From: a virus
Lineage: Duplodnaviria; Caudoviricetes
Virus record (IMG/VR): IMGVR_UViG_3300017913_000199
Span: 1 to 52,732 of that record
DNA length: 52,732 nt
Direction: 5' to 3' (one strand)
The translations under genes were made by a program, and so were the position numbers. Of this stretch, positions 1-52,732 are shown in pieces. The notes under the pieces are model-generated. The model was not told the DNA's origin. It worked only from the letters and a program-made list of their open reading frames with translations, and did not search any database. How positions within the stretch are numbered: position 1 is the first letter of the stretch; the number at the start of each line of letters is the position of its first letter.

Positions 1-141
1 CCTAGTCCGCCATAGCCATCGCTTTGTGCTTCACTACCATCGGAAGCACCACCCCCTGTGTGACCGCCGCCACCGCCACTATTTGTTCCGGGATCTCTTC
101 CAGTTTCCATGCCTAGCCCAGTAGCAGATCCCATCCCCGGC
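1..141. repeat. 141-bp terminal overlap identical to 52592-52732 (assembly circularisation)
   Basis: Exact match of both contig ends; it falls inside a continuous ORF. Confidence 0.95.
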
Positions 142-1187
142 CCAATACCAGCACCTGCCTTAGAACTTCCTAAGTCTGCGGCACTTTGTCCACCAGAATA
201 TCCAAATTCTCCGGGTCGAGCAGTTTTTCCTACATCAAATGTTGGAGCTTTTGCAGTGTCAGTCCACGTTTTTGTCTTGTAATCAAACGCACGTACAGGA
301 ACCGGTAATCCGGTTCTTGAATCTATTGATGTTGCAACCCCGCTAAATGCGCCTCCATACCCACCAAAAATACCCCCTGTTCCTCCTGCGCTTGTATCCC
401 AACCGTATAAGTCTGTAGCAACAGCAGAAGTTATATTTGGTAAACCATACGTAGCTTGAGGAGACAAACCCATAGCAACAGACCGTGCAGGGCCATACGT
501 TGTTACAGTAGAAGATAGTAAAGCATTTGTGATTGCGTCTTTATAGTCAGACATAGAAACTATTCCGGGCGGACTTCCTATATTACCACTTAGAGTATAA
601 CCTTCAACGTTAAATCCAAGAGCACTTGCAATTTTACCCCCTATAGTATCGGCTGTCGGTTTAACTCCTACGAGTTGATTGCCCAGTAAACCTGCACTAT
701 AATCCTTGTTCTGAGACTTTGATGCTATATCCGTCAGGTTTGCCATGTTAAGCTCATACCCAAGCTCCGACAAAGGACCAAAAATTCCGGGCATCATTGC
801 GCCTATCGCTTGTGATGCCCCCGTAGCTCTAACTGTTCCTGTTAAGGGATTTAATGCAGTAGGAAAACCAAAGTAAGATTCTACTCTATCAGATACATAA
901 TCCTTTATAGCATCTACATACCCCGATAGAGAAGAGGTAGCGGGTGTAGCGGAAGGAGCGGAAGGAGTGGAAGGAGTGGAAGGAGTGGGAGTTGTCGGTG
1001 CACTATCTTCACCCCCCACATCTCTTTCAACTGTTGTACCAACTTCGGCTGTTGCAGCGGCTCTGCCCGTTCCTATGGGACCTATAGGAAACCCCCTGCC
1101 TCTTCTACCTCTAGGGGCAAAACCCCCCTCTACACTTCTTATAGTGTAGGGAAGCACTCTCAACCCTAGTGAAGAATAGTCCGCCAT
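1..1187 (-). CDS. N-terminal part of a ~740-aa putative virion protein that continues across the junction into 52591..51556
   Basis: ATG at 1187 (MADYSSLGLRV...) is in frame with the ATG at 134 (=52725); includes a PST-repeat low-complexity stretch at about 950-990. Confidence 0.8.
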   Translation of the reverse strand, partial: MADYSSLGLRVLPYTIRSVEGGFAPRGRRGRGFPIGPIGTGRAAATAEVGTTVERDVGGEDSAPTTPTPSTPSTPSAPSATPATSSLSGYVDAIKDYVSDRVESYFGFPTALNPLTGTVRATGASQAIGAMMPGIFGPLSELGYELNMANLTDIASKSQNKDYSAGLLGNQLVGVKPTADTIGGKIASALGFNVEGYTLSGNIGSPPGIVSMSDYKDAITNALLSSTVTTYGPARSVAMGLSPQATYGLPNITSAVATDLYGWDTSAGGTGGIFGGYGGAFSGVATSIDSRTGLPVPVRAFDYKTKTWTDTAKAPTFDVGKTARPGEFGYSGGQSAADLGSSKAGAGIGPGMGSATGLGMETGRDPGTNSGGGGGHTGGGASDGSEAQSDGYGGL

Positions 1188-1418
1188 TTAAATGTCTCTA
1201 GCCTTTACTGCCGCGTTGTAGTCGTCTTTTAAGCCTTTAAGCGTTTCCAGTGAAGTTATCTTCCCCTGCAGCCGGAACACTTCCAGTTCCGATCTGGCCC
1301 CCACCAACGCCCGAAGCGTCATCTGGATTTGCTCCTGCAGGAGCGTTTCCAGACTGTTCCATGCTTCCTTGTTGGTCACCAACGGGCTGACCTTCCGGGC
1401 CTGTTCCTTGTTGAGCAT
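1188..1418 (-). CDS. Small hypothetical protein downstream of portal
   Basis: 76-aa helical ORF overlapping the portal 3' end and abutting the next start. Confidence 0.7.
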   Translation of the reverse strand: MLNKEQARKVSPLVTNKEAWNSLETLLQEQIQMTLRALVGARSELEVFRLQGKITSLETLKGLKDDYNAAVKARDI

Positions 1419-3339
1419 TAGCTGCTAGTCCTTTCAGCATTTCGGCAAAGATTTGTGCTTCGTTTACATCGTTGACCAAGCTGTCAGGATCGATATCCTG
1501 TGCAATTGCAAGTTCGCGCATCAAATTAGGTATCTTGATGAACGGTGCCAGCATGGGGTTGGATACGGTCTGTAGCAGGGTGGTTAGTCTCTGACTACGA
1601 ACTTCTTTTTGCATCACAGCAGCAACGCCGCGAGGCTTAATTTCTAAATCACCTTCAATGTCTGGTGCATCTTCGTTAAACTGCATGTTCCATTGAAAAT
1701 ACGCTTCGCCCAGTGGCTTTAGCAGTGCATCATCAATGTTCTTAATTACAGTCTTTAGGGATAAGCTTGCGCCACCTAGAAGCATTGATAAGCCGGATGC
1801 TGTGCGTCCTGTACCACTAACGCCTGTCTGTCCGTGCATAATAGAAGGCAGTCCAGTCTCTTCGTCAGCAAGCTGTCGGCTAATCTGATACATCTGAATG
1901 TTTTCAGGTGCTGTATTAGGAAACTTTAAGCCGTTAACTGCCGTACCAGATACCCCAGATTGACGACGAAAAATCTTGCCGGGGAATATATCCATGTTCT
2001 GTCCGGGAACCAAGCTTGCTTCATCTACGTCAAGAACTAAGTTACCAGCAAGGGCTAAGTTGTCGATTGCCATCCGAACGTGACCGTTCATCAACATCTG
2101 TGCATCTTCCATGTTTTCTGCTACGCCAACACCCCACATTTGATAGGGGTTAATTTCGTAAGGGAATACATGAAAAGGGATACGAGCAGGGGTAAACGGA
2201 TTTAATACGCAGCGAATAACTTCATCCCCGCAAATCCATACATTGACCTGTACTTGATCCATCGGCCCCATACTAACGGGTACGTCCATACCGACTTCAT
2301 TAGCCATCTTTGCGTCTAAAACACCCCAGTATTCTAGAACTTCAAAACGATTTTCTTGATAGTACGCTTCCGTTTCATCTTCACGAATAGTATCTTCATA
2401 GTATTTATCTATGTAGTTTGAGCCTTTTGCAATTACGTCTTCGATAGCTTCTTTGTAAAAGTATGGATGATTGATAAGCCCACGAAGCTGCTGCCTATTC
2501 ATACGGTGTCGTTGGATGACGTATTCCGCGTCTTCTATGCTTGTTGCAGAAGGATCGGGGTGAAAGTCCCATACAGAAACGTGCTCTAAACGAGGTACGA
2601 TTTTTTCGTAAGGATTGTACTCCCTGTTTCCTTCTTCGTTCTTTTCCCACCTGTGCACACGCTTGTAAAAGTTAAACGGTCCTTTTACAATACCTGTACC
2701 CAATAGTGCAGATTCAAAAATAGCACTGCGAAATACATTTACAGCACTGGTATCCAGTAGCTGATCGTGAATTTGCTTTTCCATGTTTAGGGCGGCTTTT
2801 TGAGCAGGGGAAATCTGAGGCTCCCCCATTAAAGCCGGACCTTGTGCTAATGGTGCACCGTTATACCTGTCCTTCAATCCACCTAAGAAGTCTCCTGCAG
2901 GTGATGCTTCCAGTGCTCCCGGCTCTAAGGTTCTACCATCGCCTTCATACCCATAAGGATCAACAATATCATCTAAGGGCGTTTTTAAGTGAGCGAATTC
3001 TGCAATACCTTCAGGCACAGGTGTAGGTTCGATAACAAGCGGAAACTTTTTATTCGCAAACAAAATGTCAATGATCTGCCCGTATGCAGCAAGAACTTTT
3101 GTTTTGGTAATCTTGATGAATACCTTTGAACGTTCGGTTTCACGATACTGTGTTGTAGAATCGTAAATACCTCTGAAATTCTTAAACGCTTTTAGCCAAC
3201 GCTGTTCGTAAGCGTAACGCCCGTTTTCAGAATCTTCAAACTTTTTGCGAATATAGCCAGCAAGACCCGGCATATCCCCTTCAGGATCAATAACCGCTAC
3301 CTGATCATCATCTGGTGGTTGTAGGAAATTTTCAGACAT
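1237..3339 (-). CDS. Portal (head-tail connector) protein
   Basis: 700 aa, podovirus portal-like sequence (FESALLGTGIVKGP, WGVGVAENMEDAQ, PGKIF), located after terL. Confidence 0.9.
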   Translation of the reverse strand: MSENFLQPPDDDQVAVIDPEGDMPGLAGYIRKKFEDSENGRYAYEQRWLKAFKNFRGIYDSTTQYRETERSKVFIKITKTKVLAAYGQIIDILFANKKFPLVIEPTPVPEGIAEFAHLKTPLDDIVDPYGYEGDGRTLEPGALEASPAGDFLGGLKDRYNGAPLAQGPALMGEPQISPAQKAALNMEKQIHDQLLDTSAVNVFRSAIFESALLGTGIVKGPFNFYKRVHRWEKNEEGNREYNPYEKIVPRLEHVSVWDFHPDPSATSIEDAEYVIQRHRMNRQQLRGLINHPYFYKEAIEDVIAKGSNYIDKYYEDTIREDETEAYYQENRFEVLEYWGVLDAKMANEVGMDVPVSMGPMDQVQVNVWICGDEVIRCVLNPFTPARIPFHVFPYEINPYQMWGVGVAENMEDAQMLMNGHVRMAIDNLALAGNLVLDVDEASLVPGQNMDIFPGKIFRRQSGVSGTAVNGLKFPNTAPENIQMYQISRQLADEETGLPSIMHGQTGVSGTGRTASGLSMLLGGASLSLKTVIKNIDDALLKPLGEAYFQWNMQFNEDAPDIEGDLEIKPRGVAAVMQKEVRSQRLTTLLQTVSNPMLAPFIKIPNLMRELAIAQDIDPDSLVNDVNEAQIFAEMLKGLAANAQQGTGPEGQPVGDQQGSMEQSGNAPAGANPDDASGVGGGQIGTGSVPAAGEDNFTGNA

Positions 3340-3347
3340 AGGTGTCC

Positions 3348-3557
3348 TTAATAGTCGCGTTCTTCAGCCAATTTCATTACTGAAGGATCAACTGCTTTCT
3401 TTGTCATCTTCTTTGGCATGTCTTCAGTCAAAACACCTTGCTTTGCTTTGGTGTCGAACTCAAGACCTTCCCGATACAGTTTGTTGCAGCCCATCATGTC
3501 GTCAACATTAGTTTTGTCGCTGTTCATAATGTAAGCTGGACCCATATTCATGTTCAT
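3348..3557 (-). CDS. Hypothetical protein
   Basis: 69-aa ORF with GGAG RBS filling the gap before portal. Confidence 0.75.
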   Translation of the reverse strand: MNMNMGPAYIMNSDKTNVDDMMGCNKLYREGLEFDTKAKQGVLTEDMPKKMTKKAVDPSVMKLAEERDY

Positions 3558-3573
3558 GGTTTAGTCTCCCAAT

Positions 3574-5592
3574 TTATGGTGTGTAGGAAATGAAGCCTGT
3601 TGCATCTTCCCCAGAACGAGCGGCTCCTCTCGCTTGGCGTAATCTTTCTGGATTAGAAAGAAAAGAAGTAGGTACGTTTTGCACAGCATCCGGTACCCTC
3701 TGTCTTCTTTGAAAAGGTTCACTTTCTGTAATCTGTATTCTTGGCAGGTTATTTGTATTTGGCTGTAAAGATGGTGCAGGGGGTGCAAGAGATGGCACTG
3801 TAGGGGCGGAAGCTGCACCGGGTTCAGGCTGTCTTGCACGAGCGGCCTGTATCATACTAGGTTCTTCAGGAATTGCTTGTGCAACTGAAACAACGTCACT
3901 AGGAGCAATCGGAAGAAACTCTGTAGCCCCTGCTGCTACTCCTGCTGCACCAGCTATTGGAGCAGGTAATCCTAATGCTTCTGCTTGTTGCGTAACTGCG
4001 CTACGAGTTTGTTCTGCAGCGATAGCAGCCATACCATAGCCAACAGGGGGTAAGATAACTTTTAACGGCCCTTTGAGTGGCTTTGCCATGTTAAGAGCCT
4101 TTGCAAGAAAGTCCTCGCCTGATGCAACTTGGGCTGCTTTCTTTTGTCCTGACCGCGCTTCTGCAAGTTTACGTTCTGCTTCGACGATCTCTGGTGCACG
4201 TTCTGCACGTTCTATCATCTTAGCTTCTGCTGCTGCAGACTTTTCCTGTGCAGCTAGTTCGGCTGTGGCTGCAGCCTCTGCAGTCTTTGCTGCCCGAAGC
4301 TGTTCACCCTGTGCAATCTCTTCCGGTGTCGCTACTCTGGTTTCTACAGGTGCGCCAGACGGACGTGCAAGGGCTTCTGTTTCTGGGTAGTCTGCGTTAA
4401 AATCTTCAGGTAGATCTAAGCGAAGTGCTTCCCCCAATCCTTTTGCATCAGAAGCACCGACAGCATCTGCCATCATTTTTTCGTAGGCAAGAAGTATTTC
4501 GCCGCGCTGCTGTAAGCCACCAATGTCTTCTACATCAGTATAGTAGCCTGTCATAACTTTGTCAAGTAAACTATCGCCCCCACCTTTGTGGCTGATAATT
4601 TCACTTGCTAAGTCAGGACGACCAAGTTGGTTTGCAATGGCAGAAGCAGTGATACGTCGTAGATCTGTATAGCCAGAAGGTTTAGTTAATAGCTTGTCTT
4701 GTACTTCTTTTGGTATCTTTGGAAAAACGTGTTTCTTTAAAGCTGCAGATATCTTTCCTGTAGACATATCTGGAAAGAGTTCGCCTGTATCTCCTGCAGC
4801 ATCGAAACGACGATCTAAAATTGCACGAAGAACTGGACCTGCAGGTTTATCTGGCCCTTTTCCTTTACGACCCCCGCCTGTAGCTACTTCTGGATCACGA
4901 GCGATACCTGCTTCTCTGTCGTAGTATGGACGTGCAGGACTAACTCGTACTGCAAGGTCGCGGCTTGTACGCATACCTGCTAAGTCTTCTCCCCGATAGC
5001 CAAGAAGGGACGCCATAACAGCATCCCTTGTAACTGGATCAGGAATATCGCCTATGCCTTCCAAAACCGACTGGAGAACTTCTGGCGGTATGGCACCTTT
5101 TGCAAGTTTGCGGGTGCCTTTTGCAGCACCTGTACGAGACAGCTTTAAGTCGGTTACATTTGTTGTTGCTGTTCTAAACGGACGAACAATATTCTTTCGT
5201 ATGTCGTCGCCAATACCCCCTGTCGGTGACTTAGACAATTCTTCAAATGAATCGAACGGCTGATCTAAATCGATTTCTTTTTTAGATAGCTTTGCAAGGT
5301 TGTTTGAAATGCCCAGAGTATTACGGGCAGGACCAATTACCTCACGAGAAAATGCAGTATTAAACTTGTTGTAAAATTCTTTTGTATCGTCTAGTTCAGC
5401 AAGAAGGGGTTCATTAGGAACACCATCATTATACATCTTTGCAATAAAAGCATCACGGATAGTATAGTTACCCGTGTCGATACGCTGCTTTACTTCTTCT
5501 AGGGAAGGGATGTTACCATCAGGAAACAGGTTTGTTTGTACCTGACGAAAAGCATCTACAACCTTTTGTTCGTTTTTGGTTAGTTGTGCCAT
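3574..5592 (-). CDS. Tyrosine recombinase-like protein with long C-terminal extension
   Basis: Motifs in catalytic order: LLGYRGEDL (R), RKGK (K), YTDLRR (HxxR-like, H replaced by T), IISHK (H), TGYY (Y). Confidence 0.7.
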   Translation of the reverse strand: MAQLTKNEQKVVDAFRQVQTNLFPDGNIPSLEEVKQRIDTGNYTIRDAFIAKMYNDGVPNEPLLAELDDTKEFYNKFNTAFSREVIGPARNTLGISNNLAKLSKKEIDLDQPFDSFEELSKSPTGGIGDDIRKNIVRPFRTATTNVTDLKLSRTGAAKGTRKLAKGAIPPEVLQSVLEGIGDIPDPVTRDAVMASLLGYRGEDLAGMRTSRDLAVRVSPARPYYDREAGIARDPEVATGGGRKGKGPDKPAGPVLRAILDRRFDAAGDTGELFPDMSTGKISAALKKHVFPKIPKEVQDKLLTKPSGYTDLRRITASAIANQLGRPDLASEIISHKGGGDSLLDKVMTGYYTDVEDIGGLQQRGEILLAYEKMMADAVGASDAKGLGEALRLDLPEDFNADYPETEALARPSGAPVETRVATPEEIAQGEQLRAAKTAEAAATAELAAQEKSAAAEAKMIERAERAPEIVEAERKLAEARSGQKKAAQVASGEDFLAKALNMAKPLKGPLKVILPPVGYGMAAIAAEQTRSAVTQQAEALGLPAPIAGAAGVAAGATEFLPIAPSDVVSVAQAIPEEPSMIQAARARQPEPGAASAPTVPSLAPPAPSLQPNTNNLPRIQITESEPFQRRQRVPDAVQNVPTSFLSNPERLRQARGAARSGEDATGFISYTP

Positions 5593-5595
5593 TGA

Positions 5596-7266
5596 TTAGT
5601 ATCCGAATACTTCGTCTTGTGCTTTGTACACGTGGTTTTTGATTGCACCTAGTTGTTGATGTATTGCAGAGTATCCACTCATCCGTGTCATCACCATGTA
5701 TCGTAGTGCGTCGTATGCGTGGTCTTCAGCCTTCGTGTCTACGTCTTCGCTATTCGTTTTTGATAGAGGTATTCCCGCAAGCTGCTTAATGGTATGCTGG
5801 CAGGTAGAAAATACTCGTAAGCGTGGTTCTTCTGTGTACGGATCATTGCCTAATCTTCTGTGGATTTCCATCTTACCTTGAATACGGTTACGATCAGATG
5901 GCGTCCAGCGTACACCGCAACGCATCATTGTTTCTGCTATAGATGGGCCGAAACCTGTTTTGTTCCAACAAGACGAATCCAAAACAGTGTAGTGGGGTAA
6001 AGGATCTAATTCCTCTACTTCTAGTATTCTATCAGCTAAATCTTCTGCTGTCAAGTGTTTTGCGTATAACTCACGATAGACCCAAATATTATTATCCCAA
6101 TCAATAGCACCCCAAAGAACTGCAGACGGGGACGAATAGCCATAGTCCGCTGCTCTAATGCGAGGCCAATTGGTAGGTAATTCGAAAGGTTCGACAACGT
6201 GTCTACTCCGTGAAAACTCTGGGAAGGCCGCTCCCTCTGCCACATCCCAATCCCCCTCTAGAAGTCTCTTCCGCTCAACTTCTGGGAGCGAACGCAACAT
6301 GGCTTCGTATTGTCCGTCAGCCATGAGGTGGGGATTATCAGTCAACCGTGCAGGAACAAACTTGCGGTAGAACAACGGCTGACCTGCCTTCTCGTGACCT
6401 TTAGGCCACACAAAGGGCTTCATTGTATCTATGTCGTACGCAGCAAACGCTTCGTTTTCTGTGCGTGAGTCGATGTACATTTTCTTAACCCACCAGCCAC
6501 CGACGCCGCCGGGGTTGGCTGTACAACGCATGTATAGATTGTTTTGAAGTTCAGGATCTGTGGAACGTAGTCTAGAACGTAAATAGTCCCAGACGTAAGG
6601 GGTTGGGTATTGGGTTATTTCGTCTATGCCTATCCAGTTAAACGCCTGACCCTGAAAACGGGTTACGTCTTTATCCCTGTCTAGGTAGGTAAACCAAATC
6701 GTGGCACCTGATGGAAAGACCCACGTTGATTTTGATTCGCGGAACTTTGCTCCGGGGAACGCCTTTGTATATAGTTGGCGTGATTTGTCTATCAGTTCGG
6801 TTAGTTCGTCGAGGGTGCGTCTTAGAAGAAGACCCCGGTGATTGGGATTATGGCAATAGCGTAGGGGATCAGCAAGTAGAGCAAATGACTTACCACCGCC
6901 AGCCGCTCCCCCATATAGGACATCTCGCTCACCCGCTGAAAGAAACTCTTCTTGAGGACCGGGGTTAGCTTGGAAAACAACTTCAGAATCACCAACAAGG
7001 TCGGAAACGGATGGGGGTAGAACGGCGAGATCTCCCTCATCGATGACGTTTGTTCCTTTTCCAGTGACTCCCTTTTCAACTCTTCCAATTGTTTCTTCCA
7101 GCTTTCGGGCATAACTTCTTTGTGCTTCCGCTTTCTTTGTAGCTTGTGTAGCTTTCTTCCTTGCGGCCCGTAGACGCTTCTGTGCCCCACGACGGGCACG
7201 TTCAGCGGTGGACAATTGATAGGTTCGTTTAGTCTTTTTCGGCTGAACCGTTTGCTTTTCTGCCAC
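5596..7266 (-). CDS. terL: Terminase large subunit
   Basis: Walker A GGAAGGGKS, Walker B IGIDE, TANPGG, nuclease AADYG and DHAYDALRY; probable GTG start at 7266. Confidence 0.95.
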   Translation of the reverse strand: MAEKQTVQPKKTKRTYQLSTAERARRGAQKRLRAARKKATQATKKAEAQRSYARKLEETIGRVEKGVTGKGTNVIDEGDLAVLPPSVSDLVGDSEVVFQANPGPQEEFLSAGERDVLYGGAAGGGKSFALLADPLRYCHNPNHRGLLLRRTLDELTELIDKSRQLYTKAFPGAKFRESKSTWVFPSGATIWFTYLDRDKDVTRFQGQAFNWIGIDEITQYPTPYVWDYLRSRLRSTDPELQNNLYMRCTANPGGVGGWWVKKMYIDSRTENEAFAAYDIDTMKPFVWPKGHEKAGQPLFYRKFVPARLTDNPHLMADGQYEAMLRSLPEVERKRLLEGDWDVAEGAAFPEFSRSRHVVEPFELPTNWPRIRAADYGYSSPSAVLWGAIDWDNNIWVYRELYAKHLTAEDLADRILEVEELDPLPHYTVLDSSCWNKTGFGPSIAETMMRCGVRWTPSDRNRIQGKMEIHRRLGNDPYTEEPRLRVFSTCQHTIKQLAGIPLSKTNSEDVDTKAEDHAYDALRYMVMTRMSGYSAIHQQLGAIKNHVYKAQDEVFGY

Positions 7267-7546
7267 GATGCTTCCTTGCTTGCCCAATCAAAACACTAAG
7301 TTCTTTTGAAAATTCTGTTCCGGTCATCCCGTCTGGTACACGGATAGCATCTCCACGACGCATAGCTTCTTTGATTGCTTCCTCTGCTGATAGTTTAATC
7401 AGCCCTTCTTTATCACGACGAATAGTGGGAGCAACGTACTCTATGTCATCTTGTTCAAAACTAATGGTGCGAACAGTTTCGTTTGCATATGTAGCTGGGG
7501 TAGATGGGTCCATCGCTCGTGCCAACCATGCTGGACGTTCAGCCAT
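7229..7546 (-). CDS. Hypothetical protein with C-terminal RGRKANGSAEK motif
   Basis: ORF with RBS; motif shared with neighbours. Confidence 0.75.
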   Translation of the reverse strand: MAERPAWLARAMDPSTPATYANETVRTISFEQDDIEYVAPTIRRDKEGLIKLSAEEAIKEAMRRGDAIRVPDGMTGTEFSKELSVLIGQARKHRGRKANGSAEKD

Positions 7547-7561
7547 CGATAACTACCCCAC

Positions 7562-8032
7562 CTATGCCTTTGAGCCGTCTGCTTTTCTGCCACGATGAAC
7601 CTTTCCACCGTAGTTGTAAGCGGGTGTACTGCTAAACATACCTATAAATGCACCTATACCGGGTATAGACTTCAAGCCTATGCTTTTTGCAATGCTTGTG
7701 GCTGTCTTCGGTTTCAAGTCTTTTAGGATATTCTTTTGTTCGTTTATGTAAGCAGTTCGTACTTTACGGTCTTCTGTACTGAGGTTAGAAGGCTTAATTT
7801 TTTGTAACTGCGCCAAGCGCGTTTCTGCTGCAGCTTTTCTAGCCTTGTTTCTTCCTTGAGAAGTTTTCTCTTTACGGGTTTCGGCACGTTGTCTCTGTAT
7901 ATCCCTGCTTCTGTTACGCCGCTTATTTTCTTGTCTCGCGCTAATAGCTTCAGTAGCAGCTATTGCTCCTACCGCACCAGTCATTGCTCCAGCGTATCCT
8001 AACGCTTCTTTTTCTTTTCTACTAAGTTCCAT
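7562..8032 (-). CDS. Basic hypothetical protein with C-terminal YGGKVHRGRKADGS motif
   Basis: ORF with GAGG RBS. Confidence 0.75.
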   Translation of the reverse strand: MELSRKEKEALGYAGAMTGAVGAIAATEAISARQENKRRNRSRDIQRQRAETRKEKTSQGRNKARKAAAETRLAQLQKIKPSNLSTEDRKVRTAYINEQKNILKDLKPKTATSIAKSIGLKSIPGIGAFIGMFSSTPAYNYGGKVHRGRKADGSKA

Positions 8033-8048
8033 CGATAACTACCTCTAC

Positions 8049-8513
8049 CTATACCTTATAGTTTGCTCTGCGTCCGCGACAGGCTTTACCACCGTACTTC
8101 ATATCTGTACGTTCTTTTGGTGCGGGTCTACGTGCAGGGTTTCTTTTGGGAACTTTCATTCCCAACTCTGTGCTATAACCTTTTGTTGCGCCGGGGTGTG
8201 TTAAATCTGTCTTAAATTTATTTGCTTCAGCCCTACGCTTTTTCATAGTTGTTTCTTTTTTGTCTTTTATATTAAGCATAGGCTGCTTAACTTTTGCGTA
8301 GGTTTCTGAATCAAACTCACGTAGACGAACATCTTTGTTGATAAGTCTGTTCCGTGACCTGTCTTTTGGTACAGCAGCTATGTTTTGGTTCTCTACAATC
8401 TTATCATAAACCTTTTTTTGTTTATCAGTAAGATTCTTCACTTCAGCAGCAGTTATCTTACGAAAGCCTTCATTAAACTTTGCGCGAGCCTTATCTTCAT
8501 CATCAAGAGCCAT
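8049..8513 (-). CDS. Basic hypothetical protein with C-terminal YGGKACRGRRAN motif
   Basis: ORF with GAGG RBS. Confidence 0.75.
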   Translation of the reverse strand: MALDDEDKARAKFNEGFRKITAAEVKNLTDKQKKVYDKIVENQNIAAVPKDRSRNRLINKDVRLREFDSETYAKVKQPMLNIKDKKETTMKKRRAEANKFKTDLTHPGATKGYSTELGMKVPKRNPARRPAPKERTDMKYGGKACRGRRANYKV

Positions 8514-8907
8514 CGATTACGACCTCTTTCTTCGGTGGCAACAGGACTACGCCGTGCACTGCCGTTACATTGTGATTGATTTGTTCCTGCTTTGCTACGC
8601 CGACGCGATTCAAAAGCGACTCAGCGGCTTTGAGGCGCAGGTCATCACCTCTTTCCGGGGCGGGGTTATCTATCGTCTGAATTACACGGTTAGCTGCCTT
8701 CATTGCGTTGGTAGCTAGGATGGTTTTGGTGCGTTCGATGATCTCATCTGCAAGTGTGGACTTGAGCCACGCTGCAGATCCACGAGAATACCCTGCATCG
8801 ATGGCAGCAGCAGTTACCTGACCGCCATTTTCAAATAGAAGTTCCAAGAACTGTTCCTGTTGCGGGGTCAATTCCTTCTTTTTGTGTGTCTGGGGGAGTA
8901 GATTCAT
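8503..8907 (-). CDS. terS: Terminase small subunit
   Basis: LTPQQEQFL...AAAIDAGYS HTH-like N-terminus, LKAAESLLNRVG, upstream of terL. Confidence 0.8.
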   Translation of the reverse strand: MNLLPQTHKKKELTPQQEQFLELLFENGGQVTAAAIDAGYSRGSAAWLKSTLADEIIERTKTILATNAMKAANRVIQTIDNPAPERGDDLRLKAAESLLNRVGVAKQEQINHNVTAVHGVVLLPPKKEVVIDGS

Positions 8908-9103
8908 CGTTGTTTTCCAAAACCGACTTACAGCGACTACGTATTACAACTTCGAATACCTGTCGCTCGTAAATGTACGTTGCCATTTCATCGTTTCGCA
9001 ACATACACTCTTTTTCTGTGGGGTATGGACCTTCTGTGTCGCGTATTTCACGGCACAAATCTGGTCCAGTAGCTAGGCAGACAAGAATCCAAGATTCAAA
9101 CAT
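8831..9103 (-). CDS. Small Cys-containing hypothetical protein
   Basis: First ORF after the late promoter; AGGA RBS. Confidence 0.65.
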   Translation of the reverse strand: MFESWILVCLATGPDLCREIRDTEGPYPTEKECMLRNDEMATYIYERQVFEVVIRSRCKSVLENNDESTPPDTQKEGIDPATGTVLGTSI

Positions 9104-9221
9104 GTCTGATTTCCTTTTTTATGTTGTGGGAAGGTTAGTTTGTAGCCTCAAACCCCTAATGTCAAGCATATTGTGTTGGTTTTTGCCGGGATGTGCTAAG
9201 TAAACCTCTGCCCACATCACA

Positions 9222-9250
9222 AGTATACCGTCTATAACTATGTAAGTCAA
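9222..9250 (-). promoter_or_regulatory. Sigma70-like promoter for the packaging/structural arm
   Basis: TTGACT-17bp-TATACT on the minus strand. Confidence 0.8.
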
Positions 9251-9311
9251 CAAGAATATACCCATAGGTTATCTTTTTTACTAAAAAAAATAAATTTGCC
9301 TACGAATATTC

Positions 9312-9340
9312 TTGACAAATCGGAAAATTACCTATACAAT
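9312..9340 (+). promoter_or_regulatory. Sigma70-like promoter driving a putative small RNA
   Basis: TTGACA-17bp-TACAAT with an A/T-rich upstream tract. Confidence 0.8.
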
Positions 9341-9346
9341 GGGGTT

Positions 9347-9438
9347 AAGACCCCCCGGGAAATAACCCATTACCCCCCGGCTACCCCTACACGTCGGTTT
9401 CATACCCCTTCGGGATACCCCGTTGGGGTCTTTTTTTG
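9347..9438 (+). ncRNA. Putative ~90-nt small RNA
   Basis: Begins at the predicted +1; AAGACCCC pairs with GGGGTCTT; ends in hairpin ACCCC-GTT-GGGGT plus a T-run; no credible ORF. Confidence 0.55.
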
Positions 9439-9491
9439 CCTAAACTCCGCCGGGGTAACCCGCCGGGGCACCCCTACACGTCGGTTTCATA
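9383..9491 (+). repeat. 22-bp perfect direct repeat ACCCCTACACGTCGGTTTCATA (9383-9404 and 9470-9491)
   Basis: Direct reading of the sequence. Confidence 0.95.
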
Positions 9492-9826
9492 GCCATATCG
9501 GTAACCCCTCAAATATAAAATTGCTGTCGGGATTGCATACAGATACCGGTACCCCCCGGGTGGCCCTTGTGTACCCCATAGGGGCGTCCCCCATTGCCAA
9601 TGCCGTGGATCACCATCGACAGACAAACCCACAAAACCGCCGCGCATATTTTCCCCGCCTATATCGCGCCGTTTGTTTCTTTTTTTTAGTCCCCGTTGAC
9701 ACCTTGCCCATATAGAAAACCTGCACGGCAAGCCGTAGAGGTCAACATAACACACAAAACAAACACCCCCGACGCTGGATTTGTCCCGCAATATCAAACC
9801 CAAACCGGATATTTCAGGCGATAGTC

Positions 9827-9861
9827 AAAAAAGAACCCCGCCGTACTAGCCAAGCGGGGTT
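9827..9861 (-). terminator. Intrinsic terminator ending the early operon
   Basis: AACCCCGC/GCGGGGTT stem with adjacent A-run on the plus strand. Confidence 0.75.
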
Positions 9862-9888
9862 AAGTTGGGAGGAAATGCGTCGGTTTCG

Positions 9889-10053
9889 TTAGCCGGTTTC
9901 GATTTCTTCAATCGCATCTATTAGAAGATCGCCGATTGTGTCTTCGTTATCTGTCCCGCCATGAACCCGTTTTAAGTGCAACAGGTTGTGTGCTTTCAGC
10001 GTTTTGTAAACATCGACGAGATTGAAATAAGCATTATTACTAGGATCAGTCAT
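9889..10053 (-). CDS. Hypothetical early protein
   Basis: MTDPSNN start with GAGGA RBS. Confidence 0.65.
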   Translation of the reverse strand: MTDPSNNAYFNLVDVYKTLKAHNLLHLKRVHGGTDNEDTIGDLLIDAIEEIETG

Positions 10054-10072
10054 TTTTTCCTCTTCTCTTGAG

Positions 10073-10183
10073 TTACTGCCTGAAGTCTTCTTTTGCATGT
10101 TCCCAGAGCGTTGCAAATAGGCACCAACAAGCAATCAAAACCCATGCCAGCAACACTAGCATGATCACGTTAGCTATTGTCAT
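10073..10183 (-). CDS. 36-aa single-TM membrane peptide
   Basis: Manual translation MTIANVIMLVLLAWVLIACWCLFATLWEHAKEDFRQ, GAGG RBS. Confidence 0.55.
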   Translation of the reverse strand: MTIANVIMLVLLAWVLIACWCLFATLWEHAKEDFRQ

Positions 10184-10415
10184 CGCTGGCCTCTTTAACT
10201 GTCAGGTTAAGCCGTGCAATGGTGCGCGGGTTGTCGGTTGCATGCGTGTAATGATCAAAGCCCAATGTTCGAAGCAGTGTTTTTGCCGCCGATGCCTGTG
10301 TTTCGAGTGCTTCAATAGACTGCAAAATCAGGTCGGCTTCTACTGTGGTAATGGCAACCACGCGCTTTGCGTCGGTTTCGAAATTGTCTTTATTCAGTGA
10401 AATTGTGCTTTTCAT
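10170..10415 (-). CDS. Hypothetical early protein
   Basis: MKSTISL start after AAAGGA RBS. Confidence 0.7.
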   Translation of the reverse strand: MKSTISLNKDNFETDAKRVVAITTVEADLILQSIEALETQASAAKTLLRTLGFDHYTHATDNPRTIARLNLTVKEASDDNS

Positions 10416-10495
10416 AACGTCTGTTCCTTTTCGTTGGTTTAAGTGAGACTGGCAACACCGCGCTGCCAGCCCCAATATTGTTAGTCGGTTTCGGA

Positions 10496-10870
10496 TTAGC
10501 TTGCAAGCCGATATTTTGGCAAGCGATATCCCCGCCGGACACTAACGATTTCGTAACCATGCCCCCGCAACCGATGAATGGCGTTTTGCACCGCCTTTCT
10601 ATCGCACCCAGTTTCGCGGCAAAGCGTGTTGATATTGACGCCGTGTTTACGACTGGCAAGAGTCCGATAGATTCGGGCAAGCTGAGAATTCGGACGAAAC
10701 GGGCGTCTATCTTTGCCCCGCTGCCCCCGCGTTTTCTGCCGCGACTCGTCGGCTTCACCCGTGCCGAATTCACCCCGCAATTTAGAAAGCAGTTCCTGCC
10801 GGATATCTTGCCGGACAGCCGACACAAGTTGGTTGCAAAGCTCTTGGATGTGTTCGTTGTTGGTTGTCAT
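10496..10870 (-). CDS. Winged-helix DNA-binding protein
   Basis: GVNINTLCRETGCDRKAVQNAIHRLRGHGYEIVS HTH-plus-wing pattern; AAAGGA RBS. Confidence 0.7.
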   Translation of the reverse strand: MTTNNEHIQELCNQLVSAVRQDIRQELLSKLRGEFGTGEADESRQKTRGQRGKDRRPFRPNSQLARIYRTLASRKHGVNINTLCRETGCDRKAVQNAIHRLRGHGYEIVSVRRGYRLPKYRLAS

Positions 10871-10894
10871 TTTATCGGTTTCCTTTCTTTCCGA

Positions 10895-10972
10895 TTAAAG
10901 GATCATTAGAAGAATAGTTACAAGCACGATGATCCAAACGAGCTTGTAAATGGTTGCGATCAGTTCTGCCAT
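10895..10972 (-). CDS. 25-aa membrane peptide
   Basis: MAELIATIYKLVWIIVLVTILLMIL, coupled to the upstream stop. Confidence 0.5.
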   Translation of the reverse strand: MAELIATIYKLVWIIVLVTILLMIL

Positions 10973-10973
10973 A

Positions 10974-11987
10974 TTATGCCGCAAGCCCCTCAAGATATAA
11001 CCATGACGGCGACGTGATAACGTTCCGAACATCGTCGTTGCGTTTACGCTGCACCATGTGTTGGCTGGCTGTGTTCTTGCCAGTCTGCCGGTCAACACCA
11101 TCTGCCCCAGTCCATGTCACGTTTGTATGGGTTGCCCAATGGGTAAGAGCATTATAGGCCGCCCACATGGTTGAACCCAGTTCCTGCTTTTCCGCATTGA
11201 ATTGGTGCATTAGGTAATTGAACAAACGTTCGTTGACTGGTTTAACCTTGCCTTGTTCGGCTGCTGCCCCAGATTTATAGCAAACAGTTTGCGCCAAGAT
11301 ATCCCCGAATTGTTCATCGGATAACTTAGCACCCCGCCACAATTGCATCTGGTCAAGCTGATTTTCCCACATAGACAAACCCATTGCCGCCTTGCTAATC
11401 AATGCGGTTGGCTCAAGATTTTTGGTGTGTTTTGATTTTTGGTGGTAAGCCTTTTCCCCGCCGAAAACTAGCGTATTGCGGCACAGGTCACGATAAGCCC
11501 CACTGAATATCTGGAAAGCCCAACTCATATCAATACTGTTGAAGATATCCATGCGGCAGACAACGTTATCCTGCTTTTCACCGACGCCATGCTGCAAGTC
11601 TAAAAAATGCACAGTCCGATGAGCACGCAGCCCCCCGTCGTAGATTCGATCCATGACCGCAACGTTACTGGTCGGCAAGTCGGTTGCACCCAAGACATCG
11701 GCATGGTTGGCAAATAGTTCATCATGCGGCACAAGTTTATAGCTGGAACCGACAGGTCGGGTCTTTAACACTTCCCCAGTTGCCGTATTCTGCAAAGCCG
11801 AATAATCGGGCATCGGCTGATACTCGTTCAATTCGAAATCGCTATAATGTTGAGCGGTTACCGCCTCAATTGGCACCCGCTGCACCGAACCCATATCTTT
11901 AAAAATAGATATGTCGGCAATGTTGTTGTGTTCATAGACGGCCGCGCCGCCATCGGTTTTGTATTCAGGTTGGATTAAATCAAACAT
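10974..11987 (-). CDS. DUF932-family protein
   Basis: YKLVPH, NSIDMSWAF...RDLCRNTL and TMWAAYNALT motifs; start MFDLIQ after AAAGGA. Confidence 0.8.
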   Translation of the reverse strand: MFDLIQPEYKTDGGAAVYEHNNIADISIFKDMGSVQRVPIEAVTAQHYSDFELNEYQPMPDYSALQNTATGEVLKTRPVGSSYKLVPHDELFANHADVLGATDLPTSNVAVMDRIYDGGLRAHRTVHFLDLQHGVGEKQDNVVCRMDIFNSIDMSWAFQIFSGAYRDLCRNTLVFGGEKAYHQKSKHTKNLEPTALISKAAMGLSMWENQLDQMQLWRGAKLSDEQFGDILAQTVCYKSGAAAEQGKVKPVNERLFNYLMHQFNAEKQELGSTMWAAYNALTHWATHTNVTWTGADGVDRQTGKNTASQHMVQRKRNDDVRNVITSPSWLYLEGLAA

Positions 11988-12065
11988 GTCCGTTTTCCTT
12001 TCGTTGATTGAACATACCATATTTAAATCAGAAATTGACTGCACGGGCAAATAAAAAATGCAGAT

Positions 12066-12096
12066 AAAAAACGGGACGGGAAAAAATCCCGCCCCG
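12066..12096 (-). terminator. Intrinsic terminator
   Basis: CGGGACGGGA/TCCCGCCCCG stem plus A-run on the plus strand. Confidence 0.65.
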
Positions 12097-12231
12097 CCCC
12101 GATGGATCAGCCCCCAACTCAACTGATCCGATGATGCCACCGCCGCCGGAACCAACAACCGATGCGGCATGGCACCCCAAAAAACAAAGATAGGCATTGA
12201 CAATATTTTAAGCATAGCCTGACAAAATTTG

Positions 12232-12915
12232 TTAGTGGGTTTGAAATAAAACCTGCATATCTTTTGCCGCCCAGCATATCGTACAGGTTGAACACGATTC
12301 GGTTTGCCCCGTTTGTTCTGGACAGATTACAGATTTGTTTTTTGCTGGCTTGATTAAGTCGGCACTGTTCGCGCTAAACTTATAATCGGGTGCGTTGCTA
12401 AAACGAACAGCGAATCGGTCACCATAGCCAACCTGTACAGCGCGAATAGCCAAGCCAATATCACTTGTCGGTTTATATCCGGTAAATCCCCAGATAGCTA
12501 AATTGTCAAATTTACGCAACAGTTCGCCCCATAGCAAAACATATTCTTTAGAATAGAAATCGCCCAGAACATGCAGCCGGATAATCACCCCGCGATAGGT
12601 CGCGCAAAGTTCCGCAACTTCTTTTTTCAATGCGGTTTCAAGTTCAAGGCCGTGCTGGATACGATGCCCAAACATCATATTGTTACCATAGCAATCATCC
12701 CAGTGATAGCAATAGCGGGGACAGGTTGCCCGTTCTTCTAATGTGAGGGTATAAATCACATATCCTTTAAACTTGCCCTTTTTGATTACGGGCAATTTAT
12801 CTTTGCTTAGCTTTTTATTTTTAGACTGTTTCAAAACCGATTTGGATTCGGCAACTGTGCGGCGGCTCTTTGGGTACATAGTCGCGGCGGGTTTGTTTAT
12901 ATCTGCTTTTTTCAT
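12232..12915 (-). CDS. GP88-like Cys-rich phage protein
   Basis: TCPxxCxxxxxCY, IRLHVLGDF, C-terminal CP...CxxCxxC. Confidence 0.65.
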   Translation of the reverse strand: MKKADINKPAATMYPKSRRTVAESKSVLKQSKNKKLSKDKLPVIKKGKFKGYVIYTLTLEERATCPRYCYHWDDCYGNNMMFGHRIQHGLELETALKKEVAELCATYRGVIIRLHVLGDFYSKEYVLLWGELLRKFDNLAIWGFTGYKPTSDIGLAIRAVQVGYGDRFAVRFSNAPDYKFSANSADLIKPAKNKSVICPEQTGQTESCSTCTICWAAKDMQVLFQTH

Positions 12916-13172
12916 TAGCTATACACCCCGCTCAGCATAACAACACCGTCACCACACTGGCACGAAACAGGCGCGTCGGTTTCAATCCAAACACGCGCAC
13001 CACATGATAATGGTTTATTAGGTGAATAAACAACAGTAGACGCACCGCCAATATCTACACGGTCGGCATAAATATTGCGCTTGCTAGTTTTAACTGTAAT
13101 TGCGGGGTCGGTTGTCCCGTTCTTTTTATTTGCACGAATAACGTGCTGATTAATGTGAATTCGTTTTTTCAT
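12915..13172 (-). CDS. Conserved marine phage hypothetical protein
   Basis: IHINQHVIR...PLSCGARVWIET pattern. Confidence 0.8.
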   Translation of the reverse strand: MKKRIHINQHVIRANKKNGTTDPAITVKTSKRNIYADRVDIGGASTVVYSPNKPLSCGARVWIETDAPVSCQCGDGVVMLSGVYS

Positions 13173-13306
13173 CGGTTGGTTTCCTTATTTTTTACAATTT
13201 CAAAATCAAGGCTTCCATCTTCTGCCAGTTCTGCGATATAGTCAAGCACATCGGACAGAGTTACTATTTCCCTTTCGAATTCTAATCTTATTACAACTTC
13301 AATCAT
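13169..13306 (-). CDS. 45-aa hypothetical protein
   Basis: Manual translation MIEVVIRLEFERE...; AAAGGA RBS; ATGA coupling to the next gene. Confidence 0.6.
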   Translation of the reverse strand: MIEVVIRLEFEREIVTLSDVLDYIAELAEDGSLDFEIVKNKETNR

Positions 13307-13341
13307 CGGTCGGTTCCTTTTCGTTTGTTGGTTTGCAAACG

Positions 13342-13536
13342 TTAAGGATAAAATCCGCGATGGTCAAGCGGTTTTATTTTGGCACCCTGTTTTTTTAGAT
13401 AACATTTAGGACAGTAAAATAAACTATTTACATAAACCATTGAGGGTTCACCGCAATCATAACACGGATAATCGCGGCTAAGTGTTGTCTTGTTATTTTT
13501 ATTTACAGTATTTTGGCTGACAAAATTCATTGACAA
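13342..13536 (-). CDS. Small zinc-ribbon protein
   Basis: CxxC...CxxC; start uncertain. Confidence 0.55.
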   Translation of the reverse strand: MSMNFVSQNTVNKNNKTTLSRDYPCYDCGEPSMVYVNSLFYCPKCYLKKQGAKIKPLDHRGFYP

Positions 13537-13545
13537 AATCCCCCG

Positions 13546-13746
13546 TTAAAATTTAGGTAAATAAAGTCTGCCATCTAATAATGCGGCTGACAATATTTTA
13601 AGCTGACAATTTTCTACAGTGACATCCCTGCCGTTCCACTCACCGTCGCTGACAATATTACGCAATCTTTTGCGTTCTAGGTTGACATTAATTAAGCGTG
13701 GATCGCTTGCCATGTCAGGGTACATGGGGTCTATGTACATGCTCAT
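13546..13746 (-). CDS. Hypothetical protein
   Basis: ATGA-coupled ORF. Confidence 0.6.
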   Translation of the reverse strand: MSMYIDPMYPDMASDPRLINVNLERKRLRNIVSDGEWNGRDVTVENCQLKILSAALLDGRLYLPKF

Positions 13747-13946
13747 CGTTTGTCTTCCCAGAAGTTATCCCAAGTTTCCCGCATCAATTCGCCAAGTTCG
13801 TTGTCAGTGAAATGCGCCATCAAGTCACGGTGTGGTTCCATCTGTTGCATAAACTCACCGACAAACTCACAGCCACCGATGATTGATCCGGCAATGTCAA
13901 ACCATTTGTCTTCGTTATCCATTGCCAATGCTTTCATCTTACCCAT
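13743..13946 (-). CDS. Hypothetical protein
   Basis: GAGG RBS, MGKMKALAMD start. Confidence 0.7.
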   Translation of the reverse strand: MGKMKALAMDNEDKWFDIAGSIIGGCEFVGEFMQQMEPHRDLMAHFTDNELGELMRETWDNFWEDKR

Positions 13947-13948
13947 CG

Positions 13949-14140
13949 TTACACCTCGCCTATGTCGTGTATGTCATAATCAAACGTATCAATGTATTCT
14001 GAAACAATCAACCCATTTATCAACGGGTCTAACTTGAATGCTTCGATAGCCAGTTCCTTTGCTTCATCTTCGCTATCCGCCCCAATAGGTACACGGGCTG
14101 AAACCGACGCAACAACATCAACTACAAATTTTCTTTTCAT
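13949..14140 (-). CDS. Hypothetical protein
   Basis: AAGGA RBS. Confidence 0.65.
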   Translation of the reverse strand: MKRKFVVDVVASVSARVPIGADSEDEAKELAIEAFKLDPLINGLIVSEYIDTFDYDIHDIGEV

Positions 14141-14288
14141 CGTTCGCTTCCTTCATCATCAGTTCAGCAATTCTATTAGAGACAGGACGATTGCCTGTCA
14201 ACTTGATTCGTCCCATGCGGTCGTACACAGGTTCAATCTCTAGGATTTGTAAGTCCCGCTTCAGTTCCTTGAATGTCGGTACGTTCAT
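14118..14288 (-). CDS. 56-aa hypothetical protein
   Basis: Manual translation MNVPTFKELKRDLQ...; leader AAAGGAAACCGACGATG. Confidence 0.55.
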   Translation of the reverse strand: MNVPTFKELKRDLQILEIEPVYDRMGRIKLTGNRPVSNRIAELMMKEANDEKKICS

Positions 14289-14508
14289 CGTCGGTTTCCT
14301 TTATTATCTGTGTTGACATTTTGTCCCATTCGCCACGCCGCATACGAAACTTCTTGTTTTGTACTGGTGTGCAAATGCGAACCCACTTGTAACCGACAAC
14401 AGCCCACACGAGCCGTGTGCCGGATACTGGTAATCTCATGTCGAAGAAATCCACGCGGTACAGCTTGGCGTTGTCCCACGCGGCTTCTTTGGGTCTAGCT
14501 ACGTTCAT
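14233..14508 (-). CDS. Hypothetical protein
   Basis: ORF in tightly packed early operon. Confidence 0.65.
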   Translation of the reverse strand: MNVARPKEAAWDNAKLYRVDFFDMRLPVSGTRLVWAVVGYKWVRICTPVQNKKFRMRRGEWDKMSTQIIKETDDERTDIQGTEAGLTNPRD

Positions 14509-14776
14509 CTAAATTAAACTCAAACTTTAGTTTGTCCCGTGCATCTGACAACTCTTGCAATGCATATGCTGACACACATTTGATACCACCCATGTCAGGA
14601 TATAATGCCAAGTCCAAGACATCATCAAGCCACTTCTGTACCTCAATTACAGCGCACCGTTGTTCCATAGACAGTTTACCAATACGGTTTCTGCGCTGTA
14701 TGCGTTCCTTTTCCCGTTGGTTTTCCCAATGGGCTATGCTTTCATCGATTGCCATGTTCTCTAGTTTTTTAGCCAT
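14495..14776 (-). CDS. Hypothetical protein
   Basis: MAKKLE start after GGGAG RBS. Confidence 0.65.
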   Translation of the reverse strand: MAKKLENMAIDESIAHWENQREKERIQRRNRIGKLSMEQRCAVIEVQKWLDDVLDLALYPDMGGIKCVSAYALQELSDARDKLKFEFNLDERS

Positions 14777-14984
14777 CGTAGTCATCTCCCTTGTTACGTT
14801 CCTGTAGTTCATCTACATCCACACCGTCACAGATATATGAATAGTCATAGTTGGGTACGTTGAACAGCTTTACTGTGCCATCCTCATTGCGAATGTAGTC
14901 ATCCAGTTCGTAGTTAAATACAGCGACAGGCATATCCCATACGATTACGCTATGATTTATCTGAATCATAGTATTCATCATCAA
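14769..14984 (-). CDS. Hypothetical acidic protein
   Basis: GGGAG RBS. Confidence 0.65.
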   Translation of the reverse strand: MMMNTMIQINHSVIVWDMPVAVFNYELDDYIRNEDGTVKLFNVPNYDYSYICDGVDVDELQERNKGDDYDG

Positions 14985-14990
14985 TCTCCC

Positions 14991-15227
14991 TTACAGTAGT
15001 TGGTCAGTACCATCAACGCCCATCAGGTTCATCACATCCCTAGTCAGGCTGTCAATCAATTCATAAACATCATTGACAGGCCAATATTCTAGCGGTTCCC
15101 ATGCGTTGTCCTCAAAAAACTTATCTAACTTTTCTTCAGGCCAGTCTGCCCAATCATCAGGCAAATGTTGGCATAGGAAGTGTCCAGACATTCTAGCAAA
15201 TATTTGTTGTTCAGTCATCTTAGCCAT
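14991..15227 (-). CDS. Hypothetical acidic protein
   Basis: AAAGGA RBS. Confidence 0.7.
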   Translation of the reverse strand: MAKMTEQQIFARMSGHFLCQHLPDDWADWPEEKLDKFFEDNAWEPLEYWPVNDVYELIDSLTRDVMNLMGVDGTDQLL

Positions 15228-15256
15228 CGTTCGTTCCTTTCATTGATTAACGATAC

Positions 15257-15289
15257 ATAACCAATATCGGTTATCAAACAGGCTGTCAA
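15257..15289 (-). promoter_or_regulatory. Putative early promoter with overlapping imperfect palindrome ATAACCAATATCGGTTAT
   Basis: TTGACA-17bp-TATTGG on the minus strand; palindrome 15257-15274 covers the -10. Confidence 0.5.
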
Positions 15290-15290
15290 C

Positions 15291-15330
15291 AAAAAAAGAA
15301 ACGGGGCTGGAAAATTAATTCCAACCCCGC
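15291..15330 (-). terminator. Intrinsic terminator
   Basis: CGGGGCTGGAA/TTCCAACCCCG stem plus A-run. Confidence 0.7.
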
Positions 15331-15355
15331 TCCCCAACCAACGAACGAAACAACC

Positions 15356-15610
15356 TTACGCAACCTCGTAAGGTATCCCTAGTTTTAGCACCACCTGTTT
15401 GTGTTCGTCAAGCCATTTTTTACATTCCCACCGACTTTTTCCGACAAACAATACAACGTGACGCAGATAGTCTACACAATCTTTTGACTTCACCAATTCA
15501 CGATCTGTCTCACCAATACGCACGGATGATACAGGAACACACAAAGACCACATGTAGTCACTGCGTTCGACAATTTCTATTTCAAGTTTTTTAGTCTTCA
15601 AGGATTTCAT
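15356..15610 (-). CDS. Hypothetical protein
   Basis: ORF coupled to upstream gene. Confidence 0.7.
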   Translation of the reverse strand: MKSLKTKKLEIEIVERSDYMWSLCVPVSSVRIGETDRELVKSKDCVDYLRHVVLFVGKSRWECKKWLDEHKQVVLKLGIPYEVA

Positions 15611-15797
15611 CTGATTCTTCTTTCAAAGCGTCTAAGTAAATATCTATGGCTTCCCTGATTAGGTCAGCTACTGCCACTTGTTCTAGGCTTTTCTTCTGCA
15701 TCTCTTTAGCAAAAACCGACAATTCATCAAACTGTTTTTGTTTCATCAACAGAACGTATGTCTTAGTCGGCTCATCTATCTTTGGTGGTCGAGCCAT
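15591..15797 (-). CDS. Ribbon-helix-helix (CopG/Arc-like) regulator
   Basis: Beta strand KTYVLLM, helix, then VADLIREAIDIYL. Confidence 0.7.
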   Translation of the reverse strand: MARPPKIDEPTKTYVLLMKQKQFDELSVFAKEMQKKSLEQVAVADLIREAIDIYLDALKEESDEILED

Positions 15798-15921
15798 CCT
15801 TCATTTCCTTTTTAGATAGTTTATCCAATTTACTTTTCTTCTTATTAGGTATAACCTGTTTATTATATTTTCTATCCCCTAATAGTTTAGCTATAGGGTT
15901 TATTTTATTATATGTTTTCAT
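15772..15921 (-). CDS. 49-aa basic protein, weakly ArfA-like
   Basis: Manual translation MKTYNKINPIAKLLGDRKYNKQVIPNKKKSK... Confidence 0.55.
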   Translation of the reverse strand: MKTYNKINPIAKLLGDRKYNKQVIPNKKKSKLDKLSKKEMKDGSTTKDR

Positions 15922-15998
15922 AGTAGGTTATCCCCATAGGGTATGTTAAATAAATAGGTAGCACGGCCTGTCAAGTCGTGTCAACCAAAAAAATGCAG

Positions 15999-16027
15999 TT
16001 GACAAGGTTTGATGTATCGATTATTCC
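15999..16027 (+). promoter_or_regulatory. Promoter of the replication operon (possibly leaderless mRNA)
   Basis: TTGACA-17bp-TATTCC; ATG at 16035 lies at the predicted +1. Confidence 0.6.
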
Positions 16028-16034
16028 TTGTGAC

Positions 16035-16838
16035 ATGAAATCACCGAACTGGCTAAAAGGTTATGTTGAGTCGCTGGACATCCAGCCGTTGGGACGCTAT
16101 CGGTCTGACTGCCCTGTGTGTGGCAAGTCGAATACGTTTAGCGTAACCGACGATGGATTGCAACGCATGTGGTTTTGTTTTCATGCAGACTGCAATGTGT
16201 CTGGTCGTACCGGTATCACACTATCACGACAACATGCAAATGGTGTATTCAAGCGGTCACAGGCAAATGTGCCTGTTCCCCGTACTGGTAACACTTACGA
16301 ACTGCCGCCGACATTTGTTAGTCTTTCTCGTAACTTAGACGCTGAACTTTATGTAAAACGTGTACACGCATACGATGCATACCTTGCTGGTCGTGCTGAC
16401 ATTCGGTATGATTTTAAACGGAACAGGGTTGCATACATAGTCAAGGCTGACAATAAAATCGTAGATGCAGCAGGACGTTCCTTAGATGGACGTAATCCGA
16501 AGTGGTACAGATATAACAATGCGTCTGTTCCTTTTGCTTGCGGTGACAATAATACAGCTATAATTGTTGAAGATTGTGCAAGTGCATGTGCAGTCAGCAA
16601 CTTAGTAGCTGGTGTGGCTTTGTTGGGAACCAACTTGTCAGATGAACACGTTGACTTTTTATCCAAGTACAAAAGGGTTTTTGTCGCGCTTGACAAAGAT
16701 GCAACCGACAAAGCACTTGACATGGTGAAGATTCTATGTAGAAAAATACCGACAAAGCTAATGGTATTAAGTCAAGATTTGAAAAACCTAAACAACGAGG
16801 AACGAGATGAGTTCATACGATCCCATATCAATAGATAA
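16035..16838 (+). CDS. DNA primase
   Basis: Zn finger CPVC...CFHADC, TOPRIM IVED and ALDKDA. Confidence 0.9.
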   Translation: MKSPNWLKGYVESLDIQPLGRYRSDCPVCGKSNTFSVTDDGLQRMWFCFHADCNVSGRTGITLSRQHANGVFKRSQANVPVPRTGNTYELPPTFVSLSRNLDAELYVKRVHAYDAYLAGRADIRYDFKRNRVAYIVKADNKIVDAAGRSLDGRNPKWYRYNNASVPFACGDNNTAIIVEDCASACAVSNLVAGVALLGTNLSDEHVDFLSKYKRVFVALDKDATDKALDMVKILCRKIPTKLMVLSQDLKNLNNEERDEFIRSHINR

Positions 16839-18036
16839 ACAGATACTTGGTTTCTGTCTCAACGCTAACTTCTTTGGTAGTGTCAAGAACATTATTGACA
16901 GGACAATGTTTGAAAAAGAGATGCGTGACATATTTGACACGCTGACATATTCGCACACCAAATACGGAAAAGATTTAACTATCAATGAGTTAGCTAGTCT
17001 ATTCAATGATCGCAACCCTGCTATGCCAGATGCGACTCGCAACAAAGTACAAGAAACTATTGCAACCCTAGATGTTGGCAACGCTGACAATGCTGACTTG
17101 CACCTAGACTTGGTACACAATTTCTGGTTGCGTGATCGTGCGAGGCAGATAGGGGAAAAGGCAATTGAGATATTTACAGGCGACAGTGAAGAGTTCGGTG
17201 AGTTGCGCCGCCTCATTGAAACTGTAGAGGATGGTCGCATCAGTGACAAAACTACCTACACTAAAGTTGAAGATGATTTGGATACCTTGCTAAACGATGA
17301 GGCTGGTGATCCAGACTTCCCTTTCGGCTATGACCTGATCGCAGAGAATGTGACAGGTCTAGACAGAGGTAACTTAGGTATTTTGTTTGCACGTCCTGAA
17401 GTTGGTAAGACTACATTCTGTTGCTTCCTTGCCGCATCGTACATCAGGCAAGGGTTCAAGGTTGTATATTGGGCGAACGAGGAACCAGCCCCAAAGATTA
17501 AGTTGCGTATCATCCAATCATACTTTGGTTTGACACGGGAAGAGATGGTCAGAGATAGAGTCAGCCTGTCGGTTAAATACGCCGATGAGATTGCCCCGTT
17601 GCTTACCATCATGGATTCAGTTGGTACGTCGGTTGAAGAGGTCGATGAATATGCCAAGCTGAACAAGCCTGACGTTATGTTTTGTGACCAGCTAGATAAG
17701 TTTCGTATCGCAGGTGAATTCAATCGTGGGGATGAGCGGCTCAAGGAAACCTATGTGTTTGCACGAGAAATAGCTAAAAGAAACAAGACCTTAGTGTGGG
17801 CGGTTAGTCAGGCAAACTATGAGGCACACGACAGACAGTGGATTGACTATTCTATGTTGGACAACTCACGCACGGGCAAGGCTGGTGAAGCTGACATCAT
17901 TATTGGTATTGGCAAGACAGGGTCTAGTGAGGTAGAAAATACCGTACGTCACATTTGCATATCTAAGAATAAGCTGAACGGGTGGCACGGTATGATCAAT
18001 GGTCAGATAGATATAGAACGCGGAATATATTACTGA
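16807..18036 (+). CDS. DnaB/T7 gp4-like replicative helicase
   Basis: ARPEVGKT, FCDQL, AVSQ, EADIIIG, KNK motifs. Confidence 0.93.
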   Translation: MSSYDPISIDKQILGFCLNANFFGSVKNIIDRTMFEKEMRDIFDTLTYSHTKYGKDLTINELASLFNDRNPAMPDATRNKVQETIATLDVGNADNADLHLDLVHNFWLRDRARQIGEKAIEIFTGDSEEFGELRRLIETVEDGRISDKTTYTKVEDDLDTLLNDEAGDPDFPFGYDLIAENVTGLDRGNLGILFARPEVGKTTFCCFLAASYIRQGFKVVYWANEEPAPKIKLRIIQSYFGLTREEMVRDRVSLSVKYADEIAPLLTIMDSVGTSVEEVDEYAKLNKPDVMFCDQLDKFRIAGEFNRGDERLKETYVFAREIAKRNKTLVWAVSQANYEAHDRQWIDYSMLDNSRTGKAGEADIIIGIGKTGSSEVENTVRHICISKNKLNGWHGMINGQIDIERGIYY

Positions 18037-18317
18037 TGGTACACAGAAATACATTGCGTAATCGTAGACTGCGTGAAAGCAGGGGGCGGTGGCTTGACAT
18101 ATACAAGCGCAATAAGGGCTGTGAGATGTGTGGTTACAACGCTGATGCTACTGCATTGCAATTCGATCACATAGATAGGTCAACTAAAGTAAACTCTATA
18201 TCGAACATGCGGCATTTTAATTTATCTACATTAATTCAAGAACTTAGAAAGTGTCGTATACTATGTGCGAACTGCCATCACATACATAGTAATAAGCAAA
18301 GGAAAGAAGACGAATGA
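18036..18317 (+). CDS. HNH endonuclease
   Basis: CxxC...FDH...LCANCH. Confidence 0.8.
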   Translation: MVHRNTLRNRRLRESRGRWLDIYKRNKGCEMCGYNADATALQFDHIDRSTKVNSISNMRHFNLSTLIQELRKCRILCANCHHIHSNKQRKEDE

Positions 18318-18898
18318 ACATCCTGACCTTCGACGTGGAAACAACCCACATCCATAAAGATAGTGGCGGCACTACTGCCCTGCCATACTTTGGAAACCGA
18401 CTCGTATCCATCGGGTACAAGCGTCTGTCTTCACCCTACATACACTACCACTGCTACTACCACGCAGATAGGCAAGCCCACGACTTTGCTCCTGAATTGT
18501 TTCAAGATGCACTTGACGAAGCCGATGTAGTTGTGGGACAAAACATAAAGTTTGATTTATCTTGGATACGGGAGTGCGGGTTTATTTACGACGGTGACAT
18601 TTATGATACGATGGTGGCGGAATATATTTTATCGAAAGCCCAGCGTTGGCCTCTTGGACTTGCTGCTCTTGCAGAAAAGTATGACGTTACCCGCAAGGAG
18701 AAAGACCTTGTTGAGCCGTATCTTAAAAGCGGTAAGACATTCTACGATATACCGTGGGAGATAGTAGAAGAGTACGGTAAAGCTGACGTACTTGCTACAG
18801 AAGAAATTGCAGTTAAACAGCTTGAAGCCTTTGGCACTACCTTTGAGGAACTATACAATGCAGCGGACTTTACTACCAACCTTGAGACTGTCGCTTGA
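18314..18898 (+). CDS. 3'-5' exonuclease (stand-alone proofreading domain of the DNA polymerase)
   Basis: ExoI FDVET, ExoII QNIKFD, YDTM, ExoIII YGKAD. Confidence 0.9.
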   Translation: MNILTFDVETTHIHKDSGGTTALPYFGNRLVSIGYKRLSSPYIHYHCYYHADRQAHDFAPELFQDALDEADVVVGQNIKFDLSWIRECGFIYDGDIYDTMVAEYILSKAQRWPLGLAALAEKYDVTRKEKDLVEPYLKSGKTFYDIPWEIVEEYGKADVLATEEIAVKQLEAFGTTFEELYNAADFTTNLETVA

Positions 18899-20399
18899 GA
18901 TGACAGACGTTCTGGCTCGTATGGAGCAGAACGGATTGAAGATTAACTTGGATACCCTAGAAGATATCCGACAGGAATACCAACAGGAAATGGATGAACT
19001 TGAGGTTCGCCTAGAACGCCTTGCACGGGATGCTATGGGCGACACCCCTGTCAACCTGTCTAGCCCCGATGACAGAAGCGTGTTGCTCTATTCACGGCGT
19101 GTTAAAGATAAGAAGACATGGTCGCGTGTGTTCAACTTGGGACACGAGATGCGCGGCAACACAATGAAGCCTAAGATGCGTACACGGATGAAGCGCGGCG
19201 AGTTCAAGTCTGCCGTAAAGAACATGACTGAGGTTGTGTACAAGACACGGGGTCAGCAGTGTGATGAGTGTAAGGGTGAGGGTCGGTTTCATCCACGCAA
19301 GAAGGATGGCACGATAGGAAAGGCTGTTCGTGTCTGTCGGCGGTGTGACGGGGCTGGTGTTCTTTACATACCTACACGGGAAGTAGCCGGATTCAAGCTG
19401 ATACCCCGTGACCCAATGGATACGGCATCGGCAGGGTTCAAGACCGACAAGGCCACATTGGAAAACCGACAAACCGACTTGTCTGGTGATGCCCACGAGT
19501 TCGTTGTAGCCTATGTGCGCTACAGTGCGTTGCGTACTTACCTGTCAACTTTTGTAGAAGGAATGAAAAATAATGTTGACGAAAATAGTTTCATCCATCC
19601 AGAATTCATGCAGTGTATTACGGCGACAGGTCGTCTTTCGTCTAGAAATCCTAACTTTCAGAATATGCCGCGTGGAAGTACCTTCGCTATACGGAAGGTT
19701 GTCGAGAGCCGCTTCACGGGCGGTTTTATACTTGAAGGGGATTACTCGCAACTAGAGTTCAGGGTGGCTGGTTTCCTGTCTAAAGACGGACAAGCCTACA
19801 TCGATGTGAAGGATGGTACAGATGTTCACAGCTATACTGCAAGTGTTATCGGATGCACACGTCAAGAAGCAAAGGCGCACACGTTCAAACCTTTGTATGG
19901 CGGTGTCAGTGGTACAGAAAACCAGCAACGCTATTATCGTGCGTTTAAAGAAAAGTATGAGGGCGTTACTGAGTGGCACAAAGAACTGCAGAAAGAAGCA
20001 GTGCGAACCAAAGTAATTACCCTGCCCAGCGGCAGACAGTATGCTTTCCCATCTGCACGTTGGACTGAGTGGGGTACAGCTACAAACCGTACGGCTATCT
20101 GTAACTATCCAGTACAAGGGTTTGCAACAGCCGACTTGTTGCCAGCCGCATTGGTTCGCCTAGATAAGATGATGCGATCAAGAAAATTAAATTCTGTAAT
20201 CTGCAACACCGTGCACGATTCGATTGTATTGGATGTACACCCAGATGAAAAAGAGGCTTGCATCAACCTATTAGCCTATGCTATGCAGAGTTTACCTGAA
20301 GAAACAGTTAATCGGTATGGTGTCGAGTATGACATGCCTGTCGGAATAGAATTAAAAATAGGCAAAAATTGGCTTGACTCAGAAGAAATAGAACTGTAA
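18858..20399 (+). CDS. polA: Family A DNA polymerase domain with DnaJ-type zinc-finger insertion
   Basis: CDECKGEG and CRRCDGAG; TGRLSS, PNFQN, DYSQLEFR, KAHTFKPLYG, NYPVQG, VHDS; GAGGA RBS before ATG 18858. Confidence 0.93.
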   Translation: MQRTLLPTLRLSLEMTDVLARMEQNGLKINLDTLEDIRQEYQQEMDELEVRLERLARDAMGDTPVNLSSPDDRSVLLYSRRVKDKKTWSRVFNLGHEMRGNTMKPKMRTRMKRGEFKSAVKNMTEVVYKTRGQQCDECKGEGRFHPRKKDGTIGKAVRVCRRCDGAGVLYIPTREVAGFKLIPRDPMDTASAGFKTDKATLENRQTDLSGDAHEFVVAYVRYSALRTYLSTFVEGMKNNVDENSFIHPEFMQCITATGRLSSRNPNFQNMPRGSTFAIRKVVESRFTGGFILEGDYSQLEFRVAGFLSKDGQAYIDVKDGTDVHSYTASVIGCTRQEAKAHTFKPLYGGVSGTENQQRYYRAFKEKYEGVTEWHKELQKEAVRTKVITLPSGRQYAFPSARWTEWGTATNRTAICNYPVQGFATADLLPAALVRLDKMMRSRKLNSVICNTVHDSIVLDVHPDEKEACINLLAYAMQSLPEETVNRYGVEYDMPVGIELKIGKNWLDSEEIEL

Positions 20400-20402
20400 T
20401 AT
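20374..20402 (+). promoter_or_regulatory. Sigma70-like promoter upstream of SSB
   Basis: TTGACT-17bp-TAATAT. Confidence 0.65.
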
Positions 20403-20438
20403 CTATCTACAACCCTAGAAAAAGGAGCATGATCTATC

Positions 20439-21299
20439 ATGGATACAGGGACAGACGTAATGAATATTGACGATATGGACGCAATTGTTTCAGCATTTAA
20501 TAACGACGATGCTGAAGCCCTAATGGAAGCAAGCGGTCAAGGCGGTAATAGCAACCGTCAGGTCGGTTTGCCCCGCATTAATATTAACTACGATGCAGAG
20601 ACTGAAGATGGTCAGACCTTGCCTCGTGGTGCTTGGAAGATGTACCTAGATGGTCGGTTTATCTACGCCGAAAAGGTTATATTCCGCCCTATCTTGCGTA
20701 CCTTTGAGTACAGTGTGTGGGATCAGGAAAGCGGCACGTTTTCATCTAAGTCGGTACAGAAACCGACGCTTTCGGGTATGTTCCCAGACACAACTGGTGG
20801 CAACAAGTGTGGTCGCTTGACCCGTGAAGAAGAAGATCGTCTGCCAAAAGACGATATTGCCTACCTAAACTCTCGTGCCGTTGTTTGTAATCAGGTTCTT
20901 TATGGTAAGATATCTGGTGACTTCAAGACAGCGGACGGAACCGACGTGAAGATTGAAGACCAGCCAGTGGTTGCGTACTTCAAGCGTTCCGGTTTCAAAC
21001 CCATCAGCGATTTTATCGGCGGCTTGTCTAAGCAAAAGAAGCTTATGCAGAAGTGTGAAATCTCCCTTACTACACACCGCCATAAAAATGGTAGCGTAAC
21101 TTTCTGGACTCCTGTACCAGCACTGGAGAAGGAAGTCGATATCACAGATCAGGACAAGGAACTCATGGGCTTGTTTGCAGAGACTGTAAAGGGTCACAAT
21201 GAGAACGTTATGAATCAGCATCGTGAGGCTGTTAAGCTTCTTGCTGACGATGACGACATCGATCTGGCGGCGGACTTCGAAGATGCTAACGCTGCTTAA
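20439..21299 (+). CDS. Putative single-stranded DNA-binding protein
   Basis: Position after polymerase, beta-rich core, acidic C-terminal tail, strong RBS. Confidence 0.6.
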   Translation: MDTGTDVMNIDDMDAIVSAFNNDDAEALMEASGQGGNSNRQVGLPRININYDAETEDGQTLPRGAWKMYLDGRFIYAEKVIFRPILRTFEYSVWDQESGTFSSKSVQKPTLSGMFPDTTGGNKCGRLTREEEDRLPKDDIAYLNSRAVVCNQVLYGKISGDFKTADGTDVKIEDQPVVAYFKRSGFKPISDFIGGLSKQKKLMQKCEISLTTHRHKNGSVTFWTPVPALEKEVDITDQDKELMGLFAETVKGHNENVMNQHREAVKLLADDDDIDLAADFEDANAA

Positions 21300-22176
21300 A
21301 ATACAAGACTACATGACTAAGGCTCTCAGGGGGGAAACTACTGTCTCCCCTGAGACTCTTTCTGCATTTCAAAAAGAATGCAGCGACTCTGTAGTTAAAC
21401 AACTTACAACTGAACGTGGTGGTTACCGTATTCGTATGTCGGGCTTGGGTCGTCCTCTTTGCCAACAGGTGTTGGATAAACAGGGCATCAAGGAAGAGAT
21501 GGAATACAATACCCTGTTCAGGTTTATGTTCGGTGATCTAACCGAATCTATCATCATGCTAATTATGAAAGAGGCGGGGGTAGACATCGTTGACTACCAA
21601 CGTGCTGTTGAATTGAAGATTGGTGATGAGGTTGTAAACGGAACCCTTGACGTTATCATCCGCGATGAGATGGGCGTTGAAAAGGTTTGGGATGTCAAGT
21701 CAGCCAGTGATTGGGCATTCAACTATAAGTTTACAGGATTAGGCGGGTATGAAAAGCTAAAGGAAGATGATCCCTTTGGCTATCTTATGCAAGGATTCTT
21801 GTATGCCGAAGCAACCGACATGCCGTTTGGCGGGTGGATTGTCGTGAACAAATCCAACGGGCAGGTAGCTATTGTTGAGGTTCCAGACTGGTCACAAGAT
21901 GACAAAGAAGCATACCTGAAGGATGCAGCAGAGCGTATCAAGTTTCTTAACAACCCAGACGTAAAGCCATTCAAGCCGTACAAGGCTGTGCCCGAAACAT
22001 ACAAGAAGGATGGCGAGATTGTAGAGACTGGAAACAAACTACTGCCTAAAGAATGTAACCTGTGTGGTTACAGACACCATTGCTGGCCTAATGCGATCTT
22101 GCACGACCGTGTTACGTCACGGGCGAAGAATCCACCACAAGTGTGGTATTCTAGCCTAAAGAAGAAAGACGTGTGA
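21283..22176 (+). CDS. PD-(D/E)XK (Cas4/RecB-like) exonuclease
   Basis: GTLD...WDVKS, QGFLY, C-terminal CNLCGYRHHC. Confidence 0.85.
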   Translation: MLTLLKIQDYMTKALRGETTVSPETLSAFQKECSDSVVKQLTTERGGYRIRMSGLGRPLCQQVLDKQGIKEEMEYNTLFRFMFGDLTESIIMLIMKEAGVDIVDYQRAVELKIGDEVVNGTLDVIIRDEMGVEKVWDVKSASDWAFNYKFTGLGGYEKLKEDDPFGYLMQGFLYAEATDMPFGGWIVVNKSNGQVAIVEVPDWSQDDKEAYLKDAAERIKFLNNPDVKPFKPYKAVPETYKKDGEIVETGNKLLPKECNLCGYRHHCWPNAILHDRVTSRAKNPPQVWYSSLKKKDV

Positions 22177-22556
22177 TGCCGTACTTGTTTGTTAAGAACT
22201 ATGAGGTGGATCTGATGAGCATGAACAAAAGCTTGCATCATATCTACATCGAGTCGGCTTCCAAGTCTGGGGGAGAACGTCGGGTAGCCCAGATGCGCTT
22301 GCATGAAAATGGGCTACCCCTCACTCTTGTGAACAATTATAGCAAGGATGGATCTCTTCAAGCAGAAACTGAAGTGCGAGACATGCGAACTGTAGAAGAA
22401 GAATTACAGAAAATCAGTAGAACAGCATTTAGCGGGGCTTATGTATGTGTGCCGATGCACCCTTTAACAACAGAACTTACCAACATCGAAAGACTATCCC
22501 CAAAACTGGCAGGGTACTTGATAAAAAGATTTCAGTCGATAGGATTAGAGTTTTGA
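22176..22556 (+). CDS. Hypothetical protein
   Basis: Translationally coupled ORF. Confidence 0.7.
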   Translation: MPYLFVKNYEVDLMSMNKSLHHIYIESASKSGGERRVAQMRLHENGLPLTLVNNYSKDGSLQAETEVRDMRTVEEELQKISRTAFSGAYVCVPMHPLTTELTNIERLSPKLAGYLIKRFQSIGLEF

Positions 22557-22921
22557 AAAAAGCGGGATACAGATCACAGTTCGAACTTAATTTAGCTAGG
22601 ATACTTACAGATAACAAAGTTCCTTTTGAATATGAAAATTCTAAATTCCAATATATTCCCGAACCCCGTAACTATACACCAGATTTTTATCTTCCTGAAA
22701 GCGACATATACGTTGAAGCAAAGGGACACCTGACCAAAGATGACAGGGTAAAGATGCTGCTTGTAAAGAGGCAGCACCCTGAGTTGGACATACGATTTGT
22801 GTTCCTAAGAGCGTCGAATAAGATTTACAAAGGCAGTAAGACGACGTATGCTGCATGGTGTGAACGGTATAAATTTGAGTGGGCAGAAGGTACGATACCC
22901 ACAGATTGGTATAAAAAATGA
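22553..22921 (+). CDS. Endonuclease I (T7 gp3-like Holliday junction resolvase)
   Basis: YRSQFE, YTPDF, VEAKG, LDIRFVF; TTG start overlapping upstream stop. Confidence 0.92.
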   Translation: MKKAGYRSQFELNLARILTDNKVPFEYENSKFQYIPEPRNYTPDFYLPESDIYVEAKGHLTKDDRVKMLLVKRQHPELDIRFVFLRASNKIYKGSKTTYAAWCERYKFEWAEGTIPTDWYKK

Positions 22922-23271
22922 ACGACAACGACGAATTTAATCAGGCTATGGAAGCAGCATCCCTATTACCAGACAGGTATTACATCATACTAAGACCGAC
23001 AGGTAACGGCGAATTTACCTTGTCAGCATACGATACGACAGGTAATACATATGATGACGATGAAGATTTCAACCCTGCTATGTTGATACAGGAAGGCGCA
23101 ATTGATATGATACGACTTCATACAGATGAACTGTACGATCAAGGTGTAGCGTCTGTAAAGTTTCGTCTGGCAGGGCAAGAGATGCTTGATGAAGCAGAGG
23201 TTGAAGACCCCAAGCTTATCAAGTCGGTTGAAGACAATGTGATTAGAGTGGACTTTGGTACAGAACAATGA
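22918..23271 (+). CDS. Hypothetical acidic protein
   Basis: Coupled ORF ending NVIRVDF. Confidence 0.75.
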   Translation: MNDNDEFNQAMEAASLLPDRYYIILRPTGNGEFTLSAYDTTGNTYDDDEDFNPAMLIQEGAIDMIRLHTDELYDQGVASVKFRLAGQEMLDEAEVEDPKLIKSVEDNVIRVDFGTEQ

Positions 23272-23588
23272 GACACGAACAATTTATGAAATCTAAGATA
23301 GATGTAGGTAGCATAGAAGACTACCCGCCATCTTATGATCTAGCAGAACAAGCAGGTAAAGAAGCGTACGGGGGTGTAGATCTTGTCAACAGTCCGGCAC
23401 ACTACAATCAAGCAGGTGTCGAGTGCATTGAAGCAATCGCGGCGGCGACAGACGATGGGTTTCAATACTACCTGCAAGGAAACATCATCAAATACCTCTG
23501 GCGGTACAGATACAAAAACGGAATCGAAGACCTTAAAAAAGCCCAGTGGTACCTCAACAAACTGATCGAAACAACAGAGAAGGAATAA
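23268..23588 (+). CDS. DUF3310 protein (T7 gp1.7-like nucleotide kinase)
   Basis: VNSPAHY, ECIEAI, GNIIKYLWRY, EDLKKAQWYL. Confidence 0.88.
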   Translation: MRHEQFMKSKIDVGSIEDYPPSYDLAEQAGKEAYGGVDLVNSPAHYNQAGVECIEAIAAATDDGFQYYLQGNIIKYLWRYRYKNGIEDLKKAQWYLNKLIETTEKE

Positions 23589-23591
23589 GAC

Positions 23592-25520
23592 ATGAGCAAC
23601 ATGCTACCAACACCATATCAACAATTCATTCACAAGTCACGCTACGCACGTTGGCTAGACGATGAACAACGCCGTGAAAACTGGGACGAGACTGTGGATC
23701 GATACGTCGGTTTCATGGACAATCAGATTCAAGGCAAGTGCGGTATCAAGCTAGATAAAGAAACAGCAGACGAACTGCGTGAAGCTATATTAAGTCTCGA
23801 TGTCATGCCATCTATGAGAGCAATGATGACAGCAGGTCCGGCTCTTGCTCGTGACAATATCTGCGGCTATAACTGTAGCTACATTCCTGTTGATAGCCCC
23901 CGTGCGTTCGATGAATGTATGTATATTCTGATGTGTGGCACTGGTGTCGGGTTTAGTGTGGAGAGAGAAAATGTCGATAAACTTCCTGTGGTTTCCGACA
24001 ACTTTAATAAATCTGACATAACTATAAAAGTTGCTGATAGTAAACCCGGATGGGCTAAATCTTTACGTGAACTAATTGCGTTGTTGTATGCAGGTCAGGT
24101 ACCAAGCTGGGATGTTTCTGAGATACGGGGAGCAGGTTCACGTTTGAAAGTGATGGGGGGACGTGCAAGCGGACCACAGCCGCTGCTAGACCTATTTGAT
24201 TTTACTGTTAGTATATTCAAGAAAGCTAAAGGGCGTCGGTTGTTTCCTATTGAATGCCACGACATCATGTGTAAGATAGGCGAGGTTGTAGTTGTAGGTG
24301 GCGTACGTCGTTCTGCACTGATTAGCCTATCTAACCTAAACGATGATCAGATGGCTCATGCCAAGTCGGGCATGTGGTGGGAAAATGAAGGCCAACGTGC
24401 ACTGGCAAACAATTCTGTAGCGTATAAAACGAAGCCAGAGATGGGTACGTTTATGCGTGAGTGGCTTGCCTTGTATGACAGCAAGTCCGGTGAGCGTGGT
24501 ATGTTTAACCGTGAGGCGGCAGACAAGCAAGTCGGTCGTAACGGACGCCGTGAGCAAGGTCACATGTGGGGAACCAACCCGTGTTCTGAAATTATCTTGC
24601 GCGGCTATCAGTTCTGTAACTTATCAGAGGTTGTGGTTCGTGAAGCCGACTCGTTGGATGATCTCAAGCGTAAGGTTCGTCTTGCAACTATCTTGGGAAC
24701 CCTACAATCCACCTTGACAGACTTTAAATATTTGAGGAAGATATGGAAGGACAACACAGAGGAAGAGCGTTTGTTAGGTGTATCCTTGACTGGTATCATG
24801 GATCATCCCGTGCTTTCAAAGAACGTAGACAGCAAGCGTTGGCTAGAAGAAATGCGACAAGAGGCAGTCGATACGAACGAGAAATTTGCCCTCATGCTTG
24901 GAATACCACAGAGTGCAGCAATCACCTGTGTAAAGCCATCGGGTACTGTATCTCAACTCGTGGACGCAGCTAGTGGTATTCACGCACGACATAACGATTA
25001 CTACATCCGCACAGTTCGTGGTGACAACAAAGACCCCTTGACACAGTTCCTTATTGAGCAGGGACTTCACAACGAACGTGACATGATGAAGCCTGATAGT
25101 GTTACCGTGTTCTCGTTTGCTATGAAGTCACCAGAGGGTGCAGTGACACGCACACAGATGACAGCTATTCAACAGCTAGAATTGTGGAAGACGTATGCAA
25201 TTCATTGGTGCGAACACAAGCCTTCTATCACCGTTACTGTAAAAGAAAACGAGTGGATGGAAGTTGGTGCGTGGGTGTATGAAAACTTTGACGTGGCGTC
25301 AGGGGTATCGTTCTTGCCTCACAGCGATCACACATATCAACAAGCCCCGTATCAGGACATCGAACCCGATGAATACCTAGAATGGCGCGAACAATACAAG
25401 GATGTTGTTATCGACTGGAACAAGTTGACAGAGTTTGAAAAAGAGGATAACACTACTGGATCTAGAGAACTGGCATGTACTGCTGGTGTGTGTGAAGTAG
25501 TGGATTTGAACGCGGCATGA
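23592..25520 (+). CDS. nrdJ: Class II adenosylcobalamin-dependent ribonucleotide reductase
   Basis: YNC, GGVRRSA, TNPCSEI, CNLSE, TCVKPSGT, C-terminal CTAGVCE; no beta subunit gene present. Confidence 0.92.
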   Translation: MSNMLPTPYQQFIHKSRYARWLDDEQRRENWDETVDRYVGFMDNQIQGKCGIKLDKETADELREAILSLDVMPSMRAMMTAGPALARDNICGYNCSYIPVDSPRAFDECMYILMCGTGVGFSVERENVDKLPVVSDNFNKSDITIKVADSKPGWAKSLRELIALLYAGQVPSWDVSEIRGAGSRLKVMGGRASGPQPLLDLFDFTVSIFKKAKGRRLFPIECHDIMCKIGEVVVVGGVRRSALISLSNLNDDQMAHAKSGMWWENEGQRALANNSVAYKTKPEMGTFMREWLALYDSKSGERGMFNREAADKQVGRNGRREQGHMWGTNPCSEIILRGYQFCNLSEVVVREADSLDDLKRKVRLATILGTLQSTLTDFKYLRKIWKDNTEEERLLGVSLTGIMDHPVLSKNVDSKRWLEEMRQEAVDTNEKFALMLGIPQSAAITCVKPSGTVSQLVDAASGIHARHNDYYIRTVRGDNKDPLTQFLIEQGLHNERDMMKPDSVTVFSFAMKSPEGAVTRTQMTAIQQLELWKTYAIHWCEHKPSITVTVKENEWMEVGAWVYENFDVASGVSFLPHSDHTYQQAPYQDIEPDEYLEWREQYKDVVIDWNKLTEFEKEDNTTGSRELACTAGVCEVVDLNAA

Positions 25521-25684
25521 ACTGTTGGCATTGTAGTTACAACTTGACTTGGGGCGGTGACCATGATACGGATGATGATCCAGATCATTCTATGGTCACC
25601 AACCTTAGTTGTGCCAACTGCGGCTCGTTTGTTTTAGTCTATTTACCTAGAGAAGAAGATGATACAAATAAAAATAACTCCTAG
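25517..25684 (+). CDS. 55-aa zinc-ribbon protein
   Basis: Manual translation MNCWHC...WGGDHD...LSCANCG; ATGA coupling. Confidence 0.7.
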   Translation: MNCWHCSYNLTWGGDHDTDDDPDHSMVTNLSCANCGSFVLVYLPREEDDTNKNNS

Positions 25685-26147
25685 CATCATTGCCCGTGCC
25701 AAAAAGAAAGCCGCCTCTGTAGGTAATTTACAGGGCAGCATAACGGGCAGTCTATCTAATGTTGTCGGTGCTATTGGTGAGATTATCGTACAGGATTACA
25801 CTGGCGGTATCGAAGCCAACAGTAAAGACTTTGACTTGATGGTAGGAAACCGACGTGTTGACGTAAAGACTAAGCGGTGCAACACAACCCCTTCACCTAA
25901 CTATGATTGTTCTGTGGCGGCACACGGTACGAAACAAGACTGCGATAGCTATGTCTTTGTCCGCATCCTTACCGATCACAGCAAGGCTTGGATATTGGGA
26001 GAAATACCCAAAGCAGACTATTACAAGAAGGCAATCAAATATCGGGTGGGTGATGTTGATCCTGCCAACGGCTTTGTTTTCAAAGCTGACTGTTATAACC
26101 TAGCAATACAAGAACTAGAGACTGTCAATGGCAAAGAAGCAGCATAA
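25659..26147 (+). CDS. Putative PD-(D/E)XK nuclease
   Basis: GAIGE...DFDL...VDVKTK. Confidence 0.65.
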   Translation: MIQIKITPSIIARAKKKAASVGNLQGSITGSLSNVVGAIGEIIVQDYTGGIEANSKDFDLMVGNRRVDVKTKRCNTTPSPNYDCSVAAHGTKQDCDSYVFVRILTDHSKAWILGEIPKADYYKKAIKYRVGDVDPANGFVFKADCYNLAIQELETVNGKEAA

Positions 26148-26352
26148 GGCTAACCTATTTCAATTTACAGCGTACTTGAATCAGGATGGAAACGTGGAAC
26201 TCATGTGGGATGGCGTACCACCTAGCGAGTTTGAATCCGCAATGAATAAAGGGATGCCAGAGTATGAAGGTGCACACTCAATAGCATCCCTGTTAAGGTA
26301 TCTCAGATCGATGGGTGATGAAATGATGGAGAAATCCAGTCGGTTTATTTAG
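26128..26352 (+). CDS. Hypothetical protein (last plus-strand gene)
   Basis: Coupled ORF. Confidence 0.7.
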   Translation: MAKKQHKANLFQFTAYLNQDGNVELMWDGVPPSEFESAMNKGMPEYEGAHSIASLLRYLRSMGDEMMEKSSRFI

Positions 26353-26509
26353 ACTTTTTATGCACCTTCTGTATTTCAAATCTTGCACGAATAGAAGACC
26401 CCTTATGCCGCTTGTATCCGGTTGAGGGGTTTTTCATTAGCTTATAGCTGCCATCACGTTGTTTCATCCAGTGATAGCCTTTAGGAGCACGTACGTATTT
26501 AGTTGCCAC
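26345..26509 (-). CDS. 54-aa basic protein
   Basis: Manual translation (GTG)ATKYVRAPKGYHWMK... Confidence 0.6.
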   Translation of the reverse strand: MATKYVRAPKGYHWMKQRDGSYKLMKNPSTGYKRHKGSSIRARFEIQKVHKKSK

Positions 26510-26834
26510 GCTTCTTTGCCTTTCCGCCGTACATCATCTTGCCAACGCCATCTGCTGCATAGAACGGAACTTTCTTTCCGTCCTTTTCTACCATTTTTAG
26601 TCTTCCGCCTTCGTTCATGCCAACACGTTGCTGTGACGTAGGCATAGGTGCCGCTGGCATCATCGGAGACATACTAGCCATAGGCTGTTTCTGTTGAGGA
26701 GAAGACATGGTGTTGCCCCCCATCTGCATTTTCTTACGAGGTTTGGTTGCCTTGCCACCATACATCATAGGTTTACGGGTATTTCCCCCGTACATCATAG
26801 CTTTGCGCTGGCCGTTGTGATACTGTTTCATCAT
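26499..26834 (-). CDS. Basic Met-rich protein with repeated xxxGG motifs
   Basis: MMYGG x3, MQMGG, MNEGG. Confidence 0.75.
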   Translation of the reverse strand: MMKQYHNGQRKAMMYGGNTRKPMMYGGKATKPRKKMQMGGNTMSSPQQKQPMASMSPMMPAAPMPTSQQRVGMNEGGRLKMVEKDGKKVPFYAADGVGKMMYGGKAKKRGN

Positions 26835-26841
26835 TTCATCC

Positions 26842-29800
26842 TTATTCAAATATTGAGGGTTGTTTAAAGTCTTCTGATCGTTTTCCGATCTCTGGGAAAA
26901 GAGGTATGCGAACACCTTCACCTACAATGGCGTCGCGTCCAGTTACAGGAATTCCCTTGTCTAAATCTGGATAGAGGGTAAATGCTCTACCATACTTATC
27001 TTCCATAGTCACGGGTTCTGGTTTGCCAATTGTGTTTGCTGTCTTAGCGTACGATGCGACTAGGATATTGTAGAAGTCGGCTTCCCGCTTTGCAGTCAAA
27101 GGCTTTCCTGTACGTACCATTTCAAGGAACATGCCCCCCAATTCAGGATCAGAAAGAATGGATCGAAGGGTGTTGTACCTTTTGTTCCTGAACTGCTGTA
27201 ACAATGCCTCACTGATAACATAGCGAGGGCTGATAACCCCACGATTAATTGCATAAAACCGACTTATGTACGATTCCATACTAAATGAACGGGGAACACC
27301 TGTAATATCAAACTGCCCACTTTGGTTGGTTACCTGTCTGTCAGCAAGAAGCTTAGAAGTGGCATCCCAAACTTTATAACGCTTTTCACCAATTAGCTGC
27401 TTGACAAGGGCTGCTTTCTCTGGATCGTTAGTTCCCAGCATCCGCTGCAGTTCATCCAAGTCAATAGCCGATTCAGGAATGTTTGTTCCATCAGCGATCA
27501 TAACCCGCTTGTCGGTTGCCTTAAACGTTTTTCTTTCTAAGGCATCTAAGTAAACATCTGCAAGTATTCCGTCCACCTCTTCGTCGGATACATTTAGCGT
27601 CTTTTTAATCTCGCGTCTGACAGTAGATAGTTGCAACTCTCCGCCACCAATCAACCTATCTGCGATTTGATCTGCAGGAATACGAGCACCTGTGTAGTTT
27701 TCCAGAATAGAGACTGCTAGTTCTTTTTGTTTTTTTGCTAACTTTGCAGGTTCTAGAGTCTTTGCTAGTTGGGTTTGTATGTCACTCTGCACCTGATTCA
27801 TTGCTGTGTCAAATGCTTGATCACCTACCGTCTTACGAGAGAAGCCAATAGCGTCGTCAATGACTGTGCCTATGTCAAGCATAGGCTTCATCTTACCATC
27901 TGCACCGCGCATAACAAAGATTTGATTTAGGGTATCGGCTTGTTTTGATAGTTCTGCCGGAGATATTTTACCTTGAGTGCTAATAAAGTAGTCCGCTATG
28001 GCTGTCTTTACTGTGGCTGTTACAGCGTTTGTCATGTTAGTTCCTTCAACAAACGTGTACTGCGGCAACCCTGTAGCCGGATCAATAACTTCATCACCAA
28101 GAGTACGTTGCAGGGAATCAAACCACGATTTGCCCTGTACATTTGGGTCCATATTACTGACCTGCTTGACGTTAAACCACTCACGCGGGTTGGTACCGTA
28201 ACGTATACCCAAAGGGTTATTTACAGACACGTCAACGTTGCTTCTGTTACCCCAAGACATCCATCTAGGCACCTGTGCCTTTTCATCCATGTCGTACCAG
28301 CGGGACTTGAACTTAGCCCACTCTCTGTTGGCTTCGTTTAGGGCATCTCTCACGGGCACAATATTTGTTTGCCCTACATCATCTGTAAAGGTGACATTCA
28401 AAGAGTTTATTGATGCACGATTGCCTTCAACGTCTATGATTTCAAACTGATCAAACTTGTTATTTACTGCTTCTTCTAAAGTCTGAAGGGTATTGGCTCT
28501 TTCCAAGTTACCCGACTGACGGGCAGTAAATCTCATGTGACGAACTGCTTTGTCCAACTCCCGAAGCTGATTGAAGGACATATCAAATATATCAAGAGTG
28601 CTGTCTAGCTCCCCGGCTGCTTCACGCATAAACTGTACAACTTGGGTTTGATCACTAACACCTTTTCTAAACTGTTTACCTTTAGATTCAAAAGTTTTCT
28701 TTAGATCAGAAACAACTTGTTTAACCGTCTTGTCGGTTCCTTCTGCAAGAGAAGCAAAGAACGGATCAGATAAGGTTTGAAAGGTTTGATCTAGAATGAC
28801 AAGGTCACCCGGTCTAATTGTTTCTCCGGTAATTTTAGGTAGAGGCAAGTCGGGTAGTCCCGTAAATATGGCGTCGAATACGTCGCTTACATTTACGGAT
28901 ACAGTGCCATCCAGAGCGTTTCCTGCCTCATCGACGTAGTTGCCACCTTCTAATACCCCGTACATACGCTGTGCTTTTACCTTGTCAGCGGCATGACCAC
29001 TTTCTAAAAGTGCAGCAAGTAAACTTCCTGAATCATCGAAATTCACAATTTCTGCAGCGTTGCGTCTTCCCGCTGCTGTCACTGTTGGTCCAACAGCCCC
29101 GATTACAGCCTTTTTAGCTTGTGCTTCACTAGCCAACTCTGAACGAAGGGTATCAGCGTGTTTAGCTACTACGGCTGCAACCTTATCTCGTGTATCGTTT
29201 GCTACCTTGTCGAATTCTATCTTTGGCAAGTCTGCAGCATTGATTAACTGCTGGTCTTGCAACCGACCCATAGCGTCATCAAAGCTACGTACAGTATCGG
29301 GGCCTAGCTGTTGACCATACTTTTGACTGTTACCATCGATCAGATCTAAGTAGTATTGAACACCACGCTTTTCTATGACAGAAAGATCTGCACCTAGCTG
29401 ATCTATAGATTGTTGCCCAACCTCAATTGATCTCTGTACCAAACGGAAGAAGTCTCCTTTTGGCGTGTCTCCCACGCCGCCTTCGATACCTTGAAGCACA
29501 CCTCTAAGTTCTGCAACCAATGTGCGTTGAGCGTTTAGAGCTTGTTCTAGTTCCTTTGTAGCAAGTGATCCTATTTGCTTTACAGAAACCTTGCTACGAC
29601 TCAAATCTTCTAATGCTTTTACTGTGACTAGGTTTGTCATTGCGCCGAAACCTTGAGCTAACAACTCAGGCGGCAGTCCCTCTGCAATCAATGTGTCGTA
29701 GATTTCGTCTAGGTACTCTGCACGTTGAATGATACCTTCTTGCATTTCAGGGGAATAGGTGCTGATATTTTCTGCAAGGAACTTAACGTAGGCTTTCTTT

Positions 29801-31623
29801 CCCCCAAACTTTTGGTATGTTGCTGTTTTTTGCAAGGCTGCGTAAGCGGCAGGTACGCTTCCCTTTGCTAAACCCAAAATTAATCCGCCACCTAAACCGA
29901 TGATTTCACCCATCATTGGATCGCCTGTTATACCATATGTTTCATCCCGTTGCTGGAATATGTGTCCGGCTGTACCTGCACCTACCACTAAATACGTGTC
30001 AGTGACTCTTGCATCACGAATAAATTTAGGTGTGGCACTCTTACGAGCTATGGCCTGTAGTTCAAGGGTAGCATTATTAATATCTAAATCGAATTTTGCA
30101 AGGTCTTGACTGGCTTTTGCGTCGAGTGTACCCCCACGTTTTTTAACCCCTGCGAAGTATGCGGCTCTGCGCTTCTTTAGATTGTTCAAGTAGTTTGTTG
30201 CAGATACAACCTCTGCACGTTGACCGACTTGCATAGCAGCATCTTCAACTTGCAAACCTTTAGTTACACGACTACCAACACTGCTTGCAATTACCTTGTC
30301 TAGCCAACTAGGGTTTTTCCCTGCCTCTGCACCAGAACGCAAATACTTGTAGTCTTCTAATAATTCATTAAAGTTACGCTTGGTTCCCTTAGAAATTTGC
30401 TCCGCATAAAACTCCTTGAATCTTAATACTTCTTTCTTAGAGCGTAATGCAGTTAGCGCGGATGCGGCTTTTGTTGGAAGCATAATTTCCCCGGCAACTT
30501 TTGTTACGCGAGGTGCCAATCCTGTCATGGTGTAGATATATTCTTCCGCATCAGCCAGCGAAATTTTCGTTCCTCGTTGAGCCATATTTGCAATCATACG
30601 ATGGGAAAGAGGCTCCCAGTATGTATCCATGATAGCCTGACGACGATCACTATTTCTTATGTCAAAGTAGCCCAAGTCTATATCTTCATCTTCAAATTTT
30701 AGACTAAGATTGTCAGCAGCATCTATGAGTTCACCTACGCCCCACAGAACCATTTGAAAGGGAAACTTGATAGCGTTTTCGCCAACCATACTTGCTATCT
30801 TTTCTATGTCTCCCATTCCGGGGGCAGACACTGCGTAGTCGATGATGTCTGCACGGGTGCGAGCATCTTCGATCCCAGCCTTAATCAAACGTTTGTTCAT
30901 CAAATCAGCAAATAAAGGCTTACCAATTTCGGGATCAATAAAATTTAATGAGCCTAACATCACTGATTCACGGTACAGATCTATGTCCTCTTCAGTCATG
31001 TCTTTTGCGTAAATACGCTTAAACTCTGTTACAGGTACAGCTTTACCATCTACAAACTCAACCTCACCCGTTTTATAATCGAATTCTATTAATGGATTTG
31101 AATCAGGCAAACGAGTTTGTTCGTATATTAGGTTGTCCCACGGGACATCGAACAGTTCTCCCTCATCATCAATTATCTTTGTTGTTCCAAAGCGGTTAGC
31201 AACTTCCAATCGCTGGGCATAGTCCATTCCTTCTGGGAACAAAAGTTCTTCGCCTTGAGCGTTACGAACACCCATAGCTTTTTCAAAGTTTGCTACGACT
31301 CTATCATTGTCAAAATTCATAACCTGCTGTAAGGTTACGCCGGGGGTTATTTTACGAGGGTCTTTTACACGAGGCTGTACGTCGGTTTTTAGTTCTATAC
31401 CCAGAGCAAAGGGTTCGCGTGTAACATCAAACTTGGGGGTTTCAAATCCTGCAGCAACTACCTTTTCTAGTGAAGGAAATCTCTCTACAGGTTCTGGGCG
31501 TGACATAGGCTGAGTGTAGCTTGTAGGAGAGCCTTTAGAACCGACGCCCATAGTCGTCAGAACTTTATCTTGCTGCATCTTCAGCATCTGTGCTTCTAAA
31601 GTTTGCTGGTCATCAATCGCCAT
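26842..31623 (-). CDS. Large internal virion (ejection) protein
   Basis: 1593 aa, helical, last in the tail/core module. Confidence 0.7.
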   Translation of the reverse strand: MAIDDQQTLEAQMLKMQQDKVLTTMGVGSKGSPTSYTQPMSRPEPVERFPSLEKVVAAGFETPKFDVTREPFALGIELKTDVQPRVKDPRKITPGVTLQQVMNFDNDRVVANFEKAMGVRNAQGEELLFPEGMDYAQRLEVANRFGTTKIIDDEGELFDVPWDNLIYEQTRLPDSNPLIEFDYKTGEVEFVDGKAVPVTEFKRIYAKDMTEEDIDLYRESVMLGSLNFIDPEIGKPLFADLMNKRLIKAGIEDARTRADIIDYAVSAPGMGDIEKIASMVGENAIKFPFQMVLWGVGELIDAADNLSLKFEDEDIDLGYFDIRNSDRRQAIMDTYWEPLSHRMIANMAQRGTKISLADAEEYIYTMTGLAPRVTKVAGEIMLPTKAASALTALRSKKEVLRFKEFYAEQISKGTKRNFNELLEDYKYLRSGAEAGKNPSWLDKVIASSVGSRVTKGLQVEDAAMQVGQRAEVVSATNYLNNLKKRRAAYFAGVKKRGGTLDAKASQDLAKFDLDINNATLELQAIARKSATPKFIRDARVTDTYLVVGAGTAGHIFQQRDETYGITGDPMMGEIIGLGGGLILGLAKGSVPAAYAALQKTATYQKFGGKKAYVKFLAENISTYSPEMQEGIIQRAEYLDEIYDTLIAEGLPPELLAQGFGAMTNLVTVKALEDLSRSKVSVKQIGSLATKELEQALNAQRTLVAELRGVLQGIEGGVGDTPKGDFFRLVQRSIEVGQQSIDQLGADLSVIEKRGVQYYLDLIDGNSQKYGQQLGPDTVRSFDDAMGRLQDQQLINAADLPKIEFDKVANDTRDKVAAVVAKHADTLRSELASEAQAKKAVIGAVGPTVTAAGRRNAAEIVNFDDSGSLLAALLESGHAADKVKAQRMYGVLEGGNYVDEAGNALDGTVSVNVSDVFDAIFTGLPDLPLPKITGETIRPGDLVILDQTFQTLSDPFFASLAEGTDKTVKQVVSDLKKTFESKGKQFRKGVSDQTQVVQFMREAAGELDSTLDIFDMSFNQLRELDKAVRHMRFTARQSGNLERANTLQTLEEAVNNKFDQFEIIDVEGNRASINSLNVTFTDDVGQTNIVPVRDALNEANREWAKFKSRWYDMDEKAQVPRWMSWGNRSNVDVSVNNPLGIRYGTNPREWFNVKQVSNMDPNVQGKSWFDSLQRTLGDEVIDPATGLPQYTFVEGTNMTNAVTATVKTAIADYFISTQGKISPAELSKQADTLNQIFVMRGADGKMKPMLDIGTVIDDAIGFSRKTVGDQAFDTAMNQVQSDIQTQLAKTLEPAKLAKKQKELAVSILENYTGARIPADQIADRLIGGGELQLSTVRREIKKTLNVSDEEVDGILADVYLDALERKTFKATDKRVMIADGTNIPESAIDLDELQRMLGTNDPEKAALVKQLIGEKRYKVWDATSKLLADRQVTNQSGQFDITGVPRSFSMESYISRFYAINRGVISPRYVISEALLQQFRNKRYNTLRSILSDPELGGMFLEMVRTGKPLTAKREADFYNILVASYAKTANTIGKPEPVTMEDKYGRAFTLYPDLDKGIPVTGRDAIVGEGVRIPLFPEIGKRSEDFKQPSIFE

Positions 31624-31632
31624 CAGATATCC

Positions 31633-34600
31633 TTATTTAGCTAAGATTCGTGTAATCTTTGTTTTACCTAGATCTTTCATAGCATCTTCTAGCGTGTCAT
31701 ACGTTTCGCCAAATTTACCCTGTTCCGCATTTATTTTAGCTAGTTTATCCTCGTCGCTCATCTCAGCAGCCGACGAATCGACACCTTGATCTACAGTTGC
31801 TCCGGGTTGAGCCAGCCTACTTGCAATCATATCTGCATTTATATCTAACCCAGAATTGCCCAAAGAAAATTCTTGGAATTTCATAGCTGCGTAAGCTTGC
31901 ATACCACCAGCAGCCATTGCACGAGAATGCTTTTCAATATCCAACAGCATTTCTTTTGCGGCGTTTAGGATTTCAAGTTCTGTACTAGCTTGTCCAAATA
32001 TACTATCCATCTTCAACGCTTTTAAGATGTTTTGAACGTCTTGGTCAGAAATCGTACGACCACCAGTGCCACCTTGAATAGCTGCTGCCATTGAATACGC
32101 AACCATGAAGCGGTAGTAATTCCGAAGGGCAAGGTTCTTTACAGTTTCATCGTCGGAGTCTAACCCCGCTGTGTACTTTTCATATTCCGCTAGGTTCTGT
32201 TCACGGGCTTTTCTTTCATCCTCTAGGAATTCTTTTGCACTGTTGTAACCACGTTGTTTTGCTATCTCTTCTACATCTGCAGGGGGAACTTCTGAGAAGC
32301 CTGTAAAATAGCGTCTTCCTCTTTCGTCTGTTCCAAAGATTGTATTACGTGCAGCAACAGCAGCTTGACTCTGGGATATAGATTTTAATCCCGGTAGTTT
32401 ACTTCCGATTGTTTGATTAAATAGGTGCACAGCACCATCAAAAGCAACATAGTATTGACCAAGAGATGTGTTGATATCTATAAACTGACCATCTTCCGTA
32501 AAGAAAGTAGCTGTCATCTTGTCAATGACATTAATTGCTGTTGCTGCAGAATCTGCTTGACCTAAACGATAAATTTTTTCTTTCTTAAATTCTCTACTAT
32601 CCTTGTTGTTTTGTGCTCTCCACAACAAGGCATCCCTGTTAGTACCCGCTACAGGGGGAGAAAAGGCCATTATGAGTGCTGTTCCTTTTTCAAAGTCATT
32701 TCCTACTGCTGCGTTAAACTCCACACGAATTTGTTTTTCTAGATCTGGATTGCTTAAAGTTCTTTGGGTTCCTATGCGATTCATGTTTTTCCAAAGAGAA
32801 GCTAAGTTAGATCCATCAGGTTGCTTCGTGTGTATTAAGTAATTTACAAAGTCTAACTGAGGCTGATTGTCTGCAAGAAGAAGCTGACCCTGCGGCCCCT
32901 TTAAAAGATTTCCCGCTGGATCTTTCTTGTAATTTATTAAAGCCCCGAACCTTTCCTTTGCCCTATTTACTTCGGATTCAGTACCGCCCGGAGACATGTC
33001 TGCAATCAAAAAGTCCGCAGCATCCTTATACTTTGGATCAATGGGCATAGCTAAATTAACTTTTGCAGGTATACCGGGTTCATTTGGATCAGCGTTGGGA
33101 TCTACCATAGTTGCTGGAACTTGTGTTGGAATTTGTGCCACAATAACGTCTTGAGTTGCGCCAGTTTCAGGGGATACACTGTTCACAGCCGTTGCTTCAG
33201 CAATCGCTTGTCTAGCGTTTATCCCCGCCCGGATACTAACTTCCTGCTGTAATCCGGGTATTTGCATTAATACTGGATAATTTCTTTCTAATGCCGGAAC
33301 CAAATCAGCTAACATATCTCGACTAGGGATCATCTCCCCTGTAATCGGGTCTCTAAAAGCTGTGACTTCTGAAATTTTAGCAGCAGCAAAATTTCTCATT
33401 TTACCAATACTTTCAGGCGACGACAGGCCAACTTTATTCCAGTCTGTATTGCCAGCACTGTCTTTAGGAAGATTTTCTATCCAATTTCTAAAGACCGTAA
33501 GTTGCTCGTTCGGCTTCTTGAAATCTTTGCCAATTACAAAGTGTGCGTCTTTCCCGTCTCCATCTTTGTGCTTGATGTCAAAGAATGCTTGAGATAACTC
33601 TATAGCACCCTTCGCCTTGCTTGCAGAGAAAAGTTCAAATTCCTCTACCCGCCTGTTAGTTGTAGGATCTACCTGATAGCCCTTGTTGATTGTAGGTTCA
33701 AATTTGGTTCTGTCTTGATTGTACTCGTACAAAGGAATCCGTCTAACAGGACCAATACGATTTCCATTGGCATCTAACGGGTAAGCGTCTACATAAGAAT
33801 CTAGTACAGCTTCATCTTTTTCTTTTTTAAACGGGTAGTCAATATTACCTGTTCTAGTTTCACCGCTGTATTTTGTTTCACCAATATCCTCTAGTTTTAA
33901 GTCTGGATTGGCGTCTAAAATTTCTTGTGTAGTATCCCCCACAACAAGCCTATTATCTTTGGTAACTGCAAGAAACTTTGCTGTTGTTTTTTCTTCTGGT
34001 ACAGGAACGAATGATTTTTGCGCGGTAGACAAACTGGCAATATTGAACCCTAGCCCTGCAGCAAACTCAGGCGAAACCGACTTTTGACCAATAGATCCCG
34101 GTGTGGCTCCTTGACCCTTTACTTCAGCTTGTGTTTTACCGAATACCTGCTTACCTTCTGGGGTAGTTCCTTCAAAAACGAACACAGGCTTGGCAGCTTT
34201 TTCAGCCGCAGATGTGTATCCGGGAACGTAGTTGGTTGAATACGAATTTCCTTTGAATGTTCTGTCACCGATAACACGAGCACCCAAGTCGTCCCACGTT
34301 CCGAACTTGGTTCCTGTCAGACTAACGATTTGATTTTCTAGTTCGTCTCGTGTACCTACAACACCAGCACTTGTTTCCCAAAGCTGTTTGGTTACCTCAT
34401 CAGGATCTACAGGCTTAATCTCTCCTGTTCCAAACCGACGGTGGGTAACTGTATAGTTGGGAAAATTTTTATCCAATATGTTTAGCTGTTGGATTGGACC
34501 GTCAGGAGTCGTGCGTCCGTATGGCGTAACTATCGATTCGGCTTTGGCAGCCGCTGCTGCTTCTTTCCGTTTCTTTTCTTCTTCTTCCTTTAATGCAGTA

Positions 34601-34665
34601 CGGGTACGATTGCCCTTTATCATTTGGGATATAGCGTATAAGCCTAAAAGTAGTGGATCTGCCAT
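31633..34665 (-). CDS. Internal virion protein
   Basis: 1010 aa, position; C-terminal GRTISDQDV. Confidence 0.7.
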   Translation of the reverse strand: MADPLLLGLYAISQMIKGNRTRTALKEEEEKKRKEAAAAAKAESIVTPYGRTTPDGPIQQLNILDKNFPNYTVTHRRFGTGEIKPVDPDEVTKQLWETSAGVVGTRDELENQIVSLTGTKFGTWDDLGARVIGDRTFKGNSYSTNYVPGYTSAAEKAAKPVFVFEGTTPEGKQVFGKTQAEVKGQGATPGSIGQKSVSPEFAAGLGFNIASLSTAQKSFVPVPEEKTTAKFLAVTKDNRLVVGDTTQEILDANPDLKLEDIGETKYSGETRTGNIDYPFKKEKDEAVLDSYVDAYPLDANGNRIGPVRRIPLYEYNQDRTKFEPTINKGYQVDPTTNRRVEEFELFSASKAKGAIELSQAFFDIKHKDGDGKDAHFVIGKDFKKPNEQLTVFRNWIENLPKDSAGNTDWNKVGLSSPESIGKMRNFAAAKISEVTAFRDPITGEMIPSRDMLADLVPALERNYPVLMQIPGLQQEVSIRAGINARQAIAEATAVNSVSPETGATQDVIVAQIPTQVPATMVDPNADPNEPGIPAKVNLAMPIDPKYKDAADFLIADMSPGGTESEVNRAKERFGALINYKKDPAGNLLKGPQGQLLLADNQPQLDFVNYLIHTKQPDGSNLASLWKNMNRIGTQRTLSNPDLEKQIRVEFNAAVGNDFEKGTALIMAFSPPVAGTNRDALLWRAQNNKDSREFKKEKIYRLGQADSAATAINVIDKMTATFFTEDGQFIDINTSLGQYYVAFDGAVHLFNQTIGSKLPGLKSISQSQAAVAARNTIFGTDERGRRYFTGFSEVPPADVEEIAKQRGYNSAKEFLEDERKAREQNLAEYEKYTAGLDSDDETVKNLALRNYYRFMVAYSMAAAIQGGTGGRTISDQDVQNILKALKMDSIFGQASTELEILNAAKEMLLDIEKHSRAMAAGGMQAYAAMKFQEFSLGNSGLDINADMIASRLAQPGATVDQGVDSSAAEMSDEDKLAKINAEQGKFGETYDTLEDAMKDLGKTKITRILAK

Positions 34666-34666
34666 A

Positions 34667-35230
34667 TTACATGTCCCCCATAGCTAAAAAGGACTGCGGT
34701 GTCTGTTTTGGTGCAGTATCTTGAACAGGCTGAGACTCCCGCTTTGCCATCATTTCTATTTCCATACGCTCTTGTCGGTTTAGTTCTTCGTTCATTGCTT
34801 CGAATAGTTCAGGGTTGCGCTGTTTTAAGATTCTAAAGAATGAAACGTCGTCAACCTCACCCTCTACAATACCTTCTTCTTGGTTGGGGTCTATCATCAT
34901 ACGTGGTTCAAGACCCTCTTCCAAACCCTTGTGGTATAAGTATATACCGACACTGGGCTTAATCAGTTCGGCTACATCGGGCGTGTAGAATCCACTCATA
35001 AAACCTTTGAAAGCAATCTGGGAAACCAACTCTTCGATAGATATCCCTGCAGCCATGAGGCGTAGTATGTCGCGTTCACGAGTCGGTTCTTCTAGCTTAT
35101 CCAAAACAAAGTCCAGAGCCTCATCGGGATTTGTAAACTGCGGCGGTCTTTCCCACGGCCACTGTCCGGGTCTATCTGTAAGGGAATGTCCCGGCGGGGC
35201 TGCTACAGCAGTAATCTTTTCCATTGTCAT
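34667..35230 (-). CDS. Putative virion protein
   Basis: PGHSLT..PGQWPWERPPQF motif. Confidence 0.7.
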   Translation of the reverse strand: MTMEKITAVAAPPGHSLTDRPGQWPWERPPQFTNPDEALDFVLDKLEEPTRERDILRLMAAGISIEELVSQIAFKGFMSGFYTPDVAELIKPSVGIYLYHKGLEEGLEPRMMIDPNQEEGIVEGEVDDVSFFRILKQRNPELFEAMNEELNRQERMEIEMMAKRESQPVQDTAPKQTPQSFLAMGDM

Positions 35231-35242
35231 AGTGTTACGACC

Positions 35243-35746
35243 TTACGATTTAACTTTTTTTGTTGTGTATTTCCGTGTCAACGAAGCGGACGGGCTACTT
35301 GCACTTGAAAGGGTAATTGTAGGGGCACTACGAATATTTGGTGTTGGGGGGCCGAATCCCTGAGACATTTGAATTAATTTTTGAGAGACTCGTTGATCTT
35401 GAATTGCACGGGATATACGATCAGAGTTACCGAAGGGCATCATCTGGGCTTGTCCGGCACGAGCAAGCGGCTTTGCCCCACTAGGACCGACGCCTCTAAT
35501 TGCTCCCGGTGTCGGTAGATCGCTCATCTTTGTAGGATCGGTAGGTGGTGTTAAGGCACCCCCTATTAAGTCCCCAACAAAATCCCCTATATCTTGTGTG
35601 GTTACATTTGTAAATGAACCTACACTACTTAAAAAACTTTGTGCACCTGCTGGAAGATAGCTAGTCGCAGTATTGAGAGTGGAAGTAACCCCTGCCCCTA
35701 TGCTGCTGCCTATTTTACCCATAACAGTTTGAAAAATATTGCTCAT
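35243..35746 (-). CDS. Putative internal virion protein
   Basis: Gly/Ser-rich amphipathic ORF in the core module. Confidence 0.6.
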   Translation of the reverse strand: MSNIFQTVMGKIGSSIGAGVTSTLNTATSYLPAGAQSFLSSVGSFTNVTTQDIGDFVGDLIGGALTPPTDPTKMSDLPTPGAIRGVGPSGAKPLARAGQAQMMPFGNSDRISRAIQDQRVSQKLIQMSQGFGPPTPNIRSAPTITLSSASSPSASLTRKYTTKKVKS

Positions 35747-35753
35747 CTTTTCC

Positions 35754-37088
35754 CTATCCAAATATCGAATCGATTGCTTTAACTTTTAAGAAGTCATCAA
35801 ACTGGTCATCATACAGACTTTTACTTCCGGCAATTTGTGCAGATTGCATAGCTGCATTGTGGGCACGTTCTTGCTGATTGTCAGATATTTGCATAGCCCA
35901 TGAAGCTTGATCTCTATATAGCTGCCACAAATTATTTAATGAGTTCTGATTCAAACCAAGAAGCGTCTGTACGTTCTGCTGATTAGCTGCGTTTTCTGCT
36001 GCGGTGTTTGCAGTGTTTATTTGTCTGCGCCAAGCAACGTTGCTTTGATCGATAGTTGATTGCATGTTTGCATTGAACTGTTGGCGGGATGCTTCCATAG
36101 ACGCATTGAATTGCTCCATAGCATTGCCCTGATTAACGTTAAACTGATCTATAGACGCGGCACGTTGCATGTTTGCTGATTCAATCTGTGAACCTAGTTC
36201 TGCAAAAAACATATCAACTTCAGTCTCTGATTTTGCGTTGAATTGTCTAGCCGCATTGTCAGCAGCTTGATCTGACAGCTTCATCTGTACTGCAGACTGA
36301 TAATTAATTGTATCAGCTTGTTGTTGATTAGTTAAGTTCTGTGTTTCAATCGTAAGAAACGTCTTTGCATTTTGTACTGCTGCAGTCTGTCGGTTGTTAA
36401 GATTAGCCATATCCATGTTGGCTAAAGCTACAGCGTTTTGTAATTCTGCTTGTTGTTTATTGTTTAAATTTGCAAGCTGAATGTTTGCATACTTCTCAGC
36501 GTCTCTAGCTGCAATTTCTACGCCTGATTCAGTTATGGCTTGAACCATAGCTGCTGCAGCCATAGAACTAGAACCTAGTCCACGCTGCTGCATAATTGCG
36601 CTTACTTTTCGTACTTGTGGAGAAGCCCACGGAGGAAGTGCCTGACCAGCCGCAACAGAACTCATAATCTGCCCTAGTTGATACTGGACAGTTGCTTGCG
36701 GATCTAAGCTGGCAGTTTGTGCTTGGGCTAAAGAGGCGGGAGATAGTTGCCCTTGAGCAGCATTTACAAGGGCATTAGCAGAAGGTGAACCCTGCGCCGC
36801 TTGCATATTGTGTGGGGCAGAAACACTACTTGCTTGATATGTATTTGCAGCCTGTGCTTGCGGGGCTGTCTGATCGTACATGGAAGAACTAAGGCCAGAC
36901 GGAACAGGCGCAGAAACAGAAGACATCTTAACATTGGTGTCTGTTAAAATTTCTTTTTGATCTTCAACTAAAAGATTAGGTACTATTTCTTGTTTGGGAT
37001 CTAAGGAAGACTGTTCAGCCTGTTCGGTCTGCTCTTTTACGAGTTCTTCACTTAGAGCGTCGCCTTTTTTACCTGTTAAATCTGCCAT
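35754..37088 (-). CDS. Gln/Asn/Ala-rich coiled-coil internal virion protein
   Basis: QFNA repeats, RGLGSSSMA. Confidence 0.7.
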   Translation of the reverse strand: MADLTGKKGDALSEELVKEQTEQAEQSSLDPKQEIVPNLLVEDQKEILTDTNVKMSSVSAPVPSGLSSSMYDQTAPQAQAANTYQASSVSAPHNMQAAQGSPSANALVNAAQGQLSPASLAQAQTASLDPQATVQYQLGQIMSSVAAGQALPPWASPQVRKVSAIMQQRGLGSSSMAAAAMVQAITESGVEIAARDAEKYANIQLANLNNKQQAELQNAVALANMDMANLNNRQTAAVQNAKTFLTIETQNLTNQQQADTINYQSAVQMKLSDQAADNAARQFNAKSETEVDMFFAELGSQIESANMQRAASIDQFNVNQGNAMEQFNASMEASRQQFNANMQSTIDQSNVAWRRQINTANTAAENAANQQNVQTLLGLNQNSLNNLWQLYRDQASWAMQISDNQQERAHNAAMQSAQIAGSKSLYDDQFDDFLKVKAIDSIFG

Positions 37089-37090
37089 AC

Positions 37091-37315
37091 TTAATCCCTA
37101 CTCAATACTTTATCTAGCTTATCTTCAACCCGGTGCAAAGCGTCCATAACCTTACTCATGTCGTCGCGCAGCTCCATGCGAGTCGCATAGTCTTCGCGTG
37201 TCTTGTTAAGAAGGATGTTCAAACGCTTAGTTTCTTTACTTTGTTCAGATAAGAACCAAGCAAGTCCTGCTACAACCAAGCCAATAAGCGTATCTATGAG
37301 ACTGGTCATCTCCAT
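37091..37315 (-). CDS. Small membrane-anchored coiled-coil protein
   Basis: N-terminal TM plus coiled coil. Confidence 0.7.
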   Translation of the reverse strand: MEMTSLIDTLIGLVVAGLAWFLSEQSKETKRLNILLNKTREDYATRMELRDDMSKVMDALHRVEDKLDKVLSRD

Positions 37316-37331
37316 GAGACTTCCTCAACTG

Positions 37332-37718
37332 TTATTCATCATCTGCAGATGTCTTGGGATATTTTGCTTTAATTGTAGCAACATGCGTTTGCCAAGCTTC
37401 CAAACCGTTCTCTGTAATGTATTCAAGCTGGCTATGCACTGAACCGTAAGCTGCTGTTCTATCCTGTATGTACTGTGGTCTTGGATCTACATACGGAACT
37501 TCTTCTACAATAGGCTCCGGTTTTTGACTAGCTGTGCTTATAGTTCCTTCAGATACAAATGAGGGGGCTGCACCAATCTTTGGTCTAAACTCCCACGCTT
37601 TATCATCAAGATCTTCCTGCGTCATGTCAGATGCAAGAACAATTTCTGCCCAGCTATTATCACTATAGCGTATGGTAGCCACACCATTTTCAATTTTTTC
37701 TACAGTATACTGTGTCAT
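37332..37718 (-). CDS. Putative tail fibre assembly protein
   Basis: C-terminal R..AY....QL...W......IKAKYPK, downstream of fibre genes. Confidence 0.6.
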   Translation of the reverse strand: MTQYTVEKIENGVATIRYSDNSWAEIVLASDMTQEDLDDKAWEFRPKIGAAPSFVSEGTISTASQKPEPIVEEVPYVDPRPQYIQDRTAAYGSVHSQLEYITENGLEAWQTHVATIKAKYPKTSADDE

Positions 37719-37858
37719 TACCACTTCTCCATCGGACACTTAGCATTTTTAAAATGCACCTTTATTTTCATAATACACATACATTTTTTGCATTGAGACA
37801 TACTTTGTCTGTAAAACTCGCACTCTTTGCAAATGTCTAATCGTTTTTCAGGCGTCAT
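37718..37858 (-). CDS. 46-aa Cys-rich protein
   Basis: Manual translation MTPEKRLDICKECEF...CKKCMC...CPMEKW. Confidence 0.7.
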   Translation of the reverse strand: MTPEKRLDICKECEFYRQSMSQCKKCMCIMKIKVHFKNAKCPMEKW

Positions 37859-39006
37859 ACCTGACCGCCTGTAATTGTACCGTTGTTAGTCAACGTTACA
37901 TTTGATATACCTTGAATAGCGGCACCAGCAGCACCGCCACCAGCACCAGCAGATCCAGCCGCACCATTTGATACATTGCCATTTGCACCTGCGGTTCCAT
38001 CTGATCCTGATGCGCCAGTTGCTCCAAATGCGCCACCAGTGCCCCCAGTGCCACCAGTGCCACCAGCACCAGCATTTGTTCCACCAGCCGCACCGCCAGA
38101 ACCACTAGAGCCAGCACTTGCAGTTTGATTGTAGCCAGCTCCAACGCCACCAGCACCGCCAGCCCCGCCAGCACCGCCTGTCGAACTGCCTGATGATACA
38201 GTTCTTCGTCTAACTTGACGACCATCCCTGTTGTTTTCGCTATCTGAGCAAAATTGAGCACCACGATGATACTCATAACCGCCATATGTTTGAGGTGTGT
38301 TATTAAACCCGCCAGCCGTATAGCCTACCGTACTAGAATTCCAGCGCACTCTCACACCGTTGTTCCAAAACATCCAGCCGTAATCAATACTATCTTCGTT
38401 ACAATTGTACTGAGCACTGCCAGTTTGATAGGCAGTAAAAGATCCGTAAGAAGTAAAAGATCCGTTGCCGCCATTACCGCCGTTCCCTCCAGAACCGCCG
38501 CCGCCGCCACCAGAACGAATAGTGCCATTATTAATAAAAGTGCAAGCAGTAGCAGCTTCAAATGCGTCGCCACCTGCGGCACCTGCACTACCCCCAGCAC
38601 CAGTAAGTGTGCCATTGTTGGTTACAGTAATTGTGCCAGCACCACCAGAATTAATCTCTAGGGCTTCTTCAGCAGTTGAGGTTGCCCCCAATTCAACGCC
38701 ACTATTGATAACAATCTCTTTTGGGTAATCGACAGCGAAGTCGTCTCCAAATAATGTAGAGGCGTTTTGATTTGTAGCAGCGGCAGAAAAAATAAACTTA
38801 AAACCTCTAGCAGTGCCACGAAAATTATCTATAGTAATTGTACCACTTGTCGGTACAGTGGATGCTAAATTTGTTCCAGTGTTGTTTGCCGCCTTCGATC
38901 TAACATGACTCCCGCCACGATACATCTCAGATAGACTAATTGCACCAGAGCGTCCCCACTCCGTGCGAATATCACTCATACTAACTGCGCCAGTTCCTAT
39001 AGCCAT
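37855..39006 (-). CDS. Gly-rich tail fibre tip / receptor-binding protein
   Basis: ISLSEMYRGG and VPTSGTI N-terminus; poly-Gly segments flanking an aromatic insert. Confidence 0.75.
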   Translation of the reverse strand: MAIGTGAVSMSDIRTEWGRSGAISLSEMYRGGSHVRSKAANNTGTNLASTVPTSGTITIDNFRGTARGFKFIFSAAATNQNASTLFGDDFAVDYPKEIVINSGVELGATSTAEEALEINSGGAGTITVTNNGTLTGAGGSAGAAGGDAFEAATACTFINNGTIRSGGGGGGSGGNGGNGGNGSFTSYGSFTAYQTGSAQYNCNEDSIDYGWMFWNNGVRVRWNSSTVGYTAGGFNNTPQTYGGYEYHRGAQFCSDSENNRDGRQVRRRTVSSGSSTGGAGGAGGAGGVGAGYNQTASAGSSGSGGAAGGTNAGAGGTGGTGGTGGAFGATGASGSDGTAGANGNVSNGAAGSAGAGGGAAGAAIQGISNVTLTNNGTITGGQV

Positions 39007-40064
39007 TATGGTGTCCCAAATGCTGTTATATCGTCTGCTGAAGTGACTGCACCGTCGGAAGCTAACTTAAAGACTGTGGTGCCGTTATATTTGAACAACA
39101 AATCATTGTCCCCGGTGTCTAACTCTATTGACCACTTAGAAGAGCCAAATAGTATTGAGTTGCCGTTGGTGTCGAGATCGCCGCCAAGCTGTGGTGTCGT
39201 GTCTTCAACAACATTAGCTATACCAGAAGCACCAAGATCATTATTAAAGCCCGACAAAGCAATGTTTGCTTTAGTTAGTTTCTTTTGGTTTCCAGAAGAA
39301 TCAACTACCGCAAAAAAATCCCCGTCACCGTCTGAAACCGACGTGGTGAGTTCGTTCAGGTCAAGCGATAGAGTGTGAGAAATACCTTCCCCAGATGTAG
39401 CACCCGTAGACGCCAGACCTGTTCCGGCTGTAATATCAGACGTGTAATCCCCTGTTGTGTCTGTGCCCAAAGCAACTGAGTTGGCTTGAATTGTAGCTGT
39501 GCCTGTTACGTTACCTGAACCGTCAAATGAGGCTGATGTCCATACCACATCGCCTGTCATACCAATTGTGCGTCCCGTTGCAAGGGCAGTAGCCGTGTCG
39601 GCATTACCAGTTACGTCGCCCGTTACGTCGCCCGTTACGTCGCCTGTAAGATCTGCTGTTATTGTCCCCGCAGAAAAGTCACCACTTGCATCTCTAAATA
39701 CAATGGTGCTTGCTGTATTAGCGTCGGTTGCATTTGATGTAACAGTAAATGTTCCGGATTCTGCGTTTACGGAGCCGCTAAGACCGTTGCCTGACGTTGC
39801 CCCCTGTTCAACGTAGGAACCTGTTGTTTTAGTTCCTAGCGCAATAGAGTTTGCAGCAATTGCTGTTGCTGTAACAGCGTTAGCCGCCAAACCACTAGAT
39901 GTGATTTGTGGCCCCTCTCCTGTTGTTCCATCGTGACTGTGACCAGTAGACGAGTTAAATGCAGCTACAATTGCATCAAACTCACCATCCAAATCAGCAG
40001 CGTTAATAACGTTACCGTCTGCAATATTGTTTGGGGTATCGTTACGAGTATATCCTGTACCCAT
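39006..40064 (-). CDS. Tail fibre protein
   Basis: NIADGNVINAADLDGEFDAI N-terminus, GDVT repeats, DTTPQLGGDLD. Confidence 0.8.
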   Translation of the reverse strand: MGTGYTRNDTPNNIADGNVINAADLDGEFDAIVAAFNSSTGHSHDGTTGEGPQITSSGLAANAVTATAIAANSIALGTKTTGSYVEQGATSGNGLSGSVNAESGTFTVTSNATDANTASTIVFRDASGDFSAGTITADLTGDVTGDVTGDVTGNADTATALATGRTIGMTGDVVWTSASFDGSGNVTGTATIQANSVALGTDTTGDYTSDITAGTGLASTGATSGEGISHTLSLDLNELTTSVSDGDGDFFAVVDSSGNQKKLTKANIALSGFNNDLGASGIANVVEDTTPQLGGDLDTNGNSILFGSSKWSIELDTGDNDLLFKYNGTTVFKLASDGAVTSADDITAFGTP

Positions 40065-40069
40065 ATCTA

Positions 40070-41602
40070 TTATCTCCTTCCATAGAGTCCGTATTGTATG
40101 GTTGCAGAGTCTATGGTAAATGTAGAGTCAAGTGTCTGACCCAATGTTTCGTATAGGATTGATACGGTAAATCCTGAACCCGTTACTGGCTCATCATAAA
40201 TATATCTAGCTTTGTTGCCGTACGTTGATGTGCCAAATACGCCAGCACCAAAAACAACAGATGTCGCACTTGCATTGTTTAAAGTAACTGGCAGTGGTTG
40301 TATTGAACCTGACTGATCAAAATCGTATTTAATAGACATCTGTAGTTCAAATACACCGTTTGTATCTATGAAAGTTGTATTTCTAAATACTGTTTTACGT
40401 AAGTTAGGATCTTGCAAAGGCACAAACGGTGTAGCAAAAGTAGCTGTTATGTTTGTACCGTCGAAAGTATTACCCTGTTCCATTCTATATACGTAGTTTG
40501 TGTCGTTTGCAAAATATATAAATTCTGTATTCCCATCGTATTCACTAAATGTAGAATAGGCCTTAAAGCCACGCAAGTCGTTCCACGATATACCTTCTTG
40601 CAATTGTGTTGCGGCTATTGCCTTAGATGCTGCCGGTTGAACTGTCACGTTATACCCAAATATCCTATACTGGCTTTTTTCTCTGATGACTATACTACTA
40701 AACGAGGTACTACTAGAAACTAAATCTAGCACATCCTCTTGGATAGGCTTCGATATTACCCCTAATGCAAAGTCACCAACACGGTCTGTAGCAGAAAACG
40801 TTCTGATACCGTCTGGCCCTAAAAAAAGTATATCACCGCCTATCTCTTGAATAGTGTCTTCAGCAATACACCCCAGATCTTGTGAAACGGGCTGCAGGGT
40901 AAAATCTGCTACACTGCTACCTACAATACGATTTATCTTATTTTCACTAAAAATAATTAGCTGATCACGAAAAACAATTAAACCTGTTACATTATCAGCT
41001 ATATTTATTATACCACCCCCAGAAGCACTTGTAAAGTCATCATCTTCATATGGAGCAGAAAAAATAACTTTTTTACCGCTTGCAAGAAACACGTGGTTCT
41101 TAAAATTTATTACGTGACTACATGCTAAAGTATCATTATCCAAAGATGTTAGTTCTTCAAACGTCAAAGTATCAAACCGAAATGGTTTATTTGCACTATC
41201 ACCATCGACTAAAAGAAACTTTTCGTTGCCGTCAAAGTCATACTTTAAAAATCTAACTTTACTAGATCCGGCTCCGATGTTAACCCCCGCACTATTAAAA
41301 GTAGCATTATTGGTTATTTCAGTCCAACCACTGCCTGATGATCTGTATACAGACGTGCCCCGTGCTACATATACATTATCCTTGTAGCGAAGAATGCCTC
41401 TAATCAAGCCGCTTCCCGGAATATCATTATCATCAAACTTTTCAAACCCTTCAATACGGCGATACCCACCAAAAACCGACGGTTCAAAGTTTCGTAATAT
41501 TCGTGCACTTCCGGGGGCGGTTATGCCATGCTGCAACGGAGACAGGTTGGTTATTAAGCCCCCCTTCAATTCGAATATGTTAGTATTCCAACGATCTGGC
41601 AT
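40070..41602 (-). CDS. Tail nozzle (tail tubular protein B-like)
   Basis: 510 aa, beta-rich, follows the adaptor gene. Confidence 0.75.
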   Translation of the reverse strand: MPDRWNTNIFELKGGLITNLSPLQHGITAPGSARILRNFEPSVFGGYRRIEGFEKFDDNDIPGSGLIRGILRYKDNVYVARGTSVYRSSGSGWTEITNNATFNSAGVNIGAGSSKVRFLKYDFDGNEKFLLVDGDSANKPFRFDTLTFEELTSLDNDTLACSHVINFKNHVFLASGKKVIFSAPYEDDDFTSASGGGIINIADNVTGLIVFRDQLIIFSENKINRIVGSSVADFTLQPVSQDLGCIAEDTIQEIGGDILFLGPDGIRTFSATDRVGDFALGVISKPIQEDVLDLVSSSTSFSSIVIREKSQYRIFGYNVTVQPAASKAIAATQLQEGISWNDLRGFKAYSTFSEYDGNTEFIYFANDTNYVYRMEQGNTFDGTNITATFATPFVPLQDPNLRKTVFRNTTFIDTNGVFELQMSIKYDFDQSGSIQPLPVTLNNASATSVVFGAGVFGTSTYGNKARYIYDEPVTGSGFTVSILYETLGQTLDSTFTIDSATIQYGLYGRR

Positions 41603-42280
41603 CTAGATGGCCCTTGCGTATACATTTTCGTTTACATTCTGTGTACGCATACGTTTCATACCTTCCTCAAATTTCCTAAAAGACAATTGTGCAGACTCTA
41701 AGTTATCGCGGAACATATATGCGTAATACATTCCGCCATCTACAATTACATGTCGATAGCGAAAAGGAATGGTAGGAACATCTGTATCATTGGTTAAATC
41801 TGCAGGATACATGTAATATTCATACTTCACAGAATACGCAGCATCTGGAATCGGTGCAAAAATAATGTCGCTGTCTTGTGCACGTACAACGTATTCTGGC
41901 GCAGACCCTTGAGATGCGACTTTGTATTCTTCGTCAATAAACCGACTCACATATTCGTCGTAGGATAGTTGTGTTAGTTTACGAGCACTTTCAACAAGAG
42001 GTGTAGTCGTACGCTGCAAACGAACGGTATCAAAATCTACGTACTTTGAATTGGTTGGCAGAGGGTATCTCAACTGACCTGCAGTCAAGGTTATCTCATC
42101 AAAGTTATGATTAAAAGGCCATGCAAAGTGTGATTGGTTAATATCCCGGATTGCAGCGTTTACAGAATCTTTTAGTTGTGCGTAGACACCTGTAACAGTG
42201 GGAAAATTAGCGGAAGTTAGCTCTGTCTCATTTAACCGACGGGCAATATCATTTGTTAATCCTAAAAAATCGTATGCCAT
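41603..42280 (-). CDS. Head-tail adaptor (tail tubular protein A-like)
   Basis: 225 aa; WPF and PIPDAAY motifs; position. Confidence 0.75.
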   Translation of the reverse strand: MAYDFLGLTNDIARRLNETELTSANFPTVTGVYAQLKDSVNAAIRDINQSHFAWPFNHNFDEITLTAGQLRYPLPTNSKYVDFDTVRLQRTTTPLVESARKLTQLSYDEYVSRFIDEEYKVASQGSAPEYVVRAQDSDIIFAPIPDAAYSVKYEYYMYPADLTNDTDVPTIPFRYRHVIVDGGMYYAYMFRDNLESAQLSFRKFEEGMKRMRTQNVNENVYARAI

Positions 42281-42604
42281 CTAGTTTTTCTCCACGACAC
42301 GAATTCGTGCTTCCTGCTCAAATATAGTCGAGATGCTTGTCGTCATCCGGCAAATAATATTGTATTCTTGAAAGTTGGTTCCCAAGCCCAAGTACAAAGT
42401 AGCTACTGTGTCTGTATTTGTGTTTGTTACATGTTGAAGCCCGTTTACAATATCCCCTTGTGCAAAAGTTATAAACGAATCTGTTGTTGCATCGTAGATC
42501 TTCCAAGCGACACTGCTAATTGTGTGTGTTTCTAAAATATTAGTCCAGTCGATAGAATAATCTACCTGATCATCTGGATCTTTATCTTGCCACTTGATAG
42601 ACAT
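42281..42604 (-). CDS. Putative tail-associated protein
   Basis: KDPDDQVDYSIDW motif. Confidence 0.65.
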   Translation of the reverse strand: MSIKWQDKDPDDQVDYSIDWTNILETHTISSVAWKIYDATTDSFITFAQGDIVNGLQHVTNTNTDTVATLYLGLGTNFQEYNIICRMTTSISTIFEQEARIRVVEKN

Positions 42605-42606
42605 TG

Positions 42607-43470
42607 TTATGCAACCCTTCTTGCTTGTGACGGGGTTAATATGAATGTTCGAACTTTACTATATCCAAGCACAGGAATGACTAAGGTTATGCCTGTATAC
42701 GTTCCTGCACCGATAGATCCTGTCATACCTACGGATGTAACACGATGGATGTTTGAAAAGGTAAAACTACCAACAAATCCTGTAGCACTAACACCAGTAA
42801 TACCTTCGTCCGGGTTTTCGAATACGGTGTTGACAGAGCCTGTTGCAGATACGCCTGTCGATACAACTTTTAAGTTTTCGCGTACACTGCCTACGCTTCC
42901 AGTTGCTGATACACCGTCTACAACTGTGGTTTGTGATGGGCCGCTAGCTATAACGCCGCCTGTTTCGGCTGTAGCCGATACGCCAACAAGACGCTCTGAT
43001 ATGTCAATTTCGAATCCGTTGACAGCTACAGTTTGAACTTGGCCTGTGCCTGAAACACCCGTTAAAGTTACCAAGCTTGGGACTACGCCGTATTCAGCTT
43101 TTCCGTATTCCCCCGTGCCGTACTTAGCAACAAAAGCGGAATCAAAAGCAACACTTATAGTATTGCCCATAGAATTGCCGTGAACAGTACAGTAATACCT
43201 TAGTTCTACAGGGGTAGCAGCCCCTACAATTATCTGTACTTCAGCCCCTGCCTGACCCGCTGCGTTTGTTACGCTAACGTCAGTATTATAAATAGCCCCT
43301 GAACCATCTTTAAATCTAAGTGGATGACCAGAGTTACTACTATCTGATAGGTCAAAAACGTATGTATTACCTCTACTAAAACTTAGCGTTGGATTAGGAG
43401 AACCATCTATGTAATAGACGTTTCCTGATCCGGAATTCGCTACAGTAACAGTATAGGTAATTGTAGCCAT
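42607..43470 (-). CDS. Virion structural protein with cupredoxin-like N-terminal domain and GVSATG repeats
   Basis: RGNTYVFD..SNSGHPL..YYCTVHGNSMG. Confidence 0.7.
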   Translation of the reverse strand: MATITYTVTVANSGSGNVYYIDGSPNPTLSFSRGNTYVFDLSDSSNSGHPLRFKDGSGAIYNTDVSVTNAAGQAGAEVQIIVGAATPVELRYYCTVHGNSMGNTISVAFDSAFVAKYGTGEYGKAEYGVVPSLVTLTGVSGTGQVQTVAVNGFEIDISERLVGVSATAETGGVIASGPSQTTVVDGVSATGSVGSVRENLKVVSTGVSATGSVNTVFENPDEGITGVSATGFVGSFTFSNIHRVTSVGMTGSIGAGTYTGITLVIPVLGYSKVRTFILTPSQARRVA

Positions 43471-43472
43471 GT

Positions 43473-43910
43473 TTAGGCTATCCGAATAACAGCGTTACTT
43501 GCATCGGCTGCAGGGAATTCAATAGTCAAGTCACCTGCTGAAGCACTAACTGTGCCGCCAAAGTCGATTACAGCAATTGCTGCGTTACTTGCGGCAGTGT
43601 TGTAGATGATACAACCATCGGCAGACAAGGTTACGTTGGTAAATACTTCGTCTGTAAAGTCAACGATTGCAGTGGTGCCATCTGTGGAGATGCTTGCACC
43701 GTCAAGAACTTGACCACCAGCAGTGTAGCCAGTTCCGCTTGCTTCGTCAGAGTTGCCTGTTACATCTGAATAGTTGGTTGTTGCTGCACCATAAGTTCCG
43801 CTAGGGGAAGCTTTAATTAGTGCAAGTTTAAGAGAGTCTGTGTCGAGGTCGTGCGTACCGCCCAAAAGTTCAGACTTGAACGACGTGCACATCGCGGTTG
43901 TGATTGCCAT
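43473..43910 (-). CDS. Virion structural protein
   Basis: SFKSELL, GYTAGG, VIDFG pattern. Confidence 0.7.
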   Translation of the reverse strand: MAITTAMCTSFKSELLGGTHDLDTDSLKLALIKASPSGTYGAATTNYSDVTGNSDEASGTGYTAGGQVLDGASISTDGTTAIVDFTDEVFTNVTLSADGCIIYNTAASNAAIAVIDFGGTVSASAGDLTIEFPAADASNAVIRIA

Positions 43911-43931
43911 TGGGTTACTCCTTCAGGGCAG

Positions 43932-44291
43932 TTAACGATTTGGTTCGTAAAATTCTTCGGCTGCTACTACTACCGTAAGTGTATCTACTGTACCTGCAGC
44001 AACTATAATCTTGTCTCCTTCATGGCAGTACAAGGGCTTGTCTACTGTAAATATAGACTCGCTACCCTTACCTTCCACAGCATGTGAAGAAAACAATGTG
44101 TGAGTGGTCGTAGTATCAGCTTCGTAAAATTTTAAGGTGTAGTTACGGTTGCTGTTGTCACTATTAGTAATTAAAATGTGTTCAATGTGAGAGGAAAAGT
44201 TAATGGGGACAATATAACAGTCTGTGTCACTTGTAGTTGACAGAGCCGTTGCATGAGTTACAAACTTAGAACCTCCAGATAATACGGGCAT
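43932..44291 (-). CDS. Putative structural protein
   Basis: Beta-rich 119-aa ORF. Confidence 0.65.
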   Translation of the reverse strand: MPVLSGGSKFVTHATALSTTSDTDCYIVPINFSSHIEHILITNSDNSNRNYTLKFYEADTTTTHTLFSSHAVEGKGSESIFTVDKPLYCHEGDKIIVAAGTVDTLTVVVAAEEFYEPNR

Positions 44292-44502
44292 CAGTTTACT
44301 TTCTTACTATGATGTATTTATTTTTACCAATTTGTTTCAGGTCTTTGCTTTTTAGTACAGCAGGTGGGGATGTTCGCCTCATACACTGAGGTTTTAGGAT
44401 TTGGGATCTAATAAGCTTAACACTGTTCTGTGTTTTTTCCAAAACCAATCCCCTACTTTTGTAAACGGTTTACCTGCATACAAAAAACTAAAACCGACGC
44501 AT

Positions 44503-44703
44503 TTAATCAAATAGCGACGGGCGGATGTCATAGTCATCCTCAAGCCAATCAAGGGTACATAGGCGGTAATGCGCTTCAGACCAGTCTTTAACAGCCTTGT
44601 CCATAGCAAGTAAGTCATTTTTAGAGTTTTTAAAAACATATTCTGCTGTCTTCTTTTTTGATTCATAGGTGTGGCGGAGAGCGTCTATTGCAAGTTTGTC
44701 CAT
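44503..44703 (-). CDS. Hypothetical protein
   Basis: Follows promoter; GGGGA RBS. Confidence 0.7.
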   Translation of the reverse strand: MDKLAIDALRHTYESKKKTAEYVFKNSKNDLLAMDKAVKDWSEAHYRLCTLDWLEDDYDIRPSLFD

Positions 44704-44722
44704 GTTAATCCCCTTCGAACTT

Positions 44723-44751
44723 ATTATAGACTAAAAATGTAAATTAGTCAA
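44723..44751 (-). promoter_or_regulatory. Sigma70-like promoter upstream of tail genes
   Basis: TTGACT-17bp-TATAAT. Confidence 0.8.
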
Positions 44752-44752
44752 G

Positions 44753-45232
44753 TTATTTCGGAAGAAGGGCAATAGCTGCGAATAATAACCCGGCTGCTGT
44801 TGCTACAATTAAACTAATCAAAGCAGACTGTTTCAAACCTTCGACGAACTCTTCGTGTTCCTGTTGCGCTTTTATTTTAGCTTGTCGCTCTGCTTCTTTT
44901 GCTTCTTGTATTCGTCGTGCACGTTCATCAACGATGCTTTGCCAAGTTCCGGGACCGAACCTCATGTCAACGAGGTTTCGCATTTCATTGATCTGTTCTT
45001 GAGCGAGTCGTGCATCGATAACTTCTTGTGCAACCGACTTGATACCGAACTGGTCGCCTATGCTAGTCCCAGACTTTTTAGCCCGTTGTTGCTGGACTTG
45101 TTTTTCGCCAGTGAGGAGATTGTCAATATGCCCTGCAACTTCCCCTACATCTTTAGCGGTGTTAATTGCAGACTTTATTCCCTCGACAGCACTCTTCACT
45201 AATGCGATACCCGCAAGAGTCTCTGCAATCAT
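44753..45232 (-). CDS. Coiled-coil protein with C-terminal TM
   Basis: GAGGA RBS; hydrophobic C-terminus. Confidence 0.75.
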   Translation of the reverse strand: MIAETLAGIALVKSAVEGIKSAINTAKDVGEVAGHIDNLLTGEKQVQQQRAKKSGTSIGDQFGIKSVAQEVIDARLAQEQINEMRNLVDMRFGPGTWQSIVDERARRIQEAKEAERQAKIKAQQEHEEFVEGLKQSALISLIVATAAGLLFAAIALLPK

Positions 45233-45255
45233 CTCTGTTCCTCATTCGTTGTTGG

Positions 45256-45516
45256 TTAGGTTGAAACAGGGTCATTACGTTTTTCGGCTAGTCTTTTTTT
45301 CTTCAACATACTTTTAGCATCCCTTGTAGAAGGAAAACCCGGCGCAAATTTTCTAACTCTACCTGCCCCAATATTTGCACGATGCTCCGTTTTTTGTCTT
45401 TGAATAATAGTATTCATTTCATTGGCACCGTCATCCCCTCTTAGTTCTTCACTAGGAGCAGCTTTACGCGGGGCACCAGAATAATTTTTTCCGTTTGGTT
45501 TTACTTCTATTGGCAT
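45256..45516 (-). CDS. Basic hypothetical protein (RKAAPSEE motif)
   Basis: Coupled ORF. Confidence 0.6.
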   Translation of the reverse strand: MPIEVKPNGKNYSGAPRKAAPSEELRGDDGANEMNTIIQRQKTEHRANIGAGRVRKFAPGFPSTRDAKSMLKKKRLAEKRNDPVST

Positions 45517-45710
45517 TAGGTAAACGCGACCTTCCTTCCCTTCTTCATTAATTCAATAGCTTTGTCAGTTGGTTTATCTGGTACATATATACCGCCCGAT
45601 TCTAGTTTACGAGGGGGCCTATCAAGCACACGCATATCATATTCGAGAGACCTTTGTATATCTGATTTGTTTTTTTCAGCACTTTCCTCTGCGGGTCTTC
45701 CTTTAGACAT
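45516..45710 (-). CDS. Hypothetical protein (N-terminal GRPAEESAEK motif)
   Basis: MSKGRPA start right after upstream stop. Confidence 0.6.
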   Translation of the reverse strand: MSKGRPAEESAEKNKSDIQRSLEYDMRVLDRPPRKLESGGIYVPDKPTDKAIELMKKGRKVAFT

Positions 45711-45711
45711 T

Positions 45712-45990
45712 TTACCTTGTCTCCCTGCTACGCATGGCACCACGCGGTTGAACTTTGCCGCCATACATCTTTTGAGATTTGCGATAATCTGCATAATCGG
45801 ATGCACTACCGAAATAGCTAGGCAGTTCCATACCCTGCTCTTTATATATGTCTTTAATATTGTCTATGTTATTTTCATAGTATTTCTTGTGCATACGATA
45901 AGGTGCACTAGAAGGAAAGGGCTTGGCTACACCACTAACTTCTTTCGGTTCCTCTTTAGCCATTCCTATTTTTTCTGCTATAGTTTTCAT
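45712..45990 (-). CDS. Hypothetical protein (C-terminal MYGGKVQPRGAMRSRE motif)
   Basis: MKTIAEK start coupled to lysozyme stop. Confidence 0.65.
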   Translation of the reverse strand: MKTIAEKIGMAKEEPKEVSGVAKPFPSSAPYRMHKKYYENNIDNIKDIYKEQGMELPSYFGSASDYADYRKSQKMYGGKVQPRGAMRSRETR

Positions 45991-46475
45991 TAAAATTCCC
46001 CTGTCTTCATCGCATCCGAAAGTATACGTGCCCTTCGGCCTACCTGCCGTGCCCACTTCGAATCCATCATTTCAAACCCTGCAGCTTCAAAGTTTTCTTC
46101 GTGGATTGCAGACCACATCTTCTTAAATTTGCACAGACGGGGTACACCCATGTTGAATGCCATGTCCATCAGGACGAGTTGACGAACAGCATCCAAGTTC
46201 TCTACGCATTCGTGAACTCTACACAGTTCGCTTTCTACAATCTTGATGTCGTTCATTGCAAGAAATCGCGCATCGGCTTCGGTAATGCCGTGCTGATACA
46301 CAGTTTCCATATTTGGAATATCTAGGTAGGCAAGCTCTTCTTTGCTAATGCCTCTGTCTTTCAAGTTACGACCGATACCGATTGTGTCGATACCAAGCGT
46401 GTCCTGATAGACTTCAAGAACCATACCTTCGTGTTCGATAAGTTTATCTAAGAAATGCGACGCATTATACTTCAT
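45990..46475 (-). CDS. Endolysin, T4-type (GH24) lysozyme
   Basis: HEG-x-YQD-x-TIGIG catalytic E/D/T, DMAFNMG, SKWARQV. Confidence 0.92.
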   Translation of the reverse strand: MKYNASHFLDKLIEHEGMVLEVYQDTLGIDTIGIGRNLKDRGISKEELAYLDIPNMETVYQHGITEADARFLAMNDIKIVESELCRVHECVENLDAVRQLVLMDMAFNMGVPRLCKFKKMWSAIHEENFEAAGFEMMDSKWARQVGRRARILSDAMKTGEF

Positions 46476-46702
46476 CGGTTTTCCCCGAACTCTTCCATGA
46501 GGTTGTCTATATGAACTCTAGGCTGTGTTCTATCCATGTACTTTTCGTATGTACCCCGTACAGCGTAATCTACAAGGGCATCATAGTCCCAGCTAAGTAC
46601 GTAGTTTTTTACAGCAACCTGTATATCTTTTTCTTTGTAGGTCTGTACTTTAGTTCTTGTAGTAGGAAATCCCTCAGTGTTTTCCATCTTGAACATAGAC
46701 AT
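46472..46702 (-). CDS. Hypothetical protein
   Basis: Coupled ORF. Confidence 0.6.
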   Translation of the reverse strand: MSMFKMENTEGFPTTRTKVQTYKEKDIQVAVKNYVLSWDYDALVDYAVRGTYEKYMDRTQPRVHIDNLMEEFGENR

Positions 46703-46896
46703 TATATTTCCAACGCTCCTACGATACCACACTTATATTCAACAGATGCCCACGAACCATCTTTTGGTATCTCTTCGTATACCTGTCTGTTTCGTTCACA
46801 TTTATTTTCGTTATCAAACCACTGAACTGTCTGATTAAAACATTTCCCTTCTGCTGTACAAACAGTCAACACCAGTGCCCAAATTACAGTATTCAT
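46702..46896 (-). CDS. Small Cys-containing, possibly secreted protein
   Basis: Hydrophobic N-terminus and four Cys. Confidence 0.65.
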   Translation of the reverse strand: MNTVIWALVLTVCTAEGKCFNQTVQWFDNENKCERNRQVYEEIPKDGSWASVEYKCGIVGALEI

Positions 46897-47105
46897 TCTT
46901 TTTTGCCCTTGCTTTCTTGGCCCATCCAGATACCAAATATACCAGTCATAACACCCATGATAACGGAAACAAACGCTGACTGTTGCATTGTGGGGTCTTC
47001 AAGATTCATAAACCACTCTGCACATCGCCACGACATTAACACAGATGCAAGCATTGTCATACGGGCAATAAGGTTGTATTCAATCAGCTTTCTTAGCCAG
47101 CTCAT
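46893..47105 (-). CDS. Two-TM membrane protein (lysis module)
   Basis: Two hydrophobic helices. Confidence 0.65.
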   Translation of the reverse strand: MSWLRKLIEYNLIARMTMLASVLMSWRCAEWFMNLEDPTMQQSAFVSVIMGVMTGIFGIWMGQESKGKKE

Positions 47106-47107
47106 TT

Positions 47108-47491
47108 CTATTTCTTTCCGAAGAATTTCGTTGCCGCTCGTGTTCCAAAGCTTGCAGCAACAATCGTGCCCAAGCTGTACTGGTACCATTGAGGCATTTG
47201 CTCCAATTGTTGAAATCCACGAGATACAAGTTCTTCCATTCCCGGTATGAAGGCTAATATTAAAGGTATACTAAATAAAATAGTCAGCCATTCGTCTTTC
47301 CATGAATGCTGACTCCCGCGAGCCATCTCCAAATCCCAATCGATTTCTCCGGTGGCTTTCTTTTGCATGACGATAGCTTCAGCTTCTGCCTTTGCTACCT
47401 TAGTCTTGGCTTGGGCTTTTTTCTCTTCGACCTTACCGTTTAACCAAGTTCCGGCTAGGTCTGCTATCGGGCCGACAAGTAGGTTTAGCAT
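47108..47491 (-). CDS. Putative holin
   Basis: SWKDEW followed by TM segments, upstream of the lysozyme. Confidence 0.65.
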   Translation of the reverse strand: MLNLLVGPIADLAGTWLNGKVEEKKAQAKTKVAKAEAEAIVMQKKATGEIDWDLEMARGSQHSWKDEWLTILFSIPLILAFIPGMEELVSRGFQQLEQMPQWYQYSLGTIVAASFGTRAATKFFGKK

Positions 47492-47772
47492 TTCCACCTC
47501 TTTCGTGCTTGACGCAACCGACTATTCGGGTTGGCTGCTGCTTTCGGAAACTTCTTCATCTGTCCAGCAGAACGTGCACAGAAAGACTTGCGACGCTTGG
47601 CATCTTTGCTCCCCGGCTTAACTTTCCCCGTAACAGCAGTCTTTAGTTTGCTGCCGGGGTTCTTTTTGCGATAGGCAGCAACCCCAGCCTTAGTCATTCC
47701 CGCACCAGACTTTGTGGGGCGGAAGTTCTTCTTGTTACGGGCTGGCATCTTGTCAGGCTTTCTTGGTGCCAC
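47485..47772 (-). CDS. Highly basic phage protein (DUF6321-like)
   Basis: RRKSFCAR...NSRLRQARKRWKC. Confidence 0.75.
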   Translation of the reverse strand: MAPRKPDKMPARNKKNFRPTKSGAGMTKAGVAAYRKKNPGSKLKTAVTGKVKPGSKDAKRRKSFCARSAGQMKKFPKAAANPNSRLRQARKRWKC

Positions 47773-48001
47773 TTTTCTTCCTTTTCTTACCTGATGCAGT
47801 GACAGACCACTTTACTTTGCGTGGACCTGTCTTTTTAGCTGCTTCTTTTTTAGTAATTCGGCTGGCGACTTTAGCTGGTCTACAAGCTGGATAGGGACGT
47901 TTCTTTTTCTCAGAACCAGACCGACCACATTTCTTGCCAGTCTTTACGTCTCGCCAGTCTTCCTTGAACCATTTGGTTAAGCCGCCTTTTGGTTTAGCCA
48001 T
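47753..48001 (-). CDS. Highly basic phage protein (DUF5872-like)
   Basis: GLTKWFKEDW...CGR...YPACRP. Confidence 0.75.
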   Translation of the reverse strand: MAKPKGGLTKWFKEDWRDVKTGKKCGRSGSEKKKRPYPACRPAKVASRITKKEAAKKTGPRKVKWSVTASGKKRKKSGTKKA

Positions 48002-48180
48002 TATGCGTAAGTCCCGCCACGCTTCTTGTACGTTTTTACCAACCAAGCGTTTGCGTATGCGCTAGGATACACATCAAACTTACGTTTAGCCTCTGCCTTT
48101 ACCTTTGCATAAAGTGCTTTATTTTTAGGTGTAGGACTTCCAGACTTTTTCTTTGGTGTAGTCTTTTTTCTAGGTGCCAT
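48001..48180 (-). CDS. 59-aa basic phage protein
   Basis: Manual translation ...KRKFDVYPSAYANAWLVKTYKKRGGTYA. Confidence 0.7.
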   Translation of the reverse strand: MAPRKKTTPKKKSGSPTPKNKALYAKVKAEAKRKFDVYPSAYANAWLVKTYKKRGGTYA

Positions 48181-48182
48181 GA

Positions 48183-48395
48183 CTACGCCTTTACTAATTT
48201 GTAGCCTTTTTTCTTGGCTGCAGCACGGATAGAAGCAAGAGTCATTGCTCCACCTTTTGCTGAACCTTTAGCTTTACCACCTTTTGCATAACCTTTAGAT
48301 TTCATAGCCATGCGTGTTTTACCGCCTTTAGCCATACCCTTTGACTTCATACGACCACCACGAGCCATACCCTTACTTTTCATCATCTTCTTCAT
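48183..48395 (-). CDS. Very basic small protein with (M/Y)AxGG repeats
   Basis: KSKGMARGG, KSKGMAKGG, KSKGYAKGG. Confidence 0.75.
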   Translation of the reverse strand: MKKMMKSKGMARGGRMKSKGMAKGGKTRMAMKSKGYAKGGKAKGSAKGGAMTLASIRAAAKKKGYKLVKA

Positions 48396-49059
48396 CGTCG
48401 CTCTCCGCATATAGATTATCAAATACCCGTGCTGTATCCTCTACATAGTTCGGGTCTTGTTTAGAATGGTGAACCCACTGACTAGGAGTGAAGTCCGGTG
48501 GGCCATCTCCCGTTACAAACCAAGCAGGGTTCGTTACCCTCACTCTGTTATTGGGCAGTGCAACTATGTTGCCTGTCCACTCACCAGCATCCAACAGTTC
48601 TAGCACGTGGCTTTGTTTGTGTTGGGCTGGGTCGTCTGCTACTTCAGTATCTGTGTAGTCGATTGTGAAGTAGTATTTTGCTGGAAAGAAGTTTCCATCT
48701 ATCTTAGCCAACCACGGGCTGGGGGTCGCTCTATTCAAAACAAACACCGAATGATGATGTGATTGGCAATCCCACGGTTGAGCCAGATACGTTGGCATTG
48801 GTGTAGGCCATTCTTCAAACGGAGTGTCACCTACAAGGGCTGTGAGGGGCATTCTTGCCCACATTGCTCCGCCGTGTATGTTTTCTTCTTCGTCACACCC
48901 TGTAAATAGAACCTGAAAAGACAGGGTTTTCATAGGTAGTGTTGTTACCGCTATGACCATTGCATGAAGAAACTCCCCATGATATCGGTCAAAATTAGTT
49001 GTGTATTCTCTTCTTACCCAAGCTTTAAAGTAAGGTATATTACTTGTGATGTAATTCAT
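48373..49059 (-). CDS. Conserved marine phage hypothetical protein
   Basis: 228-aa ORF with GGAG RBS after a promoter. Confidence 0.8.
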   Translation of the reverse strand: MNYITSNIPYFKAWVRREYTTNFDRYHGEFLHAMVIAVTTLPMKTLSFQVLFTGCDEEENIHGGAMWARMPLTALVGDTPFEEWPTPMPTYLAQPWDCQSHHHSVFVLNRATPSPWLAKIDGNFFPAKYYFTIDYTDTEVADDPAQHKQSHVLELLDAGEWTGNIVALPNNRVRVTNPAWFVTGDGPPDFTPSQWVHHSKQDPNYVEDTARVFDNLYAESDDEEDDEK

Positions 49060-49085
49060 GGTATATCTCCCGGCAGGTTTACACG

Positions 49086-49114
49086 CTTATATCACGTCGT
49101 TACCGGGGTGTCAA
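49086..49114 (-). promoter_or_regulatory. Sigma70-like promoter
   Basis: TTGACA-17bp-TATAAG. Confidence 0.7.
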
Positions 49115-49138
49115 GGGGGCAAGTTGCCCTGCCCCCCG
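49115..49138 (-). terminator. GC-rich hairpin after the capsid genes
   Basis: GGGGGCA/TGCCCCC stem with only a short T tail. Confidence 0.5.
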
Positions 49139-49146
49139 ACAGTTAT

Positions 49147-49563
49147 TTAGGCAAATGCAGCGTTAGCAGCGGCAGTTCCCATTGGAACCATCACGGCGAA
49201 TGCACGTACTTTACCATCAAAAGCTGCAGTGATAGCTTTCATGTCGATAGTATCAGCAGAAGCGTAGAACTTTGCTGCAGTACCGATTTCCTGCTCACCA
49301 GCAGTTGCGTCTGCGTCGAGGTCTGTAACCCAAGTGTCGGCGGCAGCACCGTCACCTACGTCCAGAGTACCAGCGTTACCGCTGGAAGTTTCCAGACGAA
49401 TACCTACAGCAAGAACAAGAGTGTTAGCAGGAATGCTGAACACGTCAATGTCTTCGTTCAGGGCAAGGTTAGTAGTGGAAAAATCCAATACTGCTTCTTG
49501 CACGTAGGCTTTTGGACCTGCAGAAACTGCTGCAGAGTTATCAGTAATTGCGTAAGTAGCCAT
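49147..49563 (-). CDS. Capsid decoration / minor capsid protein
   Basis: Ala-rich beta protein directly after the major capsid gene. Confidence 0.65.
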   Translation of the reverse strand: MATYAITDNSAAVSAGPKAYVQEAVLDFSTTNLALNEDIDVFSIPANTLVLAVGIRLETSSGNAGTLDVGDGAAADTWVTDLDADATAGEQEIGTAAKFYASADTIDMKAITAAFDGKVRAFAVMVPMGTAAANAAFA

Positions 49564-49578
49564 TCATCAATCTCCTTA

Positions 49579-50559
49579 TTAAGCAACAGTATCTACAACA
49601 CCGCGAACGAGTGCTTCTGGGCGAAGGACTTTACGTCCAAACACATGAAGACCACGAACGATGTCGGAGAAAGTTTCAGTTGACCGAACTACTTCGGTTT
49701 TTGCAATGTGAGATGCAGTTGCAACGGCTGACATGTGACCAGCCAAAACAACAGATTCACCTGCAGCATCAGTAACACCAGTGATGCTGATTGCATCTGT
49801 GCCACCTGCTACCAGAGCAGTTGACTTGTAGCAGTTAAAGCCAGCAATCTGACCCTGCATTACAAGACCGTTCCGCAGTGGTGAAGTACCGTCACCAGTT
49901 ACCTGTACTTCTGCAAACTTTGCACCTGCTGAAAACAGCTTTGCATAGAATGCAGGAGAAGCAACAAACCAACGATTTTCTTCTGGAACAGACTGCTCGT
50001 CAAGTTCTTTTGCCATTTCAAGCATCAGATTGACAGCATTGTCTGGAGCAGTGTGAACTGCAATTGGTGTAGCAGCAGTACCCAAAGCAGTGTTGGTTGA
50101 CAACAGACCACCAGTCAGTGATGCGTCGTCGGCACCAGCAAGACCAGCACCGTCAGCAATTGCTTGCAAGACGTTGAAGTCGTACTTCCGCTTCAAAGAG
50201 TATGCACCTGAAGAAGTAGCCAGTGCCTCAAAGTTTACATGAGACTGACGCTCTTCGATGTCATCGATCTTGAATGCGAAAGCGTTGGCTTGGTCAACAA
50301 CCATAGTTGTTTGGTCGTCAGCCAAGTCTTGTGGAGAAACCACTGAGCCACGTGAGTATGCGGATACAGTGATTGTTGGTTCTTTGATGATACGAACCGT
50401 ATCGCCAAAATTCTCAATTTCGCCAGCGTAGTCGGTATTTGTGATGTCTTCAGCAACCGAAGCGCGACGGAAAAACTTGAGAACTTTTTGGCTAAAGATT
50501 TCCGGTGTAAAGTTACCGGAAGGCAGGTTATTGTAACCTGAAGCCGAATTAAAAGCCAT
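49579..50559 (-). CDS. Major capsid protein
   Basis: FTPEIFS, NTDYAGEI..GDTVRI, VPEENRW, DIVRGLHVFGRKVLRPE. Confidence 0.92.
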   Translation of the reverse strand: MAFNSASGYNNLPSGNFTPEIFSQKVLKFFRRASVAEDITNTDYAGEIENFGDTVRIIKEPTITVSAYSRGSVVSPQDLADDQTTMVVDQANAFAFKIDDIEERQSHVNFEALATSSGAYSLKRKYDFNVLQAIADGAGLAGADDASLTGGLLSTNTALGTAATPIAVHTAPDNAVNLMLEMAKELDEQSVPEENRWFVASPAFYAKLFSAGAKFAEVQVTGDGTSPLRNGLVMQGQIAGFNCYKSTALVAGGTDAISITGVTDAAGESVVLAGHMSAVATASHIAKTEVVRSTETFSDIVRGLHVFGRKVLRPEALVRGVVDTVA

Positions 50560-50587
50560 TTGCTTTTCCTTCCTTCATTTTTGAGGT

Positions 50588-51472
50588 TTAAGATTGGTAG
50601 TCGATTCGCCCTTCAGCCCGTGCAGCGTCCAATTCAGCTTCGTGCTTTTCGAACTCCCACGGTTTCATCTTGGCGATTTGTGAAGCTTTCCAAATCTTTT
50701 TATCACCCGTTGCTTCAGACGAAATGTCCTTCGCTTTTGGCGATCTAACTGCAGTAGCTGCAGCTTCGTTAGATTTAGATTGTTTCTTTTTTGAGATACC
50801 TTGATCTGCTTTGTACAGGTCTAGGACTCGTGAGGCCCAACGAGCGTCGGTATTGTTTTTATAAATACCATCCGAAATACTTTCGGGCTGCTCTTGTAAC
50901 CAAGTTAGGAATTTCTCATCTGTTTTGATTTCGTCAAAATCTGGATGATTCCTTGTTAGTTCACGGTACGCAGCTTGAACCTGTGTTTCCTTTTCACGTT
51001 CCCGCAAAGTCTCTATTTCTTGTTCTAAAGTCTGAGATCTTTCTGAAGCTTTCATCGAAGCAATTGTTTCGACTACGCCGTATACATCAGGGTACTCTTC
51101 TTTGAACTTTTCTAGTTCTTCTGCGGTTTTAGGAAGAGAAATGTTTGACTGAGATGCTTGAGACATAGCGGATTCCAGTTCTTTTTCTCGTTCCTTGAAG
51201 CTTCGAACCTTATCGTCGTAGTGTTTTTTAAGATCATCATACCGTTTCTTATAGTCGTGGTCTGATGATGTTTCTTGTTTTGTTTCTACAAACGATTCGT
51301 TTGATTCTTGTTCTTCAGCCTCCTCTTGTTGGGCTTCTACTTCAGAGGTTTCTTGATCGTCTTCTTCGTACACTTCGTCTCTGTACTTACCACGATAAAG
51401 TGTTTCACTGTTGATTGTCCCAAAGGAATCATTAGGTTTGTTTGCGCGGTGACCGCGTACTTTTTTTGCCAT
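50588..51472 (-). CDS. Capsid scaffolding protein
   Basis: Acidic coiled coil (YKKRYDDLKKH, HPDF) upstream of the capsid gene; ends ARAEGRI. Confidence 0.85.
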   Translation of the reverse strand: MAKKVRGHRANKPNDSFGTINSETLYRGKYRDEVYEEDDQETSEVEAQQEEAEEQESNESFVETKQETSSDHDYKKRYDDLKKHYDDKVRSFKEREKELESAMSQASQSNISLPKTAEELEKFKEEYPDVYGVVETIASMKASERSQTLEQEIETLREREKETQVQAAYRELTRNHPDFDEIKTDEKFLTWLQEQPESISDGIYKNNTDARWASRVLDLYKADQGISKKKQSKSNEAAATAVRSPKAKDISSEATGDKKIWKASQIAKMKPWEFEKHEAELDAARAEGRIDYQS

Positions 51473-51489
51473 TTTATTTACCTCATGTT

Positions 51490-51553
51490 GCGGGGCTACA
51501 TGGCTGTAGGTAGCCGCTCCGGTTGTGCTGGGGCCGCGTTGCGGGTAGCCAGC
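51490..51553 (-). promoter_or_regulatory. Tandem RNA hairpins with identical internal loop in the scaffold leader
   Basis: GCUGG-CUAC-CCGC/GCGG-CC-CCAGC and GCGG-CUAC-CUACA/UGUAG-CC-CCGC. Confidence 0.65.
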
Positions 51554-51555
51554 GA

Positions 51556-52732
51556 TTATTTAAGAGCACGGAGCACTTTAGTGGCGTAGTTTGGACCTTC
51601 GCCATAAGATGCTAAAGCTTTTTGTAAGCTGTCGTGATCTTGTAACTTTTGCATTAATGTTATGTTTGCAATTGTATCGTAGTGTTTTTTGTGTAGATTT
51701 GGATCTATTTGTCCTGTACCATACCTACCATACAACTTTTTAATATCATCTGGGGTGGATACCTTTTTACCATCCCTATACATAGCTCTATATTTTTCTA
51801 TGTTTATTTTATCGTCGCCCTGTTGGATAAGAAGATCCATATACTGTTTTTCTTCATCACCTAACATATCGTAAAATTTGCTACGGGTTTTAATGTCTTT
51901 TAAAGTGCTTGCAGTTATTTGCATAGGACCAAACGCCGATGAGGCTGCTTTCTTACGTTTGATGCCTGTAAATATATAGGGGTTGTCTTCAAACCCTTTT
52001 ATTTCTACAGTTTGTATTGCAGATTTAATATCACCAAACCTACGACCAAAATACAAATCATCATCTATTGACGGGGGTGGTTGATCAAGAAACCCTGAAC
52101 CTTGCGAAGTGGGTGTGCCGGATATTTTGGGACTGTCTGGGCCAATTACCTGAGAAACAAACCCTCTATCTATCTCGGCTATACCCCCTTCGTTCAAACC
52201 AACGCCGCCGCCGTACTTAGCTTGTCTGCGCTGTACTTCAGGTTTACCTTTGTCGTTTAACTTATCTAGGAATCCCTTGCCCTTCATCTTTTCAATTTGG
52301 GCAACTACTTCAGGCTCTATGTGGCGTTCACCATCAGAAAGTGCAACATCTACCATAGGTGCATCTTTGGGTTTCTTTACTTTCTTTTCAGCTTTTGCTA
52401 CCAAGCTGTCAAGCATACCCTCGTATTTTTCGTTGGTAGGTTGGTTTACGATAAACGAACCTTCCTTCACGCTGGTAAATCTATTGTCTGCAATAGACTC
52501 TTGTTCGTTTACAGAGTCGGGGTCTTTGTTTACGAAGCCGTTGGTTACGTTGCCGCCGGGAGCATACTCTACACGTCCGCCTGAAGCATGGCCTAGTCCG
52601 CCATAGCCATCGCTTTGTGCTTCACTACCATCGGAAGCACCACCCCCTGTGTGACCGCCGCCACCGCCACTATTTGTTCCGGGATCTCTTCCAGTTTCCA
52701 TGCCTAGCCCAGTAGCAGATCCCATCCCCGGC
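51556..52732 (-). CDS. C-terminal part of the ~740-aa virion protein; lytic transglycosylase/lysozyme-like domain
   Basis: AIQTVE, SSAFGPMQIT, ALASYGEG.NY..KV motifs. Confidence 0.75.
   Translation of the reverse strand, partial: PGMGSATGLGMETGRDPGTNSGGGGGHTGGGASDGSEAQSDGYGGLGHASGGRVEYAPGGNVTNGFVNKDPDSVNEQESIADNRFTSVKEGSFIVNQPTNEKYEGMLDSLVAKAEKKVKKPKDAPMVDVALSDGERHIEPEVVAQIEKMKGKGFLDKLNDKGKPEVQRRQAKYGGGVGLNEGGIAEIDRGFVSQVIGPDSPKISGTPTSQGSGFLDQPPPSIDDDLYFGRRFGDIKSAIQTVEIKGFEDNPYIFTGIKRKKAASSAFGPMQITASTLKDIKTRSKFYDMLGDEEKQYMDLLIQQGDDKINIEKYRAMYRDGKKVSTPDDIKKLYGRYGTGQIDPNLHKKHYDTIANITLMQKLQDHDSLQKALASYGEGPNYATKVLRALK
52592..52732. repeat. Copy of bases 1-141
   Basis: Exact match. Confidence 0.95.

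What the first reader, a model, noticed from the sequence alone, without database searches (positions are those of the whole stretch)
655..44498. Octamer AAACCGAC/GTCGGTTT is strongly over-represented genome-wide
Seen: by eye, 31 exact copies. GTCGGTTT starts at 655, 9393, 9480, 9879, 10371, 10484, 12467, 12975, 14290, 19282, 20562, 20653, 23706, 31381 and 34774. AAACCGAC starts at 5064, 8920, 14101, 15713, 18394, 19463, 19471, 20760, 25847, 27256, 34074, 34432, 39335, 41473, 41939 and 44491. About 24 more sites match the 7-mer core AACCGAC. A rough zero-order expectation at an assumed ~44% GC is 1-2 copies. Sites occur on both strands, in different reading frames (tandem at 19463 and 19471) and between genes, so codon use does not explain them. 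Ten copies fall in 9.4-15.7 kb, and the first seven right of 9.3 kb share one orientation while most copies in the structural arm have the opposite one. Inference: a selected DNA signal, such as a protein-binding, nicking or modification site, a Chi/KOPS-like polar motif or a self mark. I do not recognise it as a known motif.
Basis: partly seen in the sequence, partly recalled or inferred. Interest (0 to 1): 0.8.

Follow-up and report, generated by a model that had tools for sequence, protein, structure and literature searches.

The report
Lineage-private DNA word in marine phage
This marine phage carries the 7-letter DNA word AACCGAC about ten times more often than chance, sister phages carry variants that differ in one or two letters, and my best guess is that it is a Chi-like signal that stops a DNA-degrading enzyme, although what reads it is not identified.

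Summary
The core is the 7-mer AACCGAC: 57 copies against 5.1.

- The excess survives order-3 Markov and codon-preserving shuffles. Sites lie in all six frames and between genes.
- The window is a complete HMO-2011-type marine podovirus. Twelve cultured relatives hold 0-2 copies each.
- Uncultured close relatives fall into word types AAC-CG-AC, AAC-GA-AC and AAC-GT-AC, or carry no word.
- Sites turn over quickly and often change the protein.
- In the CG, GA and GT contigs examined, a dense co-oriented cluster of the lineage's own word sits just upstream of terS. Density falls with distance from that point.
- Primase zinc finger, wHTH and TerS do not track word type.

Best reading (0.4): a Chi-like stop signal for a helicase-nuclease. 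No enriched host was found among 301 Alphaproteobacteria. Main rival: a phage-encoded DNA-binding protein.

This scan has noted hyper-abundant octamers on other phage DNA before.

The parts
655..47522 (.). Genome-wide set of 57 exact AACCGAC/GTCGGTT sites (27 on +, 30 on -). 32 of them extend to AAACCGAC and 11 to GAAACCGACG.
   Evidence: Searches give all coordinates. One search gives the 10-mer at 11 copies vs 0.11 expected. One search gives flank preferences: G at -2 in 31 of 57, A at -1 in 32 of 57.
9393..10491 (-). Dense co-oriented cluster of six sites (9393, 9480, 9879, 10233, 10371, 10484), all with AACCGAC on the minus strand. It lies between the late promoter/terS and the wHTH gene. 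The copies at 9393 and 9480 share a 22-bp repeat.
   Evidence: Equivalent clusters made of the lineage's own variant word lie at the same place in GT-type contigs (G003, L140, L138, L134, L105) and one GA-type contig (L050).
9393..13315 (-). Run in which 12 of 13 sites have the same orientation (the one exception is at 11747).
   Evidence: The same kind of run occurs in the 93%-identical contig G001 at 17501-19611. The run length alone is not significant.
19463..19478 (+). Tandem pair AAACCGACAAACCGAC inside the DNA polymerase gene. It encodes ...ENRQTDL..., where GA-type relatives have NISSNL and GT-type relatives RSSEL.
1..8920 (.). Part of the site-poor head/packaging module. It continues across the circular junction from 47523-52732. 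The whole module, about 14.4 kb, holds 4 of the 57 sites.
   Evidence: 0.28 sites/kb against 2.45 (early), 1.70 (replication) and 0.90 (tail); chi-square p = 2e-5; only 4 of 40 peptide-compatible windows carry the word here, against 12/32, 18/48 and 18/66 in the other modules.
47523..52732 (.). The other part of the site-poor head/packaging module. It contains no sites.
8503..8907 (-). Small terminase subunit gene (terS). It serves as the reference point for the density gradient and the orientation trend.
   Evidence: Weak Pfam Terminase_2 match, E 1.7e-4, below the curated cut-off. It lies upstream of terL. There are no CG-specific columns among 11 CG and 29 non-CG sequences.
9222..9250 (-). 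Promoter-like site (TTGACT-17-TATACT) at the head of the late/packaging operon.
   Evidence: This is a consensus match only.
10496..10870 (-). Winged-helix (HTH_11) protein gene next to the cluster. It was a candidate phage-encoded reader, but its alleles do not track word type.
   Evidence: Pfam HTH_11, E 1.1e-9. One HTH allele occurs in CG-type L045/L128, GA-type L050 and mixed L051/L147.
15978..16838 (+). DnaG-like primase with a CPVC...CFHADC zinc ribbon. It was a candidate reader but is not supported.
   Evidence: PHROG DNA primase and Pfam Toprim_2 matches. The zinc ribbon is nearly invariant across CG, GA, GT and wordless loci, and no segment is shared only by CG types.
21223..22176 (+). 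Cas4-domain (PD-(D/E)XK, C-terminal Cys cluster) exonuclease. It is the candidate reader in the 'private Chi' reading.
   Evidence: PHROG Cas4-domain exonuclease, E 4.8e-27. Five CG-specific columns (167, 239, 243, 256, 273) among 10 CG and 11 non-CG sequences. This is weak evidence.
1..141 (.). 141-bp terminal direct repeat, identical to 52592-52732. The unique genome is 52,591 bp. The repeat contains no site.
   Evidence: IMG/VR classes the record as having direct terminal repeats and as 100% complete.

Best explanation
The word (G)AAACCGAC(G), core AACCGAC, is a DNA signal under selection that acts like a Chi site. A helicase-nuclease that loads on free double-strand ends, most likely the host's AddAB or RecBCD, stops degrading when it meets the word on the 3'-ended strand. 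The phage has therefore accumulated copies.

The copies are densest and co-oriented next to the end left open when terminase cuts near terS, which is also the end that enters the cell first. Sister lineages that meet a nuclease with a slightly different specificity carry AAC-GA-AC or AAC-GT-AC instead. Wordless relatives would rely on another defence, such as an inhibitor.

Shown: the excess, its independence from coding, rapid lineage-specific turnover, own-word clusters upstream of terS, and the density gradient.
For: 1. Selection acts on the DNA itself. 13 of 21 sites differ at the amino-acid level from the GA-type sister, against a 26.4% baseline. The polymerase was recoded to ENRQTDL to hold two tandem copies.

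2. Starting from the terS-upstream point, which I chose from gene order, sites per quarter of the map are 29, 15, 9, 4. Orientation depends on position (Mann-Whitney p = 0.020), with AACCGAC on the strand whose 3' end lies at the nearer end.

3. CG, GA and GT lineages each have a dense, co-oriented cluster of their own word at the same place just upstream of terS.

4. There is a precedent. Lambdoid phages without anti-RecBCD or Rec modules accumulate Chi at about one per 1.9 kb. The copies cluster near the open end, and recently imported modules are Chi-poor (PMC12315714, passages read). Here the 8-mer occurs once per 1.65 kb.

5. Related cultured roseophages CRP-2, CRP-603 and CRP-207 carry 18, 19 and 11 copies of GCGCTGGG, which contains the GCTGG core of E. 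coli and Pseudomonas Chi.
- In CRP-603 the same geometric rule puts the G-rich form on the 3'-ended strand (p = 0.014).
- In a Lentibacter MAG of the host family, this word is 2.3 times its control (256 vs 110). By my hand count of the rows printed, 57 of 70 neighbouring same-contig pairs share a strand.

6. A 51-aa acidic ORF after the helicase gene is present in 9 wordless or weak loci. It is absent from all 23 word-bearing loci that cover that spot.
Against: - Overall orientation is balanced (27+/30-). The published Chi-rich phages show 20:3 and 32:0.
- With a free breakpoint the polarity is not significant (permutation p = 0.40).
- The trend is not significant in GT-type G003 (p = 0.30), nor in CRP-2, CRP-207, CRP-3 or CRP-235.
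- No host is known. In 301 evenly drawn Alphaproteobacteria the densest genomes have about 128 copies per Mb, against 607 per Mb in the window. In the stretches I fetched from those two genomes (134 kb and 200 kb) the counts equal the order-3 expectation: 16 vs 15.2 and 19 vs 22.7.
- A truncated IMG/VR scan found the word enriched on both strands only in relatives of this phage.
- Unrelated phages of the same RCA hosts (CRP-4 to CRP-7) hold only 2-8 copies of CCAGCGC. [quoted passage not shown]
- The phage has its own Cas4-like exonuclease and endonuclease I. The published Chi-rich class lacks Rec modules.
- The ORF51 association covers perhaps only three lineages and is not corrected for phylogeny. 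Four wordless genomes lack the ORF.
- The packaging direction and the physical ends are assumed, not shown.
Confidence: 0.4

Rival explanations
1. A phage-encoded sequence-specific DNA-binding protein reads the word. The array upstream of terS would be its primary site, such as origin iterons, a pac/terminase recognition array or a centromere-like site. The scattered copies would be secondary loading or titration sites. The central dinucleotide would change when the protein's recognition surface changes.
For: - The words form a family with constant flanks and a variable centre (AAC-NN-AC), and they follow the phage's replication-module tree. GT and GA are each one clade, and 4 changes are needed, which is the minimum possible.
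- GT-type clusters contain three copies spaced 23-24 bp apart, like iterons.
- A wHTH gene lies next to the cluster.
- Both-strand enrichment of this word was seen only in relatives of the phage.
- No enriched host genome was found.
Against: - No gene in 1-26 kb separates word types.
- The same wHTH allele occurs in CG, GA and mixed contigs.
- TerS has no CG-specific column among 40 sequences.
- The primase zinc ribbon is invariant.
- Known iteron or pac systems do not scatter about 50 exact copies through coding sequence at the cost of amino-acid changes.
- Many close relatives have no word at all although they share these proteins.
Confidence: 0.27
2. The word is a private Chi: a self mark read by the phage's own nuclease machinery, for example the Cas4-family exonuclease working with the DnaB-like helicase. 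The machinery would degrade unmarked host DNA or process ends for recombination-dependent replication while sparing the marked phage DNA.
For: - The word type follows the replication module.
- The Cas4-like exonuclease has five CG-specific columns, four of them within residues 239-273.
- Cas4 enzymes can recognise short motifs on 3' overhangs (recalled knowledge).
- The density gradient and end-facing orientation fit any end-loading nuclease.
Against: The diagnostic columns are few, and shared ancestry explains them equally well. Wordless relatives encode the same exonuclease at 60-70% identity. No biochemical precedent for such a system was seen in my searches.
Confidence: 0.1
3. The words are start sites for the phage's DnaG-like primase. 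The template would be 5'-GTCGGTT-3' and the primer ACCGAC, beginning with AC as in T7 and T4.
For: - All variants keep AAC at the 5' end, which is the complement of a GTT-type primase triplet (T7/T4 primase rules are recalled).
- The two strands carry similar numbers of sites, 27 and 30.
- Earlier scan notes proposed this for other phages.
Against: - Spacing is not even. It is more clustered than random: CV 1.23 against 0.97 +/- 0.12, and 1.46 for minus-strand sites.
- A 14-kb module holds only 4 sites.
- The primase zinc ribbon is nearly identical in CG, GA, GT and wordless lineages, and no primase segment is shared only by CG types.
Confidence: 0.05
4. The word is the target of a DNA modification, nicking or restriction-like enzyme, either phage-encoded or host-encoded (for example a Type IIG or BREX-like motif ending in AC).
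For: The motif is short and asymmetric, ends in ...AC, and switches specificity quickly. In this it resembles Type IIG/BREX recognition sites (recalled).
Against: Targets of host restriction are normally avoided by phages, not accumulated. No methyltransferase or nickase was found among the roughly 67 window ORFs I scanned, apart from a weak HNH match. Modification alone does not select for more sites.
Confidence: 0.05
5. There is no function. The excess would be a by-product of composition, codon or dipeptide usage, or of a mutational or repair bias.
For: Some one-step neighbours are depleted: AAACGAC 3 vs 11.3 and AACTGAC 3 vs 7.0. A repair bias would also produce this.
Against: - The excess survives Markov and codon-preserving models.
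- Sites lie in all frames and orientations.
- Sites are associated with an excess of amino-acid replacement.
- Density differs strongly between modules.
- The clusters are position-specific.
- Equally close relatives have no excess.
Confidence: 0.03

Closest known systems
Chi sites accumulated by lambdoid phages that lack anti-RecBCD and Rec modules (phage LLS with 23 GCTGGTGG; Pseudomonas phage MD8 with 32 GCTGGCGC; Genome Res 2025, PMC12315714; Bobay, Touchon and Rocha 2013, PMC3784561)
   Same: - A short asymmetric word far above chance, at about one per 1.7-1.9 kb.
- Concentration near one genome end.
- Modules poor in the word.
- Relatives with no word.
- Related roseophages carry a word with the GCTGG core.
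   Different: - Orientation here is nearly balanced (27/30), not 20:3 or 32:0.
- The word is not G-rich and matches no described Chi.
- The host is unknown, and no host genome with an excess was found.
- The phage is a virulent-type marine podovirus with its own exonuclease.
- Sister lineages about 81% identical in DNA use different central dinucleotides.
DNA uptake sequences (Neisseriaceae DUS, Pasteurellaceae USS)
   Same: A density of about one per kb, presence on both strands, independence from reading frame, and dialects that differ by one or two bases between related lineages (recalled knowledge).
   Different: Uptake sequences are a property of the bacterial genome and its competence machinery. 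Here the excess is seen only in a phage lineage, no bacterial genome with it was found, and a phage has no known use for uptake.
Stoperators of Cluster A mycobacteriophages (repressor sites scattered through the genome)
   Same: Dozens of exact copies of a short asymmetric site spread through coding DNA of a phage, with related phages using variant sites (recalled; also named in earlier scan notes).
   Different: Stoperators are co-oriented with transcription. Here 24 sites are sense and 25 antisense. No repressor was identified, and the adjacent wHTH does not track word type.
Primase recognition words proposed for other phages in this scan, and the NrS-1 primase-polymerase site
   Same: A hyper-abundant 7-8-mer on both strands of a phage genome.
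   Different: Here spacing is clustered, not even. The DnaG-type zinc ribbon does not vary with the word.
Iterons and pac/terminase recognition arrays
   Same: Co-oriented copies of one short word packed into the non-coding stretch next to terS. In GT-type relatives the spacing is 23-24 bp.
   Different: Such arrays are local. They do not explain about 50 further copies across the genome, many of which cost amino-acid changes.

Membership tests
Chi (crossover hotspot instigator) site | Recognised by the host RecBCD or AddAB enzyme, which then stops degrading the DNA | not testable with these tools
   The host is unknown and this needs biochemistry.
Chi (crossover hotspot instigator) site | Over-represented in the host chromosome and co-oriented with replication | tested here: inconclusive
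   301 Alphaproteobacteria were drawn evenly from the class. The maximum is about 128 copies per Mb, and in the 134-kb and 200-kb stretches fetched from the two densest genomes the counts equal the order-3 expectation. The true host may not have been sampled. For the analogous roseophage word GCGCTGGG, a Lentibacter MAG shows 256 vs 110 for the control and strong strand runs.
Chi-rich phage class (LLS/MD8 type) | Nearly all copies are in the one orientation that is active from the open DNA end | tested here: not met
   There are 27 + and 30 - sites. Only a positional trend exists (p = 0.020 with the origin fixed at terS; p = 0.40 with a free breakpoint).
Chi-rich phage class (LLS/MD8 type) | Copies concentrated towards the exposed end | tested here: met
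   Quarters of the map from the terS-upstream point hold 29, 15, 9 and 4 sites, with six co-oriented sites in the first 1.2 kb. That this point is the exposed end is an inference.
Chi-rich phage class (LLS/MD8 type) | No anti-RecBCD gene and no own recombination module | tested here: inconclusive
   No known inhibitor family was detected among the ORFs scanned, but most small ORFs have no family. A Cas4-like exonuclease and endonuclease I are present.
Primase recognition sites | Even spacing on each strand at about Okazaki-fragment length | tested here: not met
   CV is 1.23 for all sites, 1.05 for + and 1.46 for -, against about 0.95-0.97 for random placement. The largest gaps are 5.9-13.7 kb.
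Primase recognition sites | The primase recognition domain varies with the word | tested here: not met
   The zinc ribbon is almost invariant across 34 sequences of all word types, and no segment is shared only by CG types.
Stoperator-type repressor sites | Orientation tied to the direction of transcription | tested here: not met
   24 sites are sense and 25 antisense.
DNA uptake sequence | High density throughout a competent bacterial genome | tested here: inconclusive
   No such genome appeared among the 301 sampled. Other phyla were not sampled.
Iteron or pac array | Local array of co-oriented repeats next to the gene of the protein that binds them | tested here: inconclusive
   The array is present upstream of terS in the CG, GA and GT contigs examined. 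Neither TerS nor the wHTH varies with the word.

The most novel reading that the evidence does not exclude
The word is a phage-encoded 'private Chi'. The phage's own Cas4-family exonuclease-helicase machinery would read a 7-mer self mark, spare marked phage DNA and destroy unmarked DNA. Sister lineages would isolate themselves from one another by switching the central dinucleotide (CG, GA, GT, AT). That would be a self/non-self DNA code owned by a virus.
Probability: 0.1. Interest if true: 0.9.

Novelty: new variant of a known kind. Interest (0 to 1): 0.6.

Why it matters
HMO-2011-type phages are among the most abundant marine viruses (PMC9038755, passages read), and most have no known host.

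If the word mimics the host's Chi sequence, each lineage's word (AAACCGAC, AAACGAAC, AAACGTAC, and GCGCTGGG in roseophages) predicts the Chi sequence of its host. That would give a new sequence-only handle for assigning hosts. It would also extend the 'accumulate Chi or encode an inhibitor' choice, known from lambdoid phages, to virulent marine podoviruses.

Under either reading the variant words are natural specificity-swap experiments.

Tried and rejected
Primase as reader. I aligned 34 primases of all word types. The zinc ribbon is invariant and the protein is mosaic with respect to word type. Spacing is clustered. Rejected.

wHTH next to the cluster as reader. Three HTH alleles exist, and one of them occurs in CG, GA and mixed contigs. 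Not supported.

TerS as reader. There are no CG-specific columns. Not supported.

Gene-by-gene association.
- Searches found no gene in 1-26 kb whose presence or allele cleanly follows word type.
- The best was the Cas4-like exonuclease with 5 columns.
- The 26-52 kb part could not be tested, because the GA-type contigs are short.

Methylase in CRP-2. It is present in CRP-2 and CRP-207 but absent from word-bearing CRP-603. Rejected as the cause of the roseophage word.

Head module as a very recent import.
- terL DNA identity between CG and GA/weak types is 85-88%.
- This is similar to the polymerase gene, at about 85%.
- Recent import does not explain the site-poor module.

Host search.
- The host-side primer of the CRP-3 integration assay found nothing in genome contigs.
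- The tRNA-Met core of CRP-3 attP found 120 stretches (truncated) and gave Rhodobacteraceae handles.
- The class-level survey found no enriched genome.
- Earlier scan notes that mention the word are unrelated local hairpins or repeats.

Unrelated phages with the same word.
- Contigs enriched on both strands were all relatives of the window.
- A few unrelated contigs have 4-7 one-strand copies.
- This is inconclusive, not negative.

Read ends, nicks and modification. All 20 runs that hold the stretch are kept as contigs only. Read laying was not used and nothing can be said.

Known RNAs. There were no Rfam matches at gathering score and no tRNAs.

ORF51 of the wordless relatives. It matches phrog_9309 (unknown function), no Pfam family, and no PDB sequence with E below 0.1. 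Its role as an inhibitor is a guess.

Papers.
- Read as passages: PMC9038755, PMC6918029, PMC12315714.
- Seen only as search listing and start of abstract: PMC3784561 and PMC9836394.
- My searches for a described over-represented word in HMO-2011-type phages found none.
- Recalled, not from any call: T7/T4 primase rules, P22/SPP1 packaging direction, the properties of gp5.9, and 141 as MEGAHIT's largest k.

Full report
WHAT THE WINDOW IS

The window is the whole record. It is 52,732 bases with a 141-bp terminal direct repeat, so 52,591 bases are unique. IMG/VR classes it as complete.

Its genes:
- portal and large terminase;
- DnaG-like primase and DnaB-like helicase;
- family A polymerase, Cas4-domain exonuclease and class II ribonucleotide reductase;
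- 3'-5' exonuclease and endonuclease I.

The closest cultured relatives are HMO-2011-type marine podoviruses that infect Roseobacter RCA strains, SAR116 and SAR11. TerL identity is 49-59% and polymerase identity 38-48%. No megablast match was found among deposited phages.

Genes run leftwards in 1-15.8 kb, rightwards in 15.8-26.4 kb (replication module), and leftwards in 26.4-52.7 kb. The late operon starts at a promoter-like site at 9250-9222. It runs through terS, terL and portal, across the circular junction and into the tail genes.

- AAACCGAC occurs 32 times (16+/16-) against 1.55 +/- 1.16 in dinucleotide shuffles.
- The signal is carried by the 7-mer AACCGAC: 57 copies against 5.06 +/- 2.59 and 7.1 under an order-3 Markov model.
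- Every single-base neighbour is near or below expectation, except AACCAAC (27 vs 11.2).
- Flanks favour GAAACCGACG, an 11-copy 10-mer against 0.11 expected.
- The excess survives permutation of synonymous codons within genes (32 vs 8.75 +/- 1.75) and permutation of codons (6.40 +/- 1.16). About six intergenic copies were left untouched in those shuffles.
- By my own ORF model, sites lie in all three phases on both the sense strand (24) and the antisense strand (25), and between genes (8).

THE WORD IS PRIVATE TO A SUBLINEAGE, AND SISTERS CARRY VARIANTS

Twelve cultured relatives have 0-2 copies of the 8-mer each.

I grouped 110 IMG/VR loci or contigs of close relatives (TerL 81-97%, primase 61-88%) by density of AAC-NN-AC words:

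| Type | Loci |
|---|---|
| CG | 19 |
| GT | 10 |
| GA | 4 |
| AT | 1 |
| CA | 1 |
| mixed | 10 |
| weak | 16 |
| none | 27 |
| too short | 22 |

Examples:
- G001 (42 kb, 93% DNA identity to the window) has 51 AACCGAC.
- G005 (81% identity) has 33 AACGAAC against 9.0 expected and only 3 AACCGAC.
- G003 has 39 AACGTAC.
- L135 has 21 AAACGTAC against 2.0 expected.
- L093 has 12 AACATAC in 6 kb.

TerL identity does not predict the type. Loci at 93-94% identity lack the CG word.

On the polymerase tree the GA clade is nested inside a CG-bearing clade, and GT is a separate clade. Four changes are needed, which is the minimum possible.

Several cultured roseophages have a different word, GCGCTGGG/CCCAGCGC:

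| Phage | Copies observed | Expected |
|---|---|---|
| CRP-2 | 18 | 0.5 |
| CRP-603 | 19 | 0.4 |
| CRP-207 | 11 | 0.8 |
| CRP-235 | 7 | 0.7 |

TURNOVER AND COST

Conservation of window sites in relatives:

| Contig | Window sites conserved | Background conservation of all 7-mers | p |
|---|---|---|---|
| G001 (CG) | 38 of 46 | 0.705 | 0.046 |
| G002 (CG) | 21 of 27 | 0.635 | 0.087 |
| G005 (GA) | 2 of 21 | 0.313 | 0.020, fewer than background |

Only one of the 21 window sites aligned with G005 is AACGAAC in G005. The words were therefore written at different positions in the two lineages.

Of those 21 sites, 13 differ from G005 at the amino-acid level. The baseline is 26.4% of all 3-codon windows in the same genes (p = 7e-4). 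The tandem pair inside the polymerase gene encodes ENRQTDL, where the GA and GT types have NISSNL and RSSEL.

ANATOMY

Density differs by module (chi-square p = 2e-5):

| Module | Sites per kb | Peptide-compatible windows that carry the word |
|---|---|---|
| Early, leftward block (9.27-15.8 kb) | 2.45 | 12/32 |
| Replication | 1.70 | 18/48 |
| Tail/late | 0.90 | 18/66 |
| Head/packaging | 0.28 | 4/40 |

The poor module is not explained by a lack of places to put the word. It is also not explained by a very recent import: terL DNA identity between types is 85-88%, much like the polymerase gene at about 85%.

Counting from the terS-upstream point, the quarters of the map hold 29, 15, 9 and 4 sites. 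Minus-oriented sites lie nearer the start and plus-oriented sites nearer the end (Mann-Whitney p = 0.020). With a freely chosen breakpoint the polarity is not significant (p = 0.40). The run of 12 of 13 minus sites at 9.4-13.3 kb is not remarkable by length alone.

The most telling feature is a set of clusters at the same place in different lineages:
- In the window, six co-oriented copies lie in the 1.1 kb just upstream of terS and the late promoter.
- GT-type contigs (G003, L140, L138, L134, L105) and a GA-type contig (L050) each have a co-oriented cluster of their own word at the same place and in the same orientation relative to terS.
- In GT types the cluster includes three copies spaced 23-24 bp apart.

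WHO READS IT

I could not identify a phage-encoded reader.
- The primase zinc ribbon is almost invariant across all types, and the primase is mosaic with respect to type.
- One allele of the wHTH protein occurs in CG, GA and mixed contigs.
- TerS has no type-specific column.
- The best of a gene-by-gene scan is the Cas4-like exonuclease, with five CG-specific columns. Shared ancestry can explain these.
- Spacing is more clustered than random, which argues against primase start sites.

I also could not identify a host.
- 301 Alphaproteobacteria were drawn evenly from the class. They reach at most about 128 copies per Mb, against 607 per Mb in the window.
- In the stretches fetched from the two densest genomes (134 kb and 200 kb), the counts equal the order-3 expectation.
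- A truncated IMG/VR scan found both-strand enrichment only in relatives of this phage.

WHY I STILL PREFER A CHI-LIKE READING (CONFIDENCE 0.4)

A 2025 study describes lambdoid phages without anti-RecBCD or Rec modules. They hold 8-32 Chi sites, about one per 1.9 kb in phage LLS. The sites cluster near the DNA end that RecBCD enters, and recently imported modules are Chi-poor (PMC12315714).

The geometry here fits if two things hold:
- terminase cuts near terS and packages towards terL, as in P22 and SPP1 (recalled, not shown for this phage);
- the cut therefore leaves the early-region side as a free end, and that side is also the last packaged and the first injected.

An end-loading nuclease would then meet AACCGAC on the 3'-ended strand within the first few hundred bases, and repeatedly afterwards.

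Applying the same rule to CRP-603 puts GCGCTGG, which has the GCTGG core of E. coli and Pseudomonas Chi, on the 3'-ended strand (p = 0.014). In a Lentibacter MAG of the host family, that word is 2.3 times its control. By my hand count of the rows printed, it shows same-strand runs in 57 of 70 neighbouring pairs. That is the behaviour of a polar chromosomal word.

Finally, a 51-aa acidic ORF (pI 4.6) just after the helicase gene occurs in 9 wordless or weak loci. It occurs in none of the 23 word-bearing loci that cover the spot. This echoes the 'Chi or inhibitor' choice. However, it involves perhaps three lineages, four wordless genomes lack it, and it has no known function.

WHAT WEIGHS AGAINST IT

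- Orientation is nearly balanced overall.
- The polarity trend is absent or not significant in G003 and in four of five roseophages.
- Unrelated phages of the same RCA hosts carry only 2-8 copies of CCAGCGC.
- The phage has its own exonuclease.
- The physical ends are unknown. The 141-bp repeat is probably an assembly overlap.
- Hosts with three different specificities would be needed for phages as close as 81% DNA identity. That is plausible only because this phage group is known to jump between bacterial orders (PMC9038755, passages).

The main rival is a phage-encoded DNA-binding protein with an iteron-like or pac-like primary array (0.27). It explains the constant-flank, variable-centre word family and the restriction of the word to this clade. 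It lacks a candidate protein, and it does not explain why about 50 further copies are worth amino-acid changes. A phage-owned 'private Chi' read by the Cas4-like nuclease (0.1) is the boldest reading that the data allow.

NOVELTY AND VERDICT

No paper that I could search describes such a word in HMO-2011-type phages. This scan has seen comparable private octamers in other phages.

The finding is a real DNA word under selection, with a defined anatomy and natural specificity variants. Its kind (Chi-like accumulation) is known, but this form is not: balanced strands, a new word family and own-word clusters at terS. I rate it a new variant of a known kind, with interest 0.6.

Noticed in passing
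Cultured relatives CRP-2, CRP-603, CRP-207, CRP-235, CRP-3 (loci L001, L022-L033, L043): These roseophages carry their own hyper-abundant both-strand word, GCGCTGGG/CCCAGCGC. Copies are 18, 19, 11 and 7 against 0.4-0.8 expected in CRP-2, -603, -207 and -235. CRP-3 has CCAGCGCC 14 vs 2.0. CRP-1, -9 and -13 on the same host strain lack it. The word contains the GCTGG core of known Chi sites.
   Followed up: partly
L158:3636-3791 (contig G004) and homologues in L101, L107, L113, L122, L123, L132, L136, L137: A 51-aa acidic ORF (pI 4.6, phrog_9309, function unknown) lies directly after the helicase gene. It was found only in wordless or weak relatives: 9 loci, and 0 of 23 word-bearing loci that cover the spot.
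   Followed up: partly
window 9312-9440 (+ strand): A near-consensus promoter-like site (TTGACA-17-TACAAT, 11 of 12) fires into the gene-free stretch. A hairpin with a T-run follows at 9417-9429. The short unit would contain one copy of the word (GTCGGTTT at 9393). Another first-reader note describes this as a possible small RNA.
   Followed up: no
Relatives L054, L062, L097, L107, L136/L137, L141/L142, and window about 12.2-13.7 kb: A second word, strongly biased to one strand, GCTGACAA/TGACAAA, recurs in the early region of many relatives whatever their AAC-NN-AC type. An example is L097, with 12 copies split 1/11 between strands.
   Followed up: no
window 1-141 and 52592-52732: An exact 141-bp terminal direct repeat. 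It is probably an assembly overlap of a circular map and not a physical end.
   Followed up: partly
window 17982-18898 and 18792-20399: The family A polymerase is encoded as a separate 3'-5' exonuclease ORF and a polymerase ORF. A small ORF with a weak HNH match lies upstream. The HNH ORF is 99% identical in G001 but only 47-49% in G002 and G005.
   Followed up: no
Pelagibacter phage HTVC033P (L034-L036): CCACCACC/GGTGGTGG occurs 45 times and is strongly strand-biased (36 vs 3 non-overlapping counts). This looks like a coding repeat and not a both-strand word.
   Followed up: no
Genomes G209 and G067 (L403-L422): Two unnamed alphaproteobacterial genomes share the same top over-represented 8-mer, CCAAAGCC/GGCTTTGG (38 vs 8.9 and 53 vs 15.3 in the stretches fetched).
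   Followed up: no
IMG/VR loci L239, L237, L203, L240: These are unrelated viral contigs, L239 and L237 high-GC (0.63 and 0.68). They hold 5-7 copies of AACCGAC, all on one strand within 5-11 kb. They were selected for having two copies, so the excess is uncertain.
   Followed up: no
G002 (L152-L153), first 13.4 kb: The tail module of this CG-type contig is almost unalignable with the window at the DNA level. It nevertheless carries 22 AACCGAC sites in 13.4 kb. The word is therefore maintained in divergent modules.
   Followed up: partly

Follow-up and report, generated by a model that had tools for sequence, protein, structure and literature searches.

Enzymes of the tyrosine-recombinase type break DNA and rejoin it via a covalent 3′-phosphotyrosine link. 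Tyrosine recombinases such as XerCD resolve Holliday junctions and dimers, and Cre of phage P1 can circularise incoming terminally redundant DNA via loxP. Other enzymes travel inside phage heads, among them the N4 virion RNA polymerase, T7 gp16 and SPP1 gp7/MuF with its fused toxin domains. HMO-2011-type phages count among the most abundant marine viruses known; in the text of the study that describes them most subgroups appear without a recombinase or lysogeny gene (PMC9038755). A literature search, with the supplementary orthologous-group tables of PMC9038755 outside its scope, found no report of a recombinase at the position between terminase and portal genes or in virions.

Here we show that an entire uncultured clade of this type encodes a tyrosine recombinase, complete in its parts, which standard annotation fails to recognise. 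Its gene, called gene X below, was analysed in a window that comprises the whole stretch of DNA under study, 52,732 nucleotides of IMG/VR record IMGVR_UViG_3300017913_000199. The genome is rated 100%-complete and the record was assembled with direct terminal repeats.

Gene X lies in the packaging operon

The gene and its neighbours are as follows.

1237..3339, minus strand: portal protein of the SU10 type (PF23899, E 7e-26; PHROG 332; PHROG 1216)
3348..3557, minus strand: conserved 69-aa ORF between gene X and portal, occurring in all loci that reach so far
3574..5592, minus strand: gene X, 672 aa in three parts: N-domain, tyrosine-recombinase domain, tail (ORF list, translation)
5596..7287, minus strand: terL, large terminase (PHROG 979, E 1.5e-61; PF03237)

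The genes terL, X and portal all have the same orientation. As read from the junction sequence, the terL stop codon is followed by 3 nt and then by the gene X ATG at 5592, and the two genes are probably translationally coupled. The stop codon of gene X is at 3574-3576 (minus strand), and a gap of 16 nt leads to the 69-aa ORF, which is preceded by a GGGAG ribosome-binding site of its own. This ORF tracks the backbone lineage and not the gene X allele, being 97-99% identical in three loci (L032, L038 and L039) where gene X is 49-57% identical. No non-coding DNA adjoins gene X, which is packed between terL and portal, and promoter- or terminator-like sites around it showed no excess over shuffled controls. 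The first-pass annotation had placed the gene, co-oriented, between terL and portal in a late packaging operon; the family matches of both flanks, the two short gaps and the lack of such an excess bear this out. Gene X is probably expressed late, in one tightly packed operon with the terminase, portal, scaffold and coat genes.

A tyrosine-recombinase domain with a divergent but intact active site

The N-terminal and catalytic domains, with the catalytic residues, were located as follows; the codon of each residue was checked.

5122..5592, minus strand: N-terminal helical domain, residues 1-157 (confident helices in the AlphaFold2 model)
4357..5121, minus strand: tyrosine-recombinase catalytic domain, residues 158-412 (domain model, Foldseek, allele profile, hhalign)
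4993-4995, minus strand: R200, Arg I (LLGYRGEDL)
4864-4866, minus strand: K243, beta-hairpin Lys (GGGRKGKGP)
4657-4668, minus strand: T309-D-L-R312, box II (T309 at 4666-4668, R312 at 4657-4659)
4588-4590, minus strand: H335 (IISHKG)
4540-4542, minus strand: Y351, nucleophile position (TGYYTDV)

In an alignment of 50 homologues with identity down to 18%, the sole invariant columns are R200, R312, H335 and Y351, and K243 is conserved to at least 90%; this pattern of invariance indicates that the motif series is more than chance. Residues were also counted over 99 distinct alleles out of 120 loci. R200 and R312 are each present in 99/99, K243 in 90/99, and Tyr stands at column 350 or 351 in 100/100 rows (the 99 alleles and the query), while position 335 is occupied by His (72), Arg (26) or Ser (1). 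Codons and allele conservation thus confirm the R, K, (T)xxR, H and Y motifs, in tyrosine-recombinase order, that had been noticed at first pass; the catalytic residues, whose lack of conservation would have spoken against that reading, are conserved. Allele identity to the domain of the window drops to 12-20% while Arg I, Arg II and Tyr stay, and their retention in every allele amid this divergence is expected only under selection for chemistry.

The position of the HxxR His is T309 in the window protein, and its six commonest residues over the 99 alleles are Thr (50), Ser (23), Lys (9), Tyr (8), Glu (5) and Arg (2), with no His among them. This position is variable in TopIB and telomere resolvases too, so that the missing His does not exclude membership of the superfamily. 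The spacing from H335 to Y351 is 16, compared to about 9 as usual in tyrosine recombinases.

The catalytic domain was modelled with a pLDDT of 89.4, the Tyr-bearing segment with low confidence. Using the isolated domain, a Foldseek search of BFVD gave a best E of 1.9e-3, a top probability of 1.00 and TM values of at most 0.53, and named integrases make up most of the best ~29 matches. In the PDB the first four matches were lambda Int, Leishmania TopI, Flp and again lambda Int, the right family but weakly matched (E about 1). The isolated domain was required here; the full-length model returned only noise from the PDB. When the domains of 40 alleles were combined into a profile (A4) and searched against PDB chains, the best matches were the XerC-like 4a8e_A (E 2.1e-11), XerD 1a0p_A (5.6e-8) and XerA (7.4e-7), followed by XerH (7.7e-6), Tn1549 Int (2.2e-5) and lambda Int (about 4e-3). 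These matches align Arg I, Lys, Arg II, His and Tyr; Arg I falls on the GLRVSEL box of 4a8e, and His and Tyr fall on LLGH...Y of the XerC-like enzyme and XerD. With hhalign, A4 aligned to lambda Int with probability 60.6 and E 8.3e-5, and the alignment from a further profile, A3, pairs R200/R212, K243/K235, R312/R311 and H335/H333. The checks of the fold suggested at first pass (structure prediction, Foldseek and profile comparison with known recombinases) therefore recovered both the recombinase fold and its catalytic register.

Family databases barely register the protein. The window protein alone has no match in Pfam, PHROGs or PDB sequences, a phage tblastn was empty, and none of 148 metagenomic homologues (0/148) bears a Pfam domain or functional name. 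Among isolated allele domains 19/40 match PF00589 at E <= 0.1 (best 1.5e-7), integrase families of PHROGs are matched by 5/10 alleles, and PF00589 clusters account for 22/30 feature matches in the ESM Atlas. The best of 10 full-length alleles reached 20.4 bits against a PF00589 gathering cut-off of 27.1 bits.

The N-domain occupies the position of a recombinase core-binding domain. It found no family match in Pfam, PHROGs or searches with its own HMM, and on near-identical backbones the N-domains of different alleles can be unrelated by BLASTP. With the catalytic domain it makes up about 410 aa, in size and layout a whole recombinase of the Xer/integrase type. The gene X protein is a member of the tyrosine-recombinase superfamily with a very divergent, intact active site, and it is very probably catalytically active.

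A long tail with a recurrent C-terminal motif

The catalytic domain is followed by these tail features.

4087..4326, minus strand: long Ala/Glu/Lys/Arg-rich helix, residues 423-502 (single helix in the AlphaFold2 model)
3835..4035, minus strand: Gly/Ala-rich helices, moderately hydrophobic, residues 520-586 (AlphaFold2 model)
3667..3834, minus strand: Pro-rich linker of variable length, residues 587-642 (pLDDT < 50)
3577..3666, minus strand: C-terminal helix (643-660) and terminal anchor motif (...ATGFISYTP) (AlphaFold2 model; motif count)

The tail measures ~265 aa in the window protein and 149-305 aa over the alleles, of which 99/99 have one. The long helix has a pLDDT of about 88-93 up to residue ~480, and A, E, K, R and Q make up a median fraction of 0.51 of the first 90 tail residues (99 alleles). 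The Gly/Ala-rich helices span 520-539, 544-556, 564-573 and 579-586. The tail has no segment of transmembrane grade; over 99 tails the median best 19-aa Kyte-Doolittle mean is 1.25. Thus the Ala/Glu-rich part (a putative coiled coil, modelled as a single helix), the Gly/Ala stretch and the Pro-rich part described at first pass all stand, while the hydrophobicity attributed to the second falls below transmembrane grade. In contigs of three DNA runs the Pro-rich linker is shorter, 10 nt taking the place of 3700-3775 (76 nt), an in-frame loss of 22 codons. The pattern [GSNDE]F[LIMVFN] occurs within the last 16 residues of 80/99 alleles, compared to 6% of other 16-aa windows in the same proteins.

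The tail matched no known internal, ejection or scaffold family in Pfam, PHROGs, the ESM Atlas or HMM searches. A full-length profile (A2) returned coiled-coil and low-complexity matches from the PDB, and a match of klebicin G (9hn1_D, E 1.6e-4) to the tail was taken as compositional. HMMs of the tail and N-domain, searched in the window and its relatives, found nothing besides a gene X fragment in one locus (L152) and a weak match to an ORF of CRP-207 (E 0.005), which was disregarded. We also considered whether the X C-terminus mimics that of the scaffold (GFISYTP/RIDYQS, GSFLN/RIDLNS) and rejected the idea: the scaffold end is nearly constant and X has several ends, five different ones co-occurring with RIDFNS. 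The resemblance left over is put down to linkage. That X has the RxAxxSxE or YGGK tags of the small accessory ORFs was likewise considered and dropped, save as a lead: the pattern R.A..S.E is found in 6/339 ORFs including X, but its Ser is not conserved among X homologues. A predicted complex of the portal (A5) with X residues 620-672 (A1) scored 0.00, which speaks neither for nor against binding.

Gene X is a hypervariable modular cassette at a fixed position

Among the related uncultured HMO-2011-type loci, 120 hold both terL and portal, and gene X fills the slot between them in 120/120, the synteny that had been proposed as a check. The order terL, X, 69-aa ORF, portal holds in all 66 loci retrieved by way of X, wherever flanks exist (63 terL, 61 portal). 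When 80 loci were picked by portal alone, each one with terL and portal had a single ORF of 522-806 aa in the slot. The catalytic HMM matched 76 of the distinct slot proteins in round 1 and 99/99 by round 3.

In the cultured relatives examined (HMO-2011, CRP-207, HTVC033P, HTVC115P and phiM6) gene X has no counterpart, and tblastn of three X alleles against 50,697 phage records gave no match. Portals of these sister phages are 47-62% and terminases 47-61% identical; since they do without gene X, its role is dispensable for this virion design. The terL-portal interval in relatives is empty or holds small ORFs, or phoH and an SGNH hydrolase.

Within the operon gene X varies most, and by a wide margin. 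Three loci (L002, L003 and L007) have an N-domain and a catalytic domain that match those of the window at 99-100% identity, and a tail that matches at 54-55%. In another (L071) terL is 94% and portal 91% identical to the window, the tail 50%, and the enzyme part is unrecognisable by BLASTP. DNA similarity ends exactly at the terL stop codon and gene X start codon, and no cassette-border repeats were seen at the 5′ border of gene X, the sole border examined. Gene X is thus a hypervariable modular cassette, whose enzyme and tail modules reassort independently between near-identical backbones. With about a hundred divergent versions of the enzyme joined to the same scaffold, the clade offers a ready-made natural collection of recombinases, presumably with differing site specificities.

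In 20 public runs, considered as contigs only, an RNA run (X16) at 90% likeness covered terL and portal with no contig on 3601-5600, and in DNA runs the summed contig depth over the X enzyme part was below that of the flanks; neither difference counts as a finding. We note that this hypervariable, modular nature, the main feature of gene X, was missing from the first-pass annotation.

Genome context, prophages and candidate sites

Searches of the genome gave no canonical integrase (PF00589), repressor-type HTH (HTH_3), S24 peptidase, excisionase-type HTH (HTH_17) or serine recombinase (resolvase), in agreement with the earlier impression that neither repressor nor excisionase was evident. No tRNA or tRNA-like fragment that might serve as attP was found in the genome either. 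The integrated relatives for which a search had been proposed did not appear: a pattern scan of 185,579 species-representative genomes, which detects close relatives only, found no relative of X. The same scan turned up 7 portal relatives. Each of them lies on a contig from a metagenome-assembled genome and 0/7 carry gene X; one clade member among them is a 2.9-kb fragment. A phage-host junction at gene X was seen in 0/66 X-bearing IMG/VR loci.

A search for lox- or dif-like sites (two perfect arms with a 6-8 bp spacer) found none convincing in the genome. The 22-bp repeats and octamer named at first pass as candidate targets travel with the terL-side backbone and not with the X allele, and they also lie beside alleles (L120, L141) in which BLASTP shows no relationship of the enzyme part. 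As targets of X they are therefore not supported.

Possible roles of gene X

Based on gene position and tail anatomy, we tentatively suggest, as a reading that falls somewhat short of an even chance, that gene X encodes a recombinase which is made late, directed to the capsid and delivered along with the DNA. The tail extension would attach the enzyme to the head during assembly or to the packaging vertex, and the enzyme would be enclosed with the DNA and enter the next cell alongside it. There it would act on the incoming phage genome ahead of any phage gene expression, the likeliest action being the joining or circularising of terminally repeated DNA. Since enzyme and tail modules are exchanged independently, many specificities would coexist in the population. 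An enzyme delivered in this way would be a new kind of phage pilot enzyme.

By analogy one may go further, to a picture that we regard as rather doubtful. Here the first event after injection of the capsid-loaded protein would be a protein-catalysed rearrangement (circularisation, integration or attack on host DNA) needing no gene expression. The population would maintain many exchangeable enzyme modules, as in a library, all joined to the same kind of delivery tail. If true, this would be like retroviruses carrying integrase, and a phage counterpart of polymorphic effector systems.

Several observations stand against the delivered-recombinase reading. The tail belongs to no known internal, ejection or scaffold family and has no transmembrane-grade segment; no lox- or dif-like site was found in the genome, and the proposed repeats do not track the X allele. 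Sister phages lack gene X, and allele swapping is also typical of temperate integration modules. The window protein itself is below family thresholds, lacks the HxxR His and has a Tyr segment modelled with low confidence.

The protein could instead be the integrase of a cryptically temperate phage, its attP lying elsewhere or inside the gene, as in fuselloviruses, and its swaps reflecting different host attB sites. If so, a supposedly lytic group would be temperate. Consistent with this, the enzyme has the full size of the Xer/integrase type, its active site is intact and the genome has no other integrase, and recombinase-allele exchange between close relatives, a habit of temperate integration modules, is seen here between near-identical backbones. 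Some HMO-2011-type subgroups are indeed temperate, but the text describing them places their int upstream of the replication module and not in the packaging operon, the position of X (PMC9038755). Moreover, gene X is tightly packed with no adjoining non-coding DNA, and repressor, excisionase, S24 peptidase and tRNA-like attP all failed to appear in the genome. Host junctions (0/66 X loci), close X relatives in 185,579 species genomes and X genes beside the 7 portal relatives were likewise not found, and an integrase would leave the 265-aa tail with its conserved end unexplained; we consider this possibility unlikely. Action in the infected cell at packaging, with no delivery, is a minority possibility. 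Tethered by its tail to terminase or portal, the enzyme might, before or during packaging, resolve dimers, branches or the junctions of concatemers, or it might process the ends of the genome. Its gene directly follows terL, with which it is probably translationally coupled, and is co-expressed with the packaging machine; Holliday-junction and dimer resolution are known activities of such enzymes, and a conserved anchor at the C-terminus would suit binding to a partner that is itself conserved. For a housekeeping step at a fixed site, however, one would not expect whole alleles to be replaced, with N-domains unrelated where terL and portal are 91-94% identical to those of the window; X is also missing from sister phages whose portals are 47-62% and terminases 47-61% identical, and no candidate site was found.

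The diversity itself raises the possibility of a conflict or selfish cassette serving co-infection competition, defence escape or self-replacement, with frequency-dependent selection keeping alleles diverse and the tail only securing expression or location. Extreme allelic diversity, module shuffling between conserved essential genes, breaks in DNA similarity exactly at the terL stop and X start codons, and the use of the terL-portal interval as a cargo site in relatives all fit such an element. Yet there is no presence/absence polymorphism, which is unexpected for a selfish element (120/120 slots are filled), and the 5′ cassette border, the sole one examined, has no repeats. A tail is kept in 99/99 and the terminal motif in 80/99 alleles; such conservation suggests that the function is bound up with machinery of the phage itself, and we hold the selfish explanation to be improbable. 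Least probable, and in our view very improbable, is a protein without catalysis, structural or DNA-binding in role, in which only the recombinase fold survives; the SPbeta/phi3T repressors of this fold provide a precedent. The phi3T SroF structure 9rd5_H is among the weak fold matches, the six commonest residues at the HxxR position include no His, and the His-to-Tyr spacing is 16 rather than about 9. Arg I, Arg II and Tyr are nevertheless present in every allele, Lys in 90/99 and His or Arg in 98/99, and TopIB enzymes function without the HxxR His as well.

Comparison with known systems

The best profile matches of X are Xer-type recombinases (4a8e, 1a0p and XerH 5jjv; E 2e-11 to 8e-6), with which it has in common a two-domain enzyme of about 300-400 aa, the Arg-Lys-Arg-His-Tyr set and the order of secondary structure. 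In contrast to Xer, X has Thr, Ser, Lys or Tyr in place of the HxxR His, an N-domain without recognisable family, an extended region of the Lys hairpin, with Lys placed 43 residues after Arg I, and more residues separating His and Tyr, as well as a tail of 150-300 aa and a place in a phage head/packaging operon, with no dif-like site found. Temperate-phage integrases (lambda Int; PF00589; PHROG 216, PHROG 1) have the same fold and catalytic register, and divergent X alleles match their families weakly. Unlike them, X is a late gene without arm-binding domain, attP, excisionase or repressor, and no prophages were found.

The suggestion made at first pass of a TopIB- or protelomerase-like enzyme found no support, as the profile finds Xer/integrase chains only: neither TopIB nor protelomerase is among the 22 matches of A4 in the PDB (0/22), and no protelomerase (TelK, TelA, ResT) is among the listed rows of the fold searches. 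TelK and TelN are similar in length to the gene X protein. TopIB and X both lack the HxxR His, and weak fold matches to X were seen for Leishmania TopI (rank 2; 2b9s_A, E 1.2) and human TopI (rank 29; 1lpq_A, E 7.5). The Arg II-to-His spacing of X is 23, which is the recombinase and not the TopIB value. Vaccinia TopIB is packaged in virions.

The likeness to Cre-loxP is a functional analogy only. Hhalign gave no meaningful alignment of X with Cre, Tre/Cre rank 21 in the PDB fold search, and Cre is not late or virion-linked and by annotation has its lox site adjoining the gene, while no lox-like site was found in the X genome. With the N4 virion RNA polymerase, T7 gp16 and SPP1 gp7/MuF no sequence or profile similarity was detected (Pfam, PHROGs, ESM Atlas, HMM). 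X differs from these head-carried enzymes in that its variable module is N-terminal and always a recombinase. It resembles them in being a head-module gene near the portal that joins an enzymatic domain to an extended helical, hydrophobic region, and in X, as in the MuF-toxin fusions, it is the enzymatic part that is polymorphic.

Gene X lies within the packaging operon

Gene X, the candidate recombinase gene, is a single ORF of 672 aa according to the ORF list and its translation. Its neighbourhood in the window is as follows:

5596-7287: terL (large terminase), 5' of X (PHROG 979, E 1.5e-61; PF03237)
3574-5592, minus strand: gene X
3348-3557: ORF of 69 aa, 3' of X, with its own GGGAG
1237-3339: portal, 3' of X (SU10-type PF23899; PHROG 332)
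3-1187 joined with 51556-52731, minus strand: ORF of 787 aa, in frame over the window ends, directly downstream of the portal gene

With only 3 nt between the terL stop codon and the X ATG and 16 nt between the X stop codon and the next ATG, the placement of X in the packaging operon made by the first-pass annotation stands. Promoter-like sites in positions 1-9600 showed no excess (14 compared to 12.9 in shuffled controls), and the same scan returned 16 terminator-like sites where shuffled sequence averaged 9.7 (sd 3.6). At 52,732 bp the window represents a complete virus record, the assembly of which has direct terminal repeats; since the 787-aa ORF reads across its ends, the record is a circular permutation of the complete genome. 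Other genes encode a DnaB-type helicase, a family A polymerase, a Cas4-type nuclease and a ribonucleotide reductase, and the coat and tail genes are of podovirus type. The closest cultured relatives of the portal (44-52% identity) are from Pelagibacter phages HTVC033P, HTVC115P and HTVC103P, Puniceispirillum phage HMO-2011 and Roseobacter CRP phages, and from this kinship with HMO-2011 and similar phages the source is therefore an uncultured HMO-2011-type phage.

X is a divergent tyrosine recombinase

Taken alone, the window X protein matches no Pfam or PHROG family, no PDB sequence and no GenBank phage (tblastn), and the PF00589 model has zero matches across the whole genome. Homologues of X number 148 in metagenomes, with lengths of about 650-800 aa, and 89 clusters matched when 1.8 billion cluster representatives were searched without filters; the sole label on homologues in any source is 'hypothetical protein'. 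When 50 homologues with identities down to 18% were aligned, R200, R312, H335 and Y351 were the only invariant columns, and K243 was conserved in at least 90%. Residues 1-410 are modelled confidently by AlphaFold2, and the isolated catalytic domain (residues 158-412) has a pLDDT of 89.4. Using this domain model, Foldseek against the PDB ranked lambda integrase, Leishmania topoisomerase I, Flp and again lambda integrase at the top (E about 1), and against BFVD named integrases make up most of the first ~29 matches (best E 1.9e-3, probability up to 1.00, TM up to 0.53). PF00589 clusters account for 22 of 30 matches in an ESM Atlas feature search. Alignment of the X family profile to lambda Int by hhalign paired R200/R212, K243/K235 and H335/H333, as well as T309-x-x-R312 with H308-x-x-R311.

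Inclusion of the wider family was decisive for linking X to solved recombinases. The profile A4 comprises 40 catalytic domains drawn from all groups of X alleles, the distinct X proteins found between terL and portal.

Matches of the A4 profile to recombinases (E)
XerC-like 4a8e_A: 2.1e-11
XerD 1a0p_A: 5.6e-8
XerA 5hxy_A: 7.4e-7
XerH: 7.7e-6
Tn1549 Int: 2.2e-5
lambda Int: about 4e-3

The alignment to solved recombinases covers box I, the Lys hairpin, box II and the LLGH...Y end, and hhalign of A4 to lambda Int gave a probability of 60.6 (E 8.3e-5). PF00589 is matched at E <= 0.1 by 19 of the 40 domains (best 1.5e-7), and PHROG integrase families 216 or 1 by five of ten full-length alleles, none of which reached the Pfam cut-off. 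These profile and domain matches place X in the tyrosine-recombinase superfamily, where by sequence it is closest to the simple Xer/integrase type. The recombinase identity proposed in the first-pass annotation is thus borne out by the conserved catalytic residues, the A4 matches to Xer chains and the integrases at the top Foldseek ranks; its suggestion of a topoisomerase IB or protelomerase is not supported, neither being among the 22 A4 profile matches. X is too divergent for routine annotation.

The slot is always filled in one uncultured clade

The order terL-X-69-aa ORF-portal is kept in all 66 IMG/VR loci found via X, where flanks exist (terL in 63, portal in 61; the others stop within or just past X). 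A second set of 80 loci was picked by the portal protein alone (portal identity 73-92%). In the pooled set terL and portal are both present in 120 loci, and in each of these (120/120) exactly one ORF of 522-806 aa occupies the slot. These represent 99 distinct X proteins, many of which are missed by tblastn with the window protein; the catalytic-domain profile with HMMER filters off recovered 76 in round 1 and all 99 by round 3. Catalytic-domain identity to the window X is as low as 12-20%, with R200, R312 and F273 present in 99/99, K243 in 90/99 and a Tyr at the aligned nucleophile position in every row. Position 335 is H in 72, R in 26 and S in 1, and at the His position of HxxR the six commonest residues are T, S, K, Y, E and R, His not being among them.

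Longer slot ORFs (749-806 aa) occur in loci L001, L009, L032, L035, L054, L058 and L137. Some alleles have an additional ~95-150 aa N-terminal of the usual start, beginning MADDLNDVIE... in X proteins P0005 and P0073.

In HMO-2011 and CRP-207 the portal directly follows terL, and in HTVC033P and HTVC115P the interval consists of three or four small ORFs. In Sinorhizobium phage phiM6 (locus L151, 1008-4857) it is occupied by phoH, five small ORFs and, directly before the portal, a 535-aa SGNH/GDSL hydrolase, and therefore serves phages of this lineage as a general site for cargo. The X family profile had no match in these five phages, a weak test on its own; an iterated domain HMM found no X in the loci around their portals, nor in seven metagenome-assembled contigs where portal identity is 50-74%, and tblastn with three different alleles had no match in 50,697 phage records. 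Present in every clade locus with both flanks and absent in these relatives, X is thus a constant part of one uncultured clade, in an interval used by its relatives as a cargo site.

Enzyme and tail modules reassort

Flanking genes are much closer between loci than X is, and DNA similarity ends precisely at the terL stop codon.

Identity of relatives' loci to the window
L032: terL 98%, portal 97%, 69-aa ORF 99%, N-domain (residues 1-157) 36%, catalytic domain 62%, tail 66%
L071: terL 94%, portal 91%, 69-aa ORF 91%, N-domain and catalytic domain undetected by BLASTP, tail 50%
L002, L003, L007: terL 96-97%, portal 88%, 69-aa ORF 96-97%, N-domain 100%, catalytic domain 99-100%, tail 54-55%

By these identities, the enzyme and tail modules reassort independently.

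A tail of 149-305 residues (median 259) follows the catalytic domain in 99/99 alleles. In the AlphaFold2 model of the window X it comprises:

Residues 423-502: long helix
Residues 520-586: Gly/Ala-rich helices
Residues 587-642: Pro-rich low-confidence stretch
End of the tail: short terminal helix

Its hydrophobicity is below transmembrane grade. In contigs from three DNA runs of other samples the Pro-rich linker is 22 codons shorter, in frame, 10 different letters replacing 76 nt (window 3699-3776). The C-termini vary (GFISYTP, GSFLN, SFLYGGIVR and GFLSR among others), and [GSNDE]F[LIMVFN] occurs in the last 16 residues of 80/99 alleles compared to 6% of other windows of the same proteins. That this terminal anchor peptide is retained while the alleles diverge so far suggests that it docks on a partner which is itself conserved.

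A family profile over residues about 401-567 (numbered on P0001) matches the bacteriocin Klebicin G (9hn1_D, E 1.6e-4); the match spans the Ala/Glu-rich helix and the Gly/Ala hydrophobic patch and is probably compositional. Unrelated small ORFs at 7229-8513 and 45256-46056 have tails of the form YGGK...RG(R/H)(K/R)A(N/D). Of 339 ORFs, 6 contain the pattern R.A..S.E, X among them (three times in the last 20 residues), and SFLYGG(I/V)VR is the end of some X alleles; such ends may be a shared address peptide. A 187-aa protein (34667-35230, minus strand), with the end ...QSFLAMGDM resembling the allele ends DSFLTMQP and SFLTMSP, is encoded just ahead of giant proteins of 1010 and 1593 aa, a gene order similar to that of the internal-core proteins gp14-16 in T7.

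Candidate target repeats

Repeats of 22 bp had been put forward as targets of X:

9383-9404 and 9470-9491: exact 22-bp repeats, part of a 49-nt repeat, each holding the nonamer GTCGGTTTC
9393, 9480, 9879, 10371, 10484, 12975, 14100, 14290, 18393, 19282, 20759, 23706, 25846, 34073, 39334: copies of GTCGGTTTC

The nonamer has 15 copies where 0.29 are expected; in the gene-poor 9.3-10.5 kb there are five on the same strand, two of which fall within the 22-bp repeat. Loci L120 and L141 have a nonamer cluster upstream of terS and the 22-mer with 1-3 mismatches, beside enzyme modules that are unrelated to that of the window or 27% identical (BLASTP). The repeats follow the terL-side backbone, and their role as targets is not supported. 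Palindromes with a spacer, of the lox or dif type, were not found. The nonamer probably serves in regulation, as an origin or as a pac element.

Possible role of X

As read from the alignments, strong purifying selection acts on the active site of X, which is complete and of recombinase type; X is very probably catalytically active, and a non-catalytic protein is highly improbable. Its context is one of late co-expression, its position in the head/packaging operon is obligatory, its tail is conserved and delivery-like with a terminal anchor, and its modules are swapped at the population level. We tentatively suggest that X is delivered with the DNA, a reading we hold as quite possible. X would be tethered to the portal vertex or to the head as it assembles, become enclosed there, leave together with the DNA, and would then carry out strand transfer on the incoming genome, the simplest candidate reaction being the joining of terminal repeats. 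An enzyme of the packaging step that remains in the cell is an unlikely alternative.

Module swapping is also typical of integration modules, as a cryptic integrase would have it, and a conflict or selfish cassette is a further explanation; we regard each as rather improbable. Against an ordinary integrase, X sits in a late operon without neighbouring non-coding DNA, and no tRNA or tRNA-like piece was found. The first reading had seen no repressor or excisionase, and searches of the genome for HTH_3, S24, HTH_17 and resolvase were indeed all empty. Likewise, none of the 66 IMG/VR loci has a host-DNA junction and no X relative was found by a pattern scan for close relatives in species-representative genomes. 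PMC9038755 places int upstream of the replication module in temperate HMO-2011-type subgroups, and reports subgroups IV-X as without lysogeny genes.

Full-text literature searches found no published description of X, and the sources examined hold no annotation of it. X is a member of a known superfamily, with an architecture and a genomic role that are new.

What the first reader, a model, noticed from the sequence alone, without database searches (positions are those of the whole stretch)
9312..9438. Promoter- and terminator-bounded small RNA displaying the over-represented motif
Seen: a near-consensus promoter fires into a gene-free region. The ~90-nt product can close a 5'/3' helix (AAGACCCC-C-CGGG with CCCG-UU-GGGGUCUU), ends in a U-run and carries CGUCGGUUUC centrally. 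That 10-mer is complementary to GAAACCGACG in the leader of the early gene at 14288, and partly to the leaders at 10870, 13172 and 13306. Inference: either an antisense RNA that shuts off early-gene translation, a decoy for the motif-binding factor, or a guide or primer RNA addressing the ~31 genomic sites. Together with the octamer and the recombinase-like gene, this is the best candidate here for an undescribed system; the link between them is speculative.
Basis: partly seen in the sequence, partly recalled or inferred. Interest (0 to 1): 0.72.

Follow-up and report, generated by a model that had tools for sequence, protein, structure and literature searches.

The report
Phage control-region RNA carrying address word
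An uncultured marine phage has a conserved strong promoter that makes a short terminated transcript carrying one copy of an 8-letter word that is also scattered about 30 times over its genome, and related phages change the word in this control region and across their genomes together, which points to an undescribed lineage-specific self-addressing system whose reader is still unknown.

Summary
At 9312-9340 lies an 11-of-12 sigma-70-type promoter, and at 9417-9436 an intrinsic terminator. The ~91-nt unit between them carries CGTCGGTTTC at +46. Its 8-mer core GTCGGTTT occurs 32 times in 52.7 kb, against about 1.6 expected.

The window is a complete HMO-2011-type marine podovirus.

In relatives the core of the repeat is hypervariable. 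In 7 of 14 word classes it is also a strongly enriched 8-mer elsewhere in the same contig.

The antisense-to-early-leaders reading is not supported:
- The word lies on both strands and in all frames.
- Translation start regions are not enriched for pairing with the RNA core.
- There is no covariation support for a conserved RNA fold.
- The most conserved copy lies downstream of the terminator, and only 20 of 37 lineages have the word inside a terminated transcript.

Best reading (0.45): a DNA-level, lineage-specific word with an iteron-like array in a promoter-driven control region. An RNA specifier remains open (0.25). No reader protein was found, and expression is unproven.

Earlier notes of this scan report private octamers in two other phages. 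Neither note mentions a matching control region.

The parts
9222..9250 (-). Divergent promoter of the leftward late (packaging/structural) operon, TTGACT-17-TATACT
   Evidence: 10 of 12 matches. Conserved in the alignment of 29 homologous regions. The first late ORF starts at 9103, and terS and terL lie downstream.
9312..9340 (+). Promoter of the short transcript, TTGACA-17-TACAAT
   Evidence: 11 of 12 matches. TTGACA-N17-TAnnnT is present in 37 of 37 representative relatives.
9341..9354 (.). Inverted repeat spanning the predicted start site (GGGGT-TAAG-ACCCC)
   Evidence: The two arms change together between lineages: GGGAC/GTCC, GGGC/GCCC, GGGTC/GACCC, GGCT/AGCC, GGGTA/TACCC (read by eye). 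The 5' arm lies upstream of the predicted start, so an operator-like DNA element is more likely than an RNA hairpin (inference).
9347..9437 (+). Predicted ~91-nt transcript, C-rich and weakly structured
   Evidence: The start is inferred from the -10 position. The end is the terminator T-run. Fold z = -1.11. No Rfam family at gathering score, and only sub-threshold hits. Expression is not shown.
9347..9364 (+). Conserved initial transcribed box AAGACC..CGGGAAATA
   Evidence: Columns 5, 6, 9, 11-14 and 16-18 are invariant in 40 sequences. Variants of the box are seen by eye in most of the 37 sequences listed.
9384..9405 (+). Copy 1 of the 22-nt repeat unit; core word GTCGGTTT at 9393-9400
   Evidence: Direct repeat family D1/D5. 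The 21-mer is exact in 21 viral contigs, 11 of them with two copies. The first copy sits at +46 to +49 in 17 of 37 lineages from 4 word classes.
9417..9436 (+). Intrinsic terminator hairpin plus T-run
   Evidence: In the 40-sequence alignment 93.8% of the cells of this hairpin are paired, but the pairs hardly vary. By strict criteria a terminator lies before the last word copy in 22 of 37 lineages.
9471..9492 (+). Copy 2 of the repeat unit (core 9480-9487), downstream of the terminator
   Evidence: This is the copy beside the conserved block. A last copy next to that block is seen in the 37 sequences printed.
9493..9540 (.). Highly conserved block CCATATCGGTAAC...AAAATTGCTGTCGGGATTGCATA
   Evidence: The pattern with 3 N is exact in 45 viral contigs.
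9632..9643 (.). Degenerate inverted copy of the word (AAAACCGCCGC)
   Evidence: 85% complementary to 9877-9889 (pair I12). Several relatives of the same word class read AAACCGAC at this place (alignment, read by eye).
9826..9864 (-). Intrinsic terminator ending the leftward early operon
   Evidence: Hairpin CCCCGC...GCGGGG followed on the minus strand by a T-run. It is conserved in relatives, with arm changes kept in pair (last block, read by eye). The scan did not list it. Together with 9417-9436 it encloses 9440-9826 between convergent terminators.
9879..9886 (+). Third local copy of the word, just after the stop of ORF 9889-10134
   Evidence: It is converted in place to GTTCGTTT in L007/L102.
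14289..14298 (-). GAAACCGACG directly upstream of the ATG at 14288 (56-aa ORF)
   Evidence: This is the only exact 10-mer in a start region with a Shine-Dalgarno-like AAGGA. The ORF is 96% conserved in G005.

Best explanation
The finding is the promoter-proximal part of a conserved ~0.6-kb control region (9.25-9.87 kb). The region lies between the late-operon promoter and the end of the early operon of an HMO-2011-type podovirus.

Shown:
- An invariant strong sigma-70-type promoter fires rightward across a conserved box, a C-rich tract and the first copy of a 22-bp repeat. In this phage the transcript stops at an intrinsic terminator after ~91 nt.
- The repeat forms an iteron-like array of 1-4 co-oriented copies. 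Its 8-bp core is a lineage-specific word that is also scattered over the genome on both strands.

Inferred mechanism: the word is read as DNA by a lineage-specific factor that has not been identified. The array, together with the adjacent conserved block insulated between convergent terminators, is the place where that factor acts. It would be an origin-like or master regulatory site. The promoter would serve it by transcriptional activation, R-loop or primer formation, or insulation. On this reading the short RNA carries the word because it is transcribed from copy 1, not because it pairs with early mRNAs.
For: Word statistics:
- 32 copies against 1.6 expected.
- The flanks of dispersed sites carry at most 0.5 bit, so the word is a sharply bounded 8-mer.
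- Sites lie in frames 0/1/2 = 6/13/10, and on sense/antisense = 15/14 of the 29 sites assigned to ORFs.

Co-variation:
- The genome-by-word matrix is diagonal: 32, 29, 17, 29 and 15 copies of the own word, against 0-11 of the other cores.
- With the control region masked, the own core is enriched in 8 of 18 contigs, that is 7 of 14 word classes.

Sites turn over between classes: 11 of 13 alignable G000 sites are not sites in G001. Some are converted in place.

Array architecture:
- 2-4 co-oriented copies.
- The copy next to the conserved block lies downstream of the terminator.
- 2 of 37 lineages have a terminator but no word inside the transcript, and 15 of 37 have no canonical terminator before the last copy.

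No RNA-structure covariation was found. Convergent terminators flank 9440-9826.
Against: No reader was found.
- TerS is 89-97% identical among the loci of the GTNNGTTT-type word classes (CGG, TCG, TGG) and 72-81% in the more distant classes, so it does not track the word.
- The winged-helix part of the HTH_11 protein is identical in a GTTCGTTT contig and a GTCGGTTT contig.
- The primase zinc-binding region is the same in both classes but for one Ser/Thr change.
- Helicase, PolA, exonuclease, endonuclease I, RNR and others differ only at background level.

Classical iterons are confined to the origin, and no initiator gene is evident.

The promoter (37 of 37) and the +46 to +49 position of the first copy across 4 word classes are conserved more strictly than a mere by-product transcript would need.

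10 of 18 contigs show no enrichment outside the control region, including the 44.9-kb G003.

Neither origin function nor transcription has been observed.
Confidence: 0.45

Rival explanations
1. The short RNA is itself the specificity carrier. It would be a trans-acting RNA with a conserved 5' handle and terminator scaffold that displays a variable 8-nt seed at +46. The seed would direct a conserved phage or host protein, as guide or as decoy, to complementary words on either DNA strand or in transcripts. Specificity would then change by mutating the RNA, without any protein change.
For: - Invariant promoter in 37 of 37 lineages. The first copy sits at +46 to +49 in 17 of 37 lineages from 4 unrelated word classes.
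- Conserved initial transcribed box.
- A sharply bounded 8-mer, like a seed.
- None of about 25 proteins compared tracks the word class.
- At least 14 different cores occur in a clade with TerL at least 81% identical.
Against: - The word is inside a terminated transcript in only 20 of 37 lineages, and the best conserved copy is outside it.
- No conserved fold.
- Metatranscriptome contigs show no enrichment over 9347-9437, and one contig bridges the terminator (contigs only, weak evidence).
- No RNA-guided effector is recognisable in the scans made.
- As far as I recall, 8 nt is short for stable pairing to duplex DNA.
Confidence: 0.25
2. The word is read by a host enzyme, as a Chi-like sequence that tames a helicase-nuclease or another self-recognition signal. 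The co-oriented copies in the control region would guard a DNA end made there, such as a pac or cos cut next to terS.
For: - An 8-mer that is frame-independent, turns over, and is about 20-fold enriched resembles what I recall of Chi, the 8-letter word read by RecBCD (only the listing and abstract start of the preprint were seen).
- No phage protein co-varies with the word.
- Related phages use related words of the type GTNNGTTT.
- Mosaic genomes carry sites of two classes.
- Near the control region the orientation is biased: 8 of 9 sites between 9.39 and 14.3 kb are on the + strand, and 8920 and 5064 are on the - strand.
Against: - The words differ between phages with 94% identical TerL, and the same promoter-relative position is kept while unrelated words replace each other.
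- The orientation bias is not reproduced in G002 or G001.
- The copies sit in a conserved 22-bp unit.
- The host is unknown: no prophage or host link was found.
Confidence: 0.12
3. One reading: an antisense RNA that pairs with GAAACCGACG in early translation start regions and shuts off early translation.
For: - Exact 10-nt complementarity directly before the ATG at 14288.
- Partial matches before 13306, 13172 and 10870.
- In the leftward early region (9.88-14.3 kb) 6 of 7 word copies have the complement on the mRNA strand.
Against: - Only 2 of 83 start regions hold the word. Duplex energies equal the background: mean -11.4 vs -11.0, and 32 of 83 (39%) at or below -12 against 37.6% of controls.
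- About half of all sites are in the wrong orientation for mRNA pairing.
- In G002 the orientation pattern is weak.
- Lineages exist without the word in the transcript.
Confidence: 0.07
4. A stoperator-like system: a phage repressor binds the dispersed asymmetric sites and blocks transcription elongation genome-wide, and the copies behind the strong promoter act as its operator.
For: - Dozens of dispersed asymmetric sites whose motif differs between related phages, as described for Cluster A mycobacteriophages (passages of PMC6550527 read; abstract of PMC9283540 seen).
- A copy lies 46 nt downstream of a strong promoter.
Against: - Stoperators predominantly have one orientation relative to transcription (PMC6550527). 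Here the split is 15 sense to 14 antisense.
- The only helix-turn-helix protein nearby does not track the word.
- No integrase or repressor was recognised in the scans made. This covered only part of the proteome.
Confidence: 0.08

Closest known systems
Stoperators and immunity repressor of Cluster A mycobacteriophages (L5, Bxb1)
   Same: Many copies of a short asymmetric site are dispersed over a phage genome, with a copy at a key promoter. The site motifs are similar but not identical between related phages (PMC6550527, passages read).
   Different: - Stoperators are 13 bp and are predominantly in one orientation relative to transcription. Here the word is an 8-mer on both strands, 15 sense to 14 antisense.
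- No co-varying repressor was found.
- The phage looks lytic in the scans made.
Iteron arrays of plasmid and phage replication origins (recalled, no paper read)
   Same: Tandem co-oriented ~20-bp repeats with lineage-specific sequence, lying next to an A+T-rich conserved block and a promoter.
   Different: As I recall them, iterons are confined to origin and control loci and are paired with an adjacent initiator gene. Here the core is scattered about 29 times outside the array, and no initiator was identified.
Chi and other over-represented bacterial octamers
   Same: An 8-letter word, like Chi, which RecBCD reads (length and reader seen only in the listing and abstract start of the preprint). 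As I recall, Chi is also strongly over-represented and independent of reading frame.
   Different: - The word changes between closely related phages.
- It is embedded in a conserved promoter-linked scaffold.
- There is no consistent strand polarity.
RNA-based immunity of P4 (CI RNA) and P1/P7 (c4 RNA) (recalled, no paper read)
   Same: A small phage RNA whose short lineage-specific sequence matches target sequences on the same genome.
   Different: As I recall, those RNAs have a few targets on one transcript in one orientation. Here there are ~30 sites on both strands, and the word is outside the terminated transcript in many lineages.
Lambda pR'-6S RNA-tR' late control module (recalled)
   Same: A strong promoter followed by a short terminated transcript at the head of the late region.
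   Different: No co-oriented genes follow. The next ORF of 90 aa or more that lies on the + strand in a + strand gene block starts at 15978, and the DNA between is filled by genes on the minus strand.

Membership tests
Any Rfam RNA family | Match to a covariance model at the gathering score | tested here: not met
   0 matches in the whole window. In 9050-9950 there are only sub-threshold hits with E of 0.021 or more. None lies on the + strand over 9312-9438.
Trans-acting base-pairing sRNA (own promoter, Rho-independent terminator, seed) | Own promoter and intrinsic terminator, conserved in relatives | tested here: met
   Promoter in 37 of 37 lineages. By strict criteria a terminator before the last word copy in 22 of 37.
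Trans-acting base-pairing sRNA (own promoter, Rho-independent terminator, seed) | Seed complementary to mRNA targets more than chance | tested here: not met
   Start-region duplex energies equal the background. Sites are 15 sense to 14 antisense.
Trans-acting base-pairing sRNA (own promoter, Rho-independent terminator, seed) | A discrete transcript is made | tested here: inconclusive
   Only assembled contigs of 4 metatranscriptome runs could be laid. One run covers 9200-9539 at depth ~4, and the other three have no cover at 9371-9571.
Structured non-coding RNA | Conserved secondary structure with compensatory changes | tested here: not met
   Consensus fold -6.71 kcal/mol with a covariation term of -0.24. 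The proposed 5'/3' helix has 85.3% of cells paired against 84.9% in shuffles (171 of 500 reach it), and two of its pairs are unpaired in 29 and 26 of 40 sequences.
Stoperator-type repressor sites | Predominantly one orientation relative to transcription | tested here: not met
   15 sense to 14 antisense. The feature is taken from PMC6550527.
Stoperator-type repressor sites | Motif co-varies with a cognate repressor | tested here: not met
   The winged-helix region of the HTH_11 protein is identical in L102 (GTTCGTTT) and L146 (GTCGGTTT). Other candidate proteins were not exhaustively tested.
Iteron-type origin | Tandem co-oriented repeats of about 20 bp | tested here: met
   The 22-nt unit occurs twice, 87 nt apart. 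Relatives have up to 4 copies.
Iteron-type origin | Cognate initiator gene, and repeats confined to the origin | tested here: not met
   No initiator family in the scans. 29 core copies lie outside the region.
Iteron-type origin | Replication starts there | not testable with these tools
   GC skew follows the direction of transcription and gives no origin signal.
Chi-like host-read octamer | The same word is enriched in the host genome and shared by phages of that host | not testable with these tools
   The host is unknown. TerL finds no relative in 185,579 species genomes. The 4 pattern hits were unrelated DNA: no blastn match to the window for two of them, whose sequence I also read, and the other two lie in 8-Mb cyanobacterial chromosomes.
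Chi-like host-read octamer | Consistent strand polarity | tested here: inconclusive
   There is a bias near the control region in G000 (8 of 9 on the + strand to the right). It is not reproduced in G001 and is weak in G002.

The most novel reading that the evidence does not exclude
A phage 'addressing' system in which a ~90-nt RNA, or the array it is transcribed from, carries an exchangeable 8-nt specifier. The specifier defines about 30 sites on both strands of the phage's own genome. Specifier and sites co-evolve into at least 7, and perhaps 14, private words within one clade.
Probability: 0.25. Interest if true: 0.92.

Novelty: new variant of a known kind. Interest (0 to 1): 0.8.

Why it matters
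HMO-2011-type phages are described as a dominant, broadly distributed marine viral group (abstract of PMC9038755). A term search of that paper's text found 0 occurrences of 'promoter', 'intergenic' and 'non-coding', and its 5 uses of 'motif' concern protein or method motifs.

This clade shows a hypervariable specifier in a fixed scaffold, matched by dispersed genomic copies. That means some machinery tells own DNA from the DNA of close relatives. It would bear on replication or regulatory incompatibility between co-infecting phages, on how recombination mosaics are tolerated, and on how new specificities arise.

The system is directly testable, because the predicted specifier is only 8 letters and natural swaps exist.

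Tried and rejected
Expression. The look-up of sequencing runs listed 13 runs, 10 of them on record as RNA, all RNA rows with small shares. Four were laid. They are assembled contigs only. One marine run covers 9200-9371 and 9365-9539 at depth ~4, which is lower than most neighbouring coding bins (7-56). Three salt-marsh runs have no cover at 9371-9571. This shows neither presence nor absence of a 90-nt RNA.

Reader search by co-variation. These do not track the word class: TerS, the HTH_11 protein, primase, helicase, exonuclease, PolA, endonuclease I, RNR, GP88, the DUF932 protein and small ORFs. A divergent patch in the DnaJ-type zinc finger of PolA between the GTCGGTTT and GTTCGTTT classes is partly caused by a word copy lying in it (19282). 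It is therefore not evidence for a reader.

Primase recognition site. Considered and set aside, because the zinc-binding region does not differ between two word classes beyond one Ser/Thr change.

Templated copying of the 22-nt unit into the genome. Rejected, because the flanks of dispersed sites carry at most 0.5 bit.

Strand polarity around the control region. Suggestive in G000 but not reproduced.

Cultured relatives. There was no DNA match of 9100-9900 in 50,697 phage records. Roseobacter phage CRP-2 (first 50 kb) has no dominant word, so a same-host test was not possible.

Host link. TerL found no relative in genome contigs. The 4 hits to the conserved-block pattern were unrelated DNA.

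Structure and family searches of the DUF932 and GP88 proteins gave nothing useful.

Literature. Searches found no description of this element. Supplements were not seen. Most subscription journals are not in the library.

A first automatic tally of copies and terminators failed on its anchors. It was replaced.

Full report
CONTEXT

The window is a whole IMG/VR virus record of 52,732 bp, rated 100% complete. Its 141-bp terminal repeat lies inside a coding frame that runs off both ends. It is therefore an assembly overlap and says nothing about physical ends.

The closest cultured relatives by TerL are HMO-2011-type podoviruses of Roseobacter, Pelagibacter and Puniceispirillum, at 49-59% identity.

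Gene layout:
- A leftward late operon starts at 9103: a 90-aa ORF, terS at 8503-8907 and terL at 5596-7287. It continues round the record end through the minus-strand genes down to about 26.5 kb.
- A leftward operon of small early genes runs from about 15.2 kb to 9889. It includes an HTH_11 protein, a DUF932 protein and a GP88 protein.
- A rightward replication operon at 15.6-26.3 kb includes a Toprim primase, a DnaB-like helicase, an exonuclease, PolA with a DnaJ-type zinc finger, endonuclease I and RNR.

The finding lies in the 785-nt gene-free stretch 9104-9888 between the head of the late operon and the tail of the early one.

OBSERVATION

The promoter at 9312-9340 matches 11 of 12 consensus positions. 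The terminator is at 9417-9436. A second, divergent promoter (9250-9222, 10 of 12) faces the late operon.

It is part of the minimum-free-energy fold. The fold is no better than shuffled sequence: z = -1.11, and 22 of 200 shuffles fold at least as well.

The 10-mer occurs 11 times, against 0.07 in shuffles. The octamer GTCGGTTT occurs 32 times, 16 on each strand. The expectation is 1.6-2.4.

The exact complement sits directly before the ATG of a 56-aa ORF at 14288. Looser versions sit before the starts at 13306, 13172 and 10870.

The 10-mer is the core of a 22-nt unit that is repeated 87 nt further on, downstream of the terminator (9471-9492). A third copy of the 10-mer lies at 9878-9887.

RELATIVES

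TerL retrieves more than 600 viral contigs. The best 80, at 81-97% identity, were kept. The 21-mer of the unit is exact in 21 contigs, 11 of them with two copies. A profile of 9300-9545 finds the region in 99 loci, giving 74 distinct sequences.

Across 37 representative sequences:
- The promoter TTGACA-N17-TAnnnT is present in all 37.
- By eye, it is followed in most of them by an inverted repeat over the start site whose arms change together.
- Then comes a box of the type GCCGGG(A/G)(A/T)ATA, then a C-rich tract, then 1-4 co-oriented copies of a repeat.
- After the last copy comes a strongly conserved block, CATATCGATAAC...AAAATTG.TG.CG..ATTGCATA.

The early operon ends in a conserved minus-strand hairpin plus T-run at 9864-9826 (by eye). 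Thus 9440-9826 is shielded from transcription from both sides.

THE KEY RESULT

The core of the repeat differs between lineages, while its position and flanks stay. The same contigs are enriched for their own core.

In whole or long records:

| Record | Own word | Copies | Expected | Length |
|---|---|---|---|---|
| G000 | GTCGGTTT | 32 | 1.57 | 52.7 kb |
| G005 | GTCGGTTT | 29 | 1.34 | 42.0 kb |
| G001 | GTTCGTTT | 17 | 0.87 | 22.7 kb (does not include the control region) |
| G002 | GTACGTTT | 29 | 2.12 | 48.9 kb |
| G004 | GTTGCAAA | 15 | 2.69 | 56.8 kb |

Counts of the other classes' cores in these records are 0-11.

With the control region masked, the own core is enriched in 8 of 18 representative contigs, that is 7 of 14 word classes. 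Enrichment here means at least 4 copies and at least 4 times the expectation. The own core is the top-ranked 8-mer outside the region in 4 of them (G000, G002, L072, L050).

It is not enriched in 10 of 18. Most of these are short contigs that mainly cover late genes, where G000 is also poor in sites. G003 (44.9 kb; 3 copies against 0.9 expected) is a true exception.

The cultured relative CRP-2 shows no dominant word. The phenomenon therefore belongs to this uncultured clade.

NATURE OF THE WORD

- Of the 29 sites that my ORF model places in ORFs, 15 have the word on the sense strand and 14 on the antisense strand. Frames 0/1/2 are used 6/13/10 times.
- Flanks of dispersed sites carry at most 0.5 bit per position in four genomes. 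The word is a sharply bounded 8-mer.
- Two one-letter variants are also raised in G000: GTCGGTTG 14 and GTTGGTTT 11.
- Sites turn over. Of 13 G000 sites alignable in G001, 11 are not sites there, 1 is unchanged and 1 is converted to the other class's word. In L102 five sites are converted in place relative to G000 or L002.
- One relative (L008) is a mosaic that carries sites of two classes.
- Site density is highest from the control region through the early and replication genes, and low in the head and packaging module. That module instead holds several copies of the sister words.
- Strand polarity around the control region is suggestive in G000 but not reproduced in G001 and G002.

RNA OR DNA?

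Against an RNA-level role of the kind first proposed:
- The pairing energy of the RNA core with 83 start regions equals that with random coding windows.
- The consensus fold of 40 homologous transcripts is weak, -6.7 kcal/mol with a covariation term of -0.24.
- The proposed closing helix is no more paired than in column shuffles: 85.3 against 84.9%, reached by 171 of 500 shuffles.
- Its number of pairs with double changes is slightly raised: 4 against 1.8, reached by 8 of 500.
- The terminator hairpin is kept but hardly varies.
- By strict criteria the word is inside a terminated transcript in 20 of 37 lineages. In 2 of 37 a terminator precedes the only copy. In 15 of 37 there is no canonical terminator before the last copy.

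For a transcription-linked role:
- The promoter is the most conserved feature of the region.
- The first copy sits at +46 to +49 in 17 of 37 lineages belonging to four unrelated word classes.
- The first 18 transcribed bases are conserved.

Expression could not be judged.

READER

None was found.
- TerS is 89-97% identical among the loci of the GTNNGTTT-type word classes and 72-81% in the more distant classes.
- The winged-helix half of the HTH_11 protein is identical in contigs of two classes.
- The primase zinc-binding region is the same in both classes apart from one Ser/Thr change. Primase divergence (76-88% within one class) does not follow the word.
- The other replication proteins differ at background level.

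This absence fits an RNA reader, a host reader, or a protein not yet compared.

CONCLUSION

The unit is real as a conserved promoter-driven module.

I rank the explanations as follows:

| Explanation | Confidence |
|---|---|
| DNA-level private word with an iteron-like array in a promoter-served control region | 0.45 |
| The RNA as exchangeable specifier | 0.25 |
| A host-read Chi-like word | 0.12 |
| Stoperator-like repression | 0.08 |
| Antisense control of early start regions | 0.07 |

The steps from 'conserved array and dispersed word' to 'origin or regulatory hub' are inference.

The closest described system is the stoperator network of Cluster A mycobacteriophages (PMC6550527, passages read). 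It differs in orientation rule, site length and known reader.

My searches found no description of this element in HMO-2011-type phages. Supplements were not seen.

Earlier notes of this scan report private octamers in two other phages. Neither note mentions a matching control region.

Noticed in passing
window 9341-9354 and homologous places in L-loci: The inverted repeat over the predicted transcription start changes both arms together between lineages: GGGGT/ACCCC, GGGAC/GTCC, GGGC/GCCC, GGGTC/GACCC, GGCT/AGCC, GGGTA/TACCC. It looks like an operator for a dimeric, lineage-specific regulator of this promoter (by eye).
   Followed up: partly
window 9541-9600: Directly after the conserved block, relatives fall into two unrelated sequence forms. 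One has a C-run (as in the window, GGTACCCCCCGGG). The other has a G-run (GCCGGGGGGGTGGGG). Many blastn matches to the window region stop at about 9539-9549.
   Followed up: no
window 12219-17084; G004; L054; L011: A second word, TTGTCAGC/GCTGACAA and neighbours, is shared by many lineages whatever their private word: G000 10, G004 15, L054 12.
   Followed up: partly
window 19282-19289: One word copy lies inside the DnaJ-type zinc-finger insertion of PolA and encodes Gly-Arg-Phe there. The GTTCGTTT-class genome has other residues at this spot, so gaining a site can change protein sequence.
   Followed up: partly
window 15978-16838: The primase is much more divergent within one word class (76-88%) than the adjacent helicase (93-100%) and PolA (97-99%). 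It shows two allelic linker forms, which suggests mosaic exchange or fast evolution.
   Followed up: partly
window 14288, 13306, 13172, 10870 (minus strand): Four early genes share a start region of the type AAGGAA(A)CC(G/A)A..ATG. The complement of the word overlaps a Shine-Dalgarno-like AAGGA there.
   Followed up: partly
L008/L146 versus L102: L008 has a control region of the GTCGGTTT type, but its late genes are 95% identical to a GTTCGTTT-class contig and carry that class's sites. It is a natural recombinant with mismatched words.
   Followed up: partly
window 1-141 and 52592-52732: The 141-bp direct terminal repeat lies within an open reading frame that runs off both ends. It is an assembly overlap rather than a physical terminal repeat.
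   Followed up: yes
G003 (L144 record) 15127-15359: This relative has three copies of a longer unit (GTTACGACTCCGAT...) in its control region but almost no dispersed copies: 3 against 0.9 expected outside the region. It is an exception to the rule.
   Followed up: partly
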